DNA of 63,473 nt from a virus (taxonomy: Duplodnaviria > Caudoviricetes). Numbering within the stretch: the first letter of the stretch is position 1; the number at the start of each line of letters is the position of its first letter. A model generated the notes under the pieces. The model was not told the DNA's origin, did not search any database, and saw only the letters and a list, made by a program, of their open reading frames with translations. Made by a program: the position numbers and the translations under genes. Of this stretch, positions 1-63,473 are shown piece after piece. The DNA lies in the IMG/VR virus record IMGVR_UViG_3300049811_000819, positions 1-63,473 of that record, one strand, 5' to 3'.

Positions 1-1107
1 ATGCGCCATAGTGCATCAAATAGTAGGGAAGATTTAGGGAAGCTTGACGAGAAAATTAGGGAAGCAAATCAAACGCTTAGGCGGGTATCGATCCGAAGAA
101 AGGGCGATCGTCTTTTTCTCAGGGCTACACTTCCAGACCAGAAAACAGGGAAAAACAAGCAACACGAAATAAAGACTGGCGCGCCAGCTACAATAACAGG
201 ATTGAGAGCCGCTAAGGCAAAGGCTGATCGATTATCAAGCGATCTGATTCTCGGATCGTTCCGATGGGAAGACTGGTTATCTCCTGAATCTGTTTCATCG
301 GGAAATAGCTGCGGGGAATGGATCGAGAAGCTGACAAGCGACCACTGGAGTCGAGTCGAGCGAACCAAAAGCCGCGAGCGAAGCTTTCGGGAAGACTATC
401 TGATTCCCTACTCGAAACTCCCATCAAACAAAGCTTTAACCGAGGATTTGTTGAGGGATACTCTCGTTCGAGAAACGAGTCCATCAATGGAAAAAACCCG
501 TAACCGATATTGCTTGGCTTACACGAGACTTGCTCGGTTTGCTGGATTAGGAATAGATTTTAACGGGTATCGAGTGAGATACGAGCCGAAAGATCGCTAT
601 CTACCATCAGACAAGGAAATCGAAACGGCGATCGACGCTGTGAAAAATCCTGCGTGGATATGGATTGCTGGCATAATGGCCGCCTATGGATTAAGACCTC
701 ACGAACTTTTTCACCTCGATATGTCGGGGATGGGCGGTGAATTGCCGATTTTACGAATTCTACCAAGCACAAAGACGAAAGAACGGACAGTGTTGCCATG
801 TCCTGCATCGTGGGTAGATCGATGGAACCTGCGGGAAAAGCATTGGCCAAGATTTATAGCCACACCAGAGACTCACGATAACAAAGACCTTGGGGCAAGG
901 ATAACGCCGGGGCTAAAGCGGAACGGAGTGAACTGGACAGCTTATGCTTTTCGAGATTGCTATGTTATCCGATTAGAAAAAGCAGGATGGCCGCCAAACC
1001 TTGCGGAGAAGATGGGCGGCCACAGTCGGGAAACAAGGAAAAAGTCTTATCTACGGCACGTCAACGATCGGGACTTAGTTGATGTGTTTCGTCGGTTAAA
1101 CTTTTGA
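1..1107 (+). CDS. int: Tyrosine recombinase / phage integrase
   Basis: YGLRPHE (catalytic R), TKT, YAFR (HxxR variant common in cyanobacterial integrases), MGGHS, C-terminal Y; N-terminal LFLRATLP arm-binding-like segment. Confidence 0.93.
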   Translation: MRHSASNSREDLGKLDEKIREANQTLRRVSIRRKGDRLFLRATLPDQKTGKNKQHEIKTGAPATITGLRAAKAKADRLSSDLILGSFRWEDWLSPESVSSGNSCGEWIEKLTSDHWSRVERTKSRERSFREDYLIPYSKLPSNKALTEDLLRDTLVRETSPSMEKTRNRYCLAYTRLARFAGLGIDFNGYRVRYEPKDRYLPSDKEIETAIDAVKNPAWIWIAGIMAAYGLRPHELFHLDMSGMGGELPILRILPSTKTKERTVLPCPASWVDRWNLREKHWPRFIATPETHDNKDLGARITPGLKRNGVNWTAYAFRDCYVIRLEKAGWPPNLAEKMGGHSRETRKKSYLRHVNDRDLVDVFRRLNF

Positions 1108-1329
1108 CACTTCTTTAACTTCCCATTCTTCAACCATTGCAGCATTGTCCTCTACTAATAATGTCTCGTATTCGGAACTATTGTCGACCTCTAATAGAGA
1201 TACGGAAATATTGCAAAATGCGTTTTCTGCCGCTTCAAGATTAGGAGCTTCAATAGTCACAATAACCTCGATTTGTATTGTTCCTTGAAACTGTTTGAGT
1301 TCAGGTTTAGATTGTTTTTTCTTAGGCAT
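1096..1329 (-). CDS. Small acidic hypothetical protein
   Basis: ORF translationally coupled to the upstream gene; end of the leftward early operon. Confidence 0.6.
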   Translation of the reverse strand: MPKKKQSKPELKQFQGTIQIEVIVTIEAPNLEAAENAFCNISVSLLEVDNSSEYETLLVEDNAAMVEEWEVKEVSKV

Positions 1330-1585
1330 GATTTCCTCTTAATAATTCTTGCATTTTTTGCCAATTGTAGCGATAGCCTCGCTCACCGTGGATTTTGTAG
1401 TGTACGCCCTCTTTCGCTTGTTTTCGGTAGCGTTCGAGGGTAGAGCGAGAAATTTTAAGCTTCTCGCAACATTCTCGACTATCTACCCATTGATCAGATT
1501 TGAGTTCTAGATAGATTTCGGTCAATAGATTGACTTGGTTTTCTAGATGGTATATGCGTCGTTTTAAGTCTTCAATTTCGCTCAT
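1322..1585 (-). CDS. Excisionase-like HTH protein
   Basis: WVDSRECCEKLKISRSTLERYR...EGVHY, a MerR/Xis-type winged HTH next to the integrase; likely start is ATG 1585. Confidence 0.75.
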   Translation of the reverse strand: MSEIEDLKRRIYHLENQVNLLTEIYLELKSDQWVDSRECCEKLKISRSTLERYRKQAKEGVHYKIHGERGYRYNWQKMQELLRGNHA

Positions 1586-1614
1586 TTTCGGGACTCCATA
1601 AATCCCGAAAACTA

Positions 1615-2694
1615 TTAAAAATAGCGGAACTTTAAAACGATCTCGATCACTTCCTGCGGACAAAGAACGCTACAAGTATTCCATCCTGAGCCGCCGACTG
1701 TAGCACGACCGCTCCATCCTTCTGCGTTCGGGTCACGAGCTTTTTCGGCTTCTGAAAGTGCGGAGTAAATTTCCTTTGTAAAGTCGATTCCTTCGGATTC
1801 AGGGTGATTAGGATTACAGGCGAGAGTGTACTTGTTGCCTACAAATTTGTTATCTACGATCACTTCTCGCTGGGTCAAAGTGTAGGGATAAATCTCGGAA
1901 TAGTCACTATCACCGAGTAGGCGATCAATCGCTCGATACGCACAACGGGGATCGATGTAGGTTCCGCCTAATCCCGACATTGTGACTACGGCACAATCTT
2001 TATAAAAGTTGATACGTTTTTCCTCGATTAGTAGGTTTGTGTACTTTTCAACTTTTTCCCAGTATTCGGAAACTTTCGGGTGATCGCACGGCCAGTTATC
2101 TTTCCCCTCGACTGCTCGAACAAGATTCCAGAAAGACTTTTCAAAGGCACGGGACATAAAGTATTCTTTGTCCTCAATTGTCCACTGTCGGCGGTCTTTT
2201 GGCATATCGAGATCGATTGTAAATTCATCGCTATCGCATTTCATTCCCGCAACGCACTTAGCAGCAAAATCGGCGTACTCGGATAGTTCGGAGGGGACAG
2301 CAAGGTGATCACAGTCGTAAGAGATAGCGCAGAGTTTTCGCTCAGTATCTTGATCTAACGCCTCTTGCGAAAAATACCCTTTGAATAAATACACTGCGCT
2401 GCATACGGCATCAGCGTCCAACAATGTCGTGACAAACAGGATATCATCGGTTTCTTGCGGGAACAAACCGATAATATCTATTCCTGCCTCATTTGCTTTT
2501 TCGATAGACTTCCAAATGTCTTCGATTTGGATTTTTGCCCCGTCAGGTCGGTGGTGGTCAAACAGGAAATCTCCCTTACGGAGATGCCAATCTGGAACAG
2601 TCCCGTCAACCATAACAACGGAGCATTCTCCGATTTCAGCGAGTCTAGTATTTAGAGTTTCTAGGTTAGTTGTGACAAGAAAATTAAGAGTCAT
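1615..2694 (-). CDS. DHH-like phosphoesterase-related protein
   Basis: VDGT, FDHH and DADA motifs, C-terminal GWSGRATVGGS; motif order is not canonical DHH. Confidence 0.5.
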   Translation of the reverse strand: MTLNFLVTTNLETLNTRLAEIGECSVVMVDGTVPDWHLRKGDFLFDHHRPDGAKIQIEDIWKSIEKANEAGIDIIGLFPQETDDILFVTTLLDADAVCSAVYLFKGYFSQEALDQDTERKLCAISYDCDHLAVPSELSEYADFAAKCVAGMKCDSDEFTIDLDMPKDRRQWTIEDKEYFMSRAFEKSFWNLVRAVEGKDNWPCDHPKVSEYWEKVEKYTNLLIEEKRINFYKDCAVVTMSGLGGTYIDPRCAYRAIDRLLGDSDYSEIYPYTLTQREVIVDNKFVGNKYTLACNPNHPESEGIDFTKEIYSALSEAEKARDPNAEGWSGRATVGGSGWNTCSVLCPQEVIEIVLKFRYF

Positions 2695-2720
2695 GATTTT
2701 TTCCCGATGATGATGTTGAA

Positions 2721-2984
2721 TTAATAGTTTTCGACAATTCCGAGAGCGTTCCGTATCTCGGTTTCTTTACTTGCGCGTCCTTGTCTCCATCCCCGACTAT
2801 AAAACCTGTTTGCAGTGTCACAGTAAAATTGTTTCAAGAAACGAGAGAGACTAAGACTATCGATATTAGCTGGGACAGTAAAGGCAAGTTCCCCATCTGC
2901 GTCGTAAAATTCAATATCTCCTGATTCGGGATTGTCGTAGCGATTTAAATCGTTGATCGTGATAATCGTGTGATTTTCTTGCAT
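2721..2984 (-). CDS. Hypothetical protein
   Basis: ORF within the leftward operon, with AGAAGGA SD. Confidence 0.6.
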   Translation of the reverse strand: MQENHTIITINDLNRYDNPESGDIEFYDADGELAFTVPANIDSLSLSRFLKQFYCDTANRFYSRGWRQGRASKETEIRNALGIVENY

Positions 2985-3043
2985 AATTTCCTTCTGATGA
3001 CATTAAAAGATACTCGGCGTTGTCAATGCCCCCTGACAAGCTT

Positions 3044-4009
3044 TTAGAAATCGGGCATTCCTGAAGGCAGTTCTTCTTCAAGCGCATCCTCTACTATTTC
3101 GCTAAGACTAACTTGCTCTTTAAGCAGGGAATTGATTGTGTCAAAATATTCCCTTTTTCCTGTACAGCGATCAGCTATCACAGTAGCCTCGATTATTGGC
3201 ATTCCTTGGCTAACTGCCCATTGAATGCCGTCTTTCTTTTTGGATGCCCAATCGCTAGATGGTAACGCTTTTTGTTGTTGAAAATGAGGCAGTTCGAGAC
3301 CGGAAGACTCACCAGTAAACTGCTGAAAAGCACGAGTTTCGATAATTTGCATCACTTTCGACGCACGATCTGGATGAACGCGGATCGAGAGAAGGTTAAA
3401 TATTTTGCGTCCTCGCTTTCCATCGGGAAGCGGATAAGATAGCTCTCGCGGTCTGCGCTCTAAAAGAAAGGGAATTCCGGTTAAAGTTCCTGCGGCGGTT
3501 TCTACTGCCAAAAGTTGCTCTGTTAGTCCAATAATGTCCCACTTTGAGTGAGTTTTAACCTCGAAGTAACCCATTTCTCCTAGCTGTGGTATAACAATGT
3601 GCAGTCTCCCGACTTGCTTACACTTGCACGCCCCAAAACTGCCATCTGGATTCTCTATTAGCTTTTTGCATGGCAGTGGGTGAGTAGCGACAATTTTCCC
3701 TTTTTCTTCGTATAGCACGCGAGTTTCCTCATCGCACCGAGTAAGAATCGAGGTTTTTCCCCATTCTTCCATCCAAGCAGGGAAAACCTGCTCGACAGAG
3801 GCAAAGGGAAGCAGGCAGGGAATTTGTATGGGCTTGTCACCAAAAATAGTTATGATTTTTTTGTTGATTCCATCAAAGTCCGAATCGAAGCGAAAATAGT
3901 CTAAGTCTGCGCCAGGGCGATCGCTCCCAGCTTTTTTCTCATCTCCCTTGCGGATTTTCCCAAGCATAGGAAAACGAGCTTGTCTTGTAGTTAGTGATTT
4001 GATAGGCAT
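3044..4009 (-). CDS. Gp3-like (RDF-like) phage recombination/replication protein
   Basis: MPIKSL...LGKIRKG, DYFRF, RCD, CxC..GRL, F..THS pattern typical of the family; AGGAG SD. Confidence 0.7.
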   Translation of the reverse strand: MPIKSLTTRQARFPMLGKIRKGDEKKAGSDRPGADLDYFRFDSDFDGINKKIITIFGDKPIQIPCLLPFASVEQVFPAWMEEWGKTSILTRCDEETRVLYEEKGKIVATHPLPCKKLIENPDGSFGACKCKQVGRLHIVIPQLGEMGYFEVKTHSKWDIIGLTEQLLAVETAAGTLTGIPFLLERRPRELSYPLPDGKRGRKIFNLLSIRVHPDRASKVMQIIETRAFQQFTGESSGLELPHFQQQKALPSSDWASKKKDGIQWAVSQGMPIIEATVIADRCTGKREYFDTINSLLKEQVSLSEIVEDALEEELPSGMPDF

Positions 4010-4025
4010 TGTAAACTCCTAAAAT

Positions 4026-4334
4026 TTAAAAAGGAATATCGTCAGAAGCTTTGAATCCCATTGTTTTGTTGCTAATAACTGAGGGGAATTCATCAACGGG
4101 TTTGCCATAGAAAAATTTTTCTACGGAAGGGCATAATATTTCATGTTCACTTGTTATTTGTTTGGCTTCTGTTAGCACTCGCTCTCGTGCTTGTGTCATA
4201 AGAAGCTCGGCGCAAACTTCGTGATCTTCTCCTATTTCTACTCTTGCGTGCATAAACACGCTTAATTCTAGGGATTCGTAATTGCCTAGATTGAATTTTT
4301 GTGTATAAGAAGCCGAAACACCTTGTATCTCCAC
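4026..4334 (-). CDS. Hypothetical protein
   Basis: KFNLGNYESL motif common in small phage proteins; DDIPF C-terminus; GGAGG SD; GTG start. Confidence 0.7.
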   Translation of the reverse strand: MEIQGVSASYTQKFNLGNYESLELSVFMHARVEIGEDHEVCAELLMTQARERVLTEAKQITSEHEILCPSVEKFFYGKPVDEFPSVISNKTMGFKASDDIPF

Positions 4335-4374
4335 TTACTTTTTCCTCCTATTAGAAAAAACTTGACTTTCTTAA

Positions 4375-4404
4375 ATCCTATCAATCCTTTCTTGAATTGT
4401 CAAG
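4375..4404 (-). promoter_or_regulatory. Sigma70-type promoter with operator-like palindrome (copy 1)
   Basis: TTGACA-17-TAGGAT; CTTGA-CAAT-TCAAG over the -35 box. Confidence 0.8.
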
Positions 4405-4490
4405 TAAATTCTCAAAATAAATTTGTGGATCGCAGGGACATAGGATCGAGGTAACTGATGAGATTGGTAGAGGGTGTAATCGGTGTTAAG

Positions 4491-4737
4491 CGATGTTAGG
4501 GGAGTAGATAACATAAGAAAAGTATTAATATATATAGTTTCTAACCTTTTGTTATTGTTGTTTCCTCGATCCTTGACTTTCGTTTTCCCTCTACGAAAAA
4601 CCTTCATCCTAGCGGTTGACCCCGCTTATCCCTGTCCCGATCTCTTTTTCCCCTAGGTTTGGCGAAACATCAATAACAAATCTCTAGAAAGCTCTCCCTG
4701 TAAGCGTTCCAGGATGTTATCTACTACCCTAACATCG
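4491..4737. repeat. Non-coding inverted-arm element A
   Basis: Two head-to-head arms of about 75 bp: ATGTTA-N10-TAACAT...TTTGTTATTG(T/A)TGTTTC. Confidence 0.8.
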
Positions 4738-4753
4738 AGAGGGTATCTGAAAC

Positions 4754-4778
4754 AAAAAAATCCCGCCGATTTGGCGGG
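4754..4778 (-). terminator. Intrinsic terminator after the tail operon
   Basis: CCCGCC-aaatc-GGCGGG followed by ATTTTTTT on the minus strand. Confidence 0.8.
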
Positions 4779-4797
4779 CGCACTAGAAATGGAGGTG

Positions 4798-7362
4798 TCA
4801 AACATTAACAGCGATCGCTTCTTTGAAAGCAACGGGGTAGCTCGAATTTTGAAATACTCGCACAGTGTATGCCAATTGGACTGACCCCCAATCGGTTATC
4901 TGTTGTGATGCGGTATAAACAATTGATCTTTCTCCTGTCTCAGTGATAAATTCCCGTTTTATTGCACTGCCATCGTAGATTCTGACCGTGTAGGTATTGA
5001 GTTCCCCCGGTGCAAACCCCACATCGATATAGTCTGTCCACCGCCCATTAATCCGCGTCCTGCGATACCACGAGATAATCACGTCTCCCCCAGCCCGTTC
5101 CGAGTCCACAACCGCAGAAAACGGCTTGACGCTTTCCAGTGTGACAGTGTGGATTGTCTCGGTATCTACTTCCGTTTCTGTCAATCCGTCTGGCACGATT
5201 TTAAAACGAACTTCCCGGTTGACATCGAACAATTCAACAGGCAAACGGACAAGGTAATCGGTAAGCAATACAAATCTTTCGCCGACAGCATGATTATCGA
5301 TAAAACCCTCAGTTCCTTTAGTACCACGAATCATATAGGAAATATCAAAAGTTAGCGGATTATTTGAGACAATTTCCGCATTTTTAAAAGCAAGAATCTC
5401 GCCTGTAGAAAACCACCCAAGTTGTTTTCCTGCTAAGAATTTCTCAAGCGTTACTGGCTCAATTTCGCCTGAATCCATTCTTATTCGGACTGTATTAAAA
5501 TCGTCAATAAAATTAGGAGAGGAATTATTAAAGTTTGCGCTAAAACTTAATACCGTACCCGTGACACTTTCACCAGTAATAGCAGTAGCAAGTTCGTAGC
5601 TTTCTCCGCCGTCCTCAGAATAAAATATTGTCCCAGTTCGATAGTCTTCATCGCCCTCGATTGCAAGGTAAAAACCAAGATCGGCATCCGATGAGTTGAC
5701 GGGCGGGCATTCAATAACAATCGCTGTAGCCGAGCCGTAGCTTGCTGGAATTTCGCTGGGAGGGGCAAAGGTTAGATTAGTAGTAATTTCGGGCAGGATA
5801 TCGCTTGTGAGTTGGTCTATGCCAGTACAGTCAGTTACAACTCCCCAGGTTGAATCTGCGGTTAGCCCATGGGCAGTATTTTGGGTGAAAATTAGATTGT
5901 CGTCCGCATCGTAAATCCTAAATTCAGTATTGGGCAGGGGCGAAATTTGACCGAGCGGTAATGTAGTCTCGAATCGCAGAGGCGCGCGGTAGGAGACAAC
6001 TGGGCTAAATACTGTCCCTCGTTGAGCGCGTGTAATCCATCGGTTAGCGTTCGGGGGGGGAGTTGGAGAGTTGTATATTCCCAAGTCATACACCGCTATA
6101 TGCGCGCATTCGTTCGAGTATCCCTGAAATCGAGTCGCTTCTAGCTCGATTAAATATCCTGCACCTCGAACTTTTTTTGTGATCTGCAAAACTTCTCGAT
6201 GAAATAGGCGATCACCGTCTGCCGATATTAAATCTCCTACGCCAAGATCGTCCCATGCGGGCAATAAAAACATCTTGGAAAAGGTTTTAGATTGCGAGCG
6301 GCCGAGAAAAAGAACGCGAGAGGCAAGGGTAATAAATAGGTTATCACTAGATATTAATTTGGTTTGAATTGATAGCTCGTTGGTATGCTTTGCAGCAGGG
6401 TCTTTGGCGACAACCGAAATAGCGTCCTGATCTTTGTTGATATTTAATCCGCTTACTGTTACAGCACTTGGTGTTTCTCGGAAATGTGTGAGTTTTATCT
6501 CGTATAAATCTATCGGGCGATCCCCAAATTTTTTTGCTCCTAATGCCAGCCTTGGAATATGGGTAACTTCTCCCGATGTTTGCTGTTTAAAAACAAGCTT
6601 GTCTTTTGTTTCTCGAACTATCAAGAAAAACGCCCTTAATAATTCCCCGATCTGATCAGCGAACGATGTTCCTTCAAATAGTAAGTCAAAACCTTCAATC
6701 TGCAAATTATCAGGAACACCGCTCACATCGATTTTATCTTCTGCTATTCGAGCTATTTCACAAACTTTTTTCAAAATATCTTTGACTCGTGGATTTTCGC
6801 CACTTTCCCCAACTATCTCGACATCGATCCGTGGAAATCCACTGCCTTCAAATTCAGCAATTGGGTAATTATTAAAAACCAGATAACTCCAGCCTTTGAA
6901 TGCGGGAACGGGGTTCGTTTCATTTGCTTGAATTACTGAGGACGACGTAGTTTGATTACCTGTGTAAATTGTGCAACACTCTAAAAACTTTTGACTTCTT
7001 TGGTCGTCCGATCCATCACCATAAACTAATACTGAATTCATCCAAACACGCCGAACAGAACCGATTTTTTGTGCAATCGGATAAGCGGCTGTCAAAAAAT
7101 AAGAAAACGTTTCTGTTTTCTGTCCCCCGCCTTTTCCGCCTGATACTTTTCGCCGCTCTTTTAGCTTCAAACTCCACATCATTGGCAAGCCTTCTTTTCT
7201 CACCCGCCCAAACGGGAGGGAAAGAGAAAAGCCGAATTCAGCATCAGGTACTCCCGTATCCTCGATTTTTCCCTTTTGTTGTCGCGGGCCAGACGGTGCG
7301 AGAAGTGATAGGAGTAAATTGGCTCCGAGTCCAATTGCGGTAGGAATTAGGAAATTAGCCAC
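4798..7362 (-). CDS. Tail tip / host-specificity protein (GTA gp15 / Phage-tail_3-like)
   Basis: LPFGRVR, VRRVWMN, PAFKGWSYLVF, GEILAF, IRGTKGTE..H..GERFVLL and ISWYRRTR motifs. Confidence 0.85.
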   Translation of the reverse strand: MANFLIPTAIGLGANLLLSLLAPSGPRQQKGKIEDTGVPDAEFGFSLSLPFGRVRKEGLPMMWSLKLKERRKVSGGKGGGQKTETFSYFLTAAYPIAQKIGSVRRVWMNSVLVYGDGSDDQRSQKFLECCTIYTGNQTTSSSVIQANETNPVPAFKGWSYLVFNNYPIAEFEGSGFPRIDVEIVGESGENPRVKDILKKVCEIARIAEDKIDVSGVPDNLQIEGFDLLFEGTSFADQIGELLRAFFLIVRETKDKLVFKQQTSGEVTHIPRLALGAKKFGDRPIDLYEIKLTHFRETPSAVTVSGLNINKDQDAISVVAKDPAAKHTNELSIQTKLISSDNLFITLASRVLFLGRSQSKTFSKMFLLPAWDDLGVGDLISADGDRLFHREVLQITKKVRGAGYLIELEATRFQGYSNECAHIAVYDLGIYNSPTPPPNANRWITRAQRGTVFSPVVSYRAPLRFETTLPLGQISPLPNTEFRIYDADDNLIFTQNTAHGLTADSTWGVVTDCTGIDQLTSDILPEITTNLTFAPPSEIPASYGSATAIVIECPPVNSSDADLGFYLAIEGDEDYRTGTIFYSEDGGESYELATAITGESVTGTVLSFSANFNNSSPNFIDDFNTVRIRMDSGEIEPVTLEKFLAGKQLGWFSTGEILAFKNAEIVSNNPLTFDISYMIRGTKGTEGFIDNHAVGERFVLLTDYLVRLPVELFDVNREVRFKIVPDGLTETEVDTETIHTVTLESVKPFSAVVDSERAGGDVIISWYRRTRINGRWTDYIDVGFAPGELNTYTVRIYDGSAIKREFITETGERSIVYTASQQITDWGSVQLAYTVRVFQNSSYPVAFKEAIAVNV

Positions 7363-7393
7363 GTTTTAAGTAAGAATTCTAAAGTTTCTGTTA

Positions 7394-7804
7394 TTATTCT
7401 ACTCGATAGATAAAAACAAGCGTTCTTATGACCTCGGCAAGGTACGAACAAATTACGCCTTTTTCTGTGTCAGCATGAAGATATACCTCCTCTCCCGCAT
7501 AAATGCCAACGTGGGTTATTACACCCGCCCGTTTGAACACTAGCACATCGCCAATATCAGGTTTTCCGTCAACACGGGTTAGGTAGCGATCGAGAGATTT
7601 TACGAGAAAATCATTTCGGGGAATTCGTTCGTAATTTTCGAGGGCAAAGTCTGACGGGAGAAACCCTACATTCACTCCTACGCCAGCAAGAAATCCGACG
7701 CAATCACAACCGATTCCTTTTTTACTCTGGCCATGATGCCATGGTGTCCCAATCCACTCGATTGCCTCGGCGACGATTTTATCTCCCAACGCATCTACAG
7801 TCAT
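7394..7804 (-). CDS. NlpC/P60 tail-associated peptidase
   Basis: WIGTPWHH, GCDCVGF, HVGIY, YLHA. Confidence 0.92.
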   Translation of the reverse strand: MTVDALGDKIVAEAIEWIGTPWHHGQSKKGIGCDCVGFLAGVGVNVGFLPSDFALENYERIPRNDFLVKSLDRYLTRVDGKPDIGDVLVFKRAGVITHVGIYAGEEVYLHADTEKGVICSYLAEVIRTLVFIYRVE

Positions 7805-7964
7805 GTTCTCTTTCCTCCGATCTTGGGCGAAATCCCATCTCTACCCCGTTTCGGTAAGTAGTACAAAGCGATTCTTTTAGTTCTCGATCGCCCCGACACG
7901 ATGGGAGAATTTCCCACGCAATCGCCGAAGCAAGTATTGCTCCTAATACTACTATTTTTTTCAC
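7779..7964 (-). CDS. Small Cys-rich protein with signal peptide
   Basis: MKKIVVLGAILASAIA; the GTG start overlaps the tape measure TGA (GTGA). Confidence 0.5.
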   Translation of the reverse strand: MKKIVVLGAILASAIAWEILPSCRGDRELKESLCTTYRNGVEMGFRPRSEEREHDCRCVGR

Positions 7965-10900
7965 CCGAAAAATCTCCTTTTAGTTCGCTCATTTTGGGCG
8001 TTCTCACGCTCTTTTAGCTGAGTTAGAGAATATCCCATGTCATTCCGTGATTCTATCGTAATATTGCTCACATTGGTGATTGCAAGAGAACGATCAGATG
8101 AGGAACTATTTGAGTTCGTGATATTGTAGCCAGTTCCCCCTACAAAGCCGCCCGTCGCATAGTTTTTGATTGGGGTATTTTTATATTCTAGATAAGCTTT
8201 TGTCTCGTTCGGAGTAAGCACATACTCGTCTTCGTTGGCCACAATCAGCCGGGGGTTTCTCCCGCCGCTCATGGACCGTTCGCGTCGGAAAGCAGAAATC
8301 ATATTTTTCTCTATCGGGGCATCGGCTCCGATTTTTCCACCAGAACTAAAGAGGCTGAATCCTGTTCCCAGTGAAAAACCGGAAGCGGACGTGAATGGAG
8401 TGAAGGCGACGGACGATCCGAGTCCACCGAGGGAACCAGTGAATAGGCTTAATGCTCCTCCTAGTAGTCCGCCTCCCCCATTGCTAAACGGAACTGGGGA
8501 AGATGCGCCTCCGCTCCCTCCAAAGATTTGCATGAGTAGCTGATTGGCTGCCATTTCGCCAATCTTCTGCAAAAAGCTAGTCAGTACATTCAGCATTTGC
8601 TGTAGAGTATCCCGCCCCCCGGTGAATGCGGCTCGGAGTAAGTCGCCAAAAGCCCCAACTGCGGGATTGGCTTCAATAAATGCAGAAGCCAAATTAGCCT
8701 GTTGCATTTTGTCGAGAGCATCTGACATTTCAGATAACTGGGTAGGAGACAAGGCACCCTCTTGAGCTTGTCGCTTGAGTTCGAGGCGACGACGGGCAAA
8801 ATCTGCTTCTATACGAAGTTTTTGAGATTCTCCTGTACTAAACAGCGTTCCGAGCGGATTTATCCGGTTTCCCGCATCGATCCCGTCTGCAAGCAGGTTG
8901 TTGTAGCGTTCGAGGGCGGCTACTCGTTCATCCTCGATCATTCGCATAGCGGCCGCTTCACCCCGAATCTGTCCATAAGTGGCGAGTTGATTATCGAGAG
9001 CTTTATAGCCTTCAAGAATAGCCGTGTTTCGCTTGTTTTCGGTTTTGAGTGCTTTGAATGCGTCATCGTTGCCTGTATCCTGAAATAGCCGCGCCTGTGT
9101 TTCTTCCGAGTTTTTAGCAAAGTCTGAAGTAAGCTGTTCGAGCGATCGAATCTGGGATTGGATTGACTCTCTTTGTTTTTCGATCTCCCGACTTCCGTTA
9201 CGTCGGGCTTGTTCAATTTTCTCCGAAAACGTGAGATAGCCTTTAGAAGAACGCATTAAGTCGGTCGAGGTATCTCCCGTGTCTCTCAGTCCAATTTCGG
9301 CTTGAATTCGGCTTTCTTGCGTTTGTCGGATTAGTCCCGCAATCCGATCAAGATTTTCCCGTCTTGCTCGTTCGAGTTTAAGCAGGTTTTCTTCTTGTTG
9401 GTTTTGTAGAGCTTTCTCGCGGGTGATCCTGATTTGCGTATTGAGTTCTTGCGCCCGGTCGTAATCAAAAGTCGGAAGCGGAGCAAGCGGGATGTTTGCC
9501 TGTGGCTGCCCTGTTAACACACCAGAATATCTCTCGACATTGCCCGTCGTGTAGTTGGCTCTTTCGACCGGCGTAAGAGGCTGAAGATTCGGGTTGAGAA
9601 CTTCCTGTGCAAAGCCTTCCCAGTTTTTGTAAAGTCCCGATCTCATTAACAAGCGGTCAAACTCTTCTGACCCCGAAGTCTCTACTTGCTGAACTACCGA
9701 TGGATGGCGAATGTCGTCGGCGTTGACCGTTGATCGGTAGCGCATCGTTTTGGGGTCATAGGACGGGGAGGGATCGTATTTGTAAATCTGTCCATTGCCG
9801 TAGTCGATGTAGTCCCCGCGCTGTAATGTTCGAGGATTGTTCGGAGTTCCCTGTCTGTAATGTTCGGAGCTTTCGCTATTGTTCGGAGCTTCCCCAATCG
9901 CCGGGGCTATTTTCGGAACTTTCCCGCCAGCAATCTCTCCCGATTTAGCGAGAAGTTTTTTGGAGTTTTCCAGAATGCCCGCCCAGACTTCGTTTAAGGA
10001 CTTAAATGTTAGTTGTTGCCGTGATAGCTCACGGGCTATCTGAACTTGCTGGTTCCAGAAGTCCCGTAGCTGTTTTAAGCGATTCCGCTCGGCATCATAG
10101 ATTTGCTCTTGAATGTTCCGCAGTTGTCGAGCGAACTGGATTGACTGATCCCGAATGTCGAGCGGTCGTGTTCTCAGGCTATCAGCCTCGCCTTGAATTG
10201 AGGCCACTTCGTCCTGGTATTGCAGTATGAGGTCGTCTAATTGCTTCTGTAGCGAGTTCATGCCAGGCGTGCGCCCAGAAATGAGAGATACTCGCAAGCG
10301 TTGGTTCTCAAGGGTTCTCTGACTTGTTCGGAACTCGTTTTCCGCTTCGATGAGCGATCGCTGTAGTCCTCGGATCATATCTCCGTAGGACTCTCGGAAG
10401 CCTCTTATCTCACGGGCTGATTGAATCTGGTAATCCTCGATTGATACTCGGAGATCGACTACTTGTCTTTGCAGTCCAGTGTAATAATCCTCAAGGTCAA
10501 TTGTCTGGCTACGCAGGGATAACTTAGCCTGTTCAATCTGAAGTTGAATCCGAGCGATATTAGCTTCAATTTCTAGGGGATCACCTTTGAGTGTTCCGAC
10601 AAGCTTTGATTGTTCAAAGGCTAATTGTTTATAGAGTTTCGAGATTTCAATCAGCGTTTGGTCGCGGGCAAAAGTTTTGACCTGACTCGATACGGTTCTA
10701 GCAGTCAGCTTAATTTGCTTGTTTGTTGCCTCGATCTCGATCGCTGTGGTTGCGTAGAATTCAGCGAGGTCGTTTTGTTGATCTCTTAAGGTTAATCGTG
10801 TTCGAGCGATGTTCGCTTTAATTCGGGCAATATTCGAGCGAATTGGTAAAGGATCATCGACATTCGCCGCAAGTCGCTCTTGTTCTACTGCTAACTGTTT

Positions 10901-13900
10901 ATAAAGTTCTTCTAGAGATATTTGTGTTTCGGCAGACTGGAACGAGCGGAGTCTGCTAGTCGGGGTGGCGTTATAGAGTTTTTCTTGTTGTCCCGCAACC
11001 AGAACTTCGTTAGCTGATTGTTTTTCGGCTATCTGGCGACGTTTCCGCTCGTTAATAATCTCGCGGTTGATAGTCTGAATTTCTTTTTCTGTAGCAAGAA
11101 TATCCTGACGAGTTGTGGCGTAAGTTTGTGCCATTTCCAGAATATTTTTAAGAGCCGCATTCGATTCGAGATCGGAGTTTTCGGACATGACTCGCTCGAT
11201 TGCTTCCCGGGAAAGTAAATTCTTGTCAATTGCTTCGGAGAAACTACCGACACCGAGCTTTTTAAGATCGTCCCCAAAGTAGGTAGATAGTGTTTTGTCA
11301 GCCGCTTCTGTGATTCGAGTATTTAGTTTCGCCCCAGTTTCCGATGCAGTTGTTTGAAGGGACGCAATTTTTTCTTTTGCTGTCTGTAACGACTCCTCAC
11401 GCACCTTAACATTAAACTCATACTCGTTAAGCTGTCCCGACGCAAATCCTTTTTCGTTACCGATTTGTCGGGTTAGGGACGCTCTTGCGTTAGCAAAAAT
11501 ACGATTGTCTTGAGCATTGAGCGATCGATTAAATGCGTACTGAAGTTTTTTGTACTGTTTTTCCTGATCCCTGAGAACATTAAGGTAGTTCTGTTGTTCG
11601 GTTTTAAGTCCAGCAATTAGTTCTTTCAATCGAGCCGATTCTGATGCGTAATTTTTAAGAGTGTTTCCGCTTTTTCGATACTCTTCGTCTAGTTGTGCAA
11701 GCGCATTTTCGGCTACCTGTAAATCCGCAGTAATACGAGAACCAACAGAGCCAAAGCGTTTATCGATCGCTTCCTGCTCCGTTTTCATTAACACTTGTTC
11801 TTGCTCATTTAAGCGTACTATCGATGCGGAATCCCCTTTACCTGAAGCAACTGCCCGTTCCGCTCGAATTAATGCAATCTGGTTCCGAACACCTTGCAGT
11901 GAATCGATAAACTTATCGATCCCGCTCGTATCCGAGAGTACAGTCTGATAACCTTTTAAGTTTGTTTCTAGCTCTCCTGCGCCTTCTCGAATGTTTTTAA
12001 GATTTTCTTGCCGATCACGAACGGCATTGTTTCTTTTAAAAGTGTAAACAGTTCCGACTGTTAAAACATTAAGAACTTTTTCGGTTCCCGATAAATTCAT
12101 GTCAGGGAAAAGATTATTCCAGAGATTTTTGTCTGGTTTAATTTTCCCTAAATCCTCTAAAACTTTTCTCGATTCCTTGAGAGTCTCAAGCGAATTTTTA
12201 AGTTCTGCATTCCCATTCTCGAAAATATCATAAAATGTTGTCAGCGCAAAGATTGTCGAGGCGGGAACAATCATCGCTCCGAGTGTTGCTTTTATTACTC
12301 CGCCCGCTACTTTTGCTGTAGCCGTGAGAGTTTGCATCTGGGTTGTTGTTTGCCCTGCTGTAACTCCCATTGCAAACAATGAGGCATTGTAAGAAGATAC
12401 AAGCATTGCTCCCAGTCGAGTAGCGGCAGAAAATTGCAATACTGCTTTTCCGAGTAGCCCGATTGCGCTTATCGCCGCAGATGCGCCTACTGTTACAACT
12501 AAACTGAGGTTGTCGCTTAGTCCCTTCAGGAGAGCGTTGAGTAGCTGTAGCGCAGGGTAAGCCACAACGCCAAGTTTTTCCCCGGCTCCCATCGATAGCT
12601 GTTCAACGTTGTTCTGGTAGCGATTGATTTCTGCTTGGAGAGTTTTGCTTGCCGCTCCGAGTCCTCCTGCGCTCATCCTTTCGTATTCGGACGATAATCG
12701 AGGGATCACATCATCAGTGAGTAATTGTCCTGCGCTGGCTTGTCGGTAGAATTCGGCAGTCGTAAGTCCCGACGCACGAGCGGCTACGATCAGTGCGTCG
12801 TAAAGTCCTCCCGACTCGGTTAATTGTTGAGTAAACTCCTCGACTGACAATACTGACCGAGATGCCATCTGATTAATCGCTCGGAATGTCTCGGCTTGTT
12901 GTTGTGGGCTAGTTTGCCGTACTGCAAGAGCAGACTGAAAACCTTGATAGATGTTGTCGCTTTGAGCTTGCAGTGGCGAATTCATTGTTACGATACGGAA
13001 CTGGGCGTACTGCTTGGCTGATTCTTTAAACGAGATACCGAGTTCGTTAGCCCGATCCTGTAGCCCGTCAATCGACGCATTAACGTCGCTAACGCCAGCG
13101 ACATTAAGGTTGATCTTGATTTGCTCTAATTCAGTAAAGGCGAGAAGCGAACTAGAAACTGCTTGTTGGAATTGAAATGGTAAGTTCTGAATTCCAAAGA
13201 ATAAAGGCTGTAATAGGAATTCGGCGGTTTTAAATAGAGCAAGTCCTCCAATAACTGCCAGCGATGCTTTACGAAGATTGAACATCCCCCCCGTAGCCGC
13301 ATCGAGTTCTTTGTCGAGGGTTCTGAGGGCTTTGCCGCCGACCGATAAGAAATTGATAAACCCATCCGCTTGAGCAATTGCAGCTTTTAGTCCACTTACG
13401 AAACTAGAGGTAAATCCGCTTGAAACGCCCGCTTCTTCAAAGCTGTCAAGAGTTTTGAAGATGTTATCTCTTTTTTGATTCCAGTCGCCAAGAATTTCTT
13501 CCCTTGTCGATTTTTGGGGATTCGATGTTTTTATAGTTTGATTTAAAAGCGATTCTCTTTTTTGTAGGATTGCTCTAGCTTTTATCAAGTCTTCTAGGTA
13601 GCGTTGTGGCGAATCTTTTAGCCCGCGAGACATCTCTGTATTCGTAGCCATCCGCTCCCCGTCGTTCGGGTCAGGAAAACCAGACGCAACACGAGGACGG
13701 CGGGGGGGCTGATTGCCACCTCCTCCCCCAGAAGCTAATCGAGCTTGCTCGGCACGTTGTTGCATCACGTCTGTTGCGTTTCTGGCTTGTTGAGCTAATC
13801 GAGCTTGCTCGGCACGTTGTTGCATCACGAGCGATGCCGCTTTTTGCATTGCTTGAATTTCGGATGCTAATGTTTTAGCTACCTTGCTTTTTGTCGTCTC

Positions 13901-16900
13901 AATTATGTTAATTGCATTTTCGATTCGTCTAGAAATTCTTTTCGCTTGCTTTTCAGTTTCAATAGCTTCTTTTTCGGGCTGATCAAGATTTTGTTTTTTA
14001 ACTGCTTGTTTAGGTTTTATTTTTTCTTCAATAACACTAAACTCAGCATCTATAATACGAGATGGATTAGCATTATTTGACTGTTTTGACTGTCTTGGTT
14101 GTGGTATATTTTCAACAACTGGAATAGCCGATAAAGGTTTTTGTTGTTGATTTGCTTTTTTGAGTTTAGATGCAACTTTTCCAGTTATTCCAAGCAAACT
14201 TAGTAAAGAAGCAACAGTTAACCCATAATTGCCTATAAATTTTAACAAATCGGTAGTTAATGCTTTCTCGGCAGATTCAACCTTTTTAGAAACATTTTTA
14301 ACTGGTAATATTTTGCTAGTTATTGATTGAGGACTGATAGACAATTCTTTATCAACAATAGAGTCAGAGACAATACTTGCTAAAAGATTTTTTTCTTTTT
14401 TAACAGGAGTAGGAGTAGTTACACTAGGAGGTTTAGATAGCTTCGCTTGTTTGTTTTCTATTTGAGGACGTTCAAAAAATCTTAATTGGTAAGGGGTAGA
14501 TTTGCCTGTCCCACCTAACGATTGCGGTAAAATGCGACTTAATGATTTACTTGGTACTGTTAACCTTGCCATATTCCCATGATCGGGAAGCATAACAGCA
14601 GTAAATCCCATAGAGCGAGCATATTTTTCTAACTGTTGTGGAGTCATATCTTTTTGACCTTCCATGGCAGTTAAATTACCTTCTTTTGTTTTACCAAAAA
14701 ATACTCTAGGACGAGGAACTTGGTAAGCTAACTGCTGTTTTACCGAGCTATGATAGCCTCCTTTGTAATTAGCTGGTCGTTGAACTTCGTCGTTGTATAA
14801 AACATGAAGACCGCCAATAAAAGTATCGTAATCGCTTAATCTATTCGATTTAGCTCCGCCATAGCCAAATTTTAAATTACCTTGTTTATTGATGCCAATA
14901 AAACCCCTTTCTTCTGCGGCGGCACGATTACGAGATAACTGCAAAACTTGTCCTCTTTGAACAACGTCTGCAATCATGTTTACTTTCTGATTTTTATTTT
15001 GCAAGAAAAATCTATCAAACATCGGGCCGGAACTATAAGCAATTGCCTGTTTATCCCGAAAAGCTTTTTTATCTACATCAACCTGCTTAACAACCTCTGC
15101 CCCAGTTGTAGCGGGGTTCATCGTGACCCCCTTAAAGGATTCTGTTTGGATAAATTGCTGTGCGTTGACAGGCATCCCACTAGAAGCTATGGCAAGAGTA
15201 GCCATAAGTCCCTTAACTGCCGGATTGGATAATCCTTTTTGTAATTCCTTGATAACTTTAGTGGTTAATTCTTTTACCTTAGTAGTTAATCTGCTTTCTT
15301 GTCTTTCAACGCCTATTCCTATTCCTTCAATTAGGTTTTTACCCGCTTTCTCTCCTTTTCGTGATGGCGATTGGTTTCCTAATCCCTTGTTAGTTGCGTT
15401 TACAATATCGATAGCATTTTGGTAAGCGATTTTTTCTGCTTTGTTATCTTTTAATCCTTTGGCTAAACCTTCGTTAAGGTTTTTGCCTGCCTCAATACCT
15501 TTTTTCCCGATCTCAGGGAGAAAAGTAGATTTCAATCCACCTGCTTCTGATGTTCGCTCCATCAATCCACCCATTTCTGGTGGAAGTGCTTTAAATCCGT
15601 ACCGTTCCCACAGTTTTTTTGATCGTGCGTCAGTTGGTAGAGTTACAAGGGGCGTATTGCCAACATGGGCAAATAGCTCTTTCATCCATCGGTTTAATAC
15701 CTCTCGGACTTTAGCTCGCGTTTCTGGATTAACAGGGGGAGTAAATGTGTTATTTACCATCAACGACGAAAGCATAAAGCGCCCGTCTTTTAGACCATGA
15801 CCATAAAGTCTAACTTTATGGTCATCGATAGTTTCTTCTCTAACGAAATCGCTAGTCTTGTTAGATAAGGGTTTTTCAGAAAGACTCACTGAGGGATTTT
15901 TCGATAGCTTTTTTGTTAATAATTTTTGTGTATTTTCAACAACGTCGCCACCTTCCCACTTGACCATTTTTGCTTCGGTTGCAAGGTCTTTTAACCCAGA
16001 GATTGGATCGGCAAAGCGAGATTGGATAATTTTTTCAATATCACCTAAAAACAGACCCACTTCAAAAGCTTTGACAATTTCTTCGGCTAACTCTTGAAAA
16101 TCGGATGATGCAAGCTCTTTTTCAATGCCTATCTCTACACCTTTGATTAAGTTTCTTCCTGCTTTTTCCCCTTTCCAAGATGGCGATCTATTACCTAATT
16201 CATTATTTAACCCATCAATAATATTTTTGGCATTTTTTCTAGCGATTTTGCCAGCTTTGTTATCTTTTAAGCCTTTAGTTAGACCTTCATTGAGGTTTTC
16301 AGCTGCTTTAATGCCCTCGTCGGTTAGATCGACTACGGTGAATTCAACATCAATTATTTGAGCTTTATCAAATAATTTTTTAACCTCATCGATTAAATGG
16401 CCAAGCATTCCCCCTAGTGATTGATTTATTTTCCCTCCCTTTAATTGAGGGTCTTCTATAAATCTTTTTATTTCAGCTGCCGATGCGACTGCAGATTTAT
16501 AAGCTTCTTTGATTTTGGCTAAACTTTTGGTATCATCTGGCATATTTAATGCCTCAGTTAGCAAATTTTTAGCCTGTTGGTATTGACCTGACTTTATCGT
16601 TTTTACATAATCTTTGGGAACCTTGACTGGTTCAAAGGGGGCTAGTTCTATTGGGTTAGGGAGTTTTGATGAAGCTAATCTTTGATAACTCTGTTTAAAC
16701 GTTTTAATAAGAGCGTCGGTTCTTCCTTGTAATGCTTTCTGGTCGTTGGCTCCTAGCCTCTGGGGAATGCTACCGGTGGCCGCTCCTAGAAGTTTTTTGA
16801 CCCCTTCCCCTGCCATTAACGACGATCCAGCAACCGCTCCCCCTTGCGCTAAGACACTGATAGTGCCGTTAGTTAGTTCGGTTACGAGGTTCATTACTGC

Positions 16901-19900
16901 TTCTGTTAGCTGTTGACCTACTCCGAACGGTAAGCCACTAAAAGCTTGTGTCATTTGCATTGACACTGCTTGAAGCATTTCCTGTCCACCAGCGCTCATC
17001 GCCCCTGACAGAATAGTTCGCATTTCGTTGATAACTGCGGCATCTAATCCGAGGGGGAGAGCGTGAAGGGCGGCCGCTCCTACTGCGGCAGTTCCCCCTA
17101 GCTGTAATGCTTTTTTACCTAAGCCCATCCCTGGTATAGCCATGACAGGGCGCTCGATCGCTTTCAATACCGTGAAAACAGTTTGACCGAATTTGATAAT
17201 ATCTAGAGAGGTATCCTTGAGAGCGTTTCTAAGTATTCTGCTCGCTTCTTTTACCTCTCTAATCAATACCTGATTTAATAGGTCTGAAATACTCTCATTA
17301 CCCGACAAAAGCTGTATTTCACCGCTACTATCAGGAGTCGATAATCTAGTAGTTAAACTGCTTTTTAAGCCTGCTTGGGTTTTGATAGCTATACTTTCTA
17401 AGACTTTTTCTAGCGGAGTATTTCCTCTGTCTGTTTCGCTAATACCAAAACCTTCAGGAGCGGGCGGCAAGAGCTTTTGTGAGGATGCTTTGTTAACTGC
17501 ATTTACGAAAGACTGCATTAATTCGGCATTAGATTTAGCCCACGGGTCGTTAGGTGTGCTATTTTGCCACGGATCGATTAAACGACTAGCATATTTGGCT
17601 AGAATAGCTTTTTCTATTCGGGATAGACTAGAAACTATTTGTTTTGTGGCACTGTGAATAGTTTTTTCAATTAAGTTTTCTTTTCCTGTTAAATCTTTTT
17701 GTTTGTTAACTACATCTGATACCTCTTGAGGCTTTATTTGTTGATTCTTGTTTAAAAGTGCCGCAAACTCGGAGATCGCTTTTTCGAGCCTATCAATGCT
17801 AATGATAGCGACTTCTCTGTTCTGGGAGTCTTTGCTTAATTGCCCCGATCTGCTACTTTTAGTTGGGGGACTAACAATGTCGCCTCCTACATTAAGGGTA
17901 TTTTGTTGTCTTCTCCGCAAAAAACGCGGATCATTAACCATTAATGAAGTGTCAGCATACCCCTCATCAAAAGCTTTTTGAAATATTTCCGTGGTTTTTT
18001 TATCGTATCCTTGAGTGCTTCGTCCTTTTGCCCCTTGAACATCTCTATTTATCTGTTCTTGGCGAGTTGTCTGATCTTTTGATAGCTTTGTTGCATTAGC
18101 AAAATCAATAGCTTTTAGTTCGTTTTCTGGACTAATTAAAACATTTTCTGTATTTAGATCAAAATGAGCATATCCAGATTCGTGTATATTTTTGAGTAAG
18201 CGTGCATAACGTTTTACATAATTTGTAAAAGCTTTAATATTTTCTTGGGTACTTAAATCGGCTTTTCGTAAAATATCGTTTAAAGAGCCAACTGTTTTAA
18301 TATATTCCTGAATAAAATACTCACCTTTTCTTGCGGTAATCGGGCGTGGTGCAAGTCCTTGTTTTGCCATTGCTAACTGAGCCTGGAACTCTTTTGGGGT
18401 TCCAAGTTTTCCTTGATTTAGTTCCGTGACTGGTGTTTTAATCGCTAAATTTCCAAGTCGATACACGGCTCCCGTAAAACCTTGTCCTACTTTTTCCGCT
18501 TTAAGTACATCAAGGTTTTCAGGGAGTATTTTTTGGGATTTCTGTAATGCTCGATTAACATTAATTAAGTCAAATGGCTGATACTGAATTGACTTGATAT
18601 TCTGTGATTCAGATGTTAGGGATTGCGATACATTTTCTAGCGCACTCTCGATTAATCCTGTATTTGTTCTTAAAGACGCTTCAAATCCAAGAATAGCGTT
18701 TGAGAGGTTAAAGAAAAAGTCGGTAATATTTTCTACGCTTTCGCCCATTGTGGCGATCTCTTTAATTACCTTGTTTTTCCCTATAAAAGTCGGAACTGAT
18801 GCGTTTGTGTCAACGTATTTATTAGCCGCATTTATCATTTCGCCAATACGCGAGAATGGGCTAGTTTTTAAGAGTTGAAGGTATTCTGATTGCGCTCCCT
18901 TGTCTCCCCCTGCGATTCTTTTTTGCAATTCGGAAACACGTCTTAAAAAGCCTTGATAAATCTGTGCTTCTTTCCGACGTATTTCAATCAAAGCCTGAAC
19001 GACTTTTTTGGCCGCCTTGTCTGCTTCCGTGTTCATGGGCATTTTGTCAACCCACTTTAATAAATCGGGCAGGGACTGGTCTTTGACTAGCGGCAATCCT
19101 TTTTGATTAGTTGTTTGCGAGAGTTTGTAGAGAATATCCCCAAATCGAGGATTAATGTTTTTACGAATATTGCTAGGCGCATCTTCTCTACGAGAAAACA
19201 TTTCTCCGTATGTTGCTGAGTCTGGAGCAGCATTGTCTGGCTCTGTAACGTAGTGATAAGGTTTTGCTCCAAACTGTTTTTCGTACCCTGCTTCAGCTAG
19301 GGTATCAATAGCATTGATAAAGTTAGTCCATTCTGTCTCAAATTCTTCTCCCATCGTGCGGAAAATATTTTTCCGTGTCTCCATCCAAAAGCGTAAAAGC
19401 GAGCCGAAGTTGCTTGGCTTAAGATCGATAGTATCGGTTCCTGAATTAACAAGTTTCTCGATTTCTTCTAGGTTCGAGAGAAGCGGGTCAAGGTAAGAAA
19501 AAGGAACACTTGCTCCCGTAAGAATTTCTGCAAGAGTATTCTGGTAGGCGGAAATTGTGCTTTGTAGTTCTTTTTGTTCTCCCCCAGATGTTTTGCTTGG
19601 ATTACCAAGAACTGGGATCGTTTTTAAAAACTCTGTCCGTTCAGCTATTTCTTGATCAACGGACGTAATCAACGCAAGTAATTCATCTAGTTTTTTAGTA
19701 TCGTTGACTGATAACCTTGATCGGTCAACACCTGACACAGATTGATCTAATTTTTCTTTGTATTTTTTTAATTCTGTAATTCGCTTAACAATTGGAGCAT
19801 AAAGATGCTTGAGCGACTCTCTGAGACTTTTATTAAATTGTTTTTGAGATGTAGCAAGATTGCTTACATAAAGTCCAATCTTGTGATCTTCCCCTGTTCT

Positions 19901-21712
19901 GTTAAGAGTTAATTGCTGTTTTGACGGAAAGAAAAGACGAGAAGGTAAAGCAACATCAGCAGTTTTGTAAATATCTTCGGCTGCTTTTTTCTTTTTGGCA
20001 TCTTTGCTGTTTATATCGGGAATAAACGACTTTCCAAACATCGTGATCCCAACCTTATCGTAGTTGCCCATTGCAGCAACATATTTAAGCGGGCTTTTCG
20101 GATCGACTACGGAAGTTAAACCTGCATTTGGTGTGCCTATCCCTAATCCATATTTGACATTTTTTAGCATTTCCCTAAGAGCGGGTGACATCTTCATTAG
20201 TTGCTGTAGGATAGCGACTGCCTCCTCAACAACGTAGCCACCACCAGAACCCCCGACTAACGCAATCTCCTTGTCGGGGTTTCCCATTGCAACATTTAAC
20301 GCTTTTGCTGCTAACGTAATTGCGTCTTTGTCAAATCCCTCAAAATTAGTTTGAGCTACTCGATCAATTGGCTGAACTGTTTTAAAAGCTGTTAAAATTC
20401 CTTGATAATCCGCTTCAGACATGAACTTTTGCAAAAGTTCTTTATTTTTCTCGACAATTGGTAGCAATTGCTCTCGAATAAATTGACTTGGACTATTTTT
20501 TAGTTCTTCTAGGCTATTTGATAGGACGTTCGGAACGGCAAGGACGGCTGTTTCTGGAAAAACCCCTTGTACTTGAGCAGCAAGGTCGTAGGTACTTTTT
20601 ACCTGCGGCTGTCCAGGGCGGGATTCACTTGGTTGAACACCACCGGTTACTAAAGTAATAGATTTTCTAGATTTAATAAAATCCTGCTCTTTTTGCGAGA
20701 GTTGTAAGATTTTCGCTATTTCTTCGGCTGCTCTTGCTGATTCCGAGAGTTGTATTCGTTTGCGAATTCTTAACGGTTGTACTGCAACTCGTGCGGCCGC
20801 TCCCAGTGATCGCACGAGATTTTCCTCGGCCACCATTGCAATTTTCGGAAAAGCCTCTTTTAGTTTTTCCCCAATCGGGTAAGCGGGTTCTGGTTCTGTT
20901 GAATTTTTGGGACGTTTTTTGACGTTTGCACGACTAAACTGTTGCGCCTCAACGTAAAGGTCTTCTAATTTTCGATAAGTCTCTGGGTTAAAAAGTGTAT
21001 CAGTTATTGCTCTGTAATTGATACGAAGCAACTGTTTTGCCCCTTTTAGTCCCCTAGGGAAGCCCAGTAAATCCTTAAAAGCAGCGTCAAGAAGATTGTT
21101 AAACTGCTTAACATTGCGGCGAATAGTTTTACCTACTGCCTCGCCTTGATCCTCGAAGTCAATTCCGACTGTTCTATTAAGTCCTTTGCCCGCTTTTAGC
21201 CCGCTATAAAGCCCTGCCCCCGTAAAGAATCCCTCGACTGCATTGCCCACAGTGAGATTAAATGCCTTTTGAAAAATATTTCCGCGAGGGTTAGAGTTTC
21301 GGACGGTTACAGACAGTCGCTCGATCGCTTTTTCTACTTTGTCCTGATAGCCTGAAAAACGATGCTCGACTACAAGCCGAGACGGAACCTTTATATCGAC
21401 ACTGACGCGCTTTAATTCCCGCAATTCCCGATTAAGCCTAACAAGTTCCCGATCCTCGACATAGACACGAACGGGGTTGCGCCGGTAATGAGCAACGGTT
21501 TTGTCGAGGTCATCTCGTTTGAGCTTCAAGTGATCGTTCAGTTGGTACAACCGGCGATCATCTACTTCTACCCCGATTTTTACCGTCACCCCAGAGCGAG
21601 CGGCCATGCGCTGTAGGGAGACAAGTTGACCTTTTGCCCGTGCGATACCAATATCGTACTGGTTAGTATTTAAGCCCAGTCCAATTTCTAGCGTGCCTAG
21701 CGAAACAGTCAT
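7961..21712 (-). CDS. Giant multidomain tape measure protein (4583 aa)
   Basis: Follows the tail chaperones; TMP-type N-terminus (LGTLEIGLGLN); tape-measure domain near 12550-13140 (FRAINQMASRSVLSVEEFTQQL); coiled coils; C-terminal FSSGG/EYVL/YATGGFV motifs. Confidence 0.92.
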   Translation of the reverse strand: MTVSLGTLEIGLGLNTNQYDIGIARAKGQLVSLQRMAARSGVTVKIGVEVDDRRLYQLNDHLKLKRDDLDKTVAHYRRNPVRVYVEDRELVRLNRELRELKRVSVDIKVPSRLVVEHRFSGYQDKVEKAIERLSVTVRNSNPRGNIFQKAFNLTVGNAVEGFFTGAGLYSGLKAGKGLNRTVGIDFEDQGEAVGKTIRRNVKQFNNLLDAAFKDLLGFPRGLKGAKQLLRINYRAITDTLFNPETYRKLEDLYVEAQQFSRANVKKRPKNSTEPEPAYPIGEKLKEAFPKIAMVAEENLVRSLGAAARVAVQPLRIRKRIQLSESARAAEEIAKILQLSQKEQDFIKSRKSITLVTGGVQPSESRPGQPQVKSTYDLAAQVQGVFPETAVLAVPNVLSNSLEELKNSPSQFIREQLLPIVEKNKELLQKFMSEADYQGILTAFKTVQPIDRVAQTNFEGFDKDAITLAAKALNVAMGNPDKEIALVGGSGGGYVVEEAVAILQQLMKMSPALREMLKNVKYGLGIGTPNAGLTSVVDPKSPLKYVAAMGNYDKVGITMFGKSFIPDINSKDAKKKKAAEDIYKTADVALPSRLFFPSKQQLTLNRTGEDHKIGLYVSNLATSQKQFNKSLRESLKHLYAPIVKRITELKKYKEKLDQSVSGVDRSRLSVNDTKKLDELLALITSVDQEIAERTEFLKTIPVLGNPSKTSGGEQKELQSTISAYQNTLAEILTGASVPFSYLDPLLSNLEEIEKLVNSGTDTIDLKPSNFGSLLRFWMETRKNIFRTMGEEFETEWTNFINAIDTLAEAGYEKQFGAKPYHYVTEPDNAAPDSATYGEMFSRREDAPSNIRKNINPRFGDILYKLSQTTNQKGLPLVKDQSLPDLLKWVDKMPMNTEADKAAKKVVQALIEIRRKEAQIYQGFLRRVSELQKRIAGGDKGAQSEYLQLLKTSPFSRIGEMINAANKYVDTNASVPTFIGKNKVIKEIATMGESVENITDFFFNLSNAILGFEASLRTNTGLIESALENVSQSLTSESQNIKSIQYQPFDLINVNRALQKSQKILPENLDVLKAEKVGQGFTGAVYRLGNLAIKTPVTELNQGKLGTPKEFQAQLAMAKQGLAPRPITARKGEYFIQEYIKTVGSLNDILRKADLSTQENIKAFTNYVKRYARLLKNIHESGYAHFDLNTENVLISPENELKAIDFANATKLSKDQTTRQEQINRDVQGAKGRSTQGYDKKTTEIFQKAFDEGYADTSLMVNDPRFLRRRQQNTLNVGGDIVSPPTKSSRSGQLSKDSQNREVAIISIDRLEKAISEFAALLNKNQQIKPQEVSDVVNKQKDLTGKENLIEKTIHSATKQIVSSLSRIEKAILAKYASRLIDPWQNSTPNDPWAKSNAELMQSFVNAVNKASSQKLLPPAPEGFGISETDRGNTPLEKVLESIAIKTQAGLKSSLTTRLSTPDSSGEIQLLSGNESISDLLNQVLIREVKEASRILRNALKDTSLDIIKFGQTVFTVLKAIERPVMAIPGMGLGKKALQLGGTAAVGAAALHALPLGLDAAVINEMRTILSGAMSAGGQEMLQAVSMQMTQAFSGLPFGVGQQLTEAVMNLVTELTNGTISVLAQGGAVAGSSLMAGEGVKKLLGAATGSIPQRLGANDQKALQGRTDALIKTFKQSYQRLASSKLPNPIELAPFEPVKVPKDYVKTIKSGQYQQAKNLLTEALNMPDDTKSLAKIKEAYKSAVASAAEIKRFIEDPQLKGGKINQSLGGMLGHLIDEVKKLFDKAQIIDVEFTVVDLTDEGIKAAENLNEGLTKGLKDNKAGKIARKNAKNIIDGLNNELGNRSPSWKGEKAGRNLIKGVEIGIEKELASSDFQELAEEIVKAFEVGLFLGDIEKIIQSRFADPISGLKDLATEAKMVKWEGGDVVENTQKLLTKKLSKNPSVSLSEKPLSNKTSDFVREETIDDHKVRLYGHGLKDGRFMLSSLMVNNTFTPPVNPETRAKVREVLNRWMKELFAHVGNTPLVTLPTDARSKKLWERYGFKALPPEMGGLMERTSEAGGLKSTFLPEIGKKGIEAGKNLNEGLAKGLKDNKAEKIAYQNAIDIVNATNKGLGNQSPSRKGEKAGKNLIEGIGIGVERQESRLTTKVKELTTKVIKELQKGLSNPAVKGLMATLAIASSGMPVNAQQFIQTESFKGVTMNPATTGAEVVKQVDVDKKAFRDKQAIAYSSGPMFDRFFLQNKNQKVNMIADVVQRGQVLQLSRNRAAAEERGFIGINKQGNLKFGYGGAKSNRLSDYDTFIGGLHVLYNDEVQRPANYKGGYHSSVKQQLAYQVPRPRVFFGKTKEGNLTAMEGQKDMTPQQLEKYARSMGFTAVMLPDHGNMARLTVPSKSLSRILPQSLGGTGKSTPYQLRFFERPQIENKQAKLSKPPSVTTPTPVKKEKNLLASIVSDSIVDKELSISPQSITSKILPVKNVSKKVESAEKALTTDLLKFIGNYGLTVASLLSLLGITGKVASKLKKANQQQKPLSAIPVVENIPQPRQSKQSNNANPSRIIDAEFSVIEEKIKPKQAVKKQNLDQPEKEAIETEKQAKRISRRIENAINIIETTKSKVAKTLASEIQAMQKAASLVMQQRAEQARLAQQARNATDVMQQRAEQARLASGGGGGNQPPRRPRVASGFPDPNDGERMATNTEMSRGLKDSPQRYLEDLIKARAILQKRESLLNQTIKTSNPQKSTREEILGDWNQKRDNIFKTLDSFEEAGVSSGFTSSFVSGLKAAIAQADGFINFLSVGGKALRTLDKELDAATGGMFNLRKASLAVIGGLALFKTAEFLLQPLFFGIQNLPFQFQQAVSSSLLAFTELEQIKINLNVAGVSDVNASIDGLQDRANELGISFKESAKQYAQFRIVTMNSPLQAQSDNIYQGFQSALAVRQTSPQQQAETFRAINQMASRSVLSVEEFTQQLTESGGLYDALIVAARASGLTTAEFYRQASAGQLLTDDVIPRLSSEYERMSAGGLGAASKTLQAEINRYQNNVEQLSMGAGEKLGVVAYPALQLLNALLKGLSDNLSLVVTVGASAAISAIGLLGKAVLQFSAATRLGAMLVSSYNASLFAMGVTAGQTTTQMQTLTATAKVAGGVIKATLGAMIVPASTIFALTTFYDIFENGNAELKNSLETLKESRKVLEDLGKIKPDKNLWNNLFPDMNLSGTEKVLNVLTVGTVYTFKRNNAVRDRQENLKNIREGAGELETNLKGYQTVLSDTSGIDKFIDSLQGVRNQIALIRAERAVASGKGDSASIVRLNEQEQVLMKTEQEAIDKRFGSVGSRITADLQVAENALAQLDEEYRKSGNTLKNYASESARLKELIAGLKTEQQNYLNVLRDQEKQYKKLQYAFNRSLNAQDNRIFANARASLTRQIGNEKGFASGQLNEYEFNVKVREESLQTAKEKIASLQTTASETGAKLNTRITEAADKTLSTYFGDDLKKLGVGSFSEAIDKNLLSREAIERVMSENSDLESNAALKNILEMAQTYATTRQDILATEKEIQTINREIINERKRRQIAEKQSANEVLVAGQQEKLYNATPTSRLRSFQSAETQISLEELYKQLAVEQERLAANVDDPLPIRSNIARIKANIARTRLTLRDQQNDLAEFYATTAIEIEATNKQIKLTARTVSSQVKTFARDQTLIEISKLYKQLAFEQSKLVGTLKGDPLEIEANIARIQLQIEQAKLSLRSQTIDLEDYYTGLQRQVVDLRVSIEDYQIQSAREIRGFRESYGDMIRGLQRSLIEAENEFRTSQRTLENQRLRVSLISGRTPGMNSLQKQLDDLILQYQDEVASIQGEADSLRTRPLDIRDQSIQFARQLRNIQEQIYDAERNRLKQLRDFWNQQVQIARELSRQQLTFKSLNEVWAGILENSKKLLAKSGEIAGGKVPKIAPAIGEAPNNSESSEHYRQGTPNNPRTLQRGDYIDYGNGQIYKYDPSPSYDPKTMRYRSTVNADDIRHPSVVQQVETSGSEEFDRLLMRSGLYKNWEGFAQEVLNPNLQPLTPVERANYTTGNVERYSGVLTGQPQANIPLAPLPTFDYDRAQELNTQIRITREKALQNQQEENLLKLERARRENLDRIAGLIRQTQESRIQAEIGLRDTGDTSTDLMRSSKGYLTFSEKIEQARRNGSREIEKQRESIQSQIRSLEQLTSDFAKNSEETQARLFQDTGNDDAFKALKTENKRNTAILEGYKALDNQLATYGQIRGEAAAMRMIEDERVAALERYNNLLADGIDAGNRINPLGTLFSTGESQKLRIEADFARRRLELKRQAQEGALSPTQLSEMSDALDKMQQANLASAFIEANPAVGAFGDLLRAAFTGGRDTLQQMLNVLTSFLQKIGEMAANQLLMQIFGGSGGASSPVPFSNGGGGLLGGALSLFTGSLGGLGSSVAFTPFTSASGFSLGTGFSLFSSGGKIGADAPIEKNMISAFRRERSMSGGRNPRLIVANEDEYVLTPNETKAYLEYKNTPIKNYATGGFVGGTGYNITNSNSSSSDRSLAITNVSNITIESRNDMGYSLTQLKERENAQNERTKRRFFG

Positions 21713-21713
21713 T

Positions 21714-22166
21714 TTACTTGTCTCCTAACTTTATCAATTCGTCGTATAGTCCACAGTCCACAATTATTTGTAGGGCGTAAACAGGGACTTCCCCAGCTTT
21801 TAATGCCTCTACTAATATCTCGGCTGTTTCGAGATCAAAGAAATATTCTTTATCTTTTTCCAGTCGGTACGGCAGAAAATCCCCTGGCGTGAGATCATTT
21901 ATTTTTCCGCTGTCTTTGGCTTGGGCTTTCATGTAGGAGTGAACCATTGCGGCTATTTGTGAAACGGTTCCCGATAGCGAGTTTATTTCTTCTGCCTTGA
22001 CCCGTTGCACTCCTGACCATTTTTTGAGGATCATCCAGTCAGGCCATTCGTGCCACTCCTCGGCTGGTAGTCCCCAAGCAAACCACTGAAAATAGATTTT
22101 TTCCCAGTCGATTGGGTTATTTATTGCCTCTAGACGAGCGACAATTGCCTCATCTATTCGTTTTTT
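21714..22166 (-). CDS. Tail assembly chaperone, frameshifted extension (gpT-like)
   Basis: The -1 frame is open from the slippery site into ORF 21714..22034. Confidence 0.8.
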   Translation of the reverse strand, partial: KKRIDEAIVARLEAINNPIDWEKIYFQWFAWGLPAEEWHEWPDWMILKKWSGVQRVKAEEINSLSGTVSQIAAMVHSYMKAQAKDSGKINDLTPGDFLPYRLEKDKEYFFDLETAEILVEALKAGEVPVYALQIIVDCGLYDELIKLGDK

Positions 22167-22915
22167 TCGGCTTCCTCATCTTCGGGTTTTTCGGGTTCTT
22201 TTTCGGATGTTTTGGGCGGCTCTGTCCACTGACTAATATCGACATAGACATAATCGTTATACAGGCGAACTAGCATTGATGGATGTAAAGCCTCGATGTC
22301 TTCACGGGTAAATTCTGCGCTTGCTTTTTTTGTCCGGCGCGGGCTGTTCAAGAACAATCGAATCAATTCCCGATTGTAATTATCGAATGTGTCTATTCTT
22401 TCTTGATAAAGCTTATTTAGTTCATCAAGGTAAGGAGTGATTAAATCAGCCGTTTCTTTGCTGAATTCTCGCCGACGCTTACGAGAGTTTACAATAGATT
22501 CTTGAGCTATTTTTGCTGACTCTATTTTTTTCTCAACGCTTTCTAACTCAACGGTTTCCGCCGCATTGACGATTATTTCCTCGACTTTTTCCATCAGCGA
22601 GTTATCGCTAATCACAATCGACTCGATTTCCCCAACGGACAGCCCCGTTTTTTGGCTAACTGCCTTAAGCTGTTCAAGATAAGCCTTGTCAACTTTTTCC
22701 CGTTTTTCTGAGGCATCGGGGATAGCTTTATTTTCCGAGGGATGAATCCCGTATCGTTTGTAAAACTCGATTCCAATTTCTTCATCTTTTTCTGATGCGA
22801 TCAAATCGAGTTTTTCTAACAATTCTTGGTCGTCAATGTATTGAACCCATTCTTTCCGCAAGGGGAAAAAGAAGGTTTCGTTAGTTTTGAGTTTGCCTAT
22901 TATACTTAATGCCAT
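22154..22915 (-). CDS. Tail assembly chaperone (gpG-like)
   Basis: Lies between the major tail protein and the tape measure gene; ends in a slippery heptamer. Confidence 0.78.
   Translation of the reverse strand: MALSIIGKLKTNETFFFPLRKEWVQYIDDQELLEKLDLIASEKDEEIGIEFYKRYGIHPSENKAIPDASEKREKVDKAYLEQLKAVSQKTGLSVGEIESIVISDNSLMEKVEEIIVNAAETVELESVEKKIESAKIAQESIVNSRKRRREFSKETADLITPYLDELNKLYQERIDTFDNYNRELIRLFLNSPRRTKKASAEFTREDIEALHPSMLVRLYNDYVYVDISQWTEPPKTSEKEPEKPEDEEAEKNE
22160..22166 (-). other. Programmed -1 ribosomal frameshift site A AAA AAC
   Basis: GAA AAA AAC GAA TAG at the end of the chaperone gene; X XXY YYZ heptamer in the correct frame. Confidence 0.82.
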
Positions 22916-23156
22916 TTATTTTTGCTCGCTTATTTTTTTTGACACGGGGAAGATCGTCAAGCCACAAGGAATCTAGCTCTATCTCTATTTCATCCCGATT
23001 CCCCCTCGGATCGGGATCGGAGCGAAGGGTTTTATTTTTTTGCTTTATTTCTCGGTCAAACACGCCAACACAAAAATACAGGTATTCCCCAAGAATCTCG
23101 CAATTCACAAGGAATACCTCCTGTTCTGCGTCCACTAAGTGCTTGAGCTTCATCAC
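22881..23156 (-). CDS. Hypothetical tail-module protein
   Basis: Translationally coupled to the major tail gene. Confidence 0.6.
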   Translation of the reverse strand: MMKLKHLVDAEQEVFLVNCEILGEYLYFCVGVFDREIKQKNKTLRSDPDPRGNRDEIEIELDSLWLDDLPRVKKNKRAKINGIKYNRQTQN

Positions 23157-23896
23157 AGAGTAGCGTCAGCCTCATCTACATCGCTATCAAACGGAGATGA
23201 TGCCATTCCCTTGATATAACCTGCTTTACCGGTGATAGTAAGGTTAATCGTGTTTTGAATGTAGGCTGCTTTGTCGCCGTTTTCGCCGCGAGAAACGTAG
23301 CACTGGGCGTTACGACCGCCGCGCTGTCCAGTTTTCAATATCTCAAGAAATAAATTAGCACCGTTGTCTTCGGCTGCCTGAATAACGGCTAAAGAAGGAT
23401 CGCCGTACACTTCCGGACCAGAAACGGAGCCTGTATAGTTCACTGACTCGATGAACTTCTCCATTGCTAAATCGTCAGAGAATACTGAATCCGAGCCTTC
23501 GTTATTGCTTGCGTCAATGTTGTAAGTCTTAGCCGAAATAACCGGAATCCAAGCCCGAATAGTGCAGGTTTGCGGCGTAGGAGTAGCGAGCGTTACGGCA
23601 AACTTTGCAGGTTCGATCTCGATCGCTACCTGCGTTGTCGTTGTGGTTTTTTTGCGAACAACCACATAATTTCCCGTAGTGCCAATCTCGATCTTAGTTC
23701 CCTCGTAGAGGATGCGCCCAAAACCACCAGCCGCAACAGTAAGCTCGTCGTCGCCAAGAGCGATAGACGCACTAAGAGCGCGGGTTCTAGTTGGGGCAGT
23801 ATTCCCATAGGCAAATACTGCCGAAACAAAAACTTTTGTATTGCGCGCCGGGGTTAGATTATCTGGTGCGGCAAGGTCGGTATAATTAGCAACCAT
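23153..23896 (-). CDS. Major tail (tube) protein
   Basis: Position, size and beta-rich composition; ends INLTITG. Confidence 0.72.
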   Translation of the reverse strand: MVANYTDLAAPDNLTPARNTKVFVSAVFAYGNTAPTRTRALSASIALGDDELTVAAGGFGRILYEGTKIEIGTTGNYVVVRKKTTTTTQVAIEIEPAKFAVTLATPTPQTCTIRAWIPVISAKTYNIDASNNEGSDSVFSDDLAMEKFIESVNYTGSVSGPEVYGDPSLAVIQAAEDNGANLFLEILKTGQRGGRNAQCYVSRGENGDKAAYIQNTINLTITGKAGYIKGMASSPFDSDVDEADATL

Positions 23897-23929
23897 TTTA
23901 TTTTTTACTCAAAAGTTTCAAGTAATATT

Positions 23930-24376
23930 TTAACTCAAAAGTTTAGCACTGGAGACTTTAATAGTAGCTTTTGGGCGGATTATGCCTTCGGCTGTTTTGG
24001 TGTAGGGAGTCACACGGGGTGATTCGAGGACATTCCAGTAATCGCTCACTTGAATTCTGCCAACTACGGGAGTCAGGGAACGAGATAGATTGTACTGCTT
24101 TAAGACGATTGTGTAGTGTGCTATCTCAATATAGTTGCCGAGCAGGGGATCGTAACGGGGATCGGGTTCCCGTTGAATGATTGCCTCAATCCCGCTATTT
24201 ATTTTCATCCGATAGTTAGCAGGCAGTTCAGGAGGCTCTACCCATATAGCGGGAACTTCTTTTATTTTTTGTCCAGTTGGATTAGTTATTTCATATTTTC
24301 CTAGATCGGTATCTAAGATTATTTCTAGGTTATTTCTAAGGGACTGAAGTGTTTCCCGTAGTTCGAGTTCATTCAA
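23930..24376 (-). CDS. Putative tail terminator/completion protein
   Basis: Immediately upstream of the tail tube gene; PAIWV motif. Confidence 0.55.
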   Translation of the reverse strand: MNELELRETLQSLRNNLEIILDTDLGKYEITNPTGQKIKEVPAIWVEPPELPANYRMKINSGIEAIIQREPDPRYDPLLGNYIEIAHYTIVLKQYNLSRSLTPVVGRIQVSDYWNVLESPRVTPYTKTAEGIIRPKATIKVSSAKLLS

Positions 24377-24768
24377 CCTATTTTTCCTCTCATAATATCG
24401 GCGTAACTTTCAAGCAAATTATAGTCTTCGACTGCTGTATCAATAAATGGGCGCGCAGGAACATCAGTTATTTCCCCGTCAGCCCGTTCTATTTCATATC
24501 CTTCATGAACATATGGTGCGTGAGGGGCTGCATAGCCAACGACTTTGTAAGTATCAGAAACGTCATTAACAAACTGGCTATTTTTTAACTCTTTAGTATC
24601 TACTATGTCACGGGGAGAGCCGACGATCATGCCGTTTTGTCGTCTCGTTTCCCGTGGCCACTGCCATTTAGGGTCTCGAATCTGGTAAGTTATTTCTTGA
24701 GCTAATTCGCTTACTACTTCCTCGAATCCCTCGATAACTAATTCCTTTCCGAGATTCCAGTTAATCAT
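24373..24768 (-). CDS. HK97 gp10-like tail completion protein
   Basis: VDTKELKNS, YAAPHAPYVHEG, PARPFI. Confidence 0.8.
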   Translation of the reverse strand: MINWNLGKELVIEGFEEVVSELAQEITYQIRDPKWQWPRETRRQNGMIVGSPRDIVDTKELKNSQFVNDVSDTYKVVGYAAPHAPYVHEGYEIERADGEITDVPARPFIDTAVEDYNLLESYADIMRGKIG

Positions 24769-25199
24769 TGTTTTATTTTATTTCTATCTTGCATTTTTTT
24801 ATTTCTATCTTGCATTTTTTTAGTATGCCGCGGAAACGAAGGGGTATCGGTTTTTTCCGAGAACATATTTTTATTTTTCCCTATGTAGTGCTTATTTTTC
24901 TGCATTACTCTAAGCACATTACGAGCCGAAGAATACCCGAACACTTCAGCAAGAATATGTAAATCACAATCGACTATATAATAATAATCAATCAGAAACA
25001 GTGCTACATTGAAAGCGTGCGGGTTGTTGTTTCTTTCTCGGTTAAACACTTTGAAAGTTATTTTTTCTGCTTGTGGCTGTAGCTGCTCTACAAGGTCACG
25101 GTATTTTATTTTTAGCTCATCTGCTATTTCAACAAACGACAAATAATTATTTTCGTGATACCTGTTAATTATTTCTTGAATTGTCTTTTTGTCTAACAT
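24765..25199 (-). CDS. Double-HTH DNA-binding protein
   Basis: LSFVEIADELKI and LHILAEVFGYSSARNV HTH-like segments; 21-bp duplication (KKMQDRN x2) at the 3' end. Confidence 0.55.
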   Translation of the reverse strand: MLDKKTIQEIINRYHENNYLSFVEIADELKIKYRDLVEQLQPQAEKITFKVFNRERNNNPHAFNVALFLIDYYYIVDCDLHILAEVFGYSSARNVLRVMQKNKHYIGKNKNMFSEKTDTPSFPRHTKKMQDRNKKMQDRNKIKQ

Positions 25200-25264
25200 G
25201 ATAAAAAGTCGCAAACTAATTGCGACTTAAAACTGTTATTTTATTTTACTCTCTTTTTTCTTTC

Positions 25265-26425
25265 TTACCAAGCACGGACAGCTTGGATCACATTCGAGGT
25301 TTTCAATTTCTCTCGTTTTGCCTTTTCATGAGCAAAACTAGAGATACTATTCAGGAAAGCTTGTGTGCTAGATTGTGTTTGCCCATTCCACAGGCTATTT
25401 ATGGAACGGTTGAGGTTTTTGCTTTCCTCTAAGCGGTTGTGACAGTAATACTCTGTCACACAGTTTAGTAATCCCCATGCTGTCTCACGGGAAGAAACAA
25501 GGTTGCTACCGATAAATGCACCACGGGTGTACATGGCGTGTACGGTTCGGAGTATCTCACTCTCATCGGTTAAATCAATAGAGTTAATGAGATTCTCTAG
25601 CTGAACAACGCTTATTTTTTCCTGCTCGATCCGCCGTAGCAGATCAGTGGCTAGTTGTTTATTTTCTTGACGGATGCCGTACTTTTGTACGAGCAAGACA
25701 AGGGATTCTGCGCCGGTGATCGTAGTTTGAGCCAGTAGGTTTACCCGTTGCTTGTAAGCCTGCCACCCATCACGAGCGGCTACGAGACAAGCCTGAATAT
25801 TTAGCGTGGCATTTGAGTTATGCCCGATAATTTGCACTCTATCCCTTACCTTCTGTAACATTCCGTTACTGCATACAACGCGGAAAGCCACGTTACTGAC
25901 ACTGTGGCCAGCCCCGTAGTAAAACGGGTGCTGAATTAACAGCTTACCAGAGTTAGGGTCATCGCCGCAGATCGAGAACCCTGATCCTGTAAGATCGGCG
26001 ACCATGAATAATCTTAACTCTAACTCACCTGATCGGTTGATAGTTTCGAGTTTGCCTATTTTTTCTAAGGGGAGGCTATTTTCCGAGCAAAACTCTCGGA
26101 AACTATTCACATAACTTGAAAACGGCACGAGACTATCCGCCCATTCTTTGCTAACCGTTCCCATATCCCGCCCATCGGGATCAGAGAGGGCGATTTTATT
26201 TGGGTTGCTACGTTCATAAAACATTCCGTAACGATACTCGCTTTTTTGGATTTGCCAATCGAGGCCGATACCTTGTAAAGCTTCGCTAGGGGTCATATCG
26301 GGATCGAGGTCGATCCCTAACCCGTAGGAGGGATCTAATCTTCCATAAACGATTTTGGCTTTTTCTTGGATTTTTCCGTTAAGATTCCACCCAGCGTTAC
26401 TGGGATCGGTGATGGTTAAACTCAT
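25265..26425 (-). CDS. DUF932 family protein
   Basis: GLDWQI, FRVVCSNG, TAWGLLNCVTEY; likely start is ATG 26425. Confidence 0.85.
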   Translation of the reverse strand: MSLTITDPSNAGWNLNGKIQEKAKIVYGRLDPSYGLGIDLDPDMTPSEALQGIGLDWQIQKSEYRYGMFYERSNPNKIALSDPDGRDMGTVSKEWADSLVPFSSYVNSFREFCSENSLPLEKIGKLETINRSGELELRLFMVADLTGSGFSICGDDPNSGKLLIQHPFYYGAGHSVSNVAFRVVCSNGMLQKVRDRVQIIGHNSNATLNIQACLVAARDGWQAYKQRVNLLAQTTITGAESLVLLVQKYGIRQENKQLATDLLRRIEQEKISVVQLENLINSIDLTDESEILRTVHAMYTRGAFIGSNLVSSRETAWGLLNCVTEYYCHNRLEESKNLNRSINSLWNGQTQSSTQAFLNSISSFAHEKAKREKLKTSNVIQAVRAW

Positions 26426-26468
26426 TTTTTTTCCTTGTAAATGTTTCTTGTTGCCTTGTTCAGGCAAA

Positions 26469-26517
26469 CTGATCGAGGGAATCGAACCCTCTAGGAGCCT
26501 ACCGATTAGGCGATCAG
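26469..26517 (-). ncRNA. tRNA-like three-way-junction element with a T-arm and no anticodon arm
   Basis: CTGATC-GCCTA(ATCGG)TAGGC-TCCTA-GAGGG(TTCGATT)CCCTC-GATCAG; all three stems pair perfectly. Confidence 0.65.
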
Positions 26518-26524
26518 AAAGGAA

Positions 26525-26746
26525 TTAGGTTTTATTGTAGGAGACGTACCAACCGTCTCCATCCATGTGGTTGTGCGCGATAGCGACTTTTTCACCGTTG
26601 CTGTTATACACAAAGGCTTTGTAGCCATCTGACGGCGAGCCTTTTATCTCCCTCAAAAAAAATTCTTCATTATTTGCAGATTCGGGAAAATCCCAAGCTT
26701 TTGCGATTGCAATGGGTTTGTTGTTATCGGGATGGGAAATAATCAT
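26525..26746 (-). CDS. Hypothetical protein
   Basis: First gene after promoter copy 2; AAGGA SD. Confidence 0.65.
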   Translation of the reverse strand: MIISHPDNNKPIAIAKAWDFPESANNEEFFLREIKGSPSDGYKAFVYNSNGEKVAIAHNHMDGDGWYVSYNKT

Positions 26747-26781
26747 TTTGTTTGTTTCCTTTGTTTTCTCTCGATGTAATC

Positions 26782-26812
26782 ACTATAACTCGCTATTTCT
26801 TGACTTGTCAAG
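26782..26812 (-). promoter_or_regulatory. Promoter/operator copy 2
   Basis: TTGACA-18-TATAGT; CTTGA-CAAG-TCAAG. Confidence 0.75.
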
Positions 26813-26898
26813 TAAAACTATAGAAGTTTTCTCTATAAGTTTCTGAATGATTACTATAGACTATCCTCTATATCTTCCCTGTTATCGAGACTGAGAAA

Positions 26899-27225
26899 AT
26901 GTTAGGAGCCAGATAACACCCCTAAATCCTCTCCCCGTCTAGAATACAAAGATTTGTTATTGATGTTTCGCCGAATCTAGGGGAAAGAAAAAAAAGACAC
27001 AAGTAATCAGACACAACCATAAGAATCGCCCTAGAGACACAAAACCTGATTAAGAGATAGATTCTATCAAGATGACAAGATGGATAGGGATAAAGACGAT
27101 TTTCGAGGAGATAGGTAAAATGAACGACGCAAAAAAGGAAACACGAAAATCACCACAACATCAATAACAAAAGTCTGGAACGTAAGCGAGGAAAGGACTA
27201 GGGAATGTTAGAGAGTAGATAACAT
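26899..27225. repeat. Non-coding inverted-arm element B, in opposite orientation to A
   Basis: GATTTGTTATTGATGTTTCGCCGAATCTAGGGGAAA matches the reverse complement of about 4647-4682. Confidence 0.78.
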
Positions 27226-27315
27226 TAAAGAAGATCAGATAACATTTTTCTTTCTCTCTCCCTTGTCTCCCTTACTGTCTTACGCCTTGCTACAGACATA
27301 CTACAAGGACGACAC

Positions 27316-27348
27316 AAAAAACCGCTAGAGCATATCTAGCGGTTTTTT
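27316..27348. terminator. Bidirectional intrinsic terminator
   Basis: AAAAAACCGCTAGA-gcata-TCTAGCGGTTTTTT. Confidence 0.85.
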
Positions 27349-27381
27349 GGTCAAGGGTTCCACTCGGAACCCCGTGAGAAT

Positions 27382-28353
27382 CTAGTCGATAATCTGATGA
27401 GTGCGAGTTTCGCCCTTACCCTCAGAAACAAGGGTTAATCCGTTCCATTTTATGTAACTTAAATGGTTACGGGCGTTGTGATAAGACCATCCCATCAATT
27501 CTTGCATCTCAGCGACAGTGCGGGGCTGTTCCCGCATGAAGTCGATCAACTTCTGTGGTACCTTCGGGGTTTTGGCGTTCGGGTTATTAACGCGAGACCC
27601 CGGCGCACCGCTACTGCCAGACTTGCGGGCTTTTTTCTCGATGCCTAGCCATAGATCCCATGGCTGAGACTTAAACCATTTAGGATTAAAAAATGCCGCG
27701 TCCATCGTGGACATAATCGCCCCATCTTTGTTGATGGCGTAGTATTTTTCGGTGTCGGTGAATATTCGACAGTCCATGTTTACGAGGTTAGTGTCAAACC
27801 ACAGATTTAATCCTTTCGACTCTAACCACTCCTCGGTAGTAGGGACGTGGATCGGGGTATTGAATTCGATCCATTCCCCATAAGAGATAGTTTTGGTTTT
27901 GACTCCCAACGACTCCCAGACGTTAGCAGGAATTGTCGCAATGGGATTGCACTCGGTATCCACAAGCCGAATCGTATCCGGGTCACACCGGTAAACCACG
28001 ACTTGATATTTTTTATCAGGTGTGACATTAACCTCCATATCCCCCATATCGATGGGGTGATCGACGGTCACCGTTCCCCGGTTAGTTGATTCGATTTCTA
28101 GTTCGCTATCAGTTTCAATTTCTTCCTCAATTTCTTCAGTTACTTCCAATTCTTTCACTTCCTCAATTTCTTCCTCAATTTCAGCCACATTGACTAGATT
28201 CGCTTCTATCCAATCAACAATAGAATTGCGAAGTTTGTCTTTAGAAATCCCTACTACCTTGATTCCCGCTTCATGAACAGTATTTAATTCTTTAGCTACA
28301 GACTGTAATTCGGCAAATACTTGACAGTTTTGGATGGTTTCGATAGTAATCAT
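27382..28353 (-). CDS. Acidic hypothetical protein with a C-terminal winged HTH
   Basis: PRTVAEMQELMGWSYHNARNHLS. Confidence 0.65.
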   Translation of the reverse strand: MITIETIQNCQVFAELQSVAKELNTVHEAGIKVVGISKDKLRNSIVDWIEANLVNVAEIEEEIEEVKELEVTEEIEEEIETDSELEIESTNRGTVTVDHPIDMGDMEVNVTPDKKYQVVVYRCDPDTIRLVDTECNPIATIPANVWESLGVKTKTISYGEWIEFNTPIHVPTTEEWLESKGLNLWFDTNLVNMDCRIFTDTEKYYAINKDGAIMSTMDAAFFNPKWFKSQPWDLWLGIEKKARKSGSSGAPGSRVNNPNAKTPKVPQKLIDFMREQPRTVAEMQELMGWSYHNARNHLSYIKWNGLTLVSEGKGETRTHQIID

Positions 28354-28410
28354 GGTCGTTTTCTTTTTTGTGATGTTTTATTCGGGGCTTGTTTCGTTCC
28401 CCATGACTTA

Positions 28411-28440
28411 AGAATGCCGCTCATTTCTTGAATTGTCAAC
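28411..28440 (-). promoter_or_regulatory. Promoter/operator copy 3
   Basis: TTGACA-17-CATTCT; GTTGA-CAAT-TCAAG. Confidence 0.68.
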
Positions 28441-28585
28441 TAATACAAGCGCACTCCCCCAAAATCTTAAAATACTTGCCTAGCAAGTATTCTGTCGATT
28501 CTCGCAAAAAACTCTCAGAAAAATTCTTGAAACTTTTTTCTGAGAGTTTTCTCAATGCCCATCATAGACAAGTATCAATGAAGGT

Positions 28586-29605
28586 CTATAGCTGATACCT
28601 CTGTACTAAGTCATCCCGTACTCCGATTAAGATCACTCGCTCCCGGGATTGAGGCACACCATAGTATTTAGCATTTAGGACTTGCCCCCTGACTTTGTAG
28701 CCACAGGATCGCAATTCGCTATATATATCGAGAGCGACTCGCTTCATGTGTCCTCGGATCATACCGGGTACATTCTCCGCCACGAACGCTTTTGGTTTGA
28801 ATCCTTGCAGAAAACGACAATACTCCCTAAATAGCTGATTGCGATCATCATGTAGGTTGCGTTTGCCTGCCACAGAAAATCCCTGACAGGGCGGGGACCC
28901 TGTAAGTAAATCGAGATCGCCGAGACTGATTCCCGATAAAGCGATCGCTTTTTCTAGGGAAAGTTTTGCTATATCCCCGTGATAGAGTGGTACCTCAGGG
29001 AAGTTTGCCCGGTAGGTTGTGGCAGATTGATCATTCCATTCCACAGCTAGGCGCTCATCGAACCCTGCTAGTTTTAATCCGAGAGATGAACCGCCACACC
29101 CCGAAAAAGTATCAATCACAGTCGGGCGATCGGTGTTTTCAAGGAATGGGGAATTTTTCAAGTTTTCAGCGATCGCTTTCATTAATAGGGGCGGGACTGA
29201 ATTCCCAATCCTCTCGATCACATTTTTAAATCCGAGTGATTCAGGAAACACGAAATCATCGGGGAAACTTCCGAGTCTTTTTAATTCCACCTCATTAATA
29301 AATCGCTCACCATTGGGGTGGATTATGCCGGTTGTTCCCCAATGAGAAGATTTAATAATAGTGCAGGATTCTCTGTTCCAAGATAGTCGGATTAGACTCA
29401 TAAAACCGCCCGTTTTGCCGTTGTTATACTTAGCGATTATTGGTTTTATCTTGTCACTAGCAAAATCCCCCGGCGTTATCTCTAGGGCGACTTTTTGGAC
29501 ATATTCACGCATGGCAATCGGACAAGGTTCGTTCTCGTCTAATCCCTTAAAGGCTTCTCGTACTGTGATCGGTTTTGTTTGCGGTTTTGGGTGAAAGTTC
29601 CACAT
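28586..29605 (-). CDS. Orphan C5-cytosine DNA methyltransferase, circularly permuted
   Basis: Order is TRD, IX (ELKRLGSFPD), X (IGNSVPP), I (FSGCGG), IV (SPPCQGFS), VI (ENV), VIII (PQSRER). Confidence 0.92.
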   Translation of the reverse strand: MWNFHPKPQTKPITVREAFKGLDENEPCPIAMREYVQKVALEITPGDFASDKIKPIIAKYNNGKTGGFMSLIRLSWNRESCTIIKSSHWGTTGIIHPNGERFINEVELKRLGSFPDDFVFPESLGFKNVIERIGNSVPPLLMKAIAENLKNSPFLENTDRPTVIDTFSGCGGSSLGLKLAGFDERLAVEWNDQSATTYRANFPEVPLYHGDIAKLSLEKAIALSGISLGDLDLLTGSPPCQGFSVAGKRNLHDDRNQLFREYCRFLQGFKPKAFVAENVPGMIRGHMKRVALDIYSELRSCGYKVRGQVLNAKYYGVPQSRERVILIGVRDDLVQRYQL

Positions 29606-29608
29606 AAA

Positions 29609-30214
29609 TCACCATTTAAACCCACAATTAGGACACTCGTGCTTAGTTTCTCCTAAACTTTCCTCATCTATATCTTGATTATCGCCGGGGATTCCTTCAT
29701 CACTTTCCTCTCCCATATTCAAGGCGGTAAGAATTGAACTTAAATCCCCGATCGCTCCTAAATCCTCACCCTCGCTATCGAGATATTCTGCTTGCTCTAA
29801 CAGTAAATCGTGATCAAATAATTTCAGTTCATCGATAAGCTCAAGCCCTGCGCCGTGAATCGTCGAATGATTGTGCAAAATAGAGTATTTTACAGCTTTT
29901 CCCTCACTTTCAGCCTCTACTCCTATCAAAACAGGTACCAGCCATTCGCCATCTTTATCGGTCAAAATTCCCCTTGGTGGTTTAATATTGCGATTTTTGA
30001 TTTTTAATAGAGCGGCACGTCGATCATGCCCTTCTGTAATTCCGCCTTTCCCTCTATTAAGGCTGGGGTCTATTCCAATCGGGTCTTTAAAGCCAAATTC
30101 TAGGATAAGAGCGATTGTGTTCTCAGTAGCGTGCTTTTTGGAATTACTTACAAGGGGAATAAGGTCAGAGAGGCGACGATACTCGATCGCTAATTTATCT
30201 GCTTTATCTGGCAT
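29609..30214 (-). CDS. ParB/Srx-like protein associated with the methyltransferase
   Basis: NSKKH, EFGFKDPI, ITEGHDR; C-terminal CPNCG. Confidence 0.75.
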   Translation of the reverse strand: MPDKADKLAIEYRRLSDLIPLVSNSKKHATENTIALILEFGFKDPIGIDPSLNRGKGGITEGHDRRAALLKIKNRNIKPPRGILTDKDGEWLVPVLIGVEAESEGKAVKYSILHNHSTIHGAGLELIDELKLFDHDLLLEQAEYLDSEGEDLGAIGDLSSILTALNMGEESDEGIPGDNQDIDEESLGETKHECPNCGFKW

Positions 30215-30261
30215 AATTGAATTGTCAAGATTGTAAATAGAAGCACCTATATATTAACCGA

Positions 30262-31020
30262 ATGGTAGTAGCAAAACGCGGCAGAAAAAGAACCTACACA
30301 ATCCATGAGGAAGTTATCGAATTCGTGAGTTATCCCATCTGGGAACAGCAACCCCTCGAAACACCAGACTGGTTTGAAAGATTTCAGACGTGGTATCTTA
30401 CGATTCCTAGCGGGTACAGAACCTTAAATCGAGCGTTTTCTAATTGCGGGGAGGCCGCTGGGGAAACAGTAGAGAAAACAAAATTTAAGCGAGCCAAAAC
30501 TGTTCCAGACGATTGGATACTTGCTTGCAAAAATTATCGATGGGAAGAACGCGCCCGTGCTTACTGGTTAAAAAAAATACAGGAACAAGATGGGCATATC
30601 GACCACGTTTTAACGGAAATTCGCGAGCGAACGCTCAAGATTGCTCTAAAAAGCCTAGACAAAATCGAGGCAATGACGAATTACCCAATTTCTCGCCGGA
30701 CTATAACATCAGTAGATGAACAGGGGAATCCTCTACAGGTTACAATTGAACCTAACGGCAATTGGTCGCATCGAGACGCTTTATCAATGAGCAAAACCTT
30801 GACTGATGTACTCGAAAAAGTCATGGGGTTAGATACTCTTGAATATGCGCTAAATATTGTTCAAAAAAATGGATTAGCAGTTATTGATCCTGACGGGAAA
30901 CTAATCGGCTCTGGAGCAATCGAACCAAGTATCGATGACTTAACGGCAATCATTCGTGATAGTGCAGTGATTGATGAAGATGTTTTAATTCCTACTAAAA
31001 TGGTTGAAGAAGAAGAATGA
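30262..31020 (+). CDS. Putative terminase small subunit
   Basis: WEQQPLET...F..Y and W....RWEERARAY motifs; upstream of terL. Confidence 0.65.
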   Translation: MVVAKRGRKRTYTIHEEVIEFVSYPIWEQQPLETPDWFERFQTWYLTIPSGYRTLNRAFSNCGEAAGETVEKTKFKRAKTVPDDWILACKNYRWEERARAYWLKKIQEQDGHIDHVLTEIRERTLKIALKSLDKIEAMTNYPISRRTITSVDEQGNPLQVTIEPNGNWSHRDALSMSKTLTDVLEKVMGLDTLEYALNIVQKNGLAVIDPDGKLIGSGAIEPSIDDLTAIIRDSAVIDEDVLIPTKMVEEEE

Positions 31021-31337
31021 CTACAGCATCAATAAACAGGTTGGAATTTTACGATGCTTTTCTTGCAGTAGAAATAGCAAGAATAGAAACCGAATTTAAT
31101 TATCAAAATCCTGGACTAGAGCAAGGTTTTGATACCTATGCTGATAATAGTTTTGACTGGCAATTTTTCCCTGTTTACGAAGTAATATTCACGCTAAAAT
31201 CCCGTCAAACACTTTACGAACGAACAAGAAAAGCGATTGAACCGAACCCAATCAAATTTGGAGGTTTTGCTGTTCCTTTGATGCGTTTTGAAACTCTTGA
31301 AAAACAATGGGGGTATCCTAATGCTCAACTCGATTAA
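31017..31337 (+). CDS. Hypothetical protein
   Basis: ATGA coupling to the upstream gene. Confidence 0.55.
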   Translation: MTTASINRLEFYDAFLAVEIARIETEFNYQNPGLEQGFDTYADNSFDWQFFPVYEVIFTLKSRQTLYERTRKAIEPNPIKFGGFAVPLMRFETLEKQWGYPNAQLD

Positions 31338-31590
31338 AGGTTTACTTGATCGCTGGCATGATCGTGATACATATTTCCCCGAAAGTCTTGTAATAACAAT
31401 ACTTAGAAATCGAGGACTATCTAGTCACCTTGAGATATTTAATAGGCTAAAAACTAGACAATGGCCAATACGCCGTCCCGAAACAGTCAAAAAACACCTT
31501 GATCGTATGGTGTTCGAGGGTAAACTACAATCAAGAAAAACAAACCGATTTACCTATTATGAAATTGTAAGAAATAATGAAATTTCGTAG
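31288..31590 (+). CDS. Small winged-HTH-like protein
   Basis: TVKKHLDRMVFEGKL...YYE. Confidence 0.5.
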   Translation: MKLLKNNGGILMLNSIKGLLDRWHDRDTYFPESLVITILRNRGLSSHLEIFNRLKTRQWPIRRPETVKKHLDRMVFEGKLQSRKTNRFTYYEIVRNNEIS

Positions 31591-31601
31591 CGAGTCAATT
31601 A

Positions 31602-33179
31602 ATGCTAAAAAACAGGCAAAGAATCAGTCCCAAAAATTTACAGCGCATACGGGAAAACAACTCTCGTTATTCGACTAATGTAGATTACAATTATCCTGAG
31701 CCTCAGATAGGAAAACAGACCTTGTTTTTTAATTCTGATGCGGATATTGTCTGGTTTGGCGGGGCGGCCGGAAGCGGGAAATCAAGAAACCTTCTCGCTT
31801 ATTGCGCGCGAGAAGAGTTTATTCGTAACCCTCTTTTTAATGCAGTAATTTTTAGACTTTCCTATAGTCAGATAACGAACCCCGGAGGTTTAGCTGATGA
31901 ATCGCAATTGCTTTATCGAGATTTAGGCGGGAAATTAATTACAAAACCGTTTGATTGGAAATTTCCATCGGGGGCAAAAATATCTTTTCGGTATCTACAG
32001 CATCGAAAAGATATGTTTGCTTGGCAGGGATCGCAGGTAAATTTAATCTGCTGGGATGAATTAACTCATTGGGATGATGGAGGTGAGGCATTTTGGTATT
32101 TACTATCCCGTAACCGATCAATGTCTGGGATTAAGCCAAGAATTCGAGCCACAATGAACCCTGACGCTGACTCTTGGGTAGCTGATATGATCCGATGGTG
32201 GATCAACCCACAAACTGGCTATCCAATCGAGGAAAGATGTGGAATAATTCGATATTTTGTTCGATCGGCGGGGCAATTAATATGGGGTGATAGTGAAGAA
32301 GAACTGATTGCCCGATTCCCAAAATCCAATCCAAAAAGTTTTACTTTTATTAATGCCACAATTTACGATAATCCGATCTTCTTAAAAGCTAACCCCGAAT
32401 ACATTGCGAACCTTGAAGCTCTACACCCGATTGAGCGAGAAAGACTATTACACGGAAATTGGAAGATTAAATATGAGACAGGAACCGTGTTCGATCGCAC
32501 ATGGTTTGAGATATTAGATAATATTCCCGATGACTGGAAATTAATCGGAAAAGTACGATTCTGGGATTTGGCCGCTACAGCAAAAGAAAACGCTGAAAAT
32601 TATCACTGCTACACATCGGGTACTCTTGTCTATAAATACGAGCGAGTTAAAAATACTTTATCCGATGGCACGATTGTCAAGGAATTTGCTTATGTAGTCG
32701 CTGATAATATATGCGAACAGAAAAAAGTCGGTGAAGTCGAATTAATGTTAAAAAACACTGCTGAAATAGACGGGAAAAGCGTAGCAGTTCGATGGGAGAA
32801 AGAAGGTGGGTCAAGCGGTAAGTTCGTAGAGAACACGATTACAAATGTAATACAGGAATATCACCCGAATCACGACGTAGCGGCGATCGCTCCACAAGGG
32901 GATAAATTAACAAGAGCGTTACCTGCGGCGACGGCAGCCAGTAGGGGGCAGGTTTTTATCCTTCGGGATGCTGTCTGGAATACTCGCTTTTTAAATGCTT
33001 GTCAGAGTTTCGATGGGAATAAAAAGCCACCACCGGTTAACGACCTTGTGGATAGTCTTTCTGGTGCGTTCTATTCCCTTGAAAATGAGTTTTTCGGAGG
33101 GGATGACGATGGTGTGATGCCAATTGTGTCACCAGCACCGATTAACGAGTTTAGGGGGGGATTGAAGGGAAGATATTAA
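31602..33179 (+). CDS. terL: Terminase large subunit
   Basis: Walker A GGAAGSGKS, Walker B ICWDE, ATMNP, LLHGNW; nuclease motifs WDLA and DLVDSLS. Confidence 0.95.
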   Translation: MLKNRQRISPKNLQRIRENNSRYSTNVDYNYPEPQIGKQTLFFNSDADIVWFGGAAGSGKSRNLLAYCAREEFIRNPLFNAVIFRLSYSQITNPGGLADESQLLYRDLGGKLITKPFDWKFPSGAKISFRYLQHRKDMFAWQGSQVNLICWDELTHWDDGGEAFWYLLSRNRSMSGIKPRIRATMNPDADSWVADMIRWWINPQTGYPIEERCGIIRYFVRSAGQLIWGDSEEELIARFPKSNPKSFTFINATIYDNPIFLKANPEYIANLEALHPIERERLLHGNWKIKYETGTVFDRTWFEILDNIPDDWKLIGKVRFWDLAATAKENAENYHCYTSGTLVYKYERVKNTLSDGTIVKEFAYVVADNICEQKKVGEVELMLKNTAEIDGKSVAVRWEKEGGSSGKFVENTITNVIQEYHPNHDVAAIAPQGDKLTRALPAATAASRGQVFILRDAVWNTRFLNACQSFDGNKKPPPVNDLVDSLSGAFYSLENEFFGGDDDGVMPIVSPAPINEFRGGLKGRY

Positions 33180-33312
33180 AAAAGGGACTAAAGAATTTCT
33201 CTAGTCCCTAATTTGTACAAATAGATCAACTTACCTAAGCTTTCTAGCCACAAGATAAGGTTTATCCCTTCATTGTAAGACAAGTCAGCCCCTTGACAAA
33301 AACTTCTAGGGC

Positions 33313-34212
33313 TTGACACTCCCGTCGTCTCGAAGGGGTTGCACCAGAGAACAAAAAATCGGCTTGCTAGTTGTAGATTCCCGTTTGATCGCCGGTGAGC
33401 TAGGGATCGAGCATCGTGGATTACGTCAGACAGTCGAGAAGTATTTGAACGAGTTACAAGAGTTCGGGACGATAACATTTCAAATGTCATCGTCACGGAT
33501 GCCGGATGGACGCATTAACCCGAAACCTGAGCGCTATTGTTTCCTCAACGAAGATCAGGCGACCTTCCTGATGACGCTTTCCCGCAACACTCCCCAAGTA
33601 GTCGCTTGTAAGCAAAACCTAGTCAAGGCGTTCTCAAAGGCTAAAGAGTTAATCAAAGAAGTCAACCCTGCAAAAAGCGATCGGGAATTAGAGATCGAAA
33701 AAATCCGGGCGATCACCGAAAACGTCTATGCGATAAGCAAAACCGACGTTGAGAAAATGCGGGAACTCAAAAATTTCTCCCCTCCTACCCAAGTCGAATA
33801 CTATCGCCTAGAACAAGAACGAGTAAAAGAGCAGGCGGAACGTGCCAAGACAGAGGCTGAACAGCTTCGGTTAGAGCGTTCCAAAATAGTCCACTCCCCG
33901 AAAAAAGAAACCCTGTACCCTGTAGGAACTACTCTACTCACCCCGGAACAGCTAAAAGACAAGCTAATTACCGACATGGCCGCCTACATCGACAAAATGG
34001 TCAACGAAAAAGGAATCAAGCCGAAAATACGGGATTTACAGCAGAAATTCCAGTCCCGCAAGGTTCCCGATGATAATGGCAAGCTTGTCAGAATTAATGC
34101 GAATATTTTGCGATCGCTCCTACCGGAAGCTTTAGAGCGATGCGAATGCGATCGAGAAAATGTTCTGTTGGGATTACCCCTAAACCGAGTCAGAGTCTCT
34201 CGAACCCACTAG
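33313..34212 (+). CDS. Rha-family antirepressor-like protein; start uncertain, possibly 5'-truncated
   Basis: VVDSRLIAGELGIEH...LNEDQATFLMTLSRN...KQNLVKAF. Confidence 0.8.
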   Translation: MTLPSSRRGCTREQKIGLLVVDSRLIAGELGIEHRGLRQTVEKYLNELQEFGTITFQMSSSRMPDGRINPKPERYCFLNEDQATFLMTLSRNTPQVVACKQNLVKAFSKAKELIKEVNPAKSDRELEIEKIRAITENVYAISKTDVEKMRELKNFSPPTQVEYYRLEQERVKEQAERAKTEAEQLRLERSKIVHSPKKETLYPVGTTLLTPEQLKDKLITDMAAYIDKMVNEKGIKPKIRDLQQKFQSRKVPDDNGKLVRINANILRSLLPEALERCECDRENVLLGLPLNRVRVSRTH

Positions 34213-34291
34213 AAACTTTCAGTTTAAAATAGTGATGCCCCCGATCGCTTCGGGGGACTAACCAATTCAACCTAAAAGGCAGGTCAAAATG
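34211..34291 (+). promoter_or_regulatory. Antirepressor promoter and two-hairpin leader (copy 1)
   Basis: GAAACTTT..TAAAAT; GCCCCCGA-TCGCT-TCGGGGG-ACTAACCA; ACCT-AAAAGGC-AGGT; ATG. Confidence 0.75.
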
Positions 34292-35053
34292 GCTAACTCA
34301 AGTTTAGCAGTTTTCGAGTTTCAGTCTAATTCCGTCCGAATTCTCTCAATCGATAATGAGCCGTGGTTTGTGGCGCGGGATGTTTGCAATGTACTTGGTA
34401 TTTTAAATGTTTCGCAAGCTCTTGCGCGATTAGATGGGGACGAAAAGCGTCTTGTGAATAGCGAAGGGGGTATCATTTCAAATGATGATCCAGACGTAAC
34501 AAGGCTTCTAGCTGTTAACGAGTCTGGTATGTACTCCCTTGTACTATCGTCCCGCAAGTCAGAAGCACGGGCTTTCAAAAAATGGATCACTTCAGAAGTC
34601 CTCCCCTCAATCCGAAAAACGGGAGGATATGTGCAACAGGAGTTGTCGGAAACTGAAAAACTGAGGATTAAGCTAGAAAACGCAAAAATCGAGCTAGAAA
34701 TTGCAAAACTGCGGCTAGAAACGACGAAAGTAGATGTAGAGCGAGAGCGTTTTGCGTTGGAATCGAAACAACTAAGTGAGCCAATCCCTCAATTTTCGGA
34801 GATTCCTGTCGCTAATGCGTATAGCTCCAATGCGGCTAATACTATCCAGCGAGCAAAGCTAATCAACGCAATCGCCGCATACATGGACAAATGCGAGCGA
34901 GAACACAAACGGATTCCTGATATTCGGAATTTGCACCAACGATTTCAGCGATGGATTTTGATAACCGACGATGGCAATCCAATTCGGGTCAATTCTGGCA
35001 TACTTAAAAATTTGATGCCAGAAGTCAACGCTTGTCGTGCCGAGCGTCATTAG
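34289..35053 (+). CDS. Bro-N domain antirepressor-like protein
   Basis: EPWFVARDVC, NESGMYSLVLSSRKSEARAFKKWITSEVLPSIRKTG. Confidence 0.92.
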   Translation: MANSSLAVFEFQSNSVRILSIDNEPWFVARDVCNVLGILNVSQALARLDGDEKRLVNSEGGIISNDDPDVTRLLAVNESGMYSLVLSSRKSEARAFKKWITSEVLPSIRKTGGYVQQELSETEKLRIKLENAKIELEIAKLRLETTKVDVERERFALESKQLSEPIPQFSEIPVANAYSSNAANTIQRAKLINAIAAYMDKCEREHKRIPDIRNLHQRFQRWILITDDGNPIRVNSGILKNLMPEVNACRAERH

Positions 35054-35126
35054 CGATCGCTCCTACCAGAAACTCTAGAACGCTCTAAAGTCTCTCGAAC
35101 CCACTAAAACGATTAATCCTACGTCC

Positions 35127-35158
35127 ATCCCCCTAGAGAAGCTTCTAGGGGGATTTTT
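35127..35158 (+). terminator. Intrinsic terminator
   Basis: ATCCCCCTAGA-gaagct-TCTAGGGGGAT followed by TTTT. Confidence 0.75.
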
Positions 35159-35249
35159 AGTGCGATGTAGGGGATGTGGAACCGGGGAGGGATTGGGGGG
35201 GGTAGGGACGGGATAGGGACAAGGATAGGGGGATGTTAAAACGTTAGAG

Positions 35250-35678
35250 CGATGTTAGGGAGTAAATAACGTAGGAAAAAGATATATATGTCAATACTTC
35301 TAACCTTTTTGTTAGTATGTTTCACTTTTTTACCCACTTACTCTTTTTTGGTTCAACCCCCCTACTTTTACTGCTGACCTTGCTAATTTTTCTAGCGAGT
35401 AGTACAAGTATTCTATGTTAAAGATTTTGACTCGATGTTAGGGAGTAAATAACATAGAGAAAAGATATATATATCAATACTTCTAACCTTTTTGTTAGTA
35501 TGTTTCACTTTTTTACCCACTTACTTTTTCCCGATCCAATTTCCTATCTTTCCACGGATGACCTTGCTCTATCCCCTCCCTTTTTTTCCTTCCCCTATGA
35601 TCCTTGAAACATTCATAACAAATTTCTACAGACTAGACAGGGTAAGCGTTTCAGGATGTTATCTGATACCCTAACATC
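35250..35678. repeat. Non-coding inverted-arm element C with a duplicated left arm
   Basis: Direct repeat of about 92 bp at 35250 and 35433; inverted arm at 35606-35678 closely matches 4664-4737. Confidence 0.85.
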
Positions 35679-35708
35679 CTCGAACACCTCGACATAGCGA
35701 TCGCAATT

Positions 35709-35793
35709 CTGATATATTACATATACTACGAATGTAACATATCTTATCGCTTATAGTAGAGTCTGATGTATTACATATACTACTTATGTAACA
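35709..35793. repeat. Two 31-bp direct repeats, each palindromic
   Basis: CTGAT(A/G)TATTACATATACTAC(GA/TT)ATGTAACA at 35709 and 35763. Confidence 0.8.
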
Positions 35794-36142
35794 CAACCCC
35801 CTTTTTTCGTCTGTTTTGACTAACTATATAGGTAGCCCTAACATCAATAACACTTTCTGAAAGTCTTACTGGGAGAGGATTTAGGTGTTGGATTTATCAA
35901 TGACACCCCTCGAACACCCTAACATCCCTCTAGCCCAAAACACAGCCCCCATCTAAATCCAAGAATTTAGATGGGGGCATCGGGAAACGCGGTTCTAAAG
36001 GTGGTGACAAAAATTTTGAAAACCCCTCTGAAACCGAGACACAGCAAGGATTAGAAGGTGTTCGTATCTCACTTTTTGAAAAATCGGCTGAAAAGGAAGG
36101 GGTACGTTATTGTCGTACCCCTTGAGGCATCGGGAAACGCGC

Positions 36143-36214
36143 TAGAATACTTGTATCGCCCTCTAGTTCTCGCTAGAGGGACTAAACAATAAGCCTAAAC
36201 AGGAGGCACTAATG
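36143..36214 (+). promoter_or_regulatory. Antirepressor promoter and two-hairpin leader (copy 2)
   Basis: TAGAAT; GCCCTCTAG-TTCTCG-CTAGAGGG-ACTAAACA; GCCT-AAACAGG-AGGC; ATG. Confidence 0.78.
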
Positions 36215-36988
36215 TCTGATACAAGTTTAGCAGTTTTCGAGTTTCAGTCTAATTCCGTTCGTATTGTGATGATCGACGGCGATCCGTGGTTTGTAGCGCG
36301 GGATTTGTGCGAAGCGTTAAACCTTCGCGATACCTCTAAAGCTTGCGCTCGATTGGATGTTGACGAAAAGCTGATACGAACATTAGTCGTATCAGGTCAA
36401 AACCGTGAAGTAGTAATAATTTCAGAATCGGGGATGTATCGTTTGGTTTTTAGATCGCGCAAACCTGAAGCGCAAGCGTTCAGAAAATGGGTAACATCTG
36501 AAGTTCTCCCCTCGATCCGAAAAACAGGACGCTACTCGCTTCCCTCCCCCTCCCCCTCCCCCCTATCCCTCCCCGAACAATTAGCTGCGGCCGGACTACC
36601 CGAAGATTGGCCAGTCAAAAAATATCCCCTAGGAGTTCCCACGGGAGAAAAGCCACCTCTGCCAAGCGATCGCCCTGGGAGTTTAGAACGACAAGAAATC
36701 GAATTGACAATTTTGCTGTGCGAGGCTTTTGGAGGGCGGCTAGTCACGCCGGAGGAAGCGGCGATCGTTGCACCCGAATTAAAGTCAGCGATCCGAATGC
36801 ACTTTCGGAGCCATGGCCGTGGATGGAGTTGGGCAACCATCGTCAAGGCATACACTTTTGACAACTGCTGGTGGGAACGATTTTTTAAGGAACCGGTGAT
36901 CAGGTATTTCAAGTTCAACCCCCTTGCACCTCGCCAACCCCAATTTGCGGATCAGAAATTTTTGCTTGAAACTTCAAGCAAAAATTAG
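36212..36988 (+). CDS. Bro-N domain antirepressor-like protein
   Basis: DPWFVARDLC, SESGMYRLVFRSRKPEAQAFRKWVTSEVLPSIRKTG. Confidence 0.92.
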   Translation: MSDTSLAVFEFQSNSVRIVMIDGDPWFVARDLCEALNLRDTSKACARLDVDEKLIRTLVVSGQNREVVIISESGMYRLVFRSRKPEAQAFRKWVTSEVLPSIRKTGRYSLPSPSPSPLSLPEQLAAAGLPEDWPVKKYPLGVPTGEKPPLPSDRPGSLERQEIELTILLCEAFGGRLVTPEEAAIVAPELKSAIRMHFRSHGRGWSWATIVKAYTFDNCWWERFFKEPVIRYFKFNPLAPRQPQFADQKFLLETSSKN

Positions 36989-37088
36989 AGTAAAATACGG
37001 GAAGATGCCTCCTTCTCCTGGCATCTGATTAAATTAATCCTTTTGAAAACCGCAAAAGGATTAATTACTCGAAAATCGGGTACCAAGC

Positions 37089-37514
37089 GTGATAGAAGCA
37101 AATATAGTAGTCAATCTAATAGACGATCTACGGATCGAGCGGGGCTGTTTTTGGTCGCCGCTCACAATCTTGCTGTTTGGTGACTACACAGACTGGGAAT
37201 TGTTCGGGCAAATTCGTGATCAAACCGGTAGTGAATCACTGTATGCCGATTTTCAGTTTGAGCCAATCGTGTTAGTGGATAGGGTAGAAGATGAAGTCAC
37301 TAAAACCTATTCACGAATAGTTCCTTTTCTGGGTGCTTCTCAATCTTTGGCAATCCCCCCGACTAAAATAATCAGTGCTACTACCCCAATCGCCATCGGA
37401 AAAAACCGATGGGCTTTTGATATTAGGATTCGCAATCCAGATGATCTTGAGATAGTTCTACCGATTTGCGAGGGAGCGGTTGAAGTTAGCGATCGAGTAA
37501 CGGTGATAGTCTAA
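37089..37514 (+). CDS. Putative virion fibre-attachment protein
   Basis: Beta-rich; IERG...GQIR...WAFDI...EGAVEV; first gene of a structural-like operon. Confidence 0.5.
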   Translation: MIEANIVVNLIDDLRIERGCFWSPLTILLFGDYTDWELFGQIRDQTGSESLYADFQFEPIVLVDRVEDEVTKTYSRIVPFLGASQSLAIPPTKIISATTPIAIGKNRWAFDIRIRNPDDLEIVLPICEGAVEVSDRVTVIV

Positions 37515-37735
37515 TGCAAACAATAGTTATCGAAAATGGCGAGGTTATTAGGGTTGAAAATCAGCTAAGTACAACGCTGGTTTTAAATCGTGATCCAAGT
37601 ATTTATATCAGAGGTGAAAGAGGATTTTCAGCCTATCAGGTAGCTGTTGCCAACGGTTTTGTTGGCACAGAAGAAGACTGGCTAGAAAGTTTAAGAATCC
37701 AAACAGAATTAAATTGGAATAGTACAAATTGGTAA
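37514..37735 (+). CDS. Small fibre-associated protein
   Basis: GFSAYQVAVANGFVGTEEDWLESL motif typical of phage fibre/collagen-like proteins. Confidence 0.75.
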   Translation: MQTIVIENGEVIRVENQLSTTLVLNRDPSIYIRGERGFSAYQVAVANGFVGTEEDWLESLRIQTELNWNSTNW

Positions 37736-37739
37736 ATTT

Positions 37740-38303
37740 ATGACAACTTTTAAAATATTTCGAGAAACCGCACTGCCTGGGTTGTTACAGCCTTACGCAA
37801 TGTATGTAGTCGCCCCAACAGCAAAACCTGATTACATTGAAATTTATGTTACCAACTCGACCGGAAGTGCTGCTAGAAGGGTTCTAACAGATACCGATGT
37901 TCAAGGGATGATTAATTCATCCCTTAGCGGAATGTCGGGGCTACAGGTAGTAGCCGATATTACAGCAAGAAACGCTTTAAATCCCACTACAAATCAGTTA
38001 GTTTTAGTGCTAAATGCCACGGGTGATAATACAGTATCCAGTGGGGCGGCAACTTACGTTTATCGGCTTTCCACAACAAGTTGGATTAAGATTAGTGAAG
38101 CCGAATCCTTAGACGCAGTGGTAAATTGGACAAATATACAAGGTAAGCCTACCAGTTCTGCTAGTGCGATCGATACTGCGGTGGCTAATTCCCACACTCA
38201 CGCCAACAAAACTCAGCTAGACAAAATAGGAGAAAATGAAGATGGTCTCTTAACCTATAATAATAATTTGCCAGTAATTGCTTGGAACAGCGTCGGATGG
38301 TAG
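37740..38303 (+). CDS. Virion fibre/decoration-like protein
   Basis: VVADITARNAL, WTNIQGKP and HTHANK motifs. Confidence 0.7.
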   Translation: MTTFKIFRETALPGLLQPYAMYVVAPTAKPDYIEIYVTNSTGSAARRVLTDTDVQGMINSSLSGMSGLQVVADITARNALNPTTNQLVLVLNATGDNTVSSGAATYVYRLSTTSWIKISEAESLDAVVNWTNIQGKPTSSASAIDTAVANSHTHANKTQLDKIGENEDGLLTYNNNLPVIAWNSVGW

Positions 38304-38304
38304 C

Positions 38305-38832
38305 GTGAGTAATTTTAGGACACATAAAGTAGTTAGTTCTTTACCTGTCACTCTCGAACCGAATGCAGTTTATTTTGTTAGAGCGGGGGCTGGGTTTGAT
38401 TTGTATTGTACTGATCAAACAGGAAATATCGCCCACCAAATAAATGGTGGGGGTACTATTACGGCAGTTAGTCAATTAACTAACGATAGCGGCTATATAA
38501 CAGCTAGTAGCACTGCTATTACTGACTCTGATGTAGTTTTTAATATTGCCGTCTTTAACGAGACTTTTATTTTATTCAACAATGGGGTTTTTGAGCTATT
38601 ATCGGTTGCAGCAATTCAAAATTTAACTAATAGCAATAGTGGTAGCATTACTTTTAGAAATAACGGAACTGCAATAGCTGGATTATCTAGTTTGTCGATT
38701 AGTGGAACAAGGTCAGGAACTTTTACGCCTAGTGCCACGCAAAATATATCTACTGGTACAAATCTAGATATTGTGATCACAGGATTAAGTCAAAGTATTC
38801 AATTAGCTTTTACCTTGAGGATAAGAAAATGA
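38305..38832 (+). CDS. Fibre-like structural protein
   Basis: N-terminus resembles the preceding gene; SQLTNDSGYIT motif; likely GTG start at 38305. Confidence 0.65.
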   Translation: MSNFRTHKVVSSLPVTLEPNAVYFVRAGAGFDLYCTDQTGNIAHQINGGGTITAVSQLTNDSGYITASSTAITDSDVVFNIAVFNETFILFNNGVFELLSVAAIQNLTNSNSGSITFRNNGTAIAGLSSLSISGTRSGTFTPSATQNISTGTNLDIVITGLSQSIQLAFTLRIRK

Positions 38833-39353
38833 CGATTTTATCTGTTTACGAAACCGCTCCCAATACCTTTAGGGAGGTTACTTTAAAAGCCGCAAATGTA
38901 GCTTTTAACAGTGGAGAATTACGAGAACGAATTACTACTGCAATTATTAATAATGCCCAACAAGGTTCGGCACTCTTAAATGATCCCGCTTACTTTGCTA
39001 AGGTTAAAAGTGAATTTATGCCAGATATAAATTCAGTTGTGATTTTAGCTAAAAAAGTGGCAATAGGAGAAATATTAATTTACAACAGGGACGCAGCTTT
39101 TCAGTTGACTCTAAAAGCTATCCCCATTGCTTGCGCTGGTGTAGCATCTTTCGTCCTCACACAGGAACAAAGATCGTCTTTGAATTTTAACCTATTAACT
39201 GCTCCCCAAGTGTCTAGATCGTTGTTGCCCGCCTTCTTGGCGCCCGACGGGCAGTTAGAGCCTATTAGCGATGCGGCTATTTTATCAATGGTTACAGAAT
39301 TTAGTAATAGTCCTGTTTACTTCCAGATTTTAGATAATCAAGGGTTTGTCTAA
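38829..39353 (+). CDS. Hypothetical protein in the fibre operon
   Basis: ATGA coupling. Confidence 0.6.
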   Translation: MTILSVYETAPNTFREVTLKAANVAFNSGELRERITTAIINNAQQGSALLNDPAYFAKVKSEFMPDINSVVILAKKVAIGEILIYNRDAAFQLTLKAIPIACAGVASFVLTQEQRSSLNFNLLTAPQVSRSLLPAFLAPDGQLEPISDAAILSMVTEFSNSPVYFQILDNQGFV

Positions 39354-40123
39354 TGCAGGTTATTATTAAGCGGCGGGCTATTAGAATCGAACAAGTTCCT
39401 AATTTAGCCCATATTTACGACTTCACAAATCCTAGCAATTTAACCTTAAGTGGATCAGAAATCTCTGCAATTAGTGACAGAGGACTGTTTAATACTGCAT
39501 TATCACAGCCTACGGCATCAGCTAGACCCTTGATCGTCACTAATCAATTAAACGGTTTATCTGTTGCAAATTTTAACGGGACAAGTCACGTTTTATTCAA
39601 TAATAACTCTACTTTAGGATTATCAAGTTTTGGCTTGTTTGTATTAGCAAATCCTTCTGATAATAATAATGTCAACAAAGATACCTTTGTTAGGAGATTG
39701 TCATCAAATGGTATCAACTGGGCTGTGCGGTATAACAGTACCGAACAATTTAATTTAATTGCACAAAATAGTTCAGGTACAGCATTTACTGGTTTAGTAT
39801 TAAGTCAAGGTGCTGGCAATTGGGGTCTTGCGTTTGTTGGGTATAATTCGGGCTTTTATTATCGAAGTATAAATGGAAACACTGTTAACTCTCAAAGTAG
39901 TAGTGTGGTTCCACGATCTGACGGAACTCAGCGTTTAACTATAGGGTTTAATAGTGGCGTTGCTAATAGTTTTTTTGGAAGCATTGCTACGATAGTAGCT
40001 TTAGATGGCTACCCAACTAATGACGAAAAACAAATCATCGAAGGAATACTTTTACACAAGACAGGATTGCAGTCCTTATTACCCTCAAATCACCCCTATC
40101 GATTTTTCCCTCCTTTTGTTTAA
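39353..40123 (+). CDS. LamG/ConA-like putative receptor-binding protein
   Basis: SQPTASARP..LNG...FNG; IEGILLHK.GL...LPSNHPY. Confidence 0.7.
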   Translation: MQVIIKRRAIRIEQVPNLAHIYDFTNPSNLTLSGSEISAISDRGLFNTALSQPTASARPLIVTNQLNGLSVANFNGTSHVLFNNNSTLGLSSFGLFVLANPSDNNNVNKDTFVRRLSSNGINWAVRYNSTEQFNLIAQNSSGTAFTGLVLSQGAGNWGLAFVGYNSGFYYRSINGNTVNSQSSSVVPRSDGTQRLTIGFNSGVANSFFGSIATIVALDGYPTNDEKQIIEGILLHKTGLQSLLPSNHPYRFFPPFV

Positions 40124-40860
40124 TATTTTGCCGCAGATAATTGCTGGTTAAACGGAAGGCTTTGGATTAACTCCCGATGTTTCTGCTCTAACCTTGCTTT
40201 TTCATCTTTTAATTTCTCAATCTCTTGTCTTTGGCGGGCGATGATGGTTTCGGTTAGGCTCGTAGGCTTAATCTTTGCAATTTGCCGTTTTAGCTCGTAA
40301 TTCTCAGCTTGTAGTACGTTGTACTTCTCTAGTAATTCTTGATCGTTTTTTGGAGTATCGGACTTAGCGGGATCGGGTTTCCGGATACTAATACGATTAG
40401 CTATTGCCTTGATTTGTGATGGGGTTGGGGTATTGGTTCCCGCTTCGCTCGTAATTTTCTGCCAGAGAGATCGGATTTCCGTGACCCGTTCGAGATTACA
40501 AGCAAGTCCTACAGCGGATGCTCCCCCGTGCGCTTCTTTTGTAGCAAGAATAATAGCTCGATCCCGAAAAGGAGCGAGAGCTTTATAGGAGTATGTGCTA
40601 ATTGGAACTCCTAAAATCATCTCGATCATCCGAGCCGAATTTTCTTCCTTAATCCGTCGGAACATATAGGGTGAAAGATAAGCATCCGAGAATCCCTGAA
40701 ATGTTTTGTAGCCAATTGCTATGTATCCTCCGTTTTCCTCGAACTTGTGCAGGACATGACGCAAGCGATTGTTGATCTGTCGGATTCCCTCGAAACATTC
40801 GTTAATTTCCCCAACAAAGTTTTGAAAGATAGACGGTAATTCTTTAGTAGATTGTGTCAT
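40120..40860 (-). CDS. Hypothetical protein with a C-terminal coiled coil
   Basis: GYIAIGYKTF motif; third gene of the nblA operon. Confidence 0.65.
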   Translation of the reverse strand: MTQSTKELPSIFQNFVGEINECFEGIRQINNRLRHVLHKFEENGGYIAIGYKTFQGFSDAYLSPYMFRRIKEENSARMIEMILGVPISTYSYKALAPFRDRAIILATKEAHGGASAVGLACNLERVTEIRSLWQKITSEAGTNTPTPSQIKAIANRISIRKPDPAKSDTPKNDQELLEKYNVLQAENYELKRQIAKIKPTSLTETIIARQRQEIEKLKDEKARLEQKHRELIQSLPFNQQLSAAKY

Positions 40861-41180
40861 GATTTTTTCCAAAATACTCGGTTTGTCGGGGTGGGATGGT
40901 AGAAAATCTCACCGTTGGTTTTCTTCTGAAGCTTCAAGATTAATTGCCCTTGAGACGGGGCTTCGATACCTAAGACTATCGATATAGAAGCGTTAAGCTG
41001 AGAACTGAACTTGATCAGGTCGTCTTCTTTGAGGTTTGCGGCAATATCGGGGAGATAGGTATTTTCGTGTTTGTAATGTTTGGTGACGTTATTGGCGTTT
41101 TTGCGCTTAATCGCTCGTTTTAGCCCAAGCACCCAATCAGATGCTTTTTTTTGTAACTCAGGAACAACAGTTTGCTTCAA
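40857..41180 (-). CDS. Hypothetical protein
   Basis: Abuts the nblA stop (TTG start) and is coupled to the next gene. Confidence 0.55.
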   Translation of the reverse strand: MKQTVVPELQKKASDWVLGLKRAIKRKNANNVTKHYKHENTYLPDIAANLKEDDLIKFSSQLNASISIVLGIEAPSQGQLILKLQKKTNGEIFYHPTPTNRVFWKKS

Positions 41181-41387
41181 TTATTTATTCTCCAGTTTTA
41201 AAGAACTATCTTCTAGATTCCATTCATGTTTCAAAATATTTTTGTACATTGCTTCTCGAACCAAAATCGTTTCGTAAAGCTTAATTAAAAGTTCTTGTGA
41301 TTGCTCGTGATTCAACTGTTGAACCTGCAAACTAAACGAGCATAGGTCAAATTGTTGTTCTAGAGTTAGTTCTGTTTCGTCCATCAC
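41181..41387 (-). CDS. nblA: Phycobilisome degradation protein NblA
   Basis: LTLEQQFDLCSFSLQVQQLNHEQSQELLIKLYE...YKNILKHEW matches the NblA consensus. Confidence 0.93.
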   Translation of the reverse strand: MMDETELTLEQQFDLCSFSLQVQQLNHEQSQELLIKLYETILVREAMYKNILKHEWNLEDSSLKLENK

Positions 41388-41417
41388 TTTACCTCTTGAT
41401 TTCTAATTTATACTTAA

Positions 41418-41447
41418 AGCTTAAAGTAAGTCTCTTGAATTGTCAAG
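41418..41447 (-). promoter_or_regulatory. Promoter/operator copy 4, upstream of nblA
   Basis: TTGACA-17-TAAGCT; CTTGA-CAAT-TCAAG. Confidence 0.78.
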
Positions 41448-41488
41448 CGAATTCTGTTACACTTTATAAAAAGTCCAAGAAAAACAAA

Positions 41489-41929
41489 ATGGTTGATTCA
41501 GTGATAGGAATAGCAGGGCAATTTTTATCAAATCCGACAATAAAGGCGAATGCGTCTCTCGTGTTTAGTATTGCTACGGGTGCGCCTACGATAGTCGCTG
41601 ATGAAGTGGGAAATCCGATTCTTGCAACATCTGTTACAGCCACAGTCACACTTTCTTGTTGGCTTCAACAGAAAAAGCCTCCCTACGCTGATGTGCAAGA
41701 GGGGAGTTACCTTGACTCTGAATATTTTGAGGGAAGGCTAGTAAACCCTAAAAACTATCCTTTCCCAGTCCCGGCTACGGGAGATATTCGGATCACGATT
41801 AACGGGCGATCTGGGCTTATTCGGCAGTTAAATGTTTTCGAGTCCCCAACAAGCCAGCAATTAAATATTTCAGACAAACTAGGACGGAGAATTAAGCTTT
41901 ATGCGAGATTCGATCAGGGAGGGGGTTGA
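41489..41929 (+). CDS. Putative head-closure/neck protein, isolated from the head operon
   Basis: DEVGNPI motif, beta-rich, about 146 aa. Confidence 0.45.
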   Translation: MVDSVIGIAGQFLSNPTIKANASLVFSIATGAPTIVADEVGNPILATSVTATVTLSCWLQQKKPPYADVQEGSYLDSEYFEGRLVNPKNYPFPVPATGDIRITINGRSGLIRQLNVFESPTSQQLNISDKLGRRIKLYARFDQGGG

Positions 41930-42145
41930 TTAGTTTGATTCGTCCCTAGAATCACCTGCCAAAAATAAACCAATAGCGATTAGTTTTCCCTGCCAATTAT
42001 CTGAGGCAATGTAATGAGCAAATAGCGCAATACCCGAAAATTCAGGGTGTTGCGCTGAGTAAGTAATAAAATCACTTAGAACATAAATAGCGGCAATTAA
42101 TGAAGTTTTCCAGTCTTTAAACAATGCTCGATTTAATATTTTCAT
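41930..42145 (-). CDS. Putative holin
   Basis: 71 aa; DWKTSL plus hydrophobic segments; GLFLAGD ending. Confidence 0.55.
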   Translation of the reverse strand: MKILNRALFKDWKTSLIAAIYVLSDFITYSAQHPEFSGIALFAHYIASDNWQGKLIAIGLFLAGDSRDESN

Positions 42146-42521
42146 AAACCCTCCTAAAAATTGGCTTGTCGCTGATTGTTAAAATTAGCTTATCTTCGTG
42201 CCATTTTGTAAATGTGTGGTCGTATCCTCGAATAATCTTTAGGTTGTCTTCGATAATAATTCCTGCGTATTTTAGCCCATCGTTAATATACTTTGCCCCA
42301 GCAGAAGTGTTATCAGGGTCACGGGCAAAATTAACGATTTTCCATTCATAGTGTAACCAAACCTCGCCTAAGAACCGTGGGATTTTTTGCTCTTTTACAA
42401 GGCTTGCAATATAAAAATTCCACTTTTTTTTGATGCTCGCACTTTTGAATTTGTTGCTTCGAGCTACTCGAATCTGATCGTTTAGTGTGGGAGGGAGGGG
42501 ACAGGTAAAAGTAGTGATCAT
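42117..42521 (-). CDS. rusA: RusA-like Holliday junction resolvase
   Basis: PPTLN, RDPDN, K..NDGL..AGII.EDN; likely start is ATG 42521. Confidence 0.8.
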   Translation of the reverse strand: MITTFTCPLPPTLNDQIRVARSNKFKSASIKKKWNFYIASLVKEQKIPRFLGEVWLHYEWKIVNFARDPDNTSAGAKYINDGLKYAGIIIEDNLKIIRGYDHTFTKWHEDKLILTISDKPIFRRVYENIKSSIV

Positions 42522-42547
42522 TTTTAGTCCCCCGTTTACGCGGGGGC
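42519..42547 (-). promoter_or_regulatory. Truncated leader hairpin (copy 6) before rusA
   Basis: GCCCCCG-CGTAAA-CGGGGG-ACTAAAA-ATG. Confidence 0.65.
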
Positions 42548-42558
42548 ATACAATTATT

Positions 42559-43311
42559 TTATTCGCCCAATAACAGTTGTCTTTGCCCTTCCGACAAAAT
42601 CCGAACAGCTTTGTCGATATTTTCTTGGTGTACAAAAGACTGAGTGATCGGGCGCTGGATCAAATCCAATAAATCAGGTGCTATTTTTTGCAATCGACGT
42701 TCTAACTCCGCCCCCGATTTAAATGTAACTCCCGTCATTTTTTTTATATGATCTTTTAATTGTGCAGTAGTCATTCCCTTGCGGCGATCACCACAACGCT
42801 GATCTATTACTTCTAATACGACTTTTTCGGTTTCGACAATTTGATCAGCCATGCCACGCAATGCGAGGACAGTCTCTTTGCCGTGTAAGACTAGCATCGT
42901 ATGGTCTAATTGTCTCAGTTCAAGTTGCTTGGACAATACTTCGTTTTGTAGTTCTAACTCTCGAATGCGATCGCTTTGCTGTGGGATAACTTCTTTGATT
43001 AGTTTTTTGGCTTCTGAAAAAGCTCTAACTAGGTTGCGCTTGCATTGACGCACTTGCTCACTATTCCGAGAAAGTGTCATCGTATAAGTTGCTTGATCTT
43101 CGTTTAAGTAACAATAAATTTCTGTAGAAGTATTACCCTGACTTGTTTTGAACTCTCGCATTTTAAATTCTAGAGTTCCAAATTGTTCAATTTCTGTTAA
43201 ATACTTTTTGATTGTTTGCAAAAAGCCTTTATGGGTAATCCCTAATTCATCAGCGATTAAACGGGAATCAACAACTAAAGACTCGTTAACTGTTAAAATC
43301 TGAATAGACAT
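42559..43311 (-). CDS. Rha-family antirepressor-like protein
   Basis: LVVDSRLIADELGITH...YLNEDQATYTMTLSRN. Confidence 0.88.
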   Translation of the reverse strand: MSIQILTVNESLVVDSRLIADELGITHKGFLQTIKKYLTEIEQFGTLEFKMREFKTSQGNTSTEIYCYLNEDQATYTMTLSRNSEQVRQCKRNLVRAFSEAKKLIKEVIPQQSDRIRELELQNEVLSKQLELRQLDHTMLVLHGKETVLALRGMADQIVETEKVVLEVIDQRCGDRRKGMTTAQLKDHIKKMTGVTFKSGAELERRLQKIAPDLLDLIQRPITQSFVHQENIDKAVRILSEGQRQLLLGE

Positions 43312-43399
43312 AGTGGCTCCTATTAGCCTAAATGTTTAGTCCCCCGATCGCATCGGGGGCAATAATAATATTATAATCTGAAAGTTTCTGTTAAGATGC
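43309..43399 (-). promoter_or_regulatory. Antirepressor promoter and leader (copy 3)
   Basis: TAACAGAAACTTT..TATAAT; GCCCCCGAT-GCG-ATCGGGGG-ACTAAACA; GGCT-AATAGG-AGCC. Confidence 0.85.
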
Positions 43400-43402
43400 T
43401 AA

Positions 43403-44125
43403 CTAAGCGCGCTTAATCGTTAACGTCGTCGTTTCGGGCAATCGATATTCGGGATAAGCTAATCGCCATGCCTGATGATGATAAAGATTTTGGAATTCAA
43501 ATCGGGGAGACGGCACTTTTTTGATCTCTAGCCCTAGTTTATTACTTGCCGCTTTCAGTAGTCGCCAGTTAAACGAGGTTTCCCGTACATCGTTAAACTT
43601 GGCAACACGGATAATCGAACTATACTCAAAAAGCTCATCAACCGCTTCAGAAAGAGCATAATTTTCGGCTTCTAGTAGTTGTTTTTGTTCCTCTAGAAGT
43701 TCCATTTTCTCCAATAAGGCGACCTGCTGTTCTGCTAGTTTTAAGTTTTCACGAGCAAGCTCAATCGCTGTTTTGGGTTTAGCGATCGAGTAGCTTCCCG
43801 TTTGACGAATAGAAGGAAGTATCTCGGAGTGCATCCATCGGTTTAGTTGTTTACCCATCTCAGTTCGCGATCGAGATAACAAGAATGTGATCGCCGCATC
43901 ATTGACGATTAGTACACGCTGAACTCCTCCGTTAGTTTCAAGGGAGTAGTCGGCGACTACATCCTTTCCTAAATCCTCTTGTAGTACCGCTTTTGCGTCA
44001 GCCGGGCGCGTTTTGCTTCCCATAGCTTTAAGGACATCGGCTAGTACAAACCACGGATCACCGTCGATCACTACTACCCGGATCGCGTTTCCACTAAAAT
44101 CGAATGGTACAATATTGTTAGACAT
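43403..44125 (-). CDS. Bro-N domain antirepressor-like protein
   Basis: FDFSGNAIRVV..DPWFVLADV...WMHSEILPSIRQTGSY. Confidence 0.9.
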   Translation of the reverse strand: MSNNIVPFDFSGNAIRVVVIDGDPWFVLADVLKAMGSKTRPADAKAVLQEDLGKDVVADYSLETNGGVQRVLIVNDAAITFLLSRSRTEMGKQLNRWMHSEILPSIRQTGSYSIAKPKTAIELARENLKLAEQQVALLEKMELLEEQKQLLEAENYALSEAVDELFEYSSIIRVAKFNDVRETSFNWRLLKAASNKLGLEIKKVPSPRFEFQNLYHHQAWRLAYPEYRLPETTTLTIKRA

Positions 44126-44213
44126 AGTGGCTCCTATTAGCCTAAATGTTTAGTCCCCCGATGCGATCGGGGGCAATAATAATATTACAATCTGAAAGTT
44201 TCTGTTAAGATGC
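44123..44213 (-). promoter_or_regulatory. Antirepressor promoter and leader (copy 4)
   Basis: Near-identical direct repeat of copy 3 over about 90 bp, with the hairpin loop inverted. Confidence 0.85.
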
Positions 44214-44242
44214 AACTTGTTTCCCGTGCTGACCAAAAACTT

Positions 44243-44965
44243 TTAGACTGTGATAGGTTTATACTTCCGAAAAGCCAGTAATAAATCATCGGGAACCATT
44301 CCTAACTGTCCCGATCCGTAACTAATTTTTAACTCTTCAAACGGCAATTCTACGCTTGTAACACCCTTAAAGCTTCCCGTATTACATACCCAGTCGAGAA
44401 CTCGTCCAAAAGCGGCTTTTAGTTGTCTTACTTGCCTAGTATCTTCCGAGAAGTCGATCCCCGCAGAATACTCCACATCAGCCTCGGAAAACTCAGGGAA
44501 TGGCTCACGGCTGTTCCATGATTGATTGTATCCCCATGATCGCCCGTAAACAGTTGATAGATTAATCTGTCCATCTACATCGATCATGTACTCATCAGGA
44601 GTCAGTACCTTCCAATTATCTGGGGCGATTGCCCGGTTAAATCCGTCTGTTACGTTTCCGAGGCGAACCTTGATAATTGGTTCGGGGTCTTCTGCGATCG
44701 GTGTGCTTGGCGAGACATAGGTAAGTCTAAAGTTTTGGAATTTTAGATTGACCCGTAGCTTTTCTCGGTACTGGACAATCCCTAGTGGGCGATCAGCCCC
44801 CCGATCCCCCTCGACAATAGTTTCGACAAAAGAAATTGCGCCTTCTAGTGCGTCATCCACTAGGGTAACGCTAGGCGCAAATAGTGACAGGTCATCGGGA
44901 GTGAAAATCATACAATTTTGAGCATCGGACAATATTTCTGGTTTTCTTTTGTCCGTTGCGGGCAA
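44243..44965 (-). CDS. Head-tail connector/adaptor protein
   Basis: Downstream of the capsid gene; VEYSAG and LLLAFRKY patterns. Confidence 0.65.
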   Translation of the reverse strand: MPATDKRKPEILSDAQNCMIFTPDDLSLFAPSVTLVDDALEGAISFVETIVEGDRGADRPLGIVQYREKLRVNLKFQNFRLTYVSPSTPIAEDPEPIIKVRLGNVTDGFNRAIAPDNWKVLTPDEYMIDVDGQINLSTVYGRSWGYNQSWNSREPFPEFSEADVEYSAGIDFSEDTRQVRQLKAAFGRVLDWVCNTGSFKGVTSVELPFEELKISYGSGQLGMVPDDLLLAFRKYKPITV

Positions 44966-45132
44966 AACGAAGCTCTTTCTTCGTCGTCATACTGTAATCG
45001 TCCGCCGCAGTCACTACAAAGCTTTATACCTTGACTTCTCAGGTTGACAAGCTGATATTCGCTTTCGGCAGGCGGAAAGTCAGGCGAGGGGATTTCGCCC
45101 GCTATTTCGGTTTTTGTTCTTGTTTCAGCCAT
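44908..45132 (-). CDS. Small Cys4 zinc-ribbon protein
   Basis: CSDCGG...FCP...CP. Confidence 0.6.
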   Translation of the reverse strand: MAETRTKTEIAGEIPSPDFPPAESEYQLVNLRSQGIKLCSDCGGRLQYDDEERASFCPQRTKENQKYCPMLKIV

Positions 45133-45138
45133 AGTTTA

Positions 45139-47052
45139 TTAGGTTAATCCAGAAAGTGCATTGTCAGTAGTGCGGAACTTGGCTACCCGTAACTGTTGAC
45201 TGGCGTTACTTGAACCAGTGGGGTCAACGTCAAGGGTATCAACTCCTTCCCACGAAAGCCATGTCAAGCGGGACTCGCGGTCAAAGTTGGTTACAGAATC
45301 GGTGCGAACCTCGACAGGCATTGCAATTCCACGTCCTACTGCTCCATGTCCAAAGAAATAGGAGTCCCGGAATAGTGCAGTAGTAGAGGGAGTGCGGACG
45401 GTAACATTGCTTACTCCGTCCGCCCCAGCGTTGCCTACCCCAAAAGCATTCGATTCAAAACAGTGAACGCCCTCGACAACACCCATGTAGCCGTTAACTC
45501 GCGGTTCGGACTCATCAGGAACGTAAGCCGGAAGCATGGCATTGAGGAAATCAAGAAGGTTGGCTGGTGTCGGGGCTTCCCAGTCGTCGTCTAAGTCTTC
45601 TCGCAATTGTTTCCAAGCAGTAGGATTTAGGACTGCCATAAAGTTTCCGTCTGGCAGGGGTTCCCACGGGCTAGTAGATGAGTGAGCGCGGTGACGCATC
45701 TCCCGGAGAAATTGTTGACTCATCCGTCCATCGCCGTTTTGTAGAGCAGTCGGAGTAGTAGTGATTGTGTTGCCCCGGTTATACCAGATTACCGAGGTCA
45801 CATCGTAGCGAGACCGGATTAAACGATCCTCGAATTGAGCGTAGTCATAGCCAAATTTTTGATTGAGTTCTGCCGCTAGTTCGTAAGCAGAAAAATACTC
45901 AACGAAACTCACAATCCGGATTGGATTAATTTGCGTAGAAGCACTTTCTTTACCACGTCCATACTCACGAATTTCCACATCGACTTTAGACGTGGACATG
46001 GAATCGCTACGGGTCGTGATCGAACTGTAGGTACTGCCCGCCGATAATTCGTAGTCAGCAAGAGCAGGAGAAACAGAAAGATAATTGAATCTTCCAATTT
46101 GAATTGTGTTTCCCCGCGATTTTGCAAAATCGTATCGCACTAAGGGCATCATGTGAAATACAAAGCCAGGGCGATGGGTGACACGCATAATCGCCGAGAG
46201 CGTAGGTAAAAAGCCACCGGGAAGATCAGAGATGATCGTGTTAGTCACGCTTTCACCAGGATCGATCATCTGAATATCAGTTCCCCGAAAAAGACCCGCT
46301 TTTTTACCCCACGAATCGAGATCGCTTAAAACGTGCCGATAGTTTGCCTTGACATAGCGATCAAGCTCGGTTTTGTCAAAGTCTAGAACACGCTCTTTAG
46401 CTCCTGTAAATTTTATAGCTTTTGGGAGCGAGTCGATATGATGCTGAATTTCCCGAAAAGTACCGGGTAACTTATCGTTGTACCCGATTGAGATATTCGT
46501 GTTAAAGTTTACTGTTTTGAATTTCGGGGCATTGTTTTGTACTTTCACTTCGTCTGTTTCTGCCTTTTTTGCAGGCTGACTAGAGCCGTGGAGTTTTCCT
46601 AGTTCTTGAAAGTTATTAATGAGTCGTTCCGACTCGGACGTTTTAGCTTCGAGTGCAGCGATTTTTTCGTTTGCTTGCTTGATAGCGACCGATGCGCTAT
46701 CAAGAGAGGATTTAATTTCGTTTTTTTCGGCTTCTGCCTGTTGCTTTTGCGCTTCTAACGCAGATTGTTTCTCGGCTTCAGCCACTACCTTAACTTCTGC
46801 AATTGCAGAAGTTACAGCATTTGTGATCATTAACTCGATTGCTTTTAGATCGACCGCAGGAGCGGTGAGAGCTTCAAGGGTTTCGGCTTCAAAATTTTTG
46901 ATAGGAGTAGCTGGCATAGCGTTTTTAATTACGCCGCGTTCCACAGCCTTAGATTTCATCTCAAATAATTCTTTCTCGTCAACAGGTTCCCCATCGGAAT
47001 CTTTCACGACTACGGGGGTAACTCGTTTGATTTCTTGTAATGTTTTAGGCAT
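45139..47052 (-). CDS. Major capsid protein with an N-terminal scaffold (coiled-coil) domain
   Basis: RGNTIQI, REYG, AVLNP...QLRED, YMGVVEGVHCFES; follows the protease gene. Confidence 0.85.
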   Translation of the reverse strand: MPKTLQEIKRVTPVVVKDSDGEPVDEKELFEMKSKAVERGVIKNAMPATPIKNFEAETLEALTAPAVDLKAIELMITNAVTSAIAEVKVVAEAEKQSALEAQKQQAEAEKNEIKSSLDSASVAIKQANEKIAALEAKTSESERLINNFQELGKLHGSSQPAKKAETDEVKVQNNAPKFKTVNFNTNISIGYNDKLPGTFREIQHHIDSLPKAIKFTGAKERVLDFDKTELDRYVKANYRHVLSDLDSWGKKAGLFRGTDIQMIDPGESVTNTIISDLPGGFLPTLSAIMRVTHRPGFVFHMMPLVRYDFAKSRGNTIQIGRFNYLSVSPALADYELSAGSTYSSITTRSDSMSTSKVDVEIREYGRGKESASTQINPIRIVSFVEYFSAYELAAELNQKFGYDYAQFEDRLIRSRYDVTSVIWYNRGNTITTTPTALQNGDGRMSQQFLREMRHRAHSSTSPWEPLPDGNFMAVLNPTAWKQLREDLDDDWEAPTPANLLDFLNAMLPAYVPDESEPRVNGYMGVVEGVHCFESNAFGVGNAGADGVSNVTVRTPSTTALFRDSYFFGHGAVGRGIAMPVEVRTDSVTNFDRESRLTWLSWEGVDTLDVDPTGSSNASQQLRVAKFRTTDNALSGLT

Positions 47053-47098
47053 GGTGTTTTTCACGATCGCTAAGAAAATTATACTTGAAGTTTTGCTA

Positions 47099-47812
47099 TC
47101 ACGCCATAACAAAAGCGTTCAGGTTTTTATCAAGAATTCTAGCCTGTCGGCAATTTCCCGCAAATACAAAAGAGCATTCTAGGGAGTCACATATTCCGAC
47201 GCGACGGTAGTAAGGCGTTAACAGTTCTTGCTCTACCCATACTGCCATGAACGGGGGGTAATGCTCACAGTGCTTGTCTTCGTAAGGAGTGTTGCAGATC
47301 GGACAGTAGGATTTTCCGTAAAAGTTTCCGCCAATTGAAACATTCGCCCGCCGACCATAGAGAATATCCGAGGCTCCGGGGTGGGACTGTTCAATAAAAG
47401 CAAATACTAAAACCTGATGATAACCGTCTTGCTCAATAATTGCTCTGTCTTCGCTTGGGTTCGGGGACTTAGAAAGTATCTTTCGCATCCCTTCCTCGCT
47501 TACTCGTGGTAACGAATAAAGCAAAGCATCGTAAATCATCCCGAAAGTTTTTTCTGCCCGTTCCCATTCGTGATCCAACATCAAAGGACAGCCAGGATAG
47601 CTCGCTACCATAGTTGTTAAGGCGCTTTCATCCCACGCCATCAGTGAGCCGTGAATCAGGTTGTTGCTGGCCATCATTGGGAATCGCAAAAGTTCGGACG
47701 CTTCCCACGGGTCAGACCCCATCGGGGAGTAAGCATTAATTGCTAATAGTTCCTCGGCTGTCGGTTCGCGCGTTTCTAGTAATTTTTCAAAATCTGAGCG
47801 AGTTAGTAGCAT
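47099..47812 (-). CDS. Prohead protease-like protein
   Basis: PLMLDHEW, VSIG, CPIC...CEH.P, ECSFV. Confidence 0.75.
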   Translation of the reverse strand: MLLTRSDFEKLLETREPTAEELLAINAYSPMGSDPWEASELLRFPMMASNNLIHGSLMAWDESALTTMVASYPGCPLMLDHEWERAEKTFGMIYDALLYSLPRVSEEGMRKILSKSPNPSEDRAIIEQDGYHQVLVFAFIEQSHPGASDILYGRRANVSIGGNFYGKSYCPICNTPYEDKHCEHYPPFMAVWVEQELLTPYYRRVGICDSLECSFVFAGNCRQARILDKNLNAFVMA

Positions 47813-47954
47813 GGCTATAAAAAATCCTAATAATAATTCTACTTGTAAAACAGAAGTTTATGGTAAGATGAGCGCAATAAATACAAAATATAAATCAAAA
47901 ATTTACTTCAGGGAGTACGAGTTACGGGGCAGGAAGCAGCCTCGTTTTTTTTGT

Positions 47955-48593
47955 CTATAGCCAGCCTGAGCCAGCAAGGAGGTTTGTCGTCGGGCGCGTG
48001 CGAGAATTGGAAAAAACAAAATAACATCCGCAATTATCTCGGCAGGAACAGCGATCGGTGGGACGGGGGAGGGTTCCAATTGTCTGCCATCCCGCCGCTT
48101 CGTACACTATGCACTCACGGCAGGATTCGGTTTTTGTCCTGATTCGGCGTTCCCATCGGTTTACTAAAGCGTTTCCCCGGCGATTTCCCTCCTCGAAAGC
48201 TTCACGAGCTTTAGTGATGTAACGTTTTGAGCGGTTTAGAATTTGTTTTTCTGTTTGAGTTCCAAGTATAATGTCCCGGCTAAACTTTCGGAGTCTAGCG
48301 TACTGTGAGCGAAGCATTGCCCCGATCCTTCCGTAGTCGGATTGGGTCATATCTGGCTTCCCGACTCGATACAGTTGGATCGTCAACATCTTAATTTCCT
48401 CGCTCATGCGAGACTCCCATTCTCGAACGGTGATTCGTTCAGAAAGCATATCCCGTGTAAGTCGATCAGTCCGATTAATCCTTTCGTTGATCGCCGTAGC
48501 GACAAGCTCACGAACACGGGCGGCCGAAATAAATTTCTTGGTTCGGTTGTCGTGATAGCGTCGAGTTAGGGGATTAAATGAAAAATCAAACAT
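47955..48593 (-). CDS. Minor head morphogenesis protein (Mu F-like)
   Basis: ESCREC...CRDNCGC. Confidence 0.75.
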   Translation of the reverse strand: MFDFSFNPLTRRYHDNRTKKFISAARVRELVATAINERINRTDRLTRDMLSERITVREWESRMSEEIKMLTIQLYRVGKPDMTQSDYGRIGAMLRSQYARLRKFSRDIILGTQTEKQILNRSKRYITKAREAFEEGNRRGNALVNRWERRIRTKTESCRECIVYEAAGWQTIGTLPRPTDRCSCRDNCGCYFVFSNSRTRPTTNLLAGSGWL

Positions 48594-48595
48594 AG

Positions 48596-48769
48596 TCAAA
48601 GCTGTTCATCGATCTCTGGTTCAAGAAAGTTTTCAAAATCAGGATCGGGAGGTTTTTTCTTCCAGTCTGAGATTGCTAAATTTATGTCTTCAGAATTTAC
48701 GTTTGCCTTTGATAATAAGCGTGTTACTGGATCAAGAGTTTTTTCTTTTGGGTTAAATTTGCTTCGCAT
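48596..48769 (-). CDS. Small hypothetical protein (57 aa, not in the ORF track)
   Basis: MRSKFNP...EIDEQL fills the gap between the EAL and minor head genes. Confidence 0.6.
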   Translation of the reverse strand: MRSKFNPKEKTLDPVTRLLSKANVNSEDINLAISDWKKKPPDPDFENFLEPEIDEQL

Positions 48770-48772
48770 GAT

Positions 48773-49477
48773 TTACTCAATACAAAGGTCTTCGGGATGA
48801 ACAGGACAATGAAAAGCGTAACCTTGAAAATATTCTAACCCTAAACTGCTTAAAAGATTAAATTGCAACAAAGACTCAACTCCTTCAGCAACTAAAACTG
48901 TTCCTTGTTCTTGACAGAATTTTGCAAAATACTTAATAAAACTAGCTTTTTCTGAATTGTCAGCGTCAACCAAAAATAGGCGATCAAGTTTGATGATCGA
49001 GGGAGAAATAGAGAATAGTCTATCAAGCCCTGCGTGATTGCAAGGAAAATCGTCAATAGCAATTCTATAGCCTAAGTCTTTTAAAAAACAAATTTCGTTT
49101 AATCCGTTTGGGGAAATAGGATCGCTTTCTGTTATCTCAATAATTACCTTGTCAGGATTTAAAAAAGTCGTCAACTGCTTTATGTGAGTTTTGTTTGCTA
49201 ATTGAATAGGCGAAACATTTACGCAAACTGACGAGATATTGTACCTATTAATATCCTCACTAACAATTTTTGCGATTAATAAATAAAGAGAGAGAAGCTG
49301 ATTAGCTTCAGCCGCAACCTCAAAAATATGTCCTGCGCCCTCTGTTTCAAAACCTTTCCAGCGAAGTAAAGCCTCGCAAGAAAACGGAATCTTTTCTGAA
49401 TTGACAATTGCCTGATAATACGGGCGAATATCGCCTCTGTCTAATGCTTTAAGCAGGTCTGCTGGATTCTTTCTCAC
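48773..49477 (-). CDS. Stand-alone EAL-domain (c-di-GMP phosphodiesterase-like) protein
   Basis: YYQ, EALLRW, VNVS, EITE, IDDF, IKLDR, AEGVE, QGY; likely GTG start at 49477. Confidence 0.92.
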   Translation of the reverse strand: MRKNPADLLKALDRGDIRPYYQAIVNSEKIPFSCEALLRWKGFETEGAGHIFEVAAEANQLLSLYLLIAKIVSEDINRYNISSVCVNVSPIQLANKTHIKQLTTFLNPDKVIIEITESDPISPNGLNEICFLKDLGYRIAIDDFPCNHAGLDRLFSISPSIIKLDRLFLVDADNSEKASFIKYFAKFCQEQGTVLVAEGVESLLQFNLLSSLGLEYFQGYAFHCPVHPEDLCIE

Positions 49478-50732
49478 TTTTTTCTTTCTCACTTTTTGGT
49501 GTACTTTCTTCTGTGGCGGTGTCGTCAGTTTCGTCGCTCGACATTCCATCAATTGACTCTGACCATTCTGGCCAAAGTATCCGATACTTATTTTGAGCAT
49601 TCTCGGTGTACCAATCAAAGCCTTTGCGTAATACTATCTCTGTGTCGATTGCTTGTTTAATTGCGCTCGTCAGTAGTTGACACCATCCGTACCTCATCCG
49701 AGAGTAGCGGCGATCAGGCGATCGAGATAGCTCTTTAGTTCCCCCCTTTGATTCGAGTCCGGGAAAAAAGTACGAGGGAAAGCCAGGGATAATTAGCCTA
49801 TATCGGCATTGCAAAAGATGATTAATTAATCCCGATAGTTCAGGATTAAGGTTTGCCATTTTGCGAATATCGTGTTTATCGCTAGTTAGTACAAAATCGG
49901 TGATCGTCCCTGATTGTCGCCGTAGCTGTATTTCTTGTTCAAATTTTCGCTTGTTTTCTTCGCTTATGCCCGGGAAGATGTACAAGGTCGGATCACTCGC
50001 AATGTCATCGGCTTTTCTTTGGAGATTGTCGGCCGCTCGTTTTACGTCTGTCCATGCTTCAAGCGATGGTAGCCAAAGCGAACGCCCATAAAGGAATTCG
50101 GGAGAATGCCGGAGATGGATAAGTTTTTCTGGCTCGAAAAAATAATCGGGATCGGAATCGGATAAATACTTTCTTTGTTCAAATCCGATCAGTTGTCCTT
50201 GGTCTGTTTCTTTTCGGAACATCTCGAATGTAGGCAGATAAAGACTCTTGTTTACTCCAAAATCCTTGCTTTTGTTCGGAGATAATCCTTCACGCTCAAT
50301 CCCTAGTTCGATAAAACAATCGCCTTTTCCTAATGTCCATCGCAAGGCTTTTTTAAGCTTGTCCCCTCCGATCACGTGAGAATCTAAAGATTGCTTTCTT
50401 TGGCGTAATTCTTCAGCAATTGCAAAAACTTCAGCGTTTATGGGTGTTTCTTCGTCATCGAGCGTATCGGCAATCGCCCAACCTTGATCGTCCCCGTCGC
50501 TACTAGCGAAAGTATCATCGGCGGCCATTTCGAGGGAATGGAACACCTCATAGCACCATTGGTTAAGTTCGATTAGCTCACGGGAAATTCGAGGGTTACG
50601 AATCGGATTTTCCTCGATTTCTAGGTCGTATCTCCGCGTCATCGATAGAATTCCCGATGAAGCAAGCGATCGCTGTGAACCTCTTAGCGATCCGTCTTGT
50701 TTTTTGTCTTTTTTCTTTTTTGTTTTGGCCAT
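49449..50732 (-). CDS. Portal protein
   Basis: GDCFIE, LIHLR, YGRSL motifs; first gene of the head operon. Confidence 0.85.
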   Translation of the reverse strand: MAKTKKKKDKKQDGSLRGSQRSLASSGILSMTRRYDLEIEENPIRNPRISRELIELNQWCYEVFHSLEMAADDTFASSDGDDQGWAIADTLDDEETPINAEVFAIAEELRQRKQSLDSHVIGGDKLKKALRWTLGKGDCFIELGIEREGLSPNKSKDFGVNKSLYLPTFEMFRKETDQGQLIGFEQRKYLSDSDPDYFFEPEKLIHLRHSPEFLYGRSLWLPSLEAWTDVKRAADNLQRKADDIASDPTLYIFPGISEENKRKFEQEIQLRRQSGTITDFVLTSDKHDIRKMANLNPELSGLINHLLQCRYRLIIPGFPSYFFPGLESKGGTKELSRSPDRRYSRMRYGWCQLLTSAIKQAIDTEIVLRKGFDWYTENAQNKYRILWPEWSESIDGMSSDETDDTATEESTPKSEKEKSEKESSRPA

Positions 50733-50823
50733 CGGGAGCTACAATTCTTTCCCTATTCTAAGGGAAAAAGACGACTTTGTTAGCCGTCTTTCTTGAAACA
50801 TCACACAAGGAAAGGAAAAAATT

Positions 50824-51153
50824 TTAAAACTCGTGCCACTCTAGCAATTCGTCTGGCACATCATTGTACTTTTGCCAGATAATACTAGGATCATCGTTGG
50901 GATCACCTTCATTGCTAGGAACTTCATAGCTCATCCCGAAGCATTCTATAACATTAGCATAGTTTCTAGTGAGAATAGGAGCAGGGACAACTTCCGATGG
51001 ACGCAACCAGAGGTTTTCTGGTTCGGGGTTTTGGAAGTTCACCGATAGGTATGGGCCATCGGGAATAACTTCTACGATCCGACCTACTCCACGATCAATA
51101 TCTTCCTTGATTTCTTCCGTGTTTATCTTGACAAATTCATCTATTTTAAACAT
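50824..51153 (-). CDS. Hypothetical protein with an SH3-like N-terminus
   Basis: FKIDEFVKI...GVGRIVEV; GAGGAG SD. Confidence 0.65.
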   Translation of the reverse strand: MFKIDEFVKINTEEIKEDIDRGVGRIVEVIPDGPYLSVNFQNPEPENLWLRPSEVVPAPILTRNYANVIECFGMSYEVPSNEGDPNDDPSIIWQKYNDVPDELLEWHEF

Positions 51154-51157
51154 TGTT

Positions 51158-51412
51158 TTACTCCTCTGGTTGATTCAGGATTGCTTTTTCTTGTTCGATA
51201 GAAATAGCGGAGTAAAACAATTCATCGGTAAGCCGATCTTGCAAAATCTTAGCTACAGCATTAGTAACAAAAAAGAATTTCCCTTGCGCTAAATTTACGG
51301 ATGATACGTTTGGCATTACGTCGTATTCGATAAAAAATACTTCGTAACAGTTGACAAAGTGTTGTCTTCCTTTAGCGTCTTCAATTACTAAAGGACTGAA
51401 TTTATCACTCAT
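51158..51412 (-). CDS. Hypothetical protein
   Basis: First gene after promoter copy 5; GGGAG SD. Confidence 0.65.
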   Translation of the reverse strand: MSDKFSPLVIEDAKGRQHFVNCYEVFFIEYDVMPNVSSVNLAQGKFFFVTNAVAKILQDRLTDELFYSAISIEQEKAILNQPEE

Positions 51413-51443
51413 GATGACTCCCTTAATTTCTTGACTTAATTAA

Positions 51444-51473
51444 ATCATACATAGTCTTTCTTGAATTGTCAAG
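51444..51473 (-). promoter_or_regulatory. Promoter/operator copy 5
   Basis: TTGACA-17-TATGAT; CTTGA-CAAT-TCAAG. Confidence 0.82.
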
Positions 51474-51491
51474 TAAACCAGGAGAACAATT

Positions 51492-52247
51492 TTAGATAAC
51501 CTGTAAAGCTTTCTCGTAGTACCGAATTCTGTCTTCCAATGCATTAAACCCCCCGTTGACTCGTCGAGTAACTTGTTTTACTGTTGCACCTCGATCAATT
51601 AGTGCGTTCATTTTATTGCGATACCACCAAAACCCAGAGGGGAGAAAAAGGTAATTATCCCGAACGTATTGCCACCCCTCCATCACTCTCTGATCGCCAA
51701 CAAAGTCAGCAAAAGCTTGGTAGTTTGCTCTGCCAGTCATTTGAAGAGCGTCCACGCCACGAAACCGTCGCCCGTCACCAGCAAAGATATTGCCGAGGTC
51801 ACGCCGTCCTTCGTAGGCAGTTCCTGACGCTAATTCAACCATCCAGCGAAGTCCGCCACTTTCGTGGGCAATTTGAGCTAAAAAGTGGCGGACACGGGGG
51901 ATAGTAGTAATATCGAAGCGCTTGAGACAGCGATCGAGAGCTTGGAATTGGCGATCTGTAATTGCTCTCCCAAAAACCGCCTCGCACTGGTCTTTACGGA
52001 CAACAGGAGACTCTATCCCTGTCCCGTCAAAGTGTCCTCGAAAAGCATACCAGTTAAAGCGTCCATCAATCGGAGAATCGACTTCTATTAGGTAGTGACT
52101 TCCTTTGAGCTTTAGCCACTTGTAAATCACTTTTTGCCCCTTAGTAATCGGAACAGACTTAAAATCTGTGGGCAAATTCGGAGCGGAGGAGTCAAGGGGG
52201 TGAGACTTTAAGAGTGTAGGAGCAGTAGCGAGCAGGGTGTTAATCAT
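51492..52247 (-). CDS. GH19 (chitinase-like) endolysin
   Basis: HFLAQIAHESGGL, YEGRRDLGN, LQMTGRANY, TRRVNGG.N...R. Confidence 0.92.
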   Translation of the reverse strand: MINTLLATAPTLLKSHPLDSSAPNLPTDFKSVPITKGQKVIYKWLKLKGSHYLIEVDSPIDGRFNWYAFRGHFDGTGIESPVVRKDQCEAVFGRAITDRQFQALDRCLKRFDITTIPRVRHFLAQIAHESGGLRWMVELASGTAYEGRRDLGNIFAGDGRRFRGVDALQMTGRANYQAFADFVGDQRVMEGWQYVRDNYLFLPSGFWWYRNKMNALIDRGATVKQVTRRVNGGFNALEDRIRYYEKALQVI

Positions 52248-52269
52248 TTTGTTAAGTTTCCGTTTTCAC

Positions 52270-53025
52270 TTATTCGCCAATTAACATCTGTCGGCTTACA
52301 CTTTTTCGTTTTTGAGCAAACAAATCTTTAACTGTTTTAATATTTTCTTCTGGAATATAGGGAGCCTGTACTGCTCGCATTCCTTGACAAATTAGGTGAT
52401 CCTGTTTTTGTCGTTTTAGCCAAATTTCTAATTCCCGCCCTGTTTTGAATCCTAATTGTTTGGCCATATCAGCTAGACTTCGCCCAACAAAAGATACGTT
52501 ACGCCCATCTTTGCAAACTACTGTCTCGGTGATAACTTCTTTGACCGGAACGATGGCATTGGGTACACCTTTAATTAAAGCCAGTATCTCAACTCCGTGG
52601 AGCGACGCAATTGCTTCTGATTTGTCTAAGATGTATCGATTATTTTGAGAGATTTCTAACTGCATCTCCAATTCTCGAATGCGATCATTCTGTGCTGGAA
52701 TTACTTCTTTGATTAGTTGTTTCGCTTTCTCAAATCCTTCAACTAATTTTTCTTTGCAGTCTAGAACCTGTTCGGTATTGCGAGAAAACGTCATCAACAA
52801 AGTAGCTTGGTACTCATTTAAGTAACAGTAAGAAATTTCGTAAGTCCCTCCCTGTGGTCGTTTCACCACGTCGATTTCAAATTTTACTGGTTCTTTTCGC
52901 CCCAAACGGTCAAGATATTTCTTAATTGTTTTAAGTAAACTTGCGTGTTCAATCCCTAATTCTTGTGCAATTAAACGGGAATCAACAACTAAAGACTCGT
53001 TAACTGTTACAATCTGAATAGACAT
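52270..53025 (-). CDS. Rha-family antirepressor-like protein
   Basis: LVVDSRLIAQELGIEH...YLNEYQATLLMTFSRN; paralogue of 42559..43311. Confidence 0.88.
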   Translation of the reverse strand: MSIQIVTVNESLVVDSRLIAQELGIEHASLLKTIKKYLDRLGRKEPVKFEIDVVKRPQGGTYEISYCYLNEYQATLLMTFSRNTEQVLDCKEKLVEGFEKAKQLIKEVIPAQNDRIRELEMQLEISQNNRYILDKSEAIASLHGVEILALIKGVPNAIVPVKEVITETVVCKDGRNVSFVGRSLADMAKQLGFKTGRELEIWLKRQKQDHLICQGMRAVQAPYIPEENIKTVKDLFAQKRKSVSRQMLIGE

Positions 53026-53108
53026 AGTGGCTCCTATTAGCCTAAATGTTTAGTCCCCTAGCTTTAACTAGGGGCGATACCAATATTATACCGAAAGTTT
53101 TTGTTAAG
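53023..53108 (-). promoter_or_regulatory. Antirepressor promoter and leader (copy 5)
   Basis: TAACAAAAACTTT..TATAAT; GCCCCTAG-TTAAAG-CTAGGGG-ACTAAACA; GGCT-AATAGG-AGCC. Confidence 0.85.
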
Positions 53109-53121
53109 AGGCTGAATTGTC

Positions 53122-53622
53122 TTACTTTGTTAAGTTTCCGATAGTTTCTGTTAAGGATTTAAGGTACGCAGATATTTTCGTTTGCTGTTGACGAATTTCC
53201 AGTAAATGACGATCATGAGCATCTTGTCGTGATCGTAGTTCGTTAAACTGACGGTCGTAACTGGGCAAGACTAGATCGGCTACCTGTTGTTTTGTTTCGA
53301 CAACTGCAATGCGTTCGGTCAATCCCGTGATTTTGTCACCTAGAGTTTTAACTGAACTATCGAGACTCCCCACACTTTTATCGAGGCGTTCCATCATTTT
53401 TTCAAGCTTACTAGACTGAGTATCGGTAAACTCTGTAGCTTTTTCGATAGTAAGGCGATCTAACTCTTCTGCCTGTGATTTGGATCTGCTCAAAAAATAC
53501 GATACGACTACTGAGCCTATCGCTAACGTAACACTAAAGATTACGCCCCAGTCTTGCACTGTCCAGTCGGATGGGCGATTAATAACTGTTGCGGGCGGCA
53601 CAAGGATAGAGGTGGTTTCCAT
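53122..53622 (-). CDS. Single-TM coiled-coil membrane protein, possibly a lysis accessory
   Basis: WGVIFSVTLAIGSVVVSYFL followed by heptad repeats; near the endolysin. Confidence 0.6.
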   Translation of the reverse strand: METTSILVPPATVINRPSDWTVQDWGVIFSVTLAIGSVVVSYFLSRSKSQAEELDRLTIEKATEFTDTQSSKLEKMMERLDKSVGSLDSSVKTLGDKITGLTERIAVVETKQQVADLVLPSYDRQFNELRSRQDAHDRHLLEIRQQQTKISAYLKSLTETIGNLTK

Positions 53623-53652
53623 GATGTTTTTTACATTGCTCTATCCGTAATT

Positions 53653-55998
53653 TTACCCCCGAGGTGAGGAAAATAGGAAGTCATTACCAGGCATAAAGTT
53701 CCCAAAAGTAGGAATACCGCCAAAGTTATTCGTATTTACCCAGAGCGTTCGGCACGTCTCGTAAGTACGATCACATCCTGCCGTGAGTCGCACTGAATCG
53801 TGAGTAGCGATCGAGTCGGCCGCCCCAGTAAACAACTCGATCCGTGTGGTTCCCGCAAAGGGAAAAAATTGGGACGTATAAATTGCGTAGGATGCGTTTT
53901 TGTTCTTGCCATCGAGGAATCTGAGCGTTCCCCACGCAAGGTCATTAAAAACTCCGTAAACCTCGACAATACGACGATCAGCGGCACTTTTGATAGAAGT
54001 TGTGTAAGTTGGGACGCTTTTCTGGCACCCCGTCCCGTCACCGTTGTCCTGCCCAAAAAACCACTGGCACAGGGGTGTTACTTTCTCGTCTCGTGATTGC
54101 CGGAGCTTGATACTGGCTTCAGTAAGATTTTCGAGGGTGTAGGTTTCGCCGCTTTTCGAGTTAATTTCCCCGACAAAGCCAATTTGTACCCGCTCGTCAG
54201 GCAAATCTAAGAGCGAGTCGGGAAGATTTCGCCAATCTATAATCGCCGTGATGATCTTGGCCTCTTGGAAACGGGGCGAAAGAATTAGCGGCTCGGTTAG
54301 GTCGTCAATGAATGCACCCCGAAACTCTTCGTTATCTGAATTTAATCCGATAGAGCGATCGAGCGCAGTCGGGTCAAGTGCGCGACGGGACTGATACGTC
54401 ACCCCGTCGATCCTAATATCCCGCGAGTGATTGGTATATCCAAGCTTTTCCCCGTCCGTGAGTTCGATTAGGATAGCTCTACAAAGCGTCAAAACGGGAT
54501 CGGAGAAATCCCCACCTGTTCCCCCATCCCCTCGAATTCCGTCCGTAAAGCGTCGGATTTGGAGTTCTCCTAGTGAATAGACTCTTTGATTAGTTTGGTT
54601 GGAATAATTGAGGGATTTTGAGTTAAATCGAGAGATAACGTTCCCACCGTTCAGGAGATCGGGGAATCGAAAAGTTGCGCCGGTTCCCTTGTGGGAAAGC
54701 CACAAGCAAATTAAATACTCTAGCTCGTTCTGACGCAAGTTTTTTCGTTGCTGTAGAGAATTAGTATCGGCCGCTTTTTGCCGGCGAGCGAACCGTTTCC
54801 GCTCGCCACTGGAAAGCTCGATGATGCTGCTCTGAAATTCGGGGGATAGTGTCGAGGCTTTGTAAAGATTGAGCCTGAATTCGTGAGTAGTGCCGTTCTC
54901 GAATACTTCGATAGGAACAATTGCTGGTTCGATTCTTGACTCACGCAGAACGAGCGAGGGTATCTCGAATACGCCTTGTACCTTAACTGGGTTCCCGTCA
55001 ATAACTTTGACAAGCGGCCGATAGTCAAGGCGATCAGACTCAAACGAACAGAGAATCTTAAAAGTCCCTTCCCATGTCAAAATTCCCGTAGTAGGCGGAC
55101 TGTCGAAAACTACTCGATCAGGAGCTAGAACGTAGCCTGTTAGCTCAGTGTCGCCCTGATAGATTTTCAGCCCAGTATCGGGGAACAAGATCGGGCGATA
55201 GTGAGTGTTTCCCCCGCACGAGTAAGCTTTAGTCAGAATAAACTCGGTTAAAATCCCGTCAGCGCCAGGATAAAGAACGCCTTGTGATGTTGCTCCGTTG
55301 CCAAGGTCTATCTGGTTTCTCGTAGCTTGATCGTCTGATATGTCCTGATAGAGAAAATCTCCCTTTGCTCCTTGCCTTGCTTCGTGGAAATCCAGAAGAC
55401 TATCAAGGTCGTCGGTTCGCAGAGCAGACCGGGAGAGATTGAAGATACGGATCGGGTCTGCCCACTCTACGATCCTCTGTTCGGCATCACCAGTGTTGTC
55501 GTATTCGTAATTCTGAAACTGGATTTCTACACTAAAATCTTTGTCAGGCAGGATTGGAAAATTGGGAAAATCTACGGGGTAGGGACTTGTCGGTTTATGG
55601 GTTGGTTCGACAATTTCCACAATATCGACTATTTCTACATCAAAAGCTGCCAAGCCAAACCCGGCTCCAGACCCCTGAGTAAACCAGTTGGCAGAACCTC
55701 TATTCAGTCCACTAGCGTTAAATCCTACTCCAATTACACCAGTAAAGCGATCGCTGTACTGGGAATCAGAAATAACCCAAATATTTTGTTTTTGCCCGTA
55801 TTTACTAGCTAAAGCCCAGAACTGACTTTGTGTAGAACCGTTTGAAGTGCCGTCAGTATTCTCTATAATTAGCTTGGGATTCTTGTCCCATGAAATGGGC
55901 TGAATAGTACGCCACACCGCAGGGCTACTACTGCCGCCAAATATCCCTTGACTTCTGCAAGTTCCAAAGACGTGATAATAAATACCGGGTACCGACAT
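53653..55998 (-). CDS. Fused tail-tip protein: DUF2460-like x2 plus DUF2163-like (GTA gp12/gp13-like)
   Basis: EQR..W...FHEARQG..F.Y.D; second SGERKR...FRFPD..RF; LGYTNHSRDI; AGCDRTYETC...NFGGIP..PG. Confidence 0.82.
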   Translation of the reverse strand: MSVPGIYYHVFGTCRSQGIFGGSSSPAVWRTIQPISWDKNPKLIIENTDGTSNGSTQSQFWALASKYGQKQNIWVISDSQYSDRFTGVIGVGFNASGLNRGSANWFTQGSGAGFGLAAFDVEIVDIVEIVEPTHKPTSPYPVDFPNFPILPDKDFSVEIQFQNYEYDNTGDAEQRIVEWADPIRIFNLSRSALRTDDLDSLLDFHEARQGAKGDFLYQDISDDQATRNQIDLGNGATSQGVLYPGADGILTEFILTKAYSCGGNTHYRPILFPDTGLKIYQGDTELTGYVLAPDRVVFDSPPTTGILTWEGTFKILCSFESDRLDYRPLVKVIDGNPVKVQGVFEIPSLVLRESRIEPAIVPIEVFENGTTHEFRLNLYKASTLSPEFQSSIIELSSGERKRFARRQKAADTNSLQQRKNLRQNELEYLICLWLSHKGTGATFRFPDLLNGGNVISRFNSKSLNYSNQTNQRVYSLGELQIRRFTDGIRGDGGTGGDFSDPVLTLCRAILIELTDGEKLGYTNHSRDIRIDGVTYQSRRALDPTALDRSIGLNSDNEEFRGAFIDDLTEPLILSPRFQEAKIITAIIDWRNLPDSLLDLPDERVQIGFVGEINSKSGETYTLENLTEASIKLRQSRDEKVTPLCQWFFGQDNGDGTGCQKSVPTYTTSIKSAADRRIVEVYGVFNDLAWGTLRFLDGKNKNASYAIYTSQFFPFAGTTRIELFTGAADSIATHDSVRLTAGCDRTYETCRTLWVNTNNFGGIPTFGNFMPGNDFLFSSPRG

Positions 55999-56132
55999 AC
56001 TTTTTCTGCCTTTCAGTAATTACAAGGAAAGTTTTCTTAAGGATTTTTTTACAATTAGGGATATCTAGGTTTTTAATAAAAAGTCTAGACCGCATAATGT
56101 AAATGTCGAGCCTAGACACGGATTAATTTCAC

Positions 56133-56294
56133 ATGAAAACTATTTTAGCATCTGTTTTACTCTTTTCTGCTTTTACTGCCCCTGTTTTTGCAACTCCCGA
56201 AGCTAACGGTAAAGAAACTATCACTAACGAAGCTTCTGGATTGTGCTTACCAGGGCGACTTCGTTGCTCTAGCGAGGGTAGTCCCCGTTTTTAA
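56133..56294 (+). CDS. 53-aa secreted peptide (not in the ORF track)
   Basis: MKTILASVLLFSAFTAPVFA signal peptide; mature part TPEANG...CLPGRLRCSSEGSPRF; has its own terminator. Confidence 0.78.
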   Translation: MKTILASVLLFSAFTAPVFATPEANGKETITNEASGLCLPGRLRCSSEGSPRF

Positions 56295-56341
56295 TTTTGT
56301 TTTTCTGGTTCCTAGTTTCCTTGGATGGTGATATAGTCTAG

Positions 56342-56367
56342 AAAGCGAGTATAATACTCGCTTTTTT
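56342..56367 (+). terminator. Intrinsic terminator
   Basis: AAAGCGAGTA-taa-TACTCGCTTTTTT. Confidence 0.8.
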
Positions 56368-56462
56368 GTTTTTTAAAAGGATTGACACCCATGGGTATTG
56401 TTGGATGTTTTAAACTTTTTTGGGCTTTGATTAAAGAATCTCCTTTGTGGTTTCAGGTGTTT

Positions 56463-56672
56463 CTATTTAACCTGCAAGTCTATGTCATCGCAGGGCTTTT
56501 CTTCTGGGGAGTCTTCAAGATTGCCGTATTCTTTTTTCATTTGATTTTTAATTAATTCTTCCAGCACAGAAGTAATACTCCGAGTACCTTTGTGACTCCT
56601 GAGCCACTCCAAACACTCTGGGGCAATTCGTGCCGAAAATGGGACTCGATCTATTTTTCTATGCTGTTTCAT
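56463..56672 (-). CDS. Ribbon-helix-helix-like DNA-binding protein
   Basis: VPFSARIAPECLEWL...SITSVLEELI. Confidence 0.6.
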   Translation of the reverse strand: MKQHRKIDRVPFSARIAPECLEWLRSHKGTRSITSVLEELIKNQMKKEYGNLEDSPEEKPCDDIDLQVK

Positions 56673-56898
56673 TATAATAATTCCGTTCGCTACATTCTAA
56701 ACAAGGAATAGACGGATTGACAGCACACTTTAAAACAGGTTCCTTGGAAAAGTAAGGACAGTTGAACATTTTTAGCTGTTCTTCTGTTGATAATTTTCCC
56801 CATGTTGTAGGCTCAGGATTGTTATTAGACTTAAAAATACTTACTAAAAACATTGCCGTTAGGTAGCCGATGTGAAATAGACCATGGAGTAGTTTCAT
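56659..56898 (-). CDS. Small Cys-rich protein with an N-terminal hydrophobic segment
   Basis: CPYF...LKCAVNP..PC..C. Confidence 0.6.
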   Translation of the reverse strand: MKLLHGLFHIGYLTAMFLVSIFKSNNNPEPTTWGKLSTEEQLKMFNCPYFSKEPVLKCAVNPSIPCLECSERNYYNETA

Positions 56899-57046
56899 AT
56901 TTAATTACTTGTTCTAAGTTTAATTACTTGTTCTAAGGTTTCTATCGCCTCATCGAGACCAGAAGCGGGTACTTGCTTAACCAATCCAATAAGCTTTAGG
57001 AACTTTTGGATGTTAGGGTGATTGATGTCTTGGTTTTGAAATTTCA

Positions 57047-57961
57047 TTAAGTCAATCCTTGCGTCCATACTCTCATTAAAATTCTCTCACTGCCAAATTC
57101 TCCTACGCATATCCAGAATTGATTGTTACTACCATCAGGATCAGTACCTGTATTGCGATAAATCTGACCAACAGGAATAGCAAGAGATGTTTTTAATAGG
57201 TTTGATGCTACACCAATTGCACGATTAGGACTAGCATCATCTCTAATTACTAAATCGGTTGTGTTTGCTCCTGGTGTTGAGGTTTGACAAGTAATCGAAT
57301 AGTTAGCGATAGAATCAGCACTTGAAGCTGTAGGCACCCTTAAAGCTGTTCTTGTGTTGCTGTTTATTGACGCTATTCTAGCTCCCGTGCGAAATGTATT
57401 GGTTTCGCCCAAAATAAGATAAACAAAATTTAAAGGAGCAAAACTACCAGAATACAACGGATTCTTTAACCAACCATAATAAAAAAAACGGTAGCTACTA
57501 CTATTAAAAGTGTTTCCGTTCCTTCCGATAGAAAACATTGCTAAAGATTCAGTGTTTAAACACCAATATTGTAATTGGGTTGAATCTGGAATATCAAAAA
57601 ACCAGGACTGATTGGCGGCTGGTGAGTTATAACTAACTGTCGCAACCTCTTGACTACTAGCAGTATTACTAGAAGAAAGACTGCTTCCTATTCTAAACCT
57701 ATTCCCAGTAGTAGAAGGGTTATTATTACTACCAATTAAAGCAGGTCTGGCTATAGTTTCCGATAGAGATGGGAGTAATAAGCCCATGGTGTTACTAGAA
57801 GAAATAACCGCACAGGTTTGTCCCAAGCTTGTGTTTATCCAATCACGCAAAGTAGTTTGAGAAATATTTTCGGCACGAGAGTCATTAACAAATAAATTAC
57901 TTCGCCATCCAAAATAATAATTCCCTACATTGTCTTGATTAGTTAAATTAGGTGTACTCAT
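57047..57961 (-). CDS. Putative tail fibre/receptor-binding protein
   Basis: Ser/Asn/Thr-rich, beta-type; in an operon with the fibre gene. Confidence 0.55.
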   Translation of the reverse strand: MSTPNLTNQDNVGNYYFGWRSNLFVNDSRAENISQTTLRDWINTSLGQTCAVISSSNTMGLLLPSLSETIARPALIGSNNNPSTTGNRFRIGSSLSSSNTASSQEVATVSYNSPAANQSWFFDIPDSTQLQYWCLNTESLAMFSIGRNGNTFNSSSYRFFYYGWLKNPLYSGSFAPLNFVYLILGETNTFRTGARIASINSNTRTALRVPTASSADSIANYSITCQTSTPGANTTDLVIRDDASPNRAIGVASNLLKTSLAIPVGQIYRNTGTDPDGSNNQFWICVGEFGSERILMRVWTQGLT

Positions 57962-58203
57962 GGTGTTCTGTCAAATTGATTAATATCTTGTGAACAATAG
58001 AGAAAAGTACCGTCACTTGCAGATGTAGCCGGTCGCCAATTATCTATTTGTGAATTAGCTAATTGGCAATAGAGAAAAGTACCGTCACTTGCAGATGTAG
58101 CCGGTCGCCAATTATCTATTTGTGAATTAGCTAATTGGCAATATAAGAAAGTTCCATCAGCAGGGATTCCTTGATCTCCCCATAGAACTAAGTGAGAAAA
58201 CAT
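57958..58203 (-). CDS. Small repeat protein (DGTFLYC x3)
   Basis: Translationally coupled on both sides; 24-aa repeat. Confidence 0.65.
   Translation of the reverse strand: MFSHLVLWGDQGIPADGTFLYCQLANSQIDNWRPATSASDGTFLYCQLANSQIDNWRPATSASDGTFLYCSQDINQFDRTP
57995..58143. repeat. 72-bp perfect tandem repeat, two copies plus a degenerate third start
   Basis: Units begin CAATAGAGAAAAGTACC at 57995 and 58067. Confidence 0.92.
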
Positions 58204-59168
58204 TAAATATAGCCTCTAGAAACTGAGCCAAAAAGATTTGTCCCGTCGCTAACAAAACTAAATATATCAACAGCATTAGGTGATGTTGATAATATAGGAG
58301 TTAGCGAAAATTTATAAGCAGAATTAAACGTTAATGTTCTGTTTCCTGTGCTATCTTGTTTAACAATCAAAATATAAGTTCCTCCTGCCTGAATATTAGT
58401 AGGGGCGGCTAAAGTTCTGTTACCTCCAAGTGTTACAGTAGCTACTTGCTGAGTATTTAAATTCCAGTTAATGGTTGCTCCATCGGTTAAACTAGCAAGG
58501 GGAAATCTTTGCTGTCTGGTGAAATCGTTGACGGCAGAAATTCTAGCTCGATCACTAATTTGTGCCTGTAGTTTTTGCAAGGCTGTCAACAAAGTATCGG
58601 TAGCAGCAATTGCTGTATTAGTGCCTGTAGTCAAGCCTGTTAAAACAGTTGCTCTAACCTTGTCAAAGAAATCAAAAAATCCTTTATCCCCTGATTCTTT
58701 TCCGTAAAAAGTGTCGTCAGCAGGATCGCCAGCGATACTTTCTGCTGCGTCAACAATGCCATCGTTGTCTGTGTCGTAAACTGAGCGATTCATGTCACCG
58801 ATGGCAGCGACCCATGCAGTCCCATCAAATACAAGGTCTGAGCCAGAAAGGAGCGACACTTTTAGCCCTGCAAAAGGTGCGTAAAATTTCCACGATCCTG
58901 ATACAGGTTGTCCGTTTGCACTGATTACTGGGCAAGCGATCTGGTTAGTTTTTCCTGCCCATGCACCTGATGCGCCCGTGGGAACAAGGTAAAAAGAATC
59001 GGGAGTTAGTCCGCTTGTCGGGGGCGTAGTTAAGGTTCGAGAAATAATCGGAGCGCGTCCAACGCTCACAAGACGGAATAACTCGTTAGCGACTTGCTCC
59101 TTAAATTCTTGGGAAGAATTTAGTAAAAGCCCGTTATCTCCCAGTATTCTCGCTGTAGTCATCTCCAA
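58203..59168 (-). CDS. Tail fibre-like protein with an N-terminal DUF2793-like domain
   Basis: YLVPTGASGAWAGK.NQIA...WKF; GDM..SVYDTDNDG; TL.GNRTL, QDSTGNRTL. Confidence 0.8.
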   Translation of the reverse strand: MEMTTARILGDNGLLLNSSQEFKEQVANELFRLVSVGRAPIISRTLTTPPTSGLTPDSFYLVPTGASGAWAGKTNQIACPVISANGQPVSGSWKFYAPFAGLKVSLLSGSDLVFDGTAWVAAIGDMNRSVYDTDNDGIVDAAESIAGDPADDTFYGKESGDKGFFDFFDKVRATVLTGLTTGTNTAIAATDTLLTALQKLQAQISDRARISAVNDFTRQQRFPLASLTDGATINWNLNTQQVATVTLGGNRTLAAPTNIQAGGTYILIVKQDSTGNRTLTFNSAYKFSLTPILSTSPNAVDIFSFVSDGTNLFGSVSRGYI

Positions 59169-60957
59169 ACTCCTCGCGCATACACTTTTCTATCCAATCG
59201 GGATTACTACAGCAACGGTTCAAGTAATCCTGATAACTTTTCACGTCATCTTTAGTATAATTCGATCCGAACACTGCGTATAATTTCCAGAATGTTTTAG
59301 GCCACCATTGAGACAGCTTATAGATCCTGACGATTTCATATCGCGCCCATTCTGGTTTTTTGTTCTTATTGTACGCTTCTCGCCTTGCCTGCCGATAAGC
59401 GTAGTACAGTTTTTTGTCTTCGTCTGGAAGTATTTGCTGAAGCTTTTCGTTGGCGATCCGTTTTTCTGTTTTTCCAGAAACAAACTCGAATCCACACCCT
59501 GGACAGATACGAGCGGAGGCGTGAACTATACATCCACAATTCTCGCATTCCTTGATAGGAGCCTCACCTTTTTCAAGGTTACTAGAATTTCTTAGCGCAG
59601 GATAGGTCACGTCCTCGATAAACCCGTGTCGTTTGACATTGCCTGCCTGATCTAGGACAAGGCAATCGGTTTTTTTAAGCCGTGGGCAAAGTCGCTGGCC
59701 GCGCCCTGTCATCTGAATATAAAGCGTGACGCTTTTAGTTGGGCGGGAATGAATAATACAGCTAATTTCAGGTAGATTAAAGCCGATTCCGCAAGTATTA
59801 ATGTTTATAATCCCTCGTGTTTTTAGTTCTGCTACACTTTTAAAAATCTCCCGTCTTTCCTCGGATGGGGTTTCGGCGGTAATCACAGAGACAGGGATTC
59901 CCTGATCAGTAAATTCTTTCGCAAGCGAGGCGGCGTGAACTTTTCCTGCTGCAAAACAAACAAACTGACGATTTTGCCCAAGCCGCTTGTATTCCGAGAC
60001 AATCGACTGTACCGCCTCTAAGCATCGGGTTTCTAGTTCTGCTGCATCAAAATCGCCACCTGTGCTTTTAACTCCTTTTGTGTCGATCTGGTCTTTTGTA
60101 GAGAAATAAACGCATCCTACGAGCGCGCCGCGTTCGATCATCTCTTTCGGGGTCGGGCCGGTTACTTGTGTCTCGAAAATGTCTCCTAGTTCTTCGCGCT
60201 TTGATAATCGCCATGGGGTCGCTGTTAGTCCGATGACGATTCGATTATCCGATGATAGTTTTTTCCCTGCGAATAAATGTTCTTGTTTCCGCAAAATTTC
60301 CCACGCAGAATTTAATTCTTGCATCTTCTCTTTACTTCCCCCGTGATCGGGGGGATGGAGAAGCGCAAGAGATTTATATTTTTGCTTTGCCTCCTCAAAA
60401 GTGACTCGATACTCAAATTCTAAGTCTTCTCTTTCGACAGCGATCCCTAAAGTAGCTAATTCGCTAGAAATCTCTTTTATCGAGGTTGTCTGTTTTCCAC
60501 CTTTAAGATTGTTGAAATTGCCTCGAAACCACTGACAATATCCAGACAAATGTACCTCGTCAAGCAGAATAACTTCGGGATTGAACCACGAAATATCTCG
60601 CCTTGCTAAGGTTTGAGTTGTGGCAATCTGTACTTTTTGTAGGCGGTCTTCTTTGTATTCCCCAGCGATTACTCCTGCGGTTAATCCGAATTTTTTAAGT
60701 ACCTCTATGGTCTGGTCGATTAAACAGGTAAACGGCACAACAATTAAAGTACGGCGTTGTCTTTTAATTGCTGCATCATAGATGATTTGGCAGAATAAAA
60801 TAGTTTTTCCGTATGAGCAAGGTGCAATAACTAGAACTCGCTTAAATCCTGCTTTAAGCTGATCATAAATCTCTTTTTTAAGAGCTTTTTGATCAGGGCG
60901 AAGTTGAATTGTCGGAGTTGGGATTACAGGAGTTTCTTTAAGTAGTGCTAGAGCCAT
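59134..60957 (-). CDS. SF2 DEAD/DEAH-box helicase with a J-domain-like insertion and a zinc ribbon
   Basis: APCSYGKT, DEVH, TATP, QMTGRGQR, CENC..CPGCG; likely start is ATG 60957. Confidence 0.92.
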   Translation of the reverse strand: MALALLKETPVIPTPTIQLRPDQKALKKEIYDQLKAGFKRVLVIAPCSYGKTILFCQIIYDAAIKRQRRTLIVVPFTCLIDQTIEVLKKFGLTAGVIAGEYKEDRLQKVQIATTQTLARRDISWFNPEVILLDEVHLSGYCQWFRGNFNNLKGGKQTTSIKEISSELATLGIAVEREDLEFEYRVTFEEAKQKYKSLALLHPPDHGGSKEKMQELNSAWEILRKQEHLFAGKKLSSDNRIVIGLTATPWRLSKREELGDIFETQVTGPTPKEMIERGALVGCVYFSTKDQIDTKGVKSTGGDFDAAELETRCLEAVQSIVSEYKRLGQNRQFVCFAAGKVHAASLAKEFTDQGIPVSVITAETPSEERREIFKSVAELKTRGIININTCGIGFNLPEISCIIHSRPTKSVTLYIQMTGRGQRLCPRLKKTDCLVLDQAGNVKRHGFIEDVTYPALRNSSNLEKGEAPIKECENCGCIVHASARICPGCGFEFVSGKTEKRIANEKLQQILPDEDKKLYYAYRQARREAYNKNKKPEWARYEIVRIYKLSQWWPKTFWKLYAVFGSNYTKDDVKSYQDYLNRCCSNPDWIEKCMREEFGDDYSENTGR

Positions 60958-60993
60958 GTTTTTTCTCTCCTTGTTTTTTTTTTGTGAAAGCAA

Positions 60994-61419
60994 TTAGCAA
61001 TTTCTATTAAGATTAGAATCTAGCCACAACTTTTCTAAGCTTTTGGTCTCCCATTTTTCAAAACCGTAGGGATAACCCATTAACTCTAGCAAGGAGGAGA
61101 GATTATTCCAACGAGCATAAAGAGGAGATGCAATTATTGCTTTTTTTACGGCTTTTTGGGGTAGCTGAAGATATACTTTTAATTGTCTAGGGTCATCGCA
61201 AAATTTACGCCCGTTCCAGAATTGCTTGACTTGCGAATCTTCTACTGATACTATGCCATACAATTTTTGCAAGATAGTATCAGGACAACGTACTGACAAG
61301 CCTTGAAAGCTTGCTAGTATTTCTTCTATTGACTGATTCAATGACTGATTTTTTGATTCAGCAAAAGACTTTAGATGCTGAATCAAATCATTGTTTAGGT
61401 AAATTTCGATTTTTTCCAT
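60994..61419 (-). CDS. Hypothetical protein with an RHH-like N-terminus
   Basis: IEIYL...LKSFAESKNQSLNQSIEEIL. Confidence 0.55.
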   Translation of the reverse strand: MEKIEIYLNNDLIQHLKSFAESKNQSLNQSIEEILASFQGLSVRCPDTILQKLYGIVSVEDSQVKQFWNGRKFCDDPRQLKVYLQLPQKAVKKAIIASPLYARWNNLSSLLELMGYPYGFEKWETKSLEKLWLDSNLNRNC

Positions 61420-61568
61420 GTCACTTACAGAAAAACTTCAAACAACATATCGTGATATATTTTGGCTAAAAACATATCTTTTTCTGTTATTAAAAGATGC
61501 CAATTTTTTATTGACAACCAAAAAAGTTTCCAACCAAAAAACCAATACTTTAGTTTAATCATTATCTT

Positions 61569-61838
61569 TCATTTACTTTTTACTTCTTCTTGCAGTGCGA
61601 TTGCGCTATGAATTGACAAAGGTATATCGTTGTCTAACAGTTCGAGGGTTTTGTCGTCTTCCTTGACGTTTGTTCGTGCGTCAAGTAAGCTGTTTTGATA
61701 TTTACCTGTTAGCTTGATTTGCAAAAGGCTTCTTTTTCCTACTGGCGATATGGATTCTATCTCTCCTGCTAAAAATAAAGGGCTAACATCGTATAACAGG
61801 ACTTTATCGCCGCACTTTAGGTCTTTTACTGTTTTCAT
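61569..61838 (-). CDS. Hypothetical protein
   Basis: MKTVKDLKCGDKV; ATGA coupling to the upstream small ORF. Confidence 0.55.
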   Translation of the reverse strand: MKTVKDLKCGDKVLLYDVSPLFLAGEIESISPVGKRSLLQIKLTGKYQNSLLDARTNVKEDDKTLELLDNDIPLSIHSAIALQEEVKSK

Positions 61839-61993
61839 AGTTTTCTCCATTCCTTTAAATTGGCTTTGCAAGTTAACAGATGGGCTTTAAATCGTTCAAC
61901 GGACTCTCTTTCTTCGATTTGCTTAACAATTCCTTTGGAGTTTTCGGGATCGTGTTCGCTTACGGCTTTCCAAGAAATAGCTTTTTCTCTCAT
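61835..61993 (-). CDS. Small hypothetical protein (52 aa, not in the ORF track)
   Basis: MREKAISWK...EWRKL; AAGG SD; coupled to the next gene. Confidence 0.5.
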   Translation of the reverse strand: MREKAISWKAVSEHDPENSKGIVKQIEERESVERFKAHLLTCKANLKEWRKL

Positions 61994-62002
61994 GCTGTCA
62001 CC

Positions 62003-62209
62003 TTACTTTTTAGCTGACTTTAACTTGACTGGGAGCATTCCATGCTTTTTTAGCTGTGCATTTATCTCGTTGATTTTGTTAGTCAAAATTTCTCTTTTGA
62101 GTTTGCCTGTTGGATCAATAGTTCCTGTTGCCTTAGAGTGCAATTGTCCTTTATACCAACAAGCTAAAGAGACGAGGGTTTGTCCGTTTTCGTGCAACAA
62201 AGGGTTCAT
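62003..62209 (-). CDS. Hypothetical protein
   Basis: First gene after promoter copy 6; AAGGA SD. Confidence 0.6.
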   Translation of the reverse strand: MNPLLHENGQTLVSLACWYKGQLHSKATGTIDPTGKLKREILTNKINEINAQLKKHGMLPVKLKSAKK

Positions 62210-62239
62210 CCGATATTCCTTGTTTTTGTCGTTGATTGA

Positions 62240-62269
62240 ATCATATCAATTCTTTCTTGAATTGTCAAG
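62240..62269 (-). promoter_or_regulatory. Promoter/operator copy 6
   Basis: TTGACA-17-TATGAT; CTTGA-CAAT-TCAAG; overlaps the stop codon of the CoiA-like gene. Confidence 0.82.
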
Positions 62270-63473
62270 TAAGTTCTGTAAAATCTTCTTTCCGAAAACA
62301 GAAAAACTTGTATCCCTTCCACTCAGGGAATTCGGGATCGGTTGATTCAAAGTGATAATAAGTTCCGAGTGCAGTTTTTATCGTTCCAAGGGGTTTACAA
62401 ATATTAAAAATATGCCCGAAAGAAGTCACTTGGTAACGGCGATCAGGATAGCGTGATTCTTGGTACTCTCCGACAAAAATAGGAGCAATAGTCTCTTTTT
62501 CTTTTGGCGACTTGGCTGACTTGCTTTTTCGGCGGTATTGATAGCTAGAAAGTGGGAAAGGAGCTACAGGAGTAAATCGGTCGTCGTCTTTACAGGTAAT
62601 TACTGTTGTTAGTCTGTAGTTGTCTTTGTAATATTTTTCAAGCTTCGATTGGTATCTTTCTATGTCTGCTTTTTTGATACATCGTCTATATTCTTTGTAA
62701 TCTGGAAGCTTCGATGTGTCTCCGCTCAAAAAAACTTCAAAAACTTTGTTAGGACAAGGCAAATCTGGATCAAGAATTTCTTGTTCTTTTGTGTAGTCTT
62801 CTGTTGACCAATCAACAAACTTATAGTGATTCCAATAGCGGGGACGATTTTTCTCCCCAATTCTTTCATTCCACAAGAGTTCTATATCATCAAGACTTAA
62901 AGCGATTAGCTCATCGTCATTTTTCGTAAAAGGAGCATAAAAATAACCGAATTTTCTTTCACATAATAATTTTAGTCGAGCAGTCGCTCTGTTCTCTTTT
63001 TTAAAAAGCCAAATGCAGTCTATCCCTTTTCGATGATAAAACTCAGTTCGAGCAAGGAATTCTCTATCATCCATCCTTGAAAGTTGTACCTCGAAAACAA
63101 TAAGTGGCTTACCAGTTTGATCTGTTAAACAGAGGTCTGCACGGCGTTCATTCCCGAATCTTCTTTCGGGTATTAATTGATTTTCGGAAATTCCTCTTTT
63201 TACCAGTTCTCCTAGCAGAAGAATAACGCACTCGCTATGTTCTGCGGTTGAGCGGAGTCCATAAGTACAGGAAATTTCTCGATCACCGAGATGGGAGAAA
63301 AAAACTCGTTCCCCTTGAGATTTTTTAATACAGAATTTTGATCCACAATCGGGGCAGGAAAAAGTGTGTTCCTTAAACCTATTGATTAATTCTAATCTTG
63401 ACTTGAAATGAAGGGAAACTACCCTGGTAGGCGTTTGATCGGCTTCCCGAACAGCAATACTTGTAAAAGGCAT
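62265..63473 (-). CDS. CoiA-like PD-(D/E)XK nuclease
   Basis: CPDCG...FFSH, EH, RRAD, FEVQLS, RT..Y...GI..IW. Confidence 0.82.
   Translation of the reverse strand: MPFTSIAVREADQTPTRVVSLHFKSRLELINRFKEHTFSCPDCGSKFCIKKSQGERVFFSHLGDREISCTYGLRSTAEHSECVILLLGELVKRGISENQLIPERRFGNERRADLCLTDQTGKPLIVFEVQLSRMDDREFLARTEFYHRKGIDCIWLFKKENRATARLKLLCERKFGYFYAPFTKNDDELIALSLDDIELLWNERIGEKNRPRYWNHYKFVDWSTEDYTKEQEILDPDLPCPNKVFEVFLSGDTSKLPDYKEYRRCIKKADIERYQSKLEKYYKDNYRLTTVITCKDDDRFTPVAPFPLSSYQYRRKSKSAKSPKEKETIAPIFVGEYQESRYPDRRYQVTSFGHIFNICKPLGTIKTALGTYYHFESTDPEFPEWKGYKFFCFRKEDFTELT

Follow-up and report, generated by a model that had tools for sequence, protein, structure and literature searches.

Promoter-early stem-loop (PeSL) cassettes have been described in T4-type phages (Arbiol et al. 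2010, PMC2839356; Comeau et al. 2014, PMC4122927). According to parts of those papers, a PeSL is a short, conserved composite of a sigma70-like promoter and a GC stem-loop that lies between ORFs; it flanks variable accessory genes, whole promoter-gene units are gained or lost between relatives, and it acts as a linker sequence for recombination. The leader that we describe here is similar in these respects. According to the same parts, a reporter assay showed that the stem-loop of the PeSL is a transcription terminator, whereas our leader has its first hairpin (P1) 5-10 nt after the -10 box, without a T-run, and then a second hairpin (P2) that is linked to the Shine-Dalgarno sequence (SD). Also, the phages that carry the leader are not T4-type.

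Another point of comparison is the morons of lambdoid phages, which were reportedly described by Juhala, Hendrix et al. in 2000. As with morons, we find genes with predicted promoters of their own between genes that are neighbors in related phages (at sites A and B, below). Classic morons are unrelated genes with individual signals, whereas the genes here form a family that has one conserved, structured leader in common.

The c4 RNA of phage P1 and the CI RNA of phage P4 control ant and immunity genes by antisense. The likeness to our leader would be that antirepressor genes of temperate phages are controlled after transcription, but the c4 and CI systems need a trans RNA that is complementary to the target. 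IS200/IS605 ends and integron attC sites share with the leader an imperfect palindrome beside a conserved short motif at the borders of cassettes. Other stem-loops act on the mRNA that contains them. Those at the 5' terminus stabilize mRNA, as in ompA (Emory, Bouvet and Belasco 1992, cited in PMC7509114); in the portion of PMC7509114 that covers ompA, a stable hairpin lies a few nt from the 5' end and the stem is kept while the loop sequence is indifferent, and P1 is predicted to have a similar position. Operators and RNA thermometers can occlude the SD or the AUG, as in the prfA example (PMC7509114). Our leader resembles them at its end, where a small hairpin contains part of the SD 3-4 nt before the AUG and the start codon may pair.

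Leaders of Bro-N and Rha genes

The window that we analyzed is the whole 63,473-nt stretch of viral DNA (IMG/VR record IMGVR_UViG_3300049811_000819). An earlier note on this DNA had claimed that five Bro-N or Rha genes share a leader, and all five leaders are present, before the ATGs at 34289(+), 36212(+), 43311(-), 44125(-), and 53025(-), with the stem arms that were listed. (Pfam assigns Bro-N to 34289, 36212, and 44125 and Rha to 43311 and 53025.) The common layout is a -10 box, 5-9 nt, a G, the GC hairpin P1, the linker ACTAA(A/C)CA, the small SD hairpin P2, and the ATG.

On the plus strand, the leader of Bro-N gene 34289 (34225..34291; 60.6 bits with covariance model R2) contains the -10 box TAAAAT at 34225-34230, G at 34237, P1 at 34238-34256 (CCCCCGA/TCGGGGG), the linker ACTAACCA at 34257-34264, and P2, in which ACCT (34270-34273) pairs with AGGT (34281-34284), before the ATG at 34289. 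The leader of Bro-N gene 36212 (36143..36214, also on the plus strand; 59.4 bits) has TAGAAT at 36143-36148, G at 36158, P1 at 36159-36180 (CCCTCTAG(T)/(G)CTAGAGGG), the linker at 36181-36188, P2 from GCCT (36193-36196) with AGGC (36204-36207), and the ATG at 36212. The other three are on the minus strand and include an upstream motif. For Rha gene 43311 (43309..43394; 76.6 bits), TTAACAGAAACTTT (43394-43381) precedes TATAAT (43375-43370) and G (43360), and then come P1 as CCCCCGAT gcg ATCGGGGG, ACTAAACA, P2 as GGCT/AGCC, and the ATG at 43311. The promoter-leader of Bro-N gene 44125 (44123..44208; 78.2 bits) has the same sequence, from GCATC through ATGTCTA, except for TGTAAT instead of TATAAT and an inverted P1 loop (cgc instead of gcg). 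For Rha gene 53025 (53023..53107; 70.2 bits), the motif is TTAACAAAAACTTT (53107-53094), followed by TATAAT (53090-53085), G (53075), P1 (CCCCTAG(T)/(G)CTAGGGG), ACTAAACA, P2 (GGCT/AGCC), and the ATG at 53025.

The truncated leader that had been proposed before rusA is there as well (42519..42561, minus strand; 20.5 bits, E = 0.0012), and the gene that it precedes, 42521(-), is RusA-like (PHROG, 1.7e-17). This cut-down copy has TAAAAT at 42561-42556, which uses the Rha stop codon, G at 42547, P1 at 42546-42529 (CCCCCG/CGGGGG), and ACTAAAA at 42528-42522 with the ATG (42521) directly after, without P2 or an SD. The earlier count of five genes is correct for those with a leader but missed a sixth Rha gene, 33313-34212 (+), which has lost it: the 30 nt upstream (GTAAGACAAGTCAGCCCCTTGACAAAAACTT) match the 53025 cassette, and unrelated sequence takes the place of the -10 box, P1, the linker, P2, the ATG, and the first codons.

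A scan of the window with R2, with filters off, returned the five full copies and the cut-down one; the remaining matches were the palindromes as read on the reverse strand and two weak ones (E >= 0.08). The sequence GGGACTAA occurs 11 times in the window, versus 1.70 expected, and 11 copies were reached in 0 of 100 shuffles. Of these, six are the leaders; coding or terminator contexts account for four, and the last (17867+) is a weak look-alike within a giant ORF.

On the promoter side, upstream sequence is available for 26 leaders. In 25 of them, a TAnnnT box precedes the G by 5-10 nt, and in the 26th (w44125), TGTAAT is aligned with the TATAAT of its near-identical neighbor. A consensus promoter scan over the region performed at chance level (35 found versus 36.7 expected), and we infer the position of the transcription start from the spacing to the -10 box alone. 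The promoter-side motif also occurs natively, as ATAACAGAAACTTT at 7381..7394 (-), before gene 4798-7362 and without a hairpin leader. Another occurrence, at 53154-53141, falls inside orf53622, at its end, ahead of the endolysin site.

Beyond the window, a covariance model identified 27 distinct versions of the leader, from related phages and metagenome contigs. R2 matched the relatives G001, G002 (two copies), and G003; it gave 20 matches with E < 0.01, spread over 15 of 41 TerL-related loci, and 0 leaders at 66 unrelated Bro-N loci of other viruses. A search with a degenerate pattern yielded 16 true leaders among 20 metagenome stretches. Where the genes after the leaders were scanned with Pfam, they were always of the Bro-N type, the Rha type, or a type with an "LQRFD" N-terminal domain that has no Pfam family. 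Rfam 15, including its CRISPR-DR families, had no matches to the whole window at the gathering threshold, and at E <= 10 the region 43290-43400 had four weak, unrelated matches (11.5-13.6 bits, versus cut-offs of ~40-43). A covariance-model search and a comparison to Rfam had been proposed as checks, and given their results, the leader is a new motif, which we read as RNA. As for the cyanobacterial host that had been suggested, HIP1 is in excess (13 copies of GCGATCGC versus 0.87 expected), and this is the sole basis of that inference.

Covariation in P1 and P2

When the five full leaders are folded singly, every minimum-energy structure includes P1 and P2 (-19.7 to -21.9 kcal/mol, z of -2.1 to -3.2). 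On alignment A12, which was fitted to the structure by the covariance model (20 distinct rows), 93.1% of the cells of P1 are paired, and its covariation is 0.321, versus 0.130 in shuffles (0/500 as high) and at most 0.137 in slid controls. For P2, we used alignment A11, which was fitted to the structure by hand (14 distinct rows): 85.7% of cells are paired, and covariation is 0.602, versus 0.150 in shuffles (0/500 as high) and at most 0.119 in slid controls. Across the 27 distinct leaders, pairs 4, 5, and 6 of P1 switch from C-G to U-A or from G-C to U-A or A-U, and the only non-canonical cells in P1 are one wobble and two C.A. Because C.A mismatches would be G.U on the opposite strand, the pattern of wobbles leaves the strand undecided. 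The inner three pairs of P2 are canonical in 27/27 leaders, with four pair types at one position; its outermost pair is A.C in 11/27. With compensatory changes in both stems and scores beyond those of the shuffles, the conserved, covarying structure that the earlier note described is borne out.

We tentatively propose a third pairing (P3), of 3 bp, between NCA of the linker and UGN of the start codon. The pair between linker position 6 and ORF position +4 is canonical in 25/27 leaders (CG in 18, AU in 4, UA in 3), and leaders that are otherwise near-identical show the series U-A, C.A, C-G. The support for P3 is this one variable pair, in sequences that share descent. In minimum-energy folds of single sequences, P2 appears in 17/27 leaders and P3 in 14/27, and the folds of G001-type leaders prefer an alternative hairpin over the AUG (GGCCA/UGGCU). 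RNAalifold predicted no consensus pairs on the linker-to-ATG alignment (A13).

The leader is near-invariant at the G, at the three C-G pairs that form the base of P1, and at ACUAAC, and the loops, the upper stem, the spacers, and the arms of P2 vary freely. A mechanism of the ompA type would need neither the ACUAAC tail nor the invariant base of the stem. The strict conservation of GCCC...GGGACUAAC exceeds the needs of a mere stabilizer.

Cassettes at two intergenic sites

Site A (42522..44242, minus strand) is bounded by the stop codon of orf44965 (at 44243) and by the rusA ATG and contains the leader and Bro44125, the leader and Rha43311, and the cut-down leader. In G001, G002, and L079, orf44965 and rusA overlap (ATGA), and in G003/L084 they are separated by a gap of 149 nt with no leader. 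The cassette array that had been proposed at 42.5-44.2 kb does consist of inserted leader-gene units, at a site that is empty in four relatives. At site B (52248..53140, minus strand), the leader and Rha53025 sit between two direct copies of a 15-nt repeat, CGGAAACTTAACAAA (one at 53140-53126, the other at 52262-52248). If the insert and one of the repeats are taken out, the holin-like orf53622 again overlaps the endolysin gene by ATGA, as it does in L084, and these two genes are adjacent in G001, G002, L079, and G003/L084. The search for empty sites in related phages that had been suggested was successful at both sites. An orthologue of Rha53025 (68% identity) is present at another place in G001, along with its leader.

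Both sites have an extra gene between genes that are neighbors in related phages, as expected for morons. Because the sites are empty in relatives, while here leader-gene units lie between the genes, one with a 15-nt repeat, the units appear to be moron-type cassettes with a portable promoter-leader. There is a terminator-like hairpin only after Bro34289 (35127-35154), and most copies have no downstream terminator. As in the PeSL system, a conserved promoter and stem-loop is found in variable intergenic regions (27 distinct leaders, with units present or absent among relatives). P1 is not a terminator stem-loop ahead of the promoter: the six P1 hairpins lack a T-run and are not among the predicted terminators.

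The leaders of 43311 and 44125 are near-identical and their genes are unrelated. Cassettes 43311 and 53025 are 96-100% identical from about -40 to +50, with lower identity on both sides, and P1 itself differs. Recombinant leaders exist (L138), and P1 loops occur in inverted form (GCG/CGC and GTACTAA/TTAGTAC).

Possible roles of the leader

We lean toward the view that the leader is a portable promoter and structured 5' mRNA leader of ~100 nt that is joined to antirepressor-like genes and acts in cis, with P1 as a protector and P2 and P3 closing the ribosome-binding site. The promoter would comprise the conserved TAnnnT -10 box, preceded in this phage by TTAACAGAAACTTT, and the partners would be antirepressor-like genes whose N-terminal domain is Bro-N, Rha, or the third, "LQRFD" type. 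Together, module and gene make up a moron-type cassette; such cassettes have a conserved home close to the terminase gene, and two new intergenic sites of this prophage have received them as well. Transcription probably starts 0-3 nt before the invariant G, as judged from the spacing of 5-10 nt between the -10 box and the G, which would make P1 a 5'-terminal GC hairpin; hairpins that stabilize mRNA in this way lie within about 0-4 unpaired nt of the 5' end. P1 may thus protect the mRNA against RNase E or RNase J where their attack depends on the 5' end. The single-stranded, conserved ACUAAC might be a landing or standby stretch. P2 would end 3-4 nt before the AUG, with half of the SD inside it and a 7-nt loop, and NCA of the linker may pair with the start codon as P3. 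Together, P2 and P3 would partly close the ribosome-binding site, and translation would be low or conditional, alike in all copies. Compared to RNA thermometers and operators, P2 is short, at 3-5 bp. The RNA translational switch that was proposed earlier survives in this form: the simplest reading of the conserved, covarying structure is an RNA that masks the SD and possibly the start codon as well. The proposed likeness to the c4 and CI RNAs gained no support: no trans RNA or extra leader-like copy was found on either strand with R2 and filters off (complementarity of 8-10 nt is beyond this search), the P1 loops differ among copies, and Rfam has no match.

The near-invariant G, basal pairs, and ACUAAC, amid elements that vary freely, would also suit an RNA operator, which we consider rather unlikely. 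A trans factor (an RNA-binding protein or nuclease of the phage or the host) would read the base of P1 and the single-stranded ACUAAC and would jointly control how the antirepressor-like mRNAs are all translated, processed, or degraded, as a post-transcriptional regulon. The cut-down copy retains exactly P1 and ACUAA, as this reading would have it, and since P1 loops are inverted even between close copies, any recognition would be at the stem base and the tail. But we found no candidate for an RNA-binding protein among the 38 distinct proteins of the window that were scanned with Pfam and PHROGs; the only hits to RNA-binding or nuclease families were RusA and a CoiA-like nuclease, and no family is assigned to about half of the ORFs. 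Far less probable is a signal at the level of transcription in the nascent RNA, either an element for antitermination or pausing, like nut boxB-boxA or HK022 put, or a decoy for Cas6 that imitates a CRISPR repeat. Type I CRISPR repeats have a hairpin and then a AUAAACCG- or CUAAGAAA-like handle at the end, and the form of the leader, a hairpin and a conserved 8-nt tail right after a promoter, is all that speaks for these ideas. Rfam's CRISPR-DR families gave no match at the gathering threshold, the stems vary between copies within one genome, which would be odd for one repeat, most copies lack a downstream terminator, and P2 and P3 link the element to the start of translation.

The mosaic cassettes raise the question of whether the hairpin acts as DNA, either as a recombination hot spot or as a recombinase site that moves or swaps cassettes, with the leader as a PeSL-like or integron-like joint; we think that this is improbable. 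Insertion of cassettes is demonstrable by comparison with relatives, the array at site A ends at the right in a bare P1 and ACTAAAA, identity between 43311 and 53025 peaks around the leader while P1 differs, recombinants like L138 exist, and flips of the P1 loop are a DNA event. The phage also encodes an RDF-like protein and has a weak match to a tyrosine recombinase, and part of one PeSL paper proposes a similar role for GGGG...CCCC stem-loops (PMC2839356). However, homologous recombination between any 100-nt repeats would yield similar mosaics with no role for the hairpin. The right end of site B has no hairpin but a plain 15-nt repeat that is unrelated to the leader; this cassette has P1 on its 5' side only, whereas IS200/IS605 elements have subterminal hairpins, with cleavage tetranucleotides, at both ends. 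The earlier note stated that TnpA is absent, and indeed the Y1 transposase (PF01797) had no matches in six frames of the record (6/14 control genomes were positive). Integrons have an IntI-type recombinase and attC sites with R''/R' core sites; we saw no paired R''/R' boxes, and the sole recombinase-like gene, at the prophage end (1-1107), matches Phage_integrase at 20.5 bits, below the Pfam cut-off of 27.1. In the leaders, which we read by eye, no sequence complementary to the linker was seen upstream of P1. Also, the covariation of P2 and P3 includes the SD and the AUG, and a joint in DNA leaves this unexplained. Because the covarying helices include these elements, we favor the mRNA reading over the ssDNA hairpin that had been suggested as the moving part.

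A more speculative and unlikely idea is that P1 and the ACUAAC tail are an address label for a regulon, which a dedicated factor binds or cuts at the base of the stem, co-switching the antirepressor-like morons, and that the label doubles as a patch of homology. If so, the factor would be among the many unassigned ORFs or would be supplied by the host. All of the antirepressor-like morons would be switched on jointly, for instance at induction, and a 100-nt label would let new DNA-binding N-terminal domains plug in and let the cassettes spread to new sites.

The leader and its distribution

Five genes in the window share a leader that runs from a -10 box through an invariant G, a hairpin (P1), the linker ACTAA(A/C)CA, and a second hairpin over the Shine-Dalgarno sequence (P2) to the ATG. 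The positions and stems of the five full copies, and of a cut-down copy (P1 plus ACTAAAA) before rusA (ATG at 42521, minus strand), match those listed in the earlier note. Pfam confirms three of these genes, which we name by their ATG, as Bro-N (34289(+), 36212(+), and 44125(-)) and two as Rha (43311(-) and 53025(-)); a further gene, the sixth, is Rha at 33313. P1 and P2 are present in the minimum-energy fold of every full leader in the window (z from -2.1 to -3.2). Also, GGGACTAA occurs 11 times in the window, as compared to 1.70 expected, and none of 100 shuffles reached 11.

The covariance-model search that the earlier note had proposed was run with R1, which was built from two copies, and with R2, which was rebuilt from six. 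R2 finds leaders in three related phages (one in G001, two in G002, and one in G003), whose proteins are 40-95% identical to those of the window. Across 41 loci around homologs of the large terminase, TerL (63-82% identity), R2 gave 20 matches with E < 0.01, in 15 loci; near Bro-N genes on other viral contigs (66 loci), it found no leader. Metagenome contigs were scanned by exact pattern, and 16 of the 20 stretches were true leaders, while L139, L140, L143, and L150 are GC-rich chance matches. Two matches to an exact degenerate pattern in viral contigs were both chance matches in coding sequence, and we rejected a leader-like copy at 17843-17881(+) in the window as well, which lies antisense within a 4583-aa ORF (R2 E = 0.08; fold z = -1.35). 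In total, there are 27 distinct versions of the leader in 49 occurrences.

The ORF after every leader begins with MA, MS, or MT. Among eight leader genes of the relatives, Pfam identifies two as Bro-N and one as Rha; the five without a family are of the "LQRFD...GYARMSG" type. The first ~10 codons (MAxxSLQxF) are also common to leader genes with different types of N-domains. In close kin, the leader genes have a conserved position directly after TerL. Right after TerL in G002, 57900-57990 resembles the reverse complement of a tRNA T-arm (GGGAGTCGAACCC), and may be a tRNA gene or att remnant adjoining the leader-Rha gene.

The leader is a real, conserved, and new structured family. Nothing similar is in Rfam 15, which the earlier note had suggested checking, and one literature search found no earlier description of such a leader for prophage antirepressor or Rha genes.

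Helices P1, P2, and P3

MAFFT misplaced gaps in the stems (alignments A1-A4, A9, and A10), so we used model-based alignments (A7 and A12) and fixed-window alignments (A11 and A13). Over the 27 distinct leaders, the six basal pairs of P1 amount to 162 cells, 159 of which hold a canonical or wobble pair. C-G occupies pairs 1-3, except for two C.A cells in G002, and pairs 4-6 change by double switches. The geometry of P2 is fixed: its loop is 7 nt long in 24/27 leaders, and the AUG comes 3-4 nt after the helix. Its arms are GGCU/AGCC, GCCU/AGGC, ACCU/AGGU, GACU/AGUC, UUACU/AGUAA, or GUUA/UAAC, or (A)ACU/AGU(C) in L153, and the outermost pair is A.C in 11/27.

The earlier note had proposed that both stems covary, and their scores exceed those of all 500 shuffles, in alignments that are fitted to the structure and whose sequences share descent. 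For P1, the score on A12 is 0.321 (0.130 in shuffles; slid controls at most 0.137). For P2, it is 0.602 on A11 (0.150 in shuffles; slid controls at most 0.119). A11 includes 14 of the 18 rows available at that stage; of the four omitted, three share their P2 segment with a kept row, and L103b differs in the loop alone.

We also identified a third potential helix, P3, in which linker positions 6-8 (N-C-A) are able to pair with U-G-N', that is, with the end of the AUG and the nucleotide that follows. In 25/27 leaders the variable pair is canonical, with three pair types, and there is one U.G in the middle pair. P3 would explain why the linker's CA is invariant and why A alternates with C before it, as recorded in the earlier note, since the alternation tracks ATGT versus ATGG. 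RNAalifold on A13 gave no consensus pair. In single-sequence minimum-energy folds of the 27 leaders, P2 is present in 17 and P3 in 14, and one subgroup prefers another hairpin, in which the AUG is buried as well. Overall, P1 and P2 are well supported and P3 is tentative.

Between near-identical leaders, the loops of P1 can be exact reverse complements: GCG/CGC at 43341-43359 versus 44155-44173 in the window, and GTACTAA/TTAGTAC in L073 (from G001) versus L153/L154. This reversal shows flip-flop inversion of the hairpin, with a loop sequence that is not under selection.

Leader-gene cassettes in a provirus

IMG/VR classifies the window (63,473 bases, one whole virus record) as a provirus that is 100% complete. 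It encodes TerL (31602-33179; PHROG, 7.9e-138), a RusA-like resolvase (42117-42521), an endolysin (51492-52247), a holin-like ORF (53122-53622), a helicase, and tail proteins, including a tail gene at 4798-7362. An integrase-like ORF at the left end (1-1107(+); 20.5 bits, under the cut-off), a Gp3-like recombination directionality factor (3044-4009(-); 3.8e-28), and a C5 cytosine methylase (28586-29605(-); 8.9e-65) are consistent with a temperate phage. The single 4583-aa ORF at 7961-21712(-) makes up one fifth of the genome and is conserved in part in G002 and G003 (75-84% over the C-terminal ~1900 aa).

The HIP1 motif GCGATCGC occurs 13 times in the window (0.87 expected), and two papers describe it as hyper-abundant in most cyanobacteria (PMC5861425, PMC4390886), so the host is likely a cyanobacterium. 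Taken with this enrichment, the integrase-like, directionality-factor, and methylase ORFs fit such a host. Megablast of 30000-54000 against phage and plasmid collections gave no match, and a search of genome contigs with TerL found one locus only, L134, on an 86-kb contig (JBIPMW010000308.1). Its TerL is 63% identical to that of the window, and the contig is binned in a MAG of Crocinitomicaceae (Bacteroidota). This is probably a phage contig that was swept into the bin, and hence not evidence about the host.

The leader genes of the window are not simple duplicates of one another: their N-domains are 34-59% (Bro-N) or 43-60% (Rha) identical and their C-terminal halves are mostly unlike. Yet the upstream regions of 43311 and 44125 are identical for ~105 nt (GCATC... 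to ATGTCTA) apart from one base of the -10 box and the inverted 3-nt loop of P1, and for 43311 and 53025, 96-100% identity is confined to about -40 to +50. The promoter-leader is therefore maintained, or swapped, without regard to the gene body that follows it.

A C-terminal domain of ~130 aa with the ending ...VSRTH follows N-domains of three kinds (Bro-N, Rha, and "LQRFD"), at 34289-35053 and 33313-34212 in the window and at 58093-58848 and 62612-63403 in G002. This is domain swapping within the leader-bearing family. We rejected the 18-nt repeat AGTCTCTCGAACCCACTA that flanks Bro34289 as a target duplication, as it is the C-terminal coding tail (VSRTH plus stop) of paralogous C-domains. At Rha33313 (33270-33400), the cassette's 30 nt upstream and the Rha frame from about codon 14 are retained, the stretch from the -10 box through P1, linker, and P2 to the ATG has given way to ~60 nt of unrelated sequence, and the only in-frame starts are TTG. 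Rha33313 may be a decayed copy or one that is expressed by read-through.

Empty sites, which the earlier note had suggested seeking in relatives, were found for two insertions. At site A, between orf44965 and rusA, the array that it had described is present as leader-Bro44125, leader-Rha43311, and a bare P1 with ACTAAAA fused to the ATG of rusA. In G001, G002, and L079, the homolog of orf44965 overlaps rusA (ATGA), and in G003/L084 the genes are separated by 149 nt that contain no leader. At site B, between holin-like orf53622 and the endolysin gene, leader-Rha53025 is flanked by two copies of CGGAAACTTAACAAA (53140-53126 and 52262-52248), and the endolysin gene abuts the holin-like ORF in G001, G002, G003/L084, and L079. 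Deleting this insert brings back an ATGA overlap, as in L084. In G001, a 68%-identical ortholog of Rha53025, leader included, lies in an extra segment of ~8 kb that separates the homologs of 7394-7804 and 4798-7362; the window, G002, and G003 have these two genes side by side. Leader-gene cassettes are moron-type units with a common linker, and the leader family rides on these mobile antirepressor-like cassettes. In logic, PeSLs are the known system that they come closest to.

After Bro34289 there is a gene-poor gap of 1.16 kb (35053-36212), with a region homologous to it in G002. It contains a strong terminator (35127-35154), a G-rich run, two ~95-nt copies recognized by eye (from near 35235 and 35425; GATGTTAGGGAGTAAATAAC...TTTTACCCACTTAC), and two long hairpins with CATCGGGAAACGCG after each (near 35978 and 36127). 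The second of these immediately precedes the -10 box that belongs to the leader of 36212. The gap could be an origin, att, or packaging region, or could hold small RNA genes.

How the leader might act

Upstream sequence is available for 26 leaders, and in 25 of them the invariant G follows a TAnnnT box by 5-10 nt; the exception, the leader of 44125, has TGTAAT aligned with the TATAAT of a near-identical neighbor. A transcription start 6-8 nt past the -10 box would place P1 at the extreme 5' end. TTAACA was rejected as a general -35 box (13 or 11 nt to TATAAT), and TATTAT, an alternative -10 box for it, is found in two copies only. P1 lacks a T-run, so it was rejected as a terminator.

In this phage and close kin, TTAACAGAAACT(T/A)T precedes the -10 box, while more distant leaders have another upstream block. 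It has five copies in the window with at most one mismatch; four related phage records have 1-4 copies each, and controls gave no match. Two window copies are without a leader: 7381-7394(-), before the tail gene at 4798-7362, and 53141-53154(-), inside the end of the holin-like ORF and before the endolysin gene. Because its spacing to the -10 box varies, we regard it as a phage regulatory motif, perhaps a phage-specific promoter or a regulator's site.

We rank a cis-acting mRNA leader first and consider it somewhat more probable than not, with a mechanism that we infer. Its place after the -10 box is fixed, and P2 and P3 are linked to the Shine-Dalgarno sequence and the AUG. That stem sequences vary between copies in the same genome speaks against a duplex operator and favors RNA, which could also serve as an operator bound by a factor in trans; we view this as unlikely. 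Less likely still is that the hairpin functions as DNA in recombination. The flipped loops of P1, together with recombinant leaders (L138), reveal DNA-level behavior of the palindrome as well. But the window encodes no TnpA and the cassette at site B lacks a hairpin at one end, which also speaks against the earlier suggestion of an ssDNA hairpin that moves cassettes. A signal at the level of transcription, or a CRISPR mimic, seems very improbable.

Few accessory genes of phages are as common, or as poorly understood, as the "antirepressor" genes of the Bro-N, Rha, and KilA-N types, which often have several copies per genome. Here, a whole antirepressor-like set has one structured promoter-leader, and the empty sites in relatives show units being added. 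The leader is a new candidate cis-regulatory RNA motif with three testable helices, a natural example of a portable expression module beyond T4-type phages, and a handle on the co-regulation of antirepressor-like families and on the swapping of their N-terminal domains. If a protein recognizes the conserved stem base and tail, the motif would lead to a new regulator.
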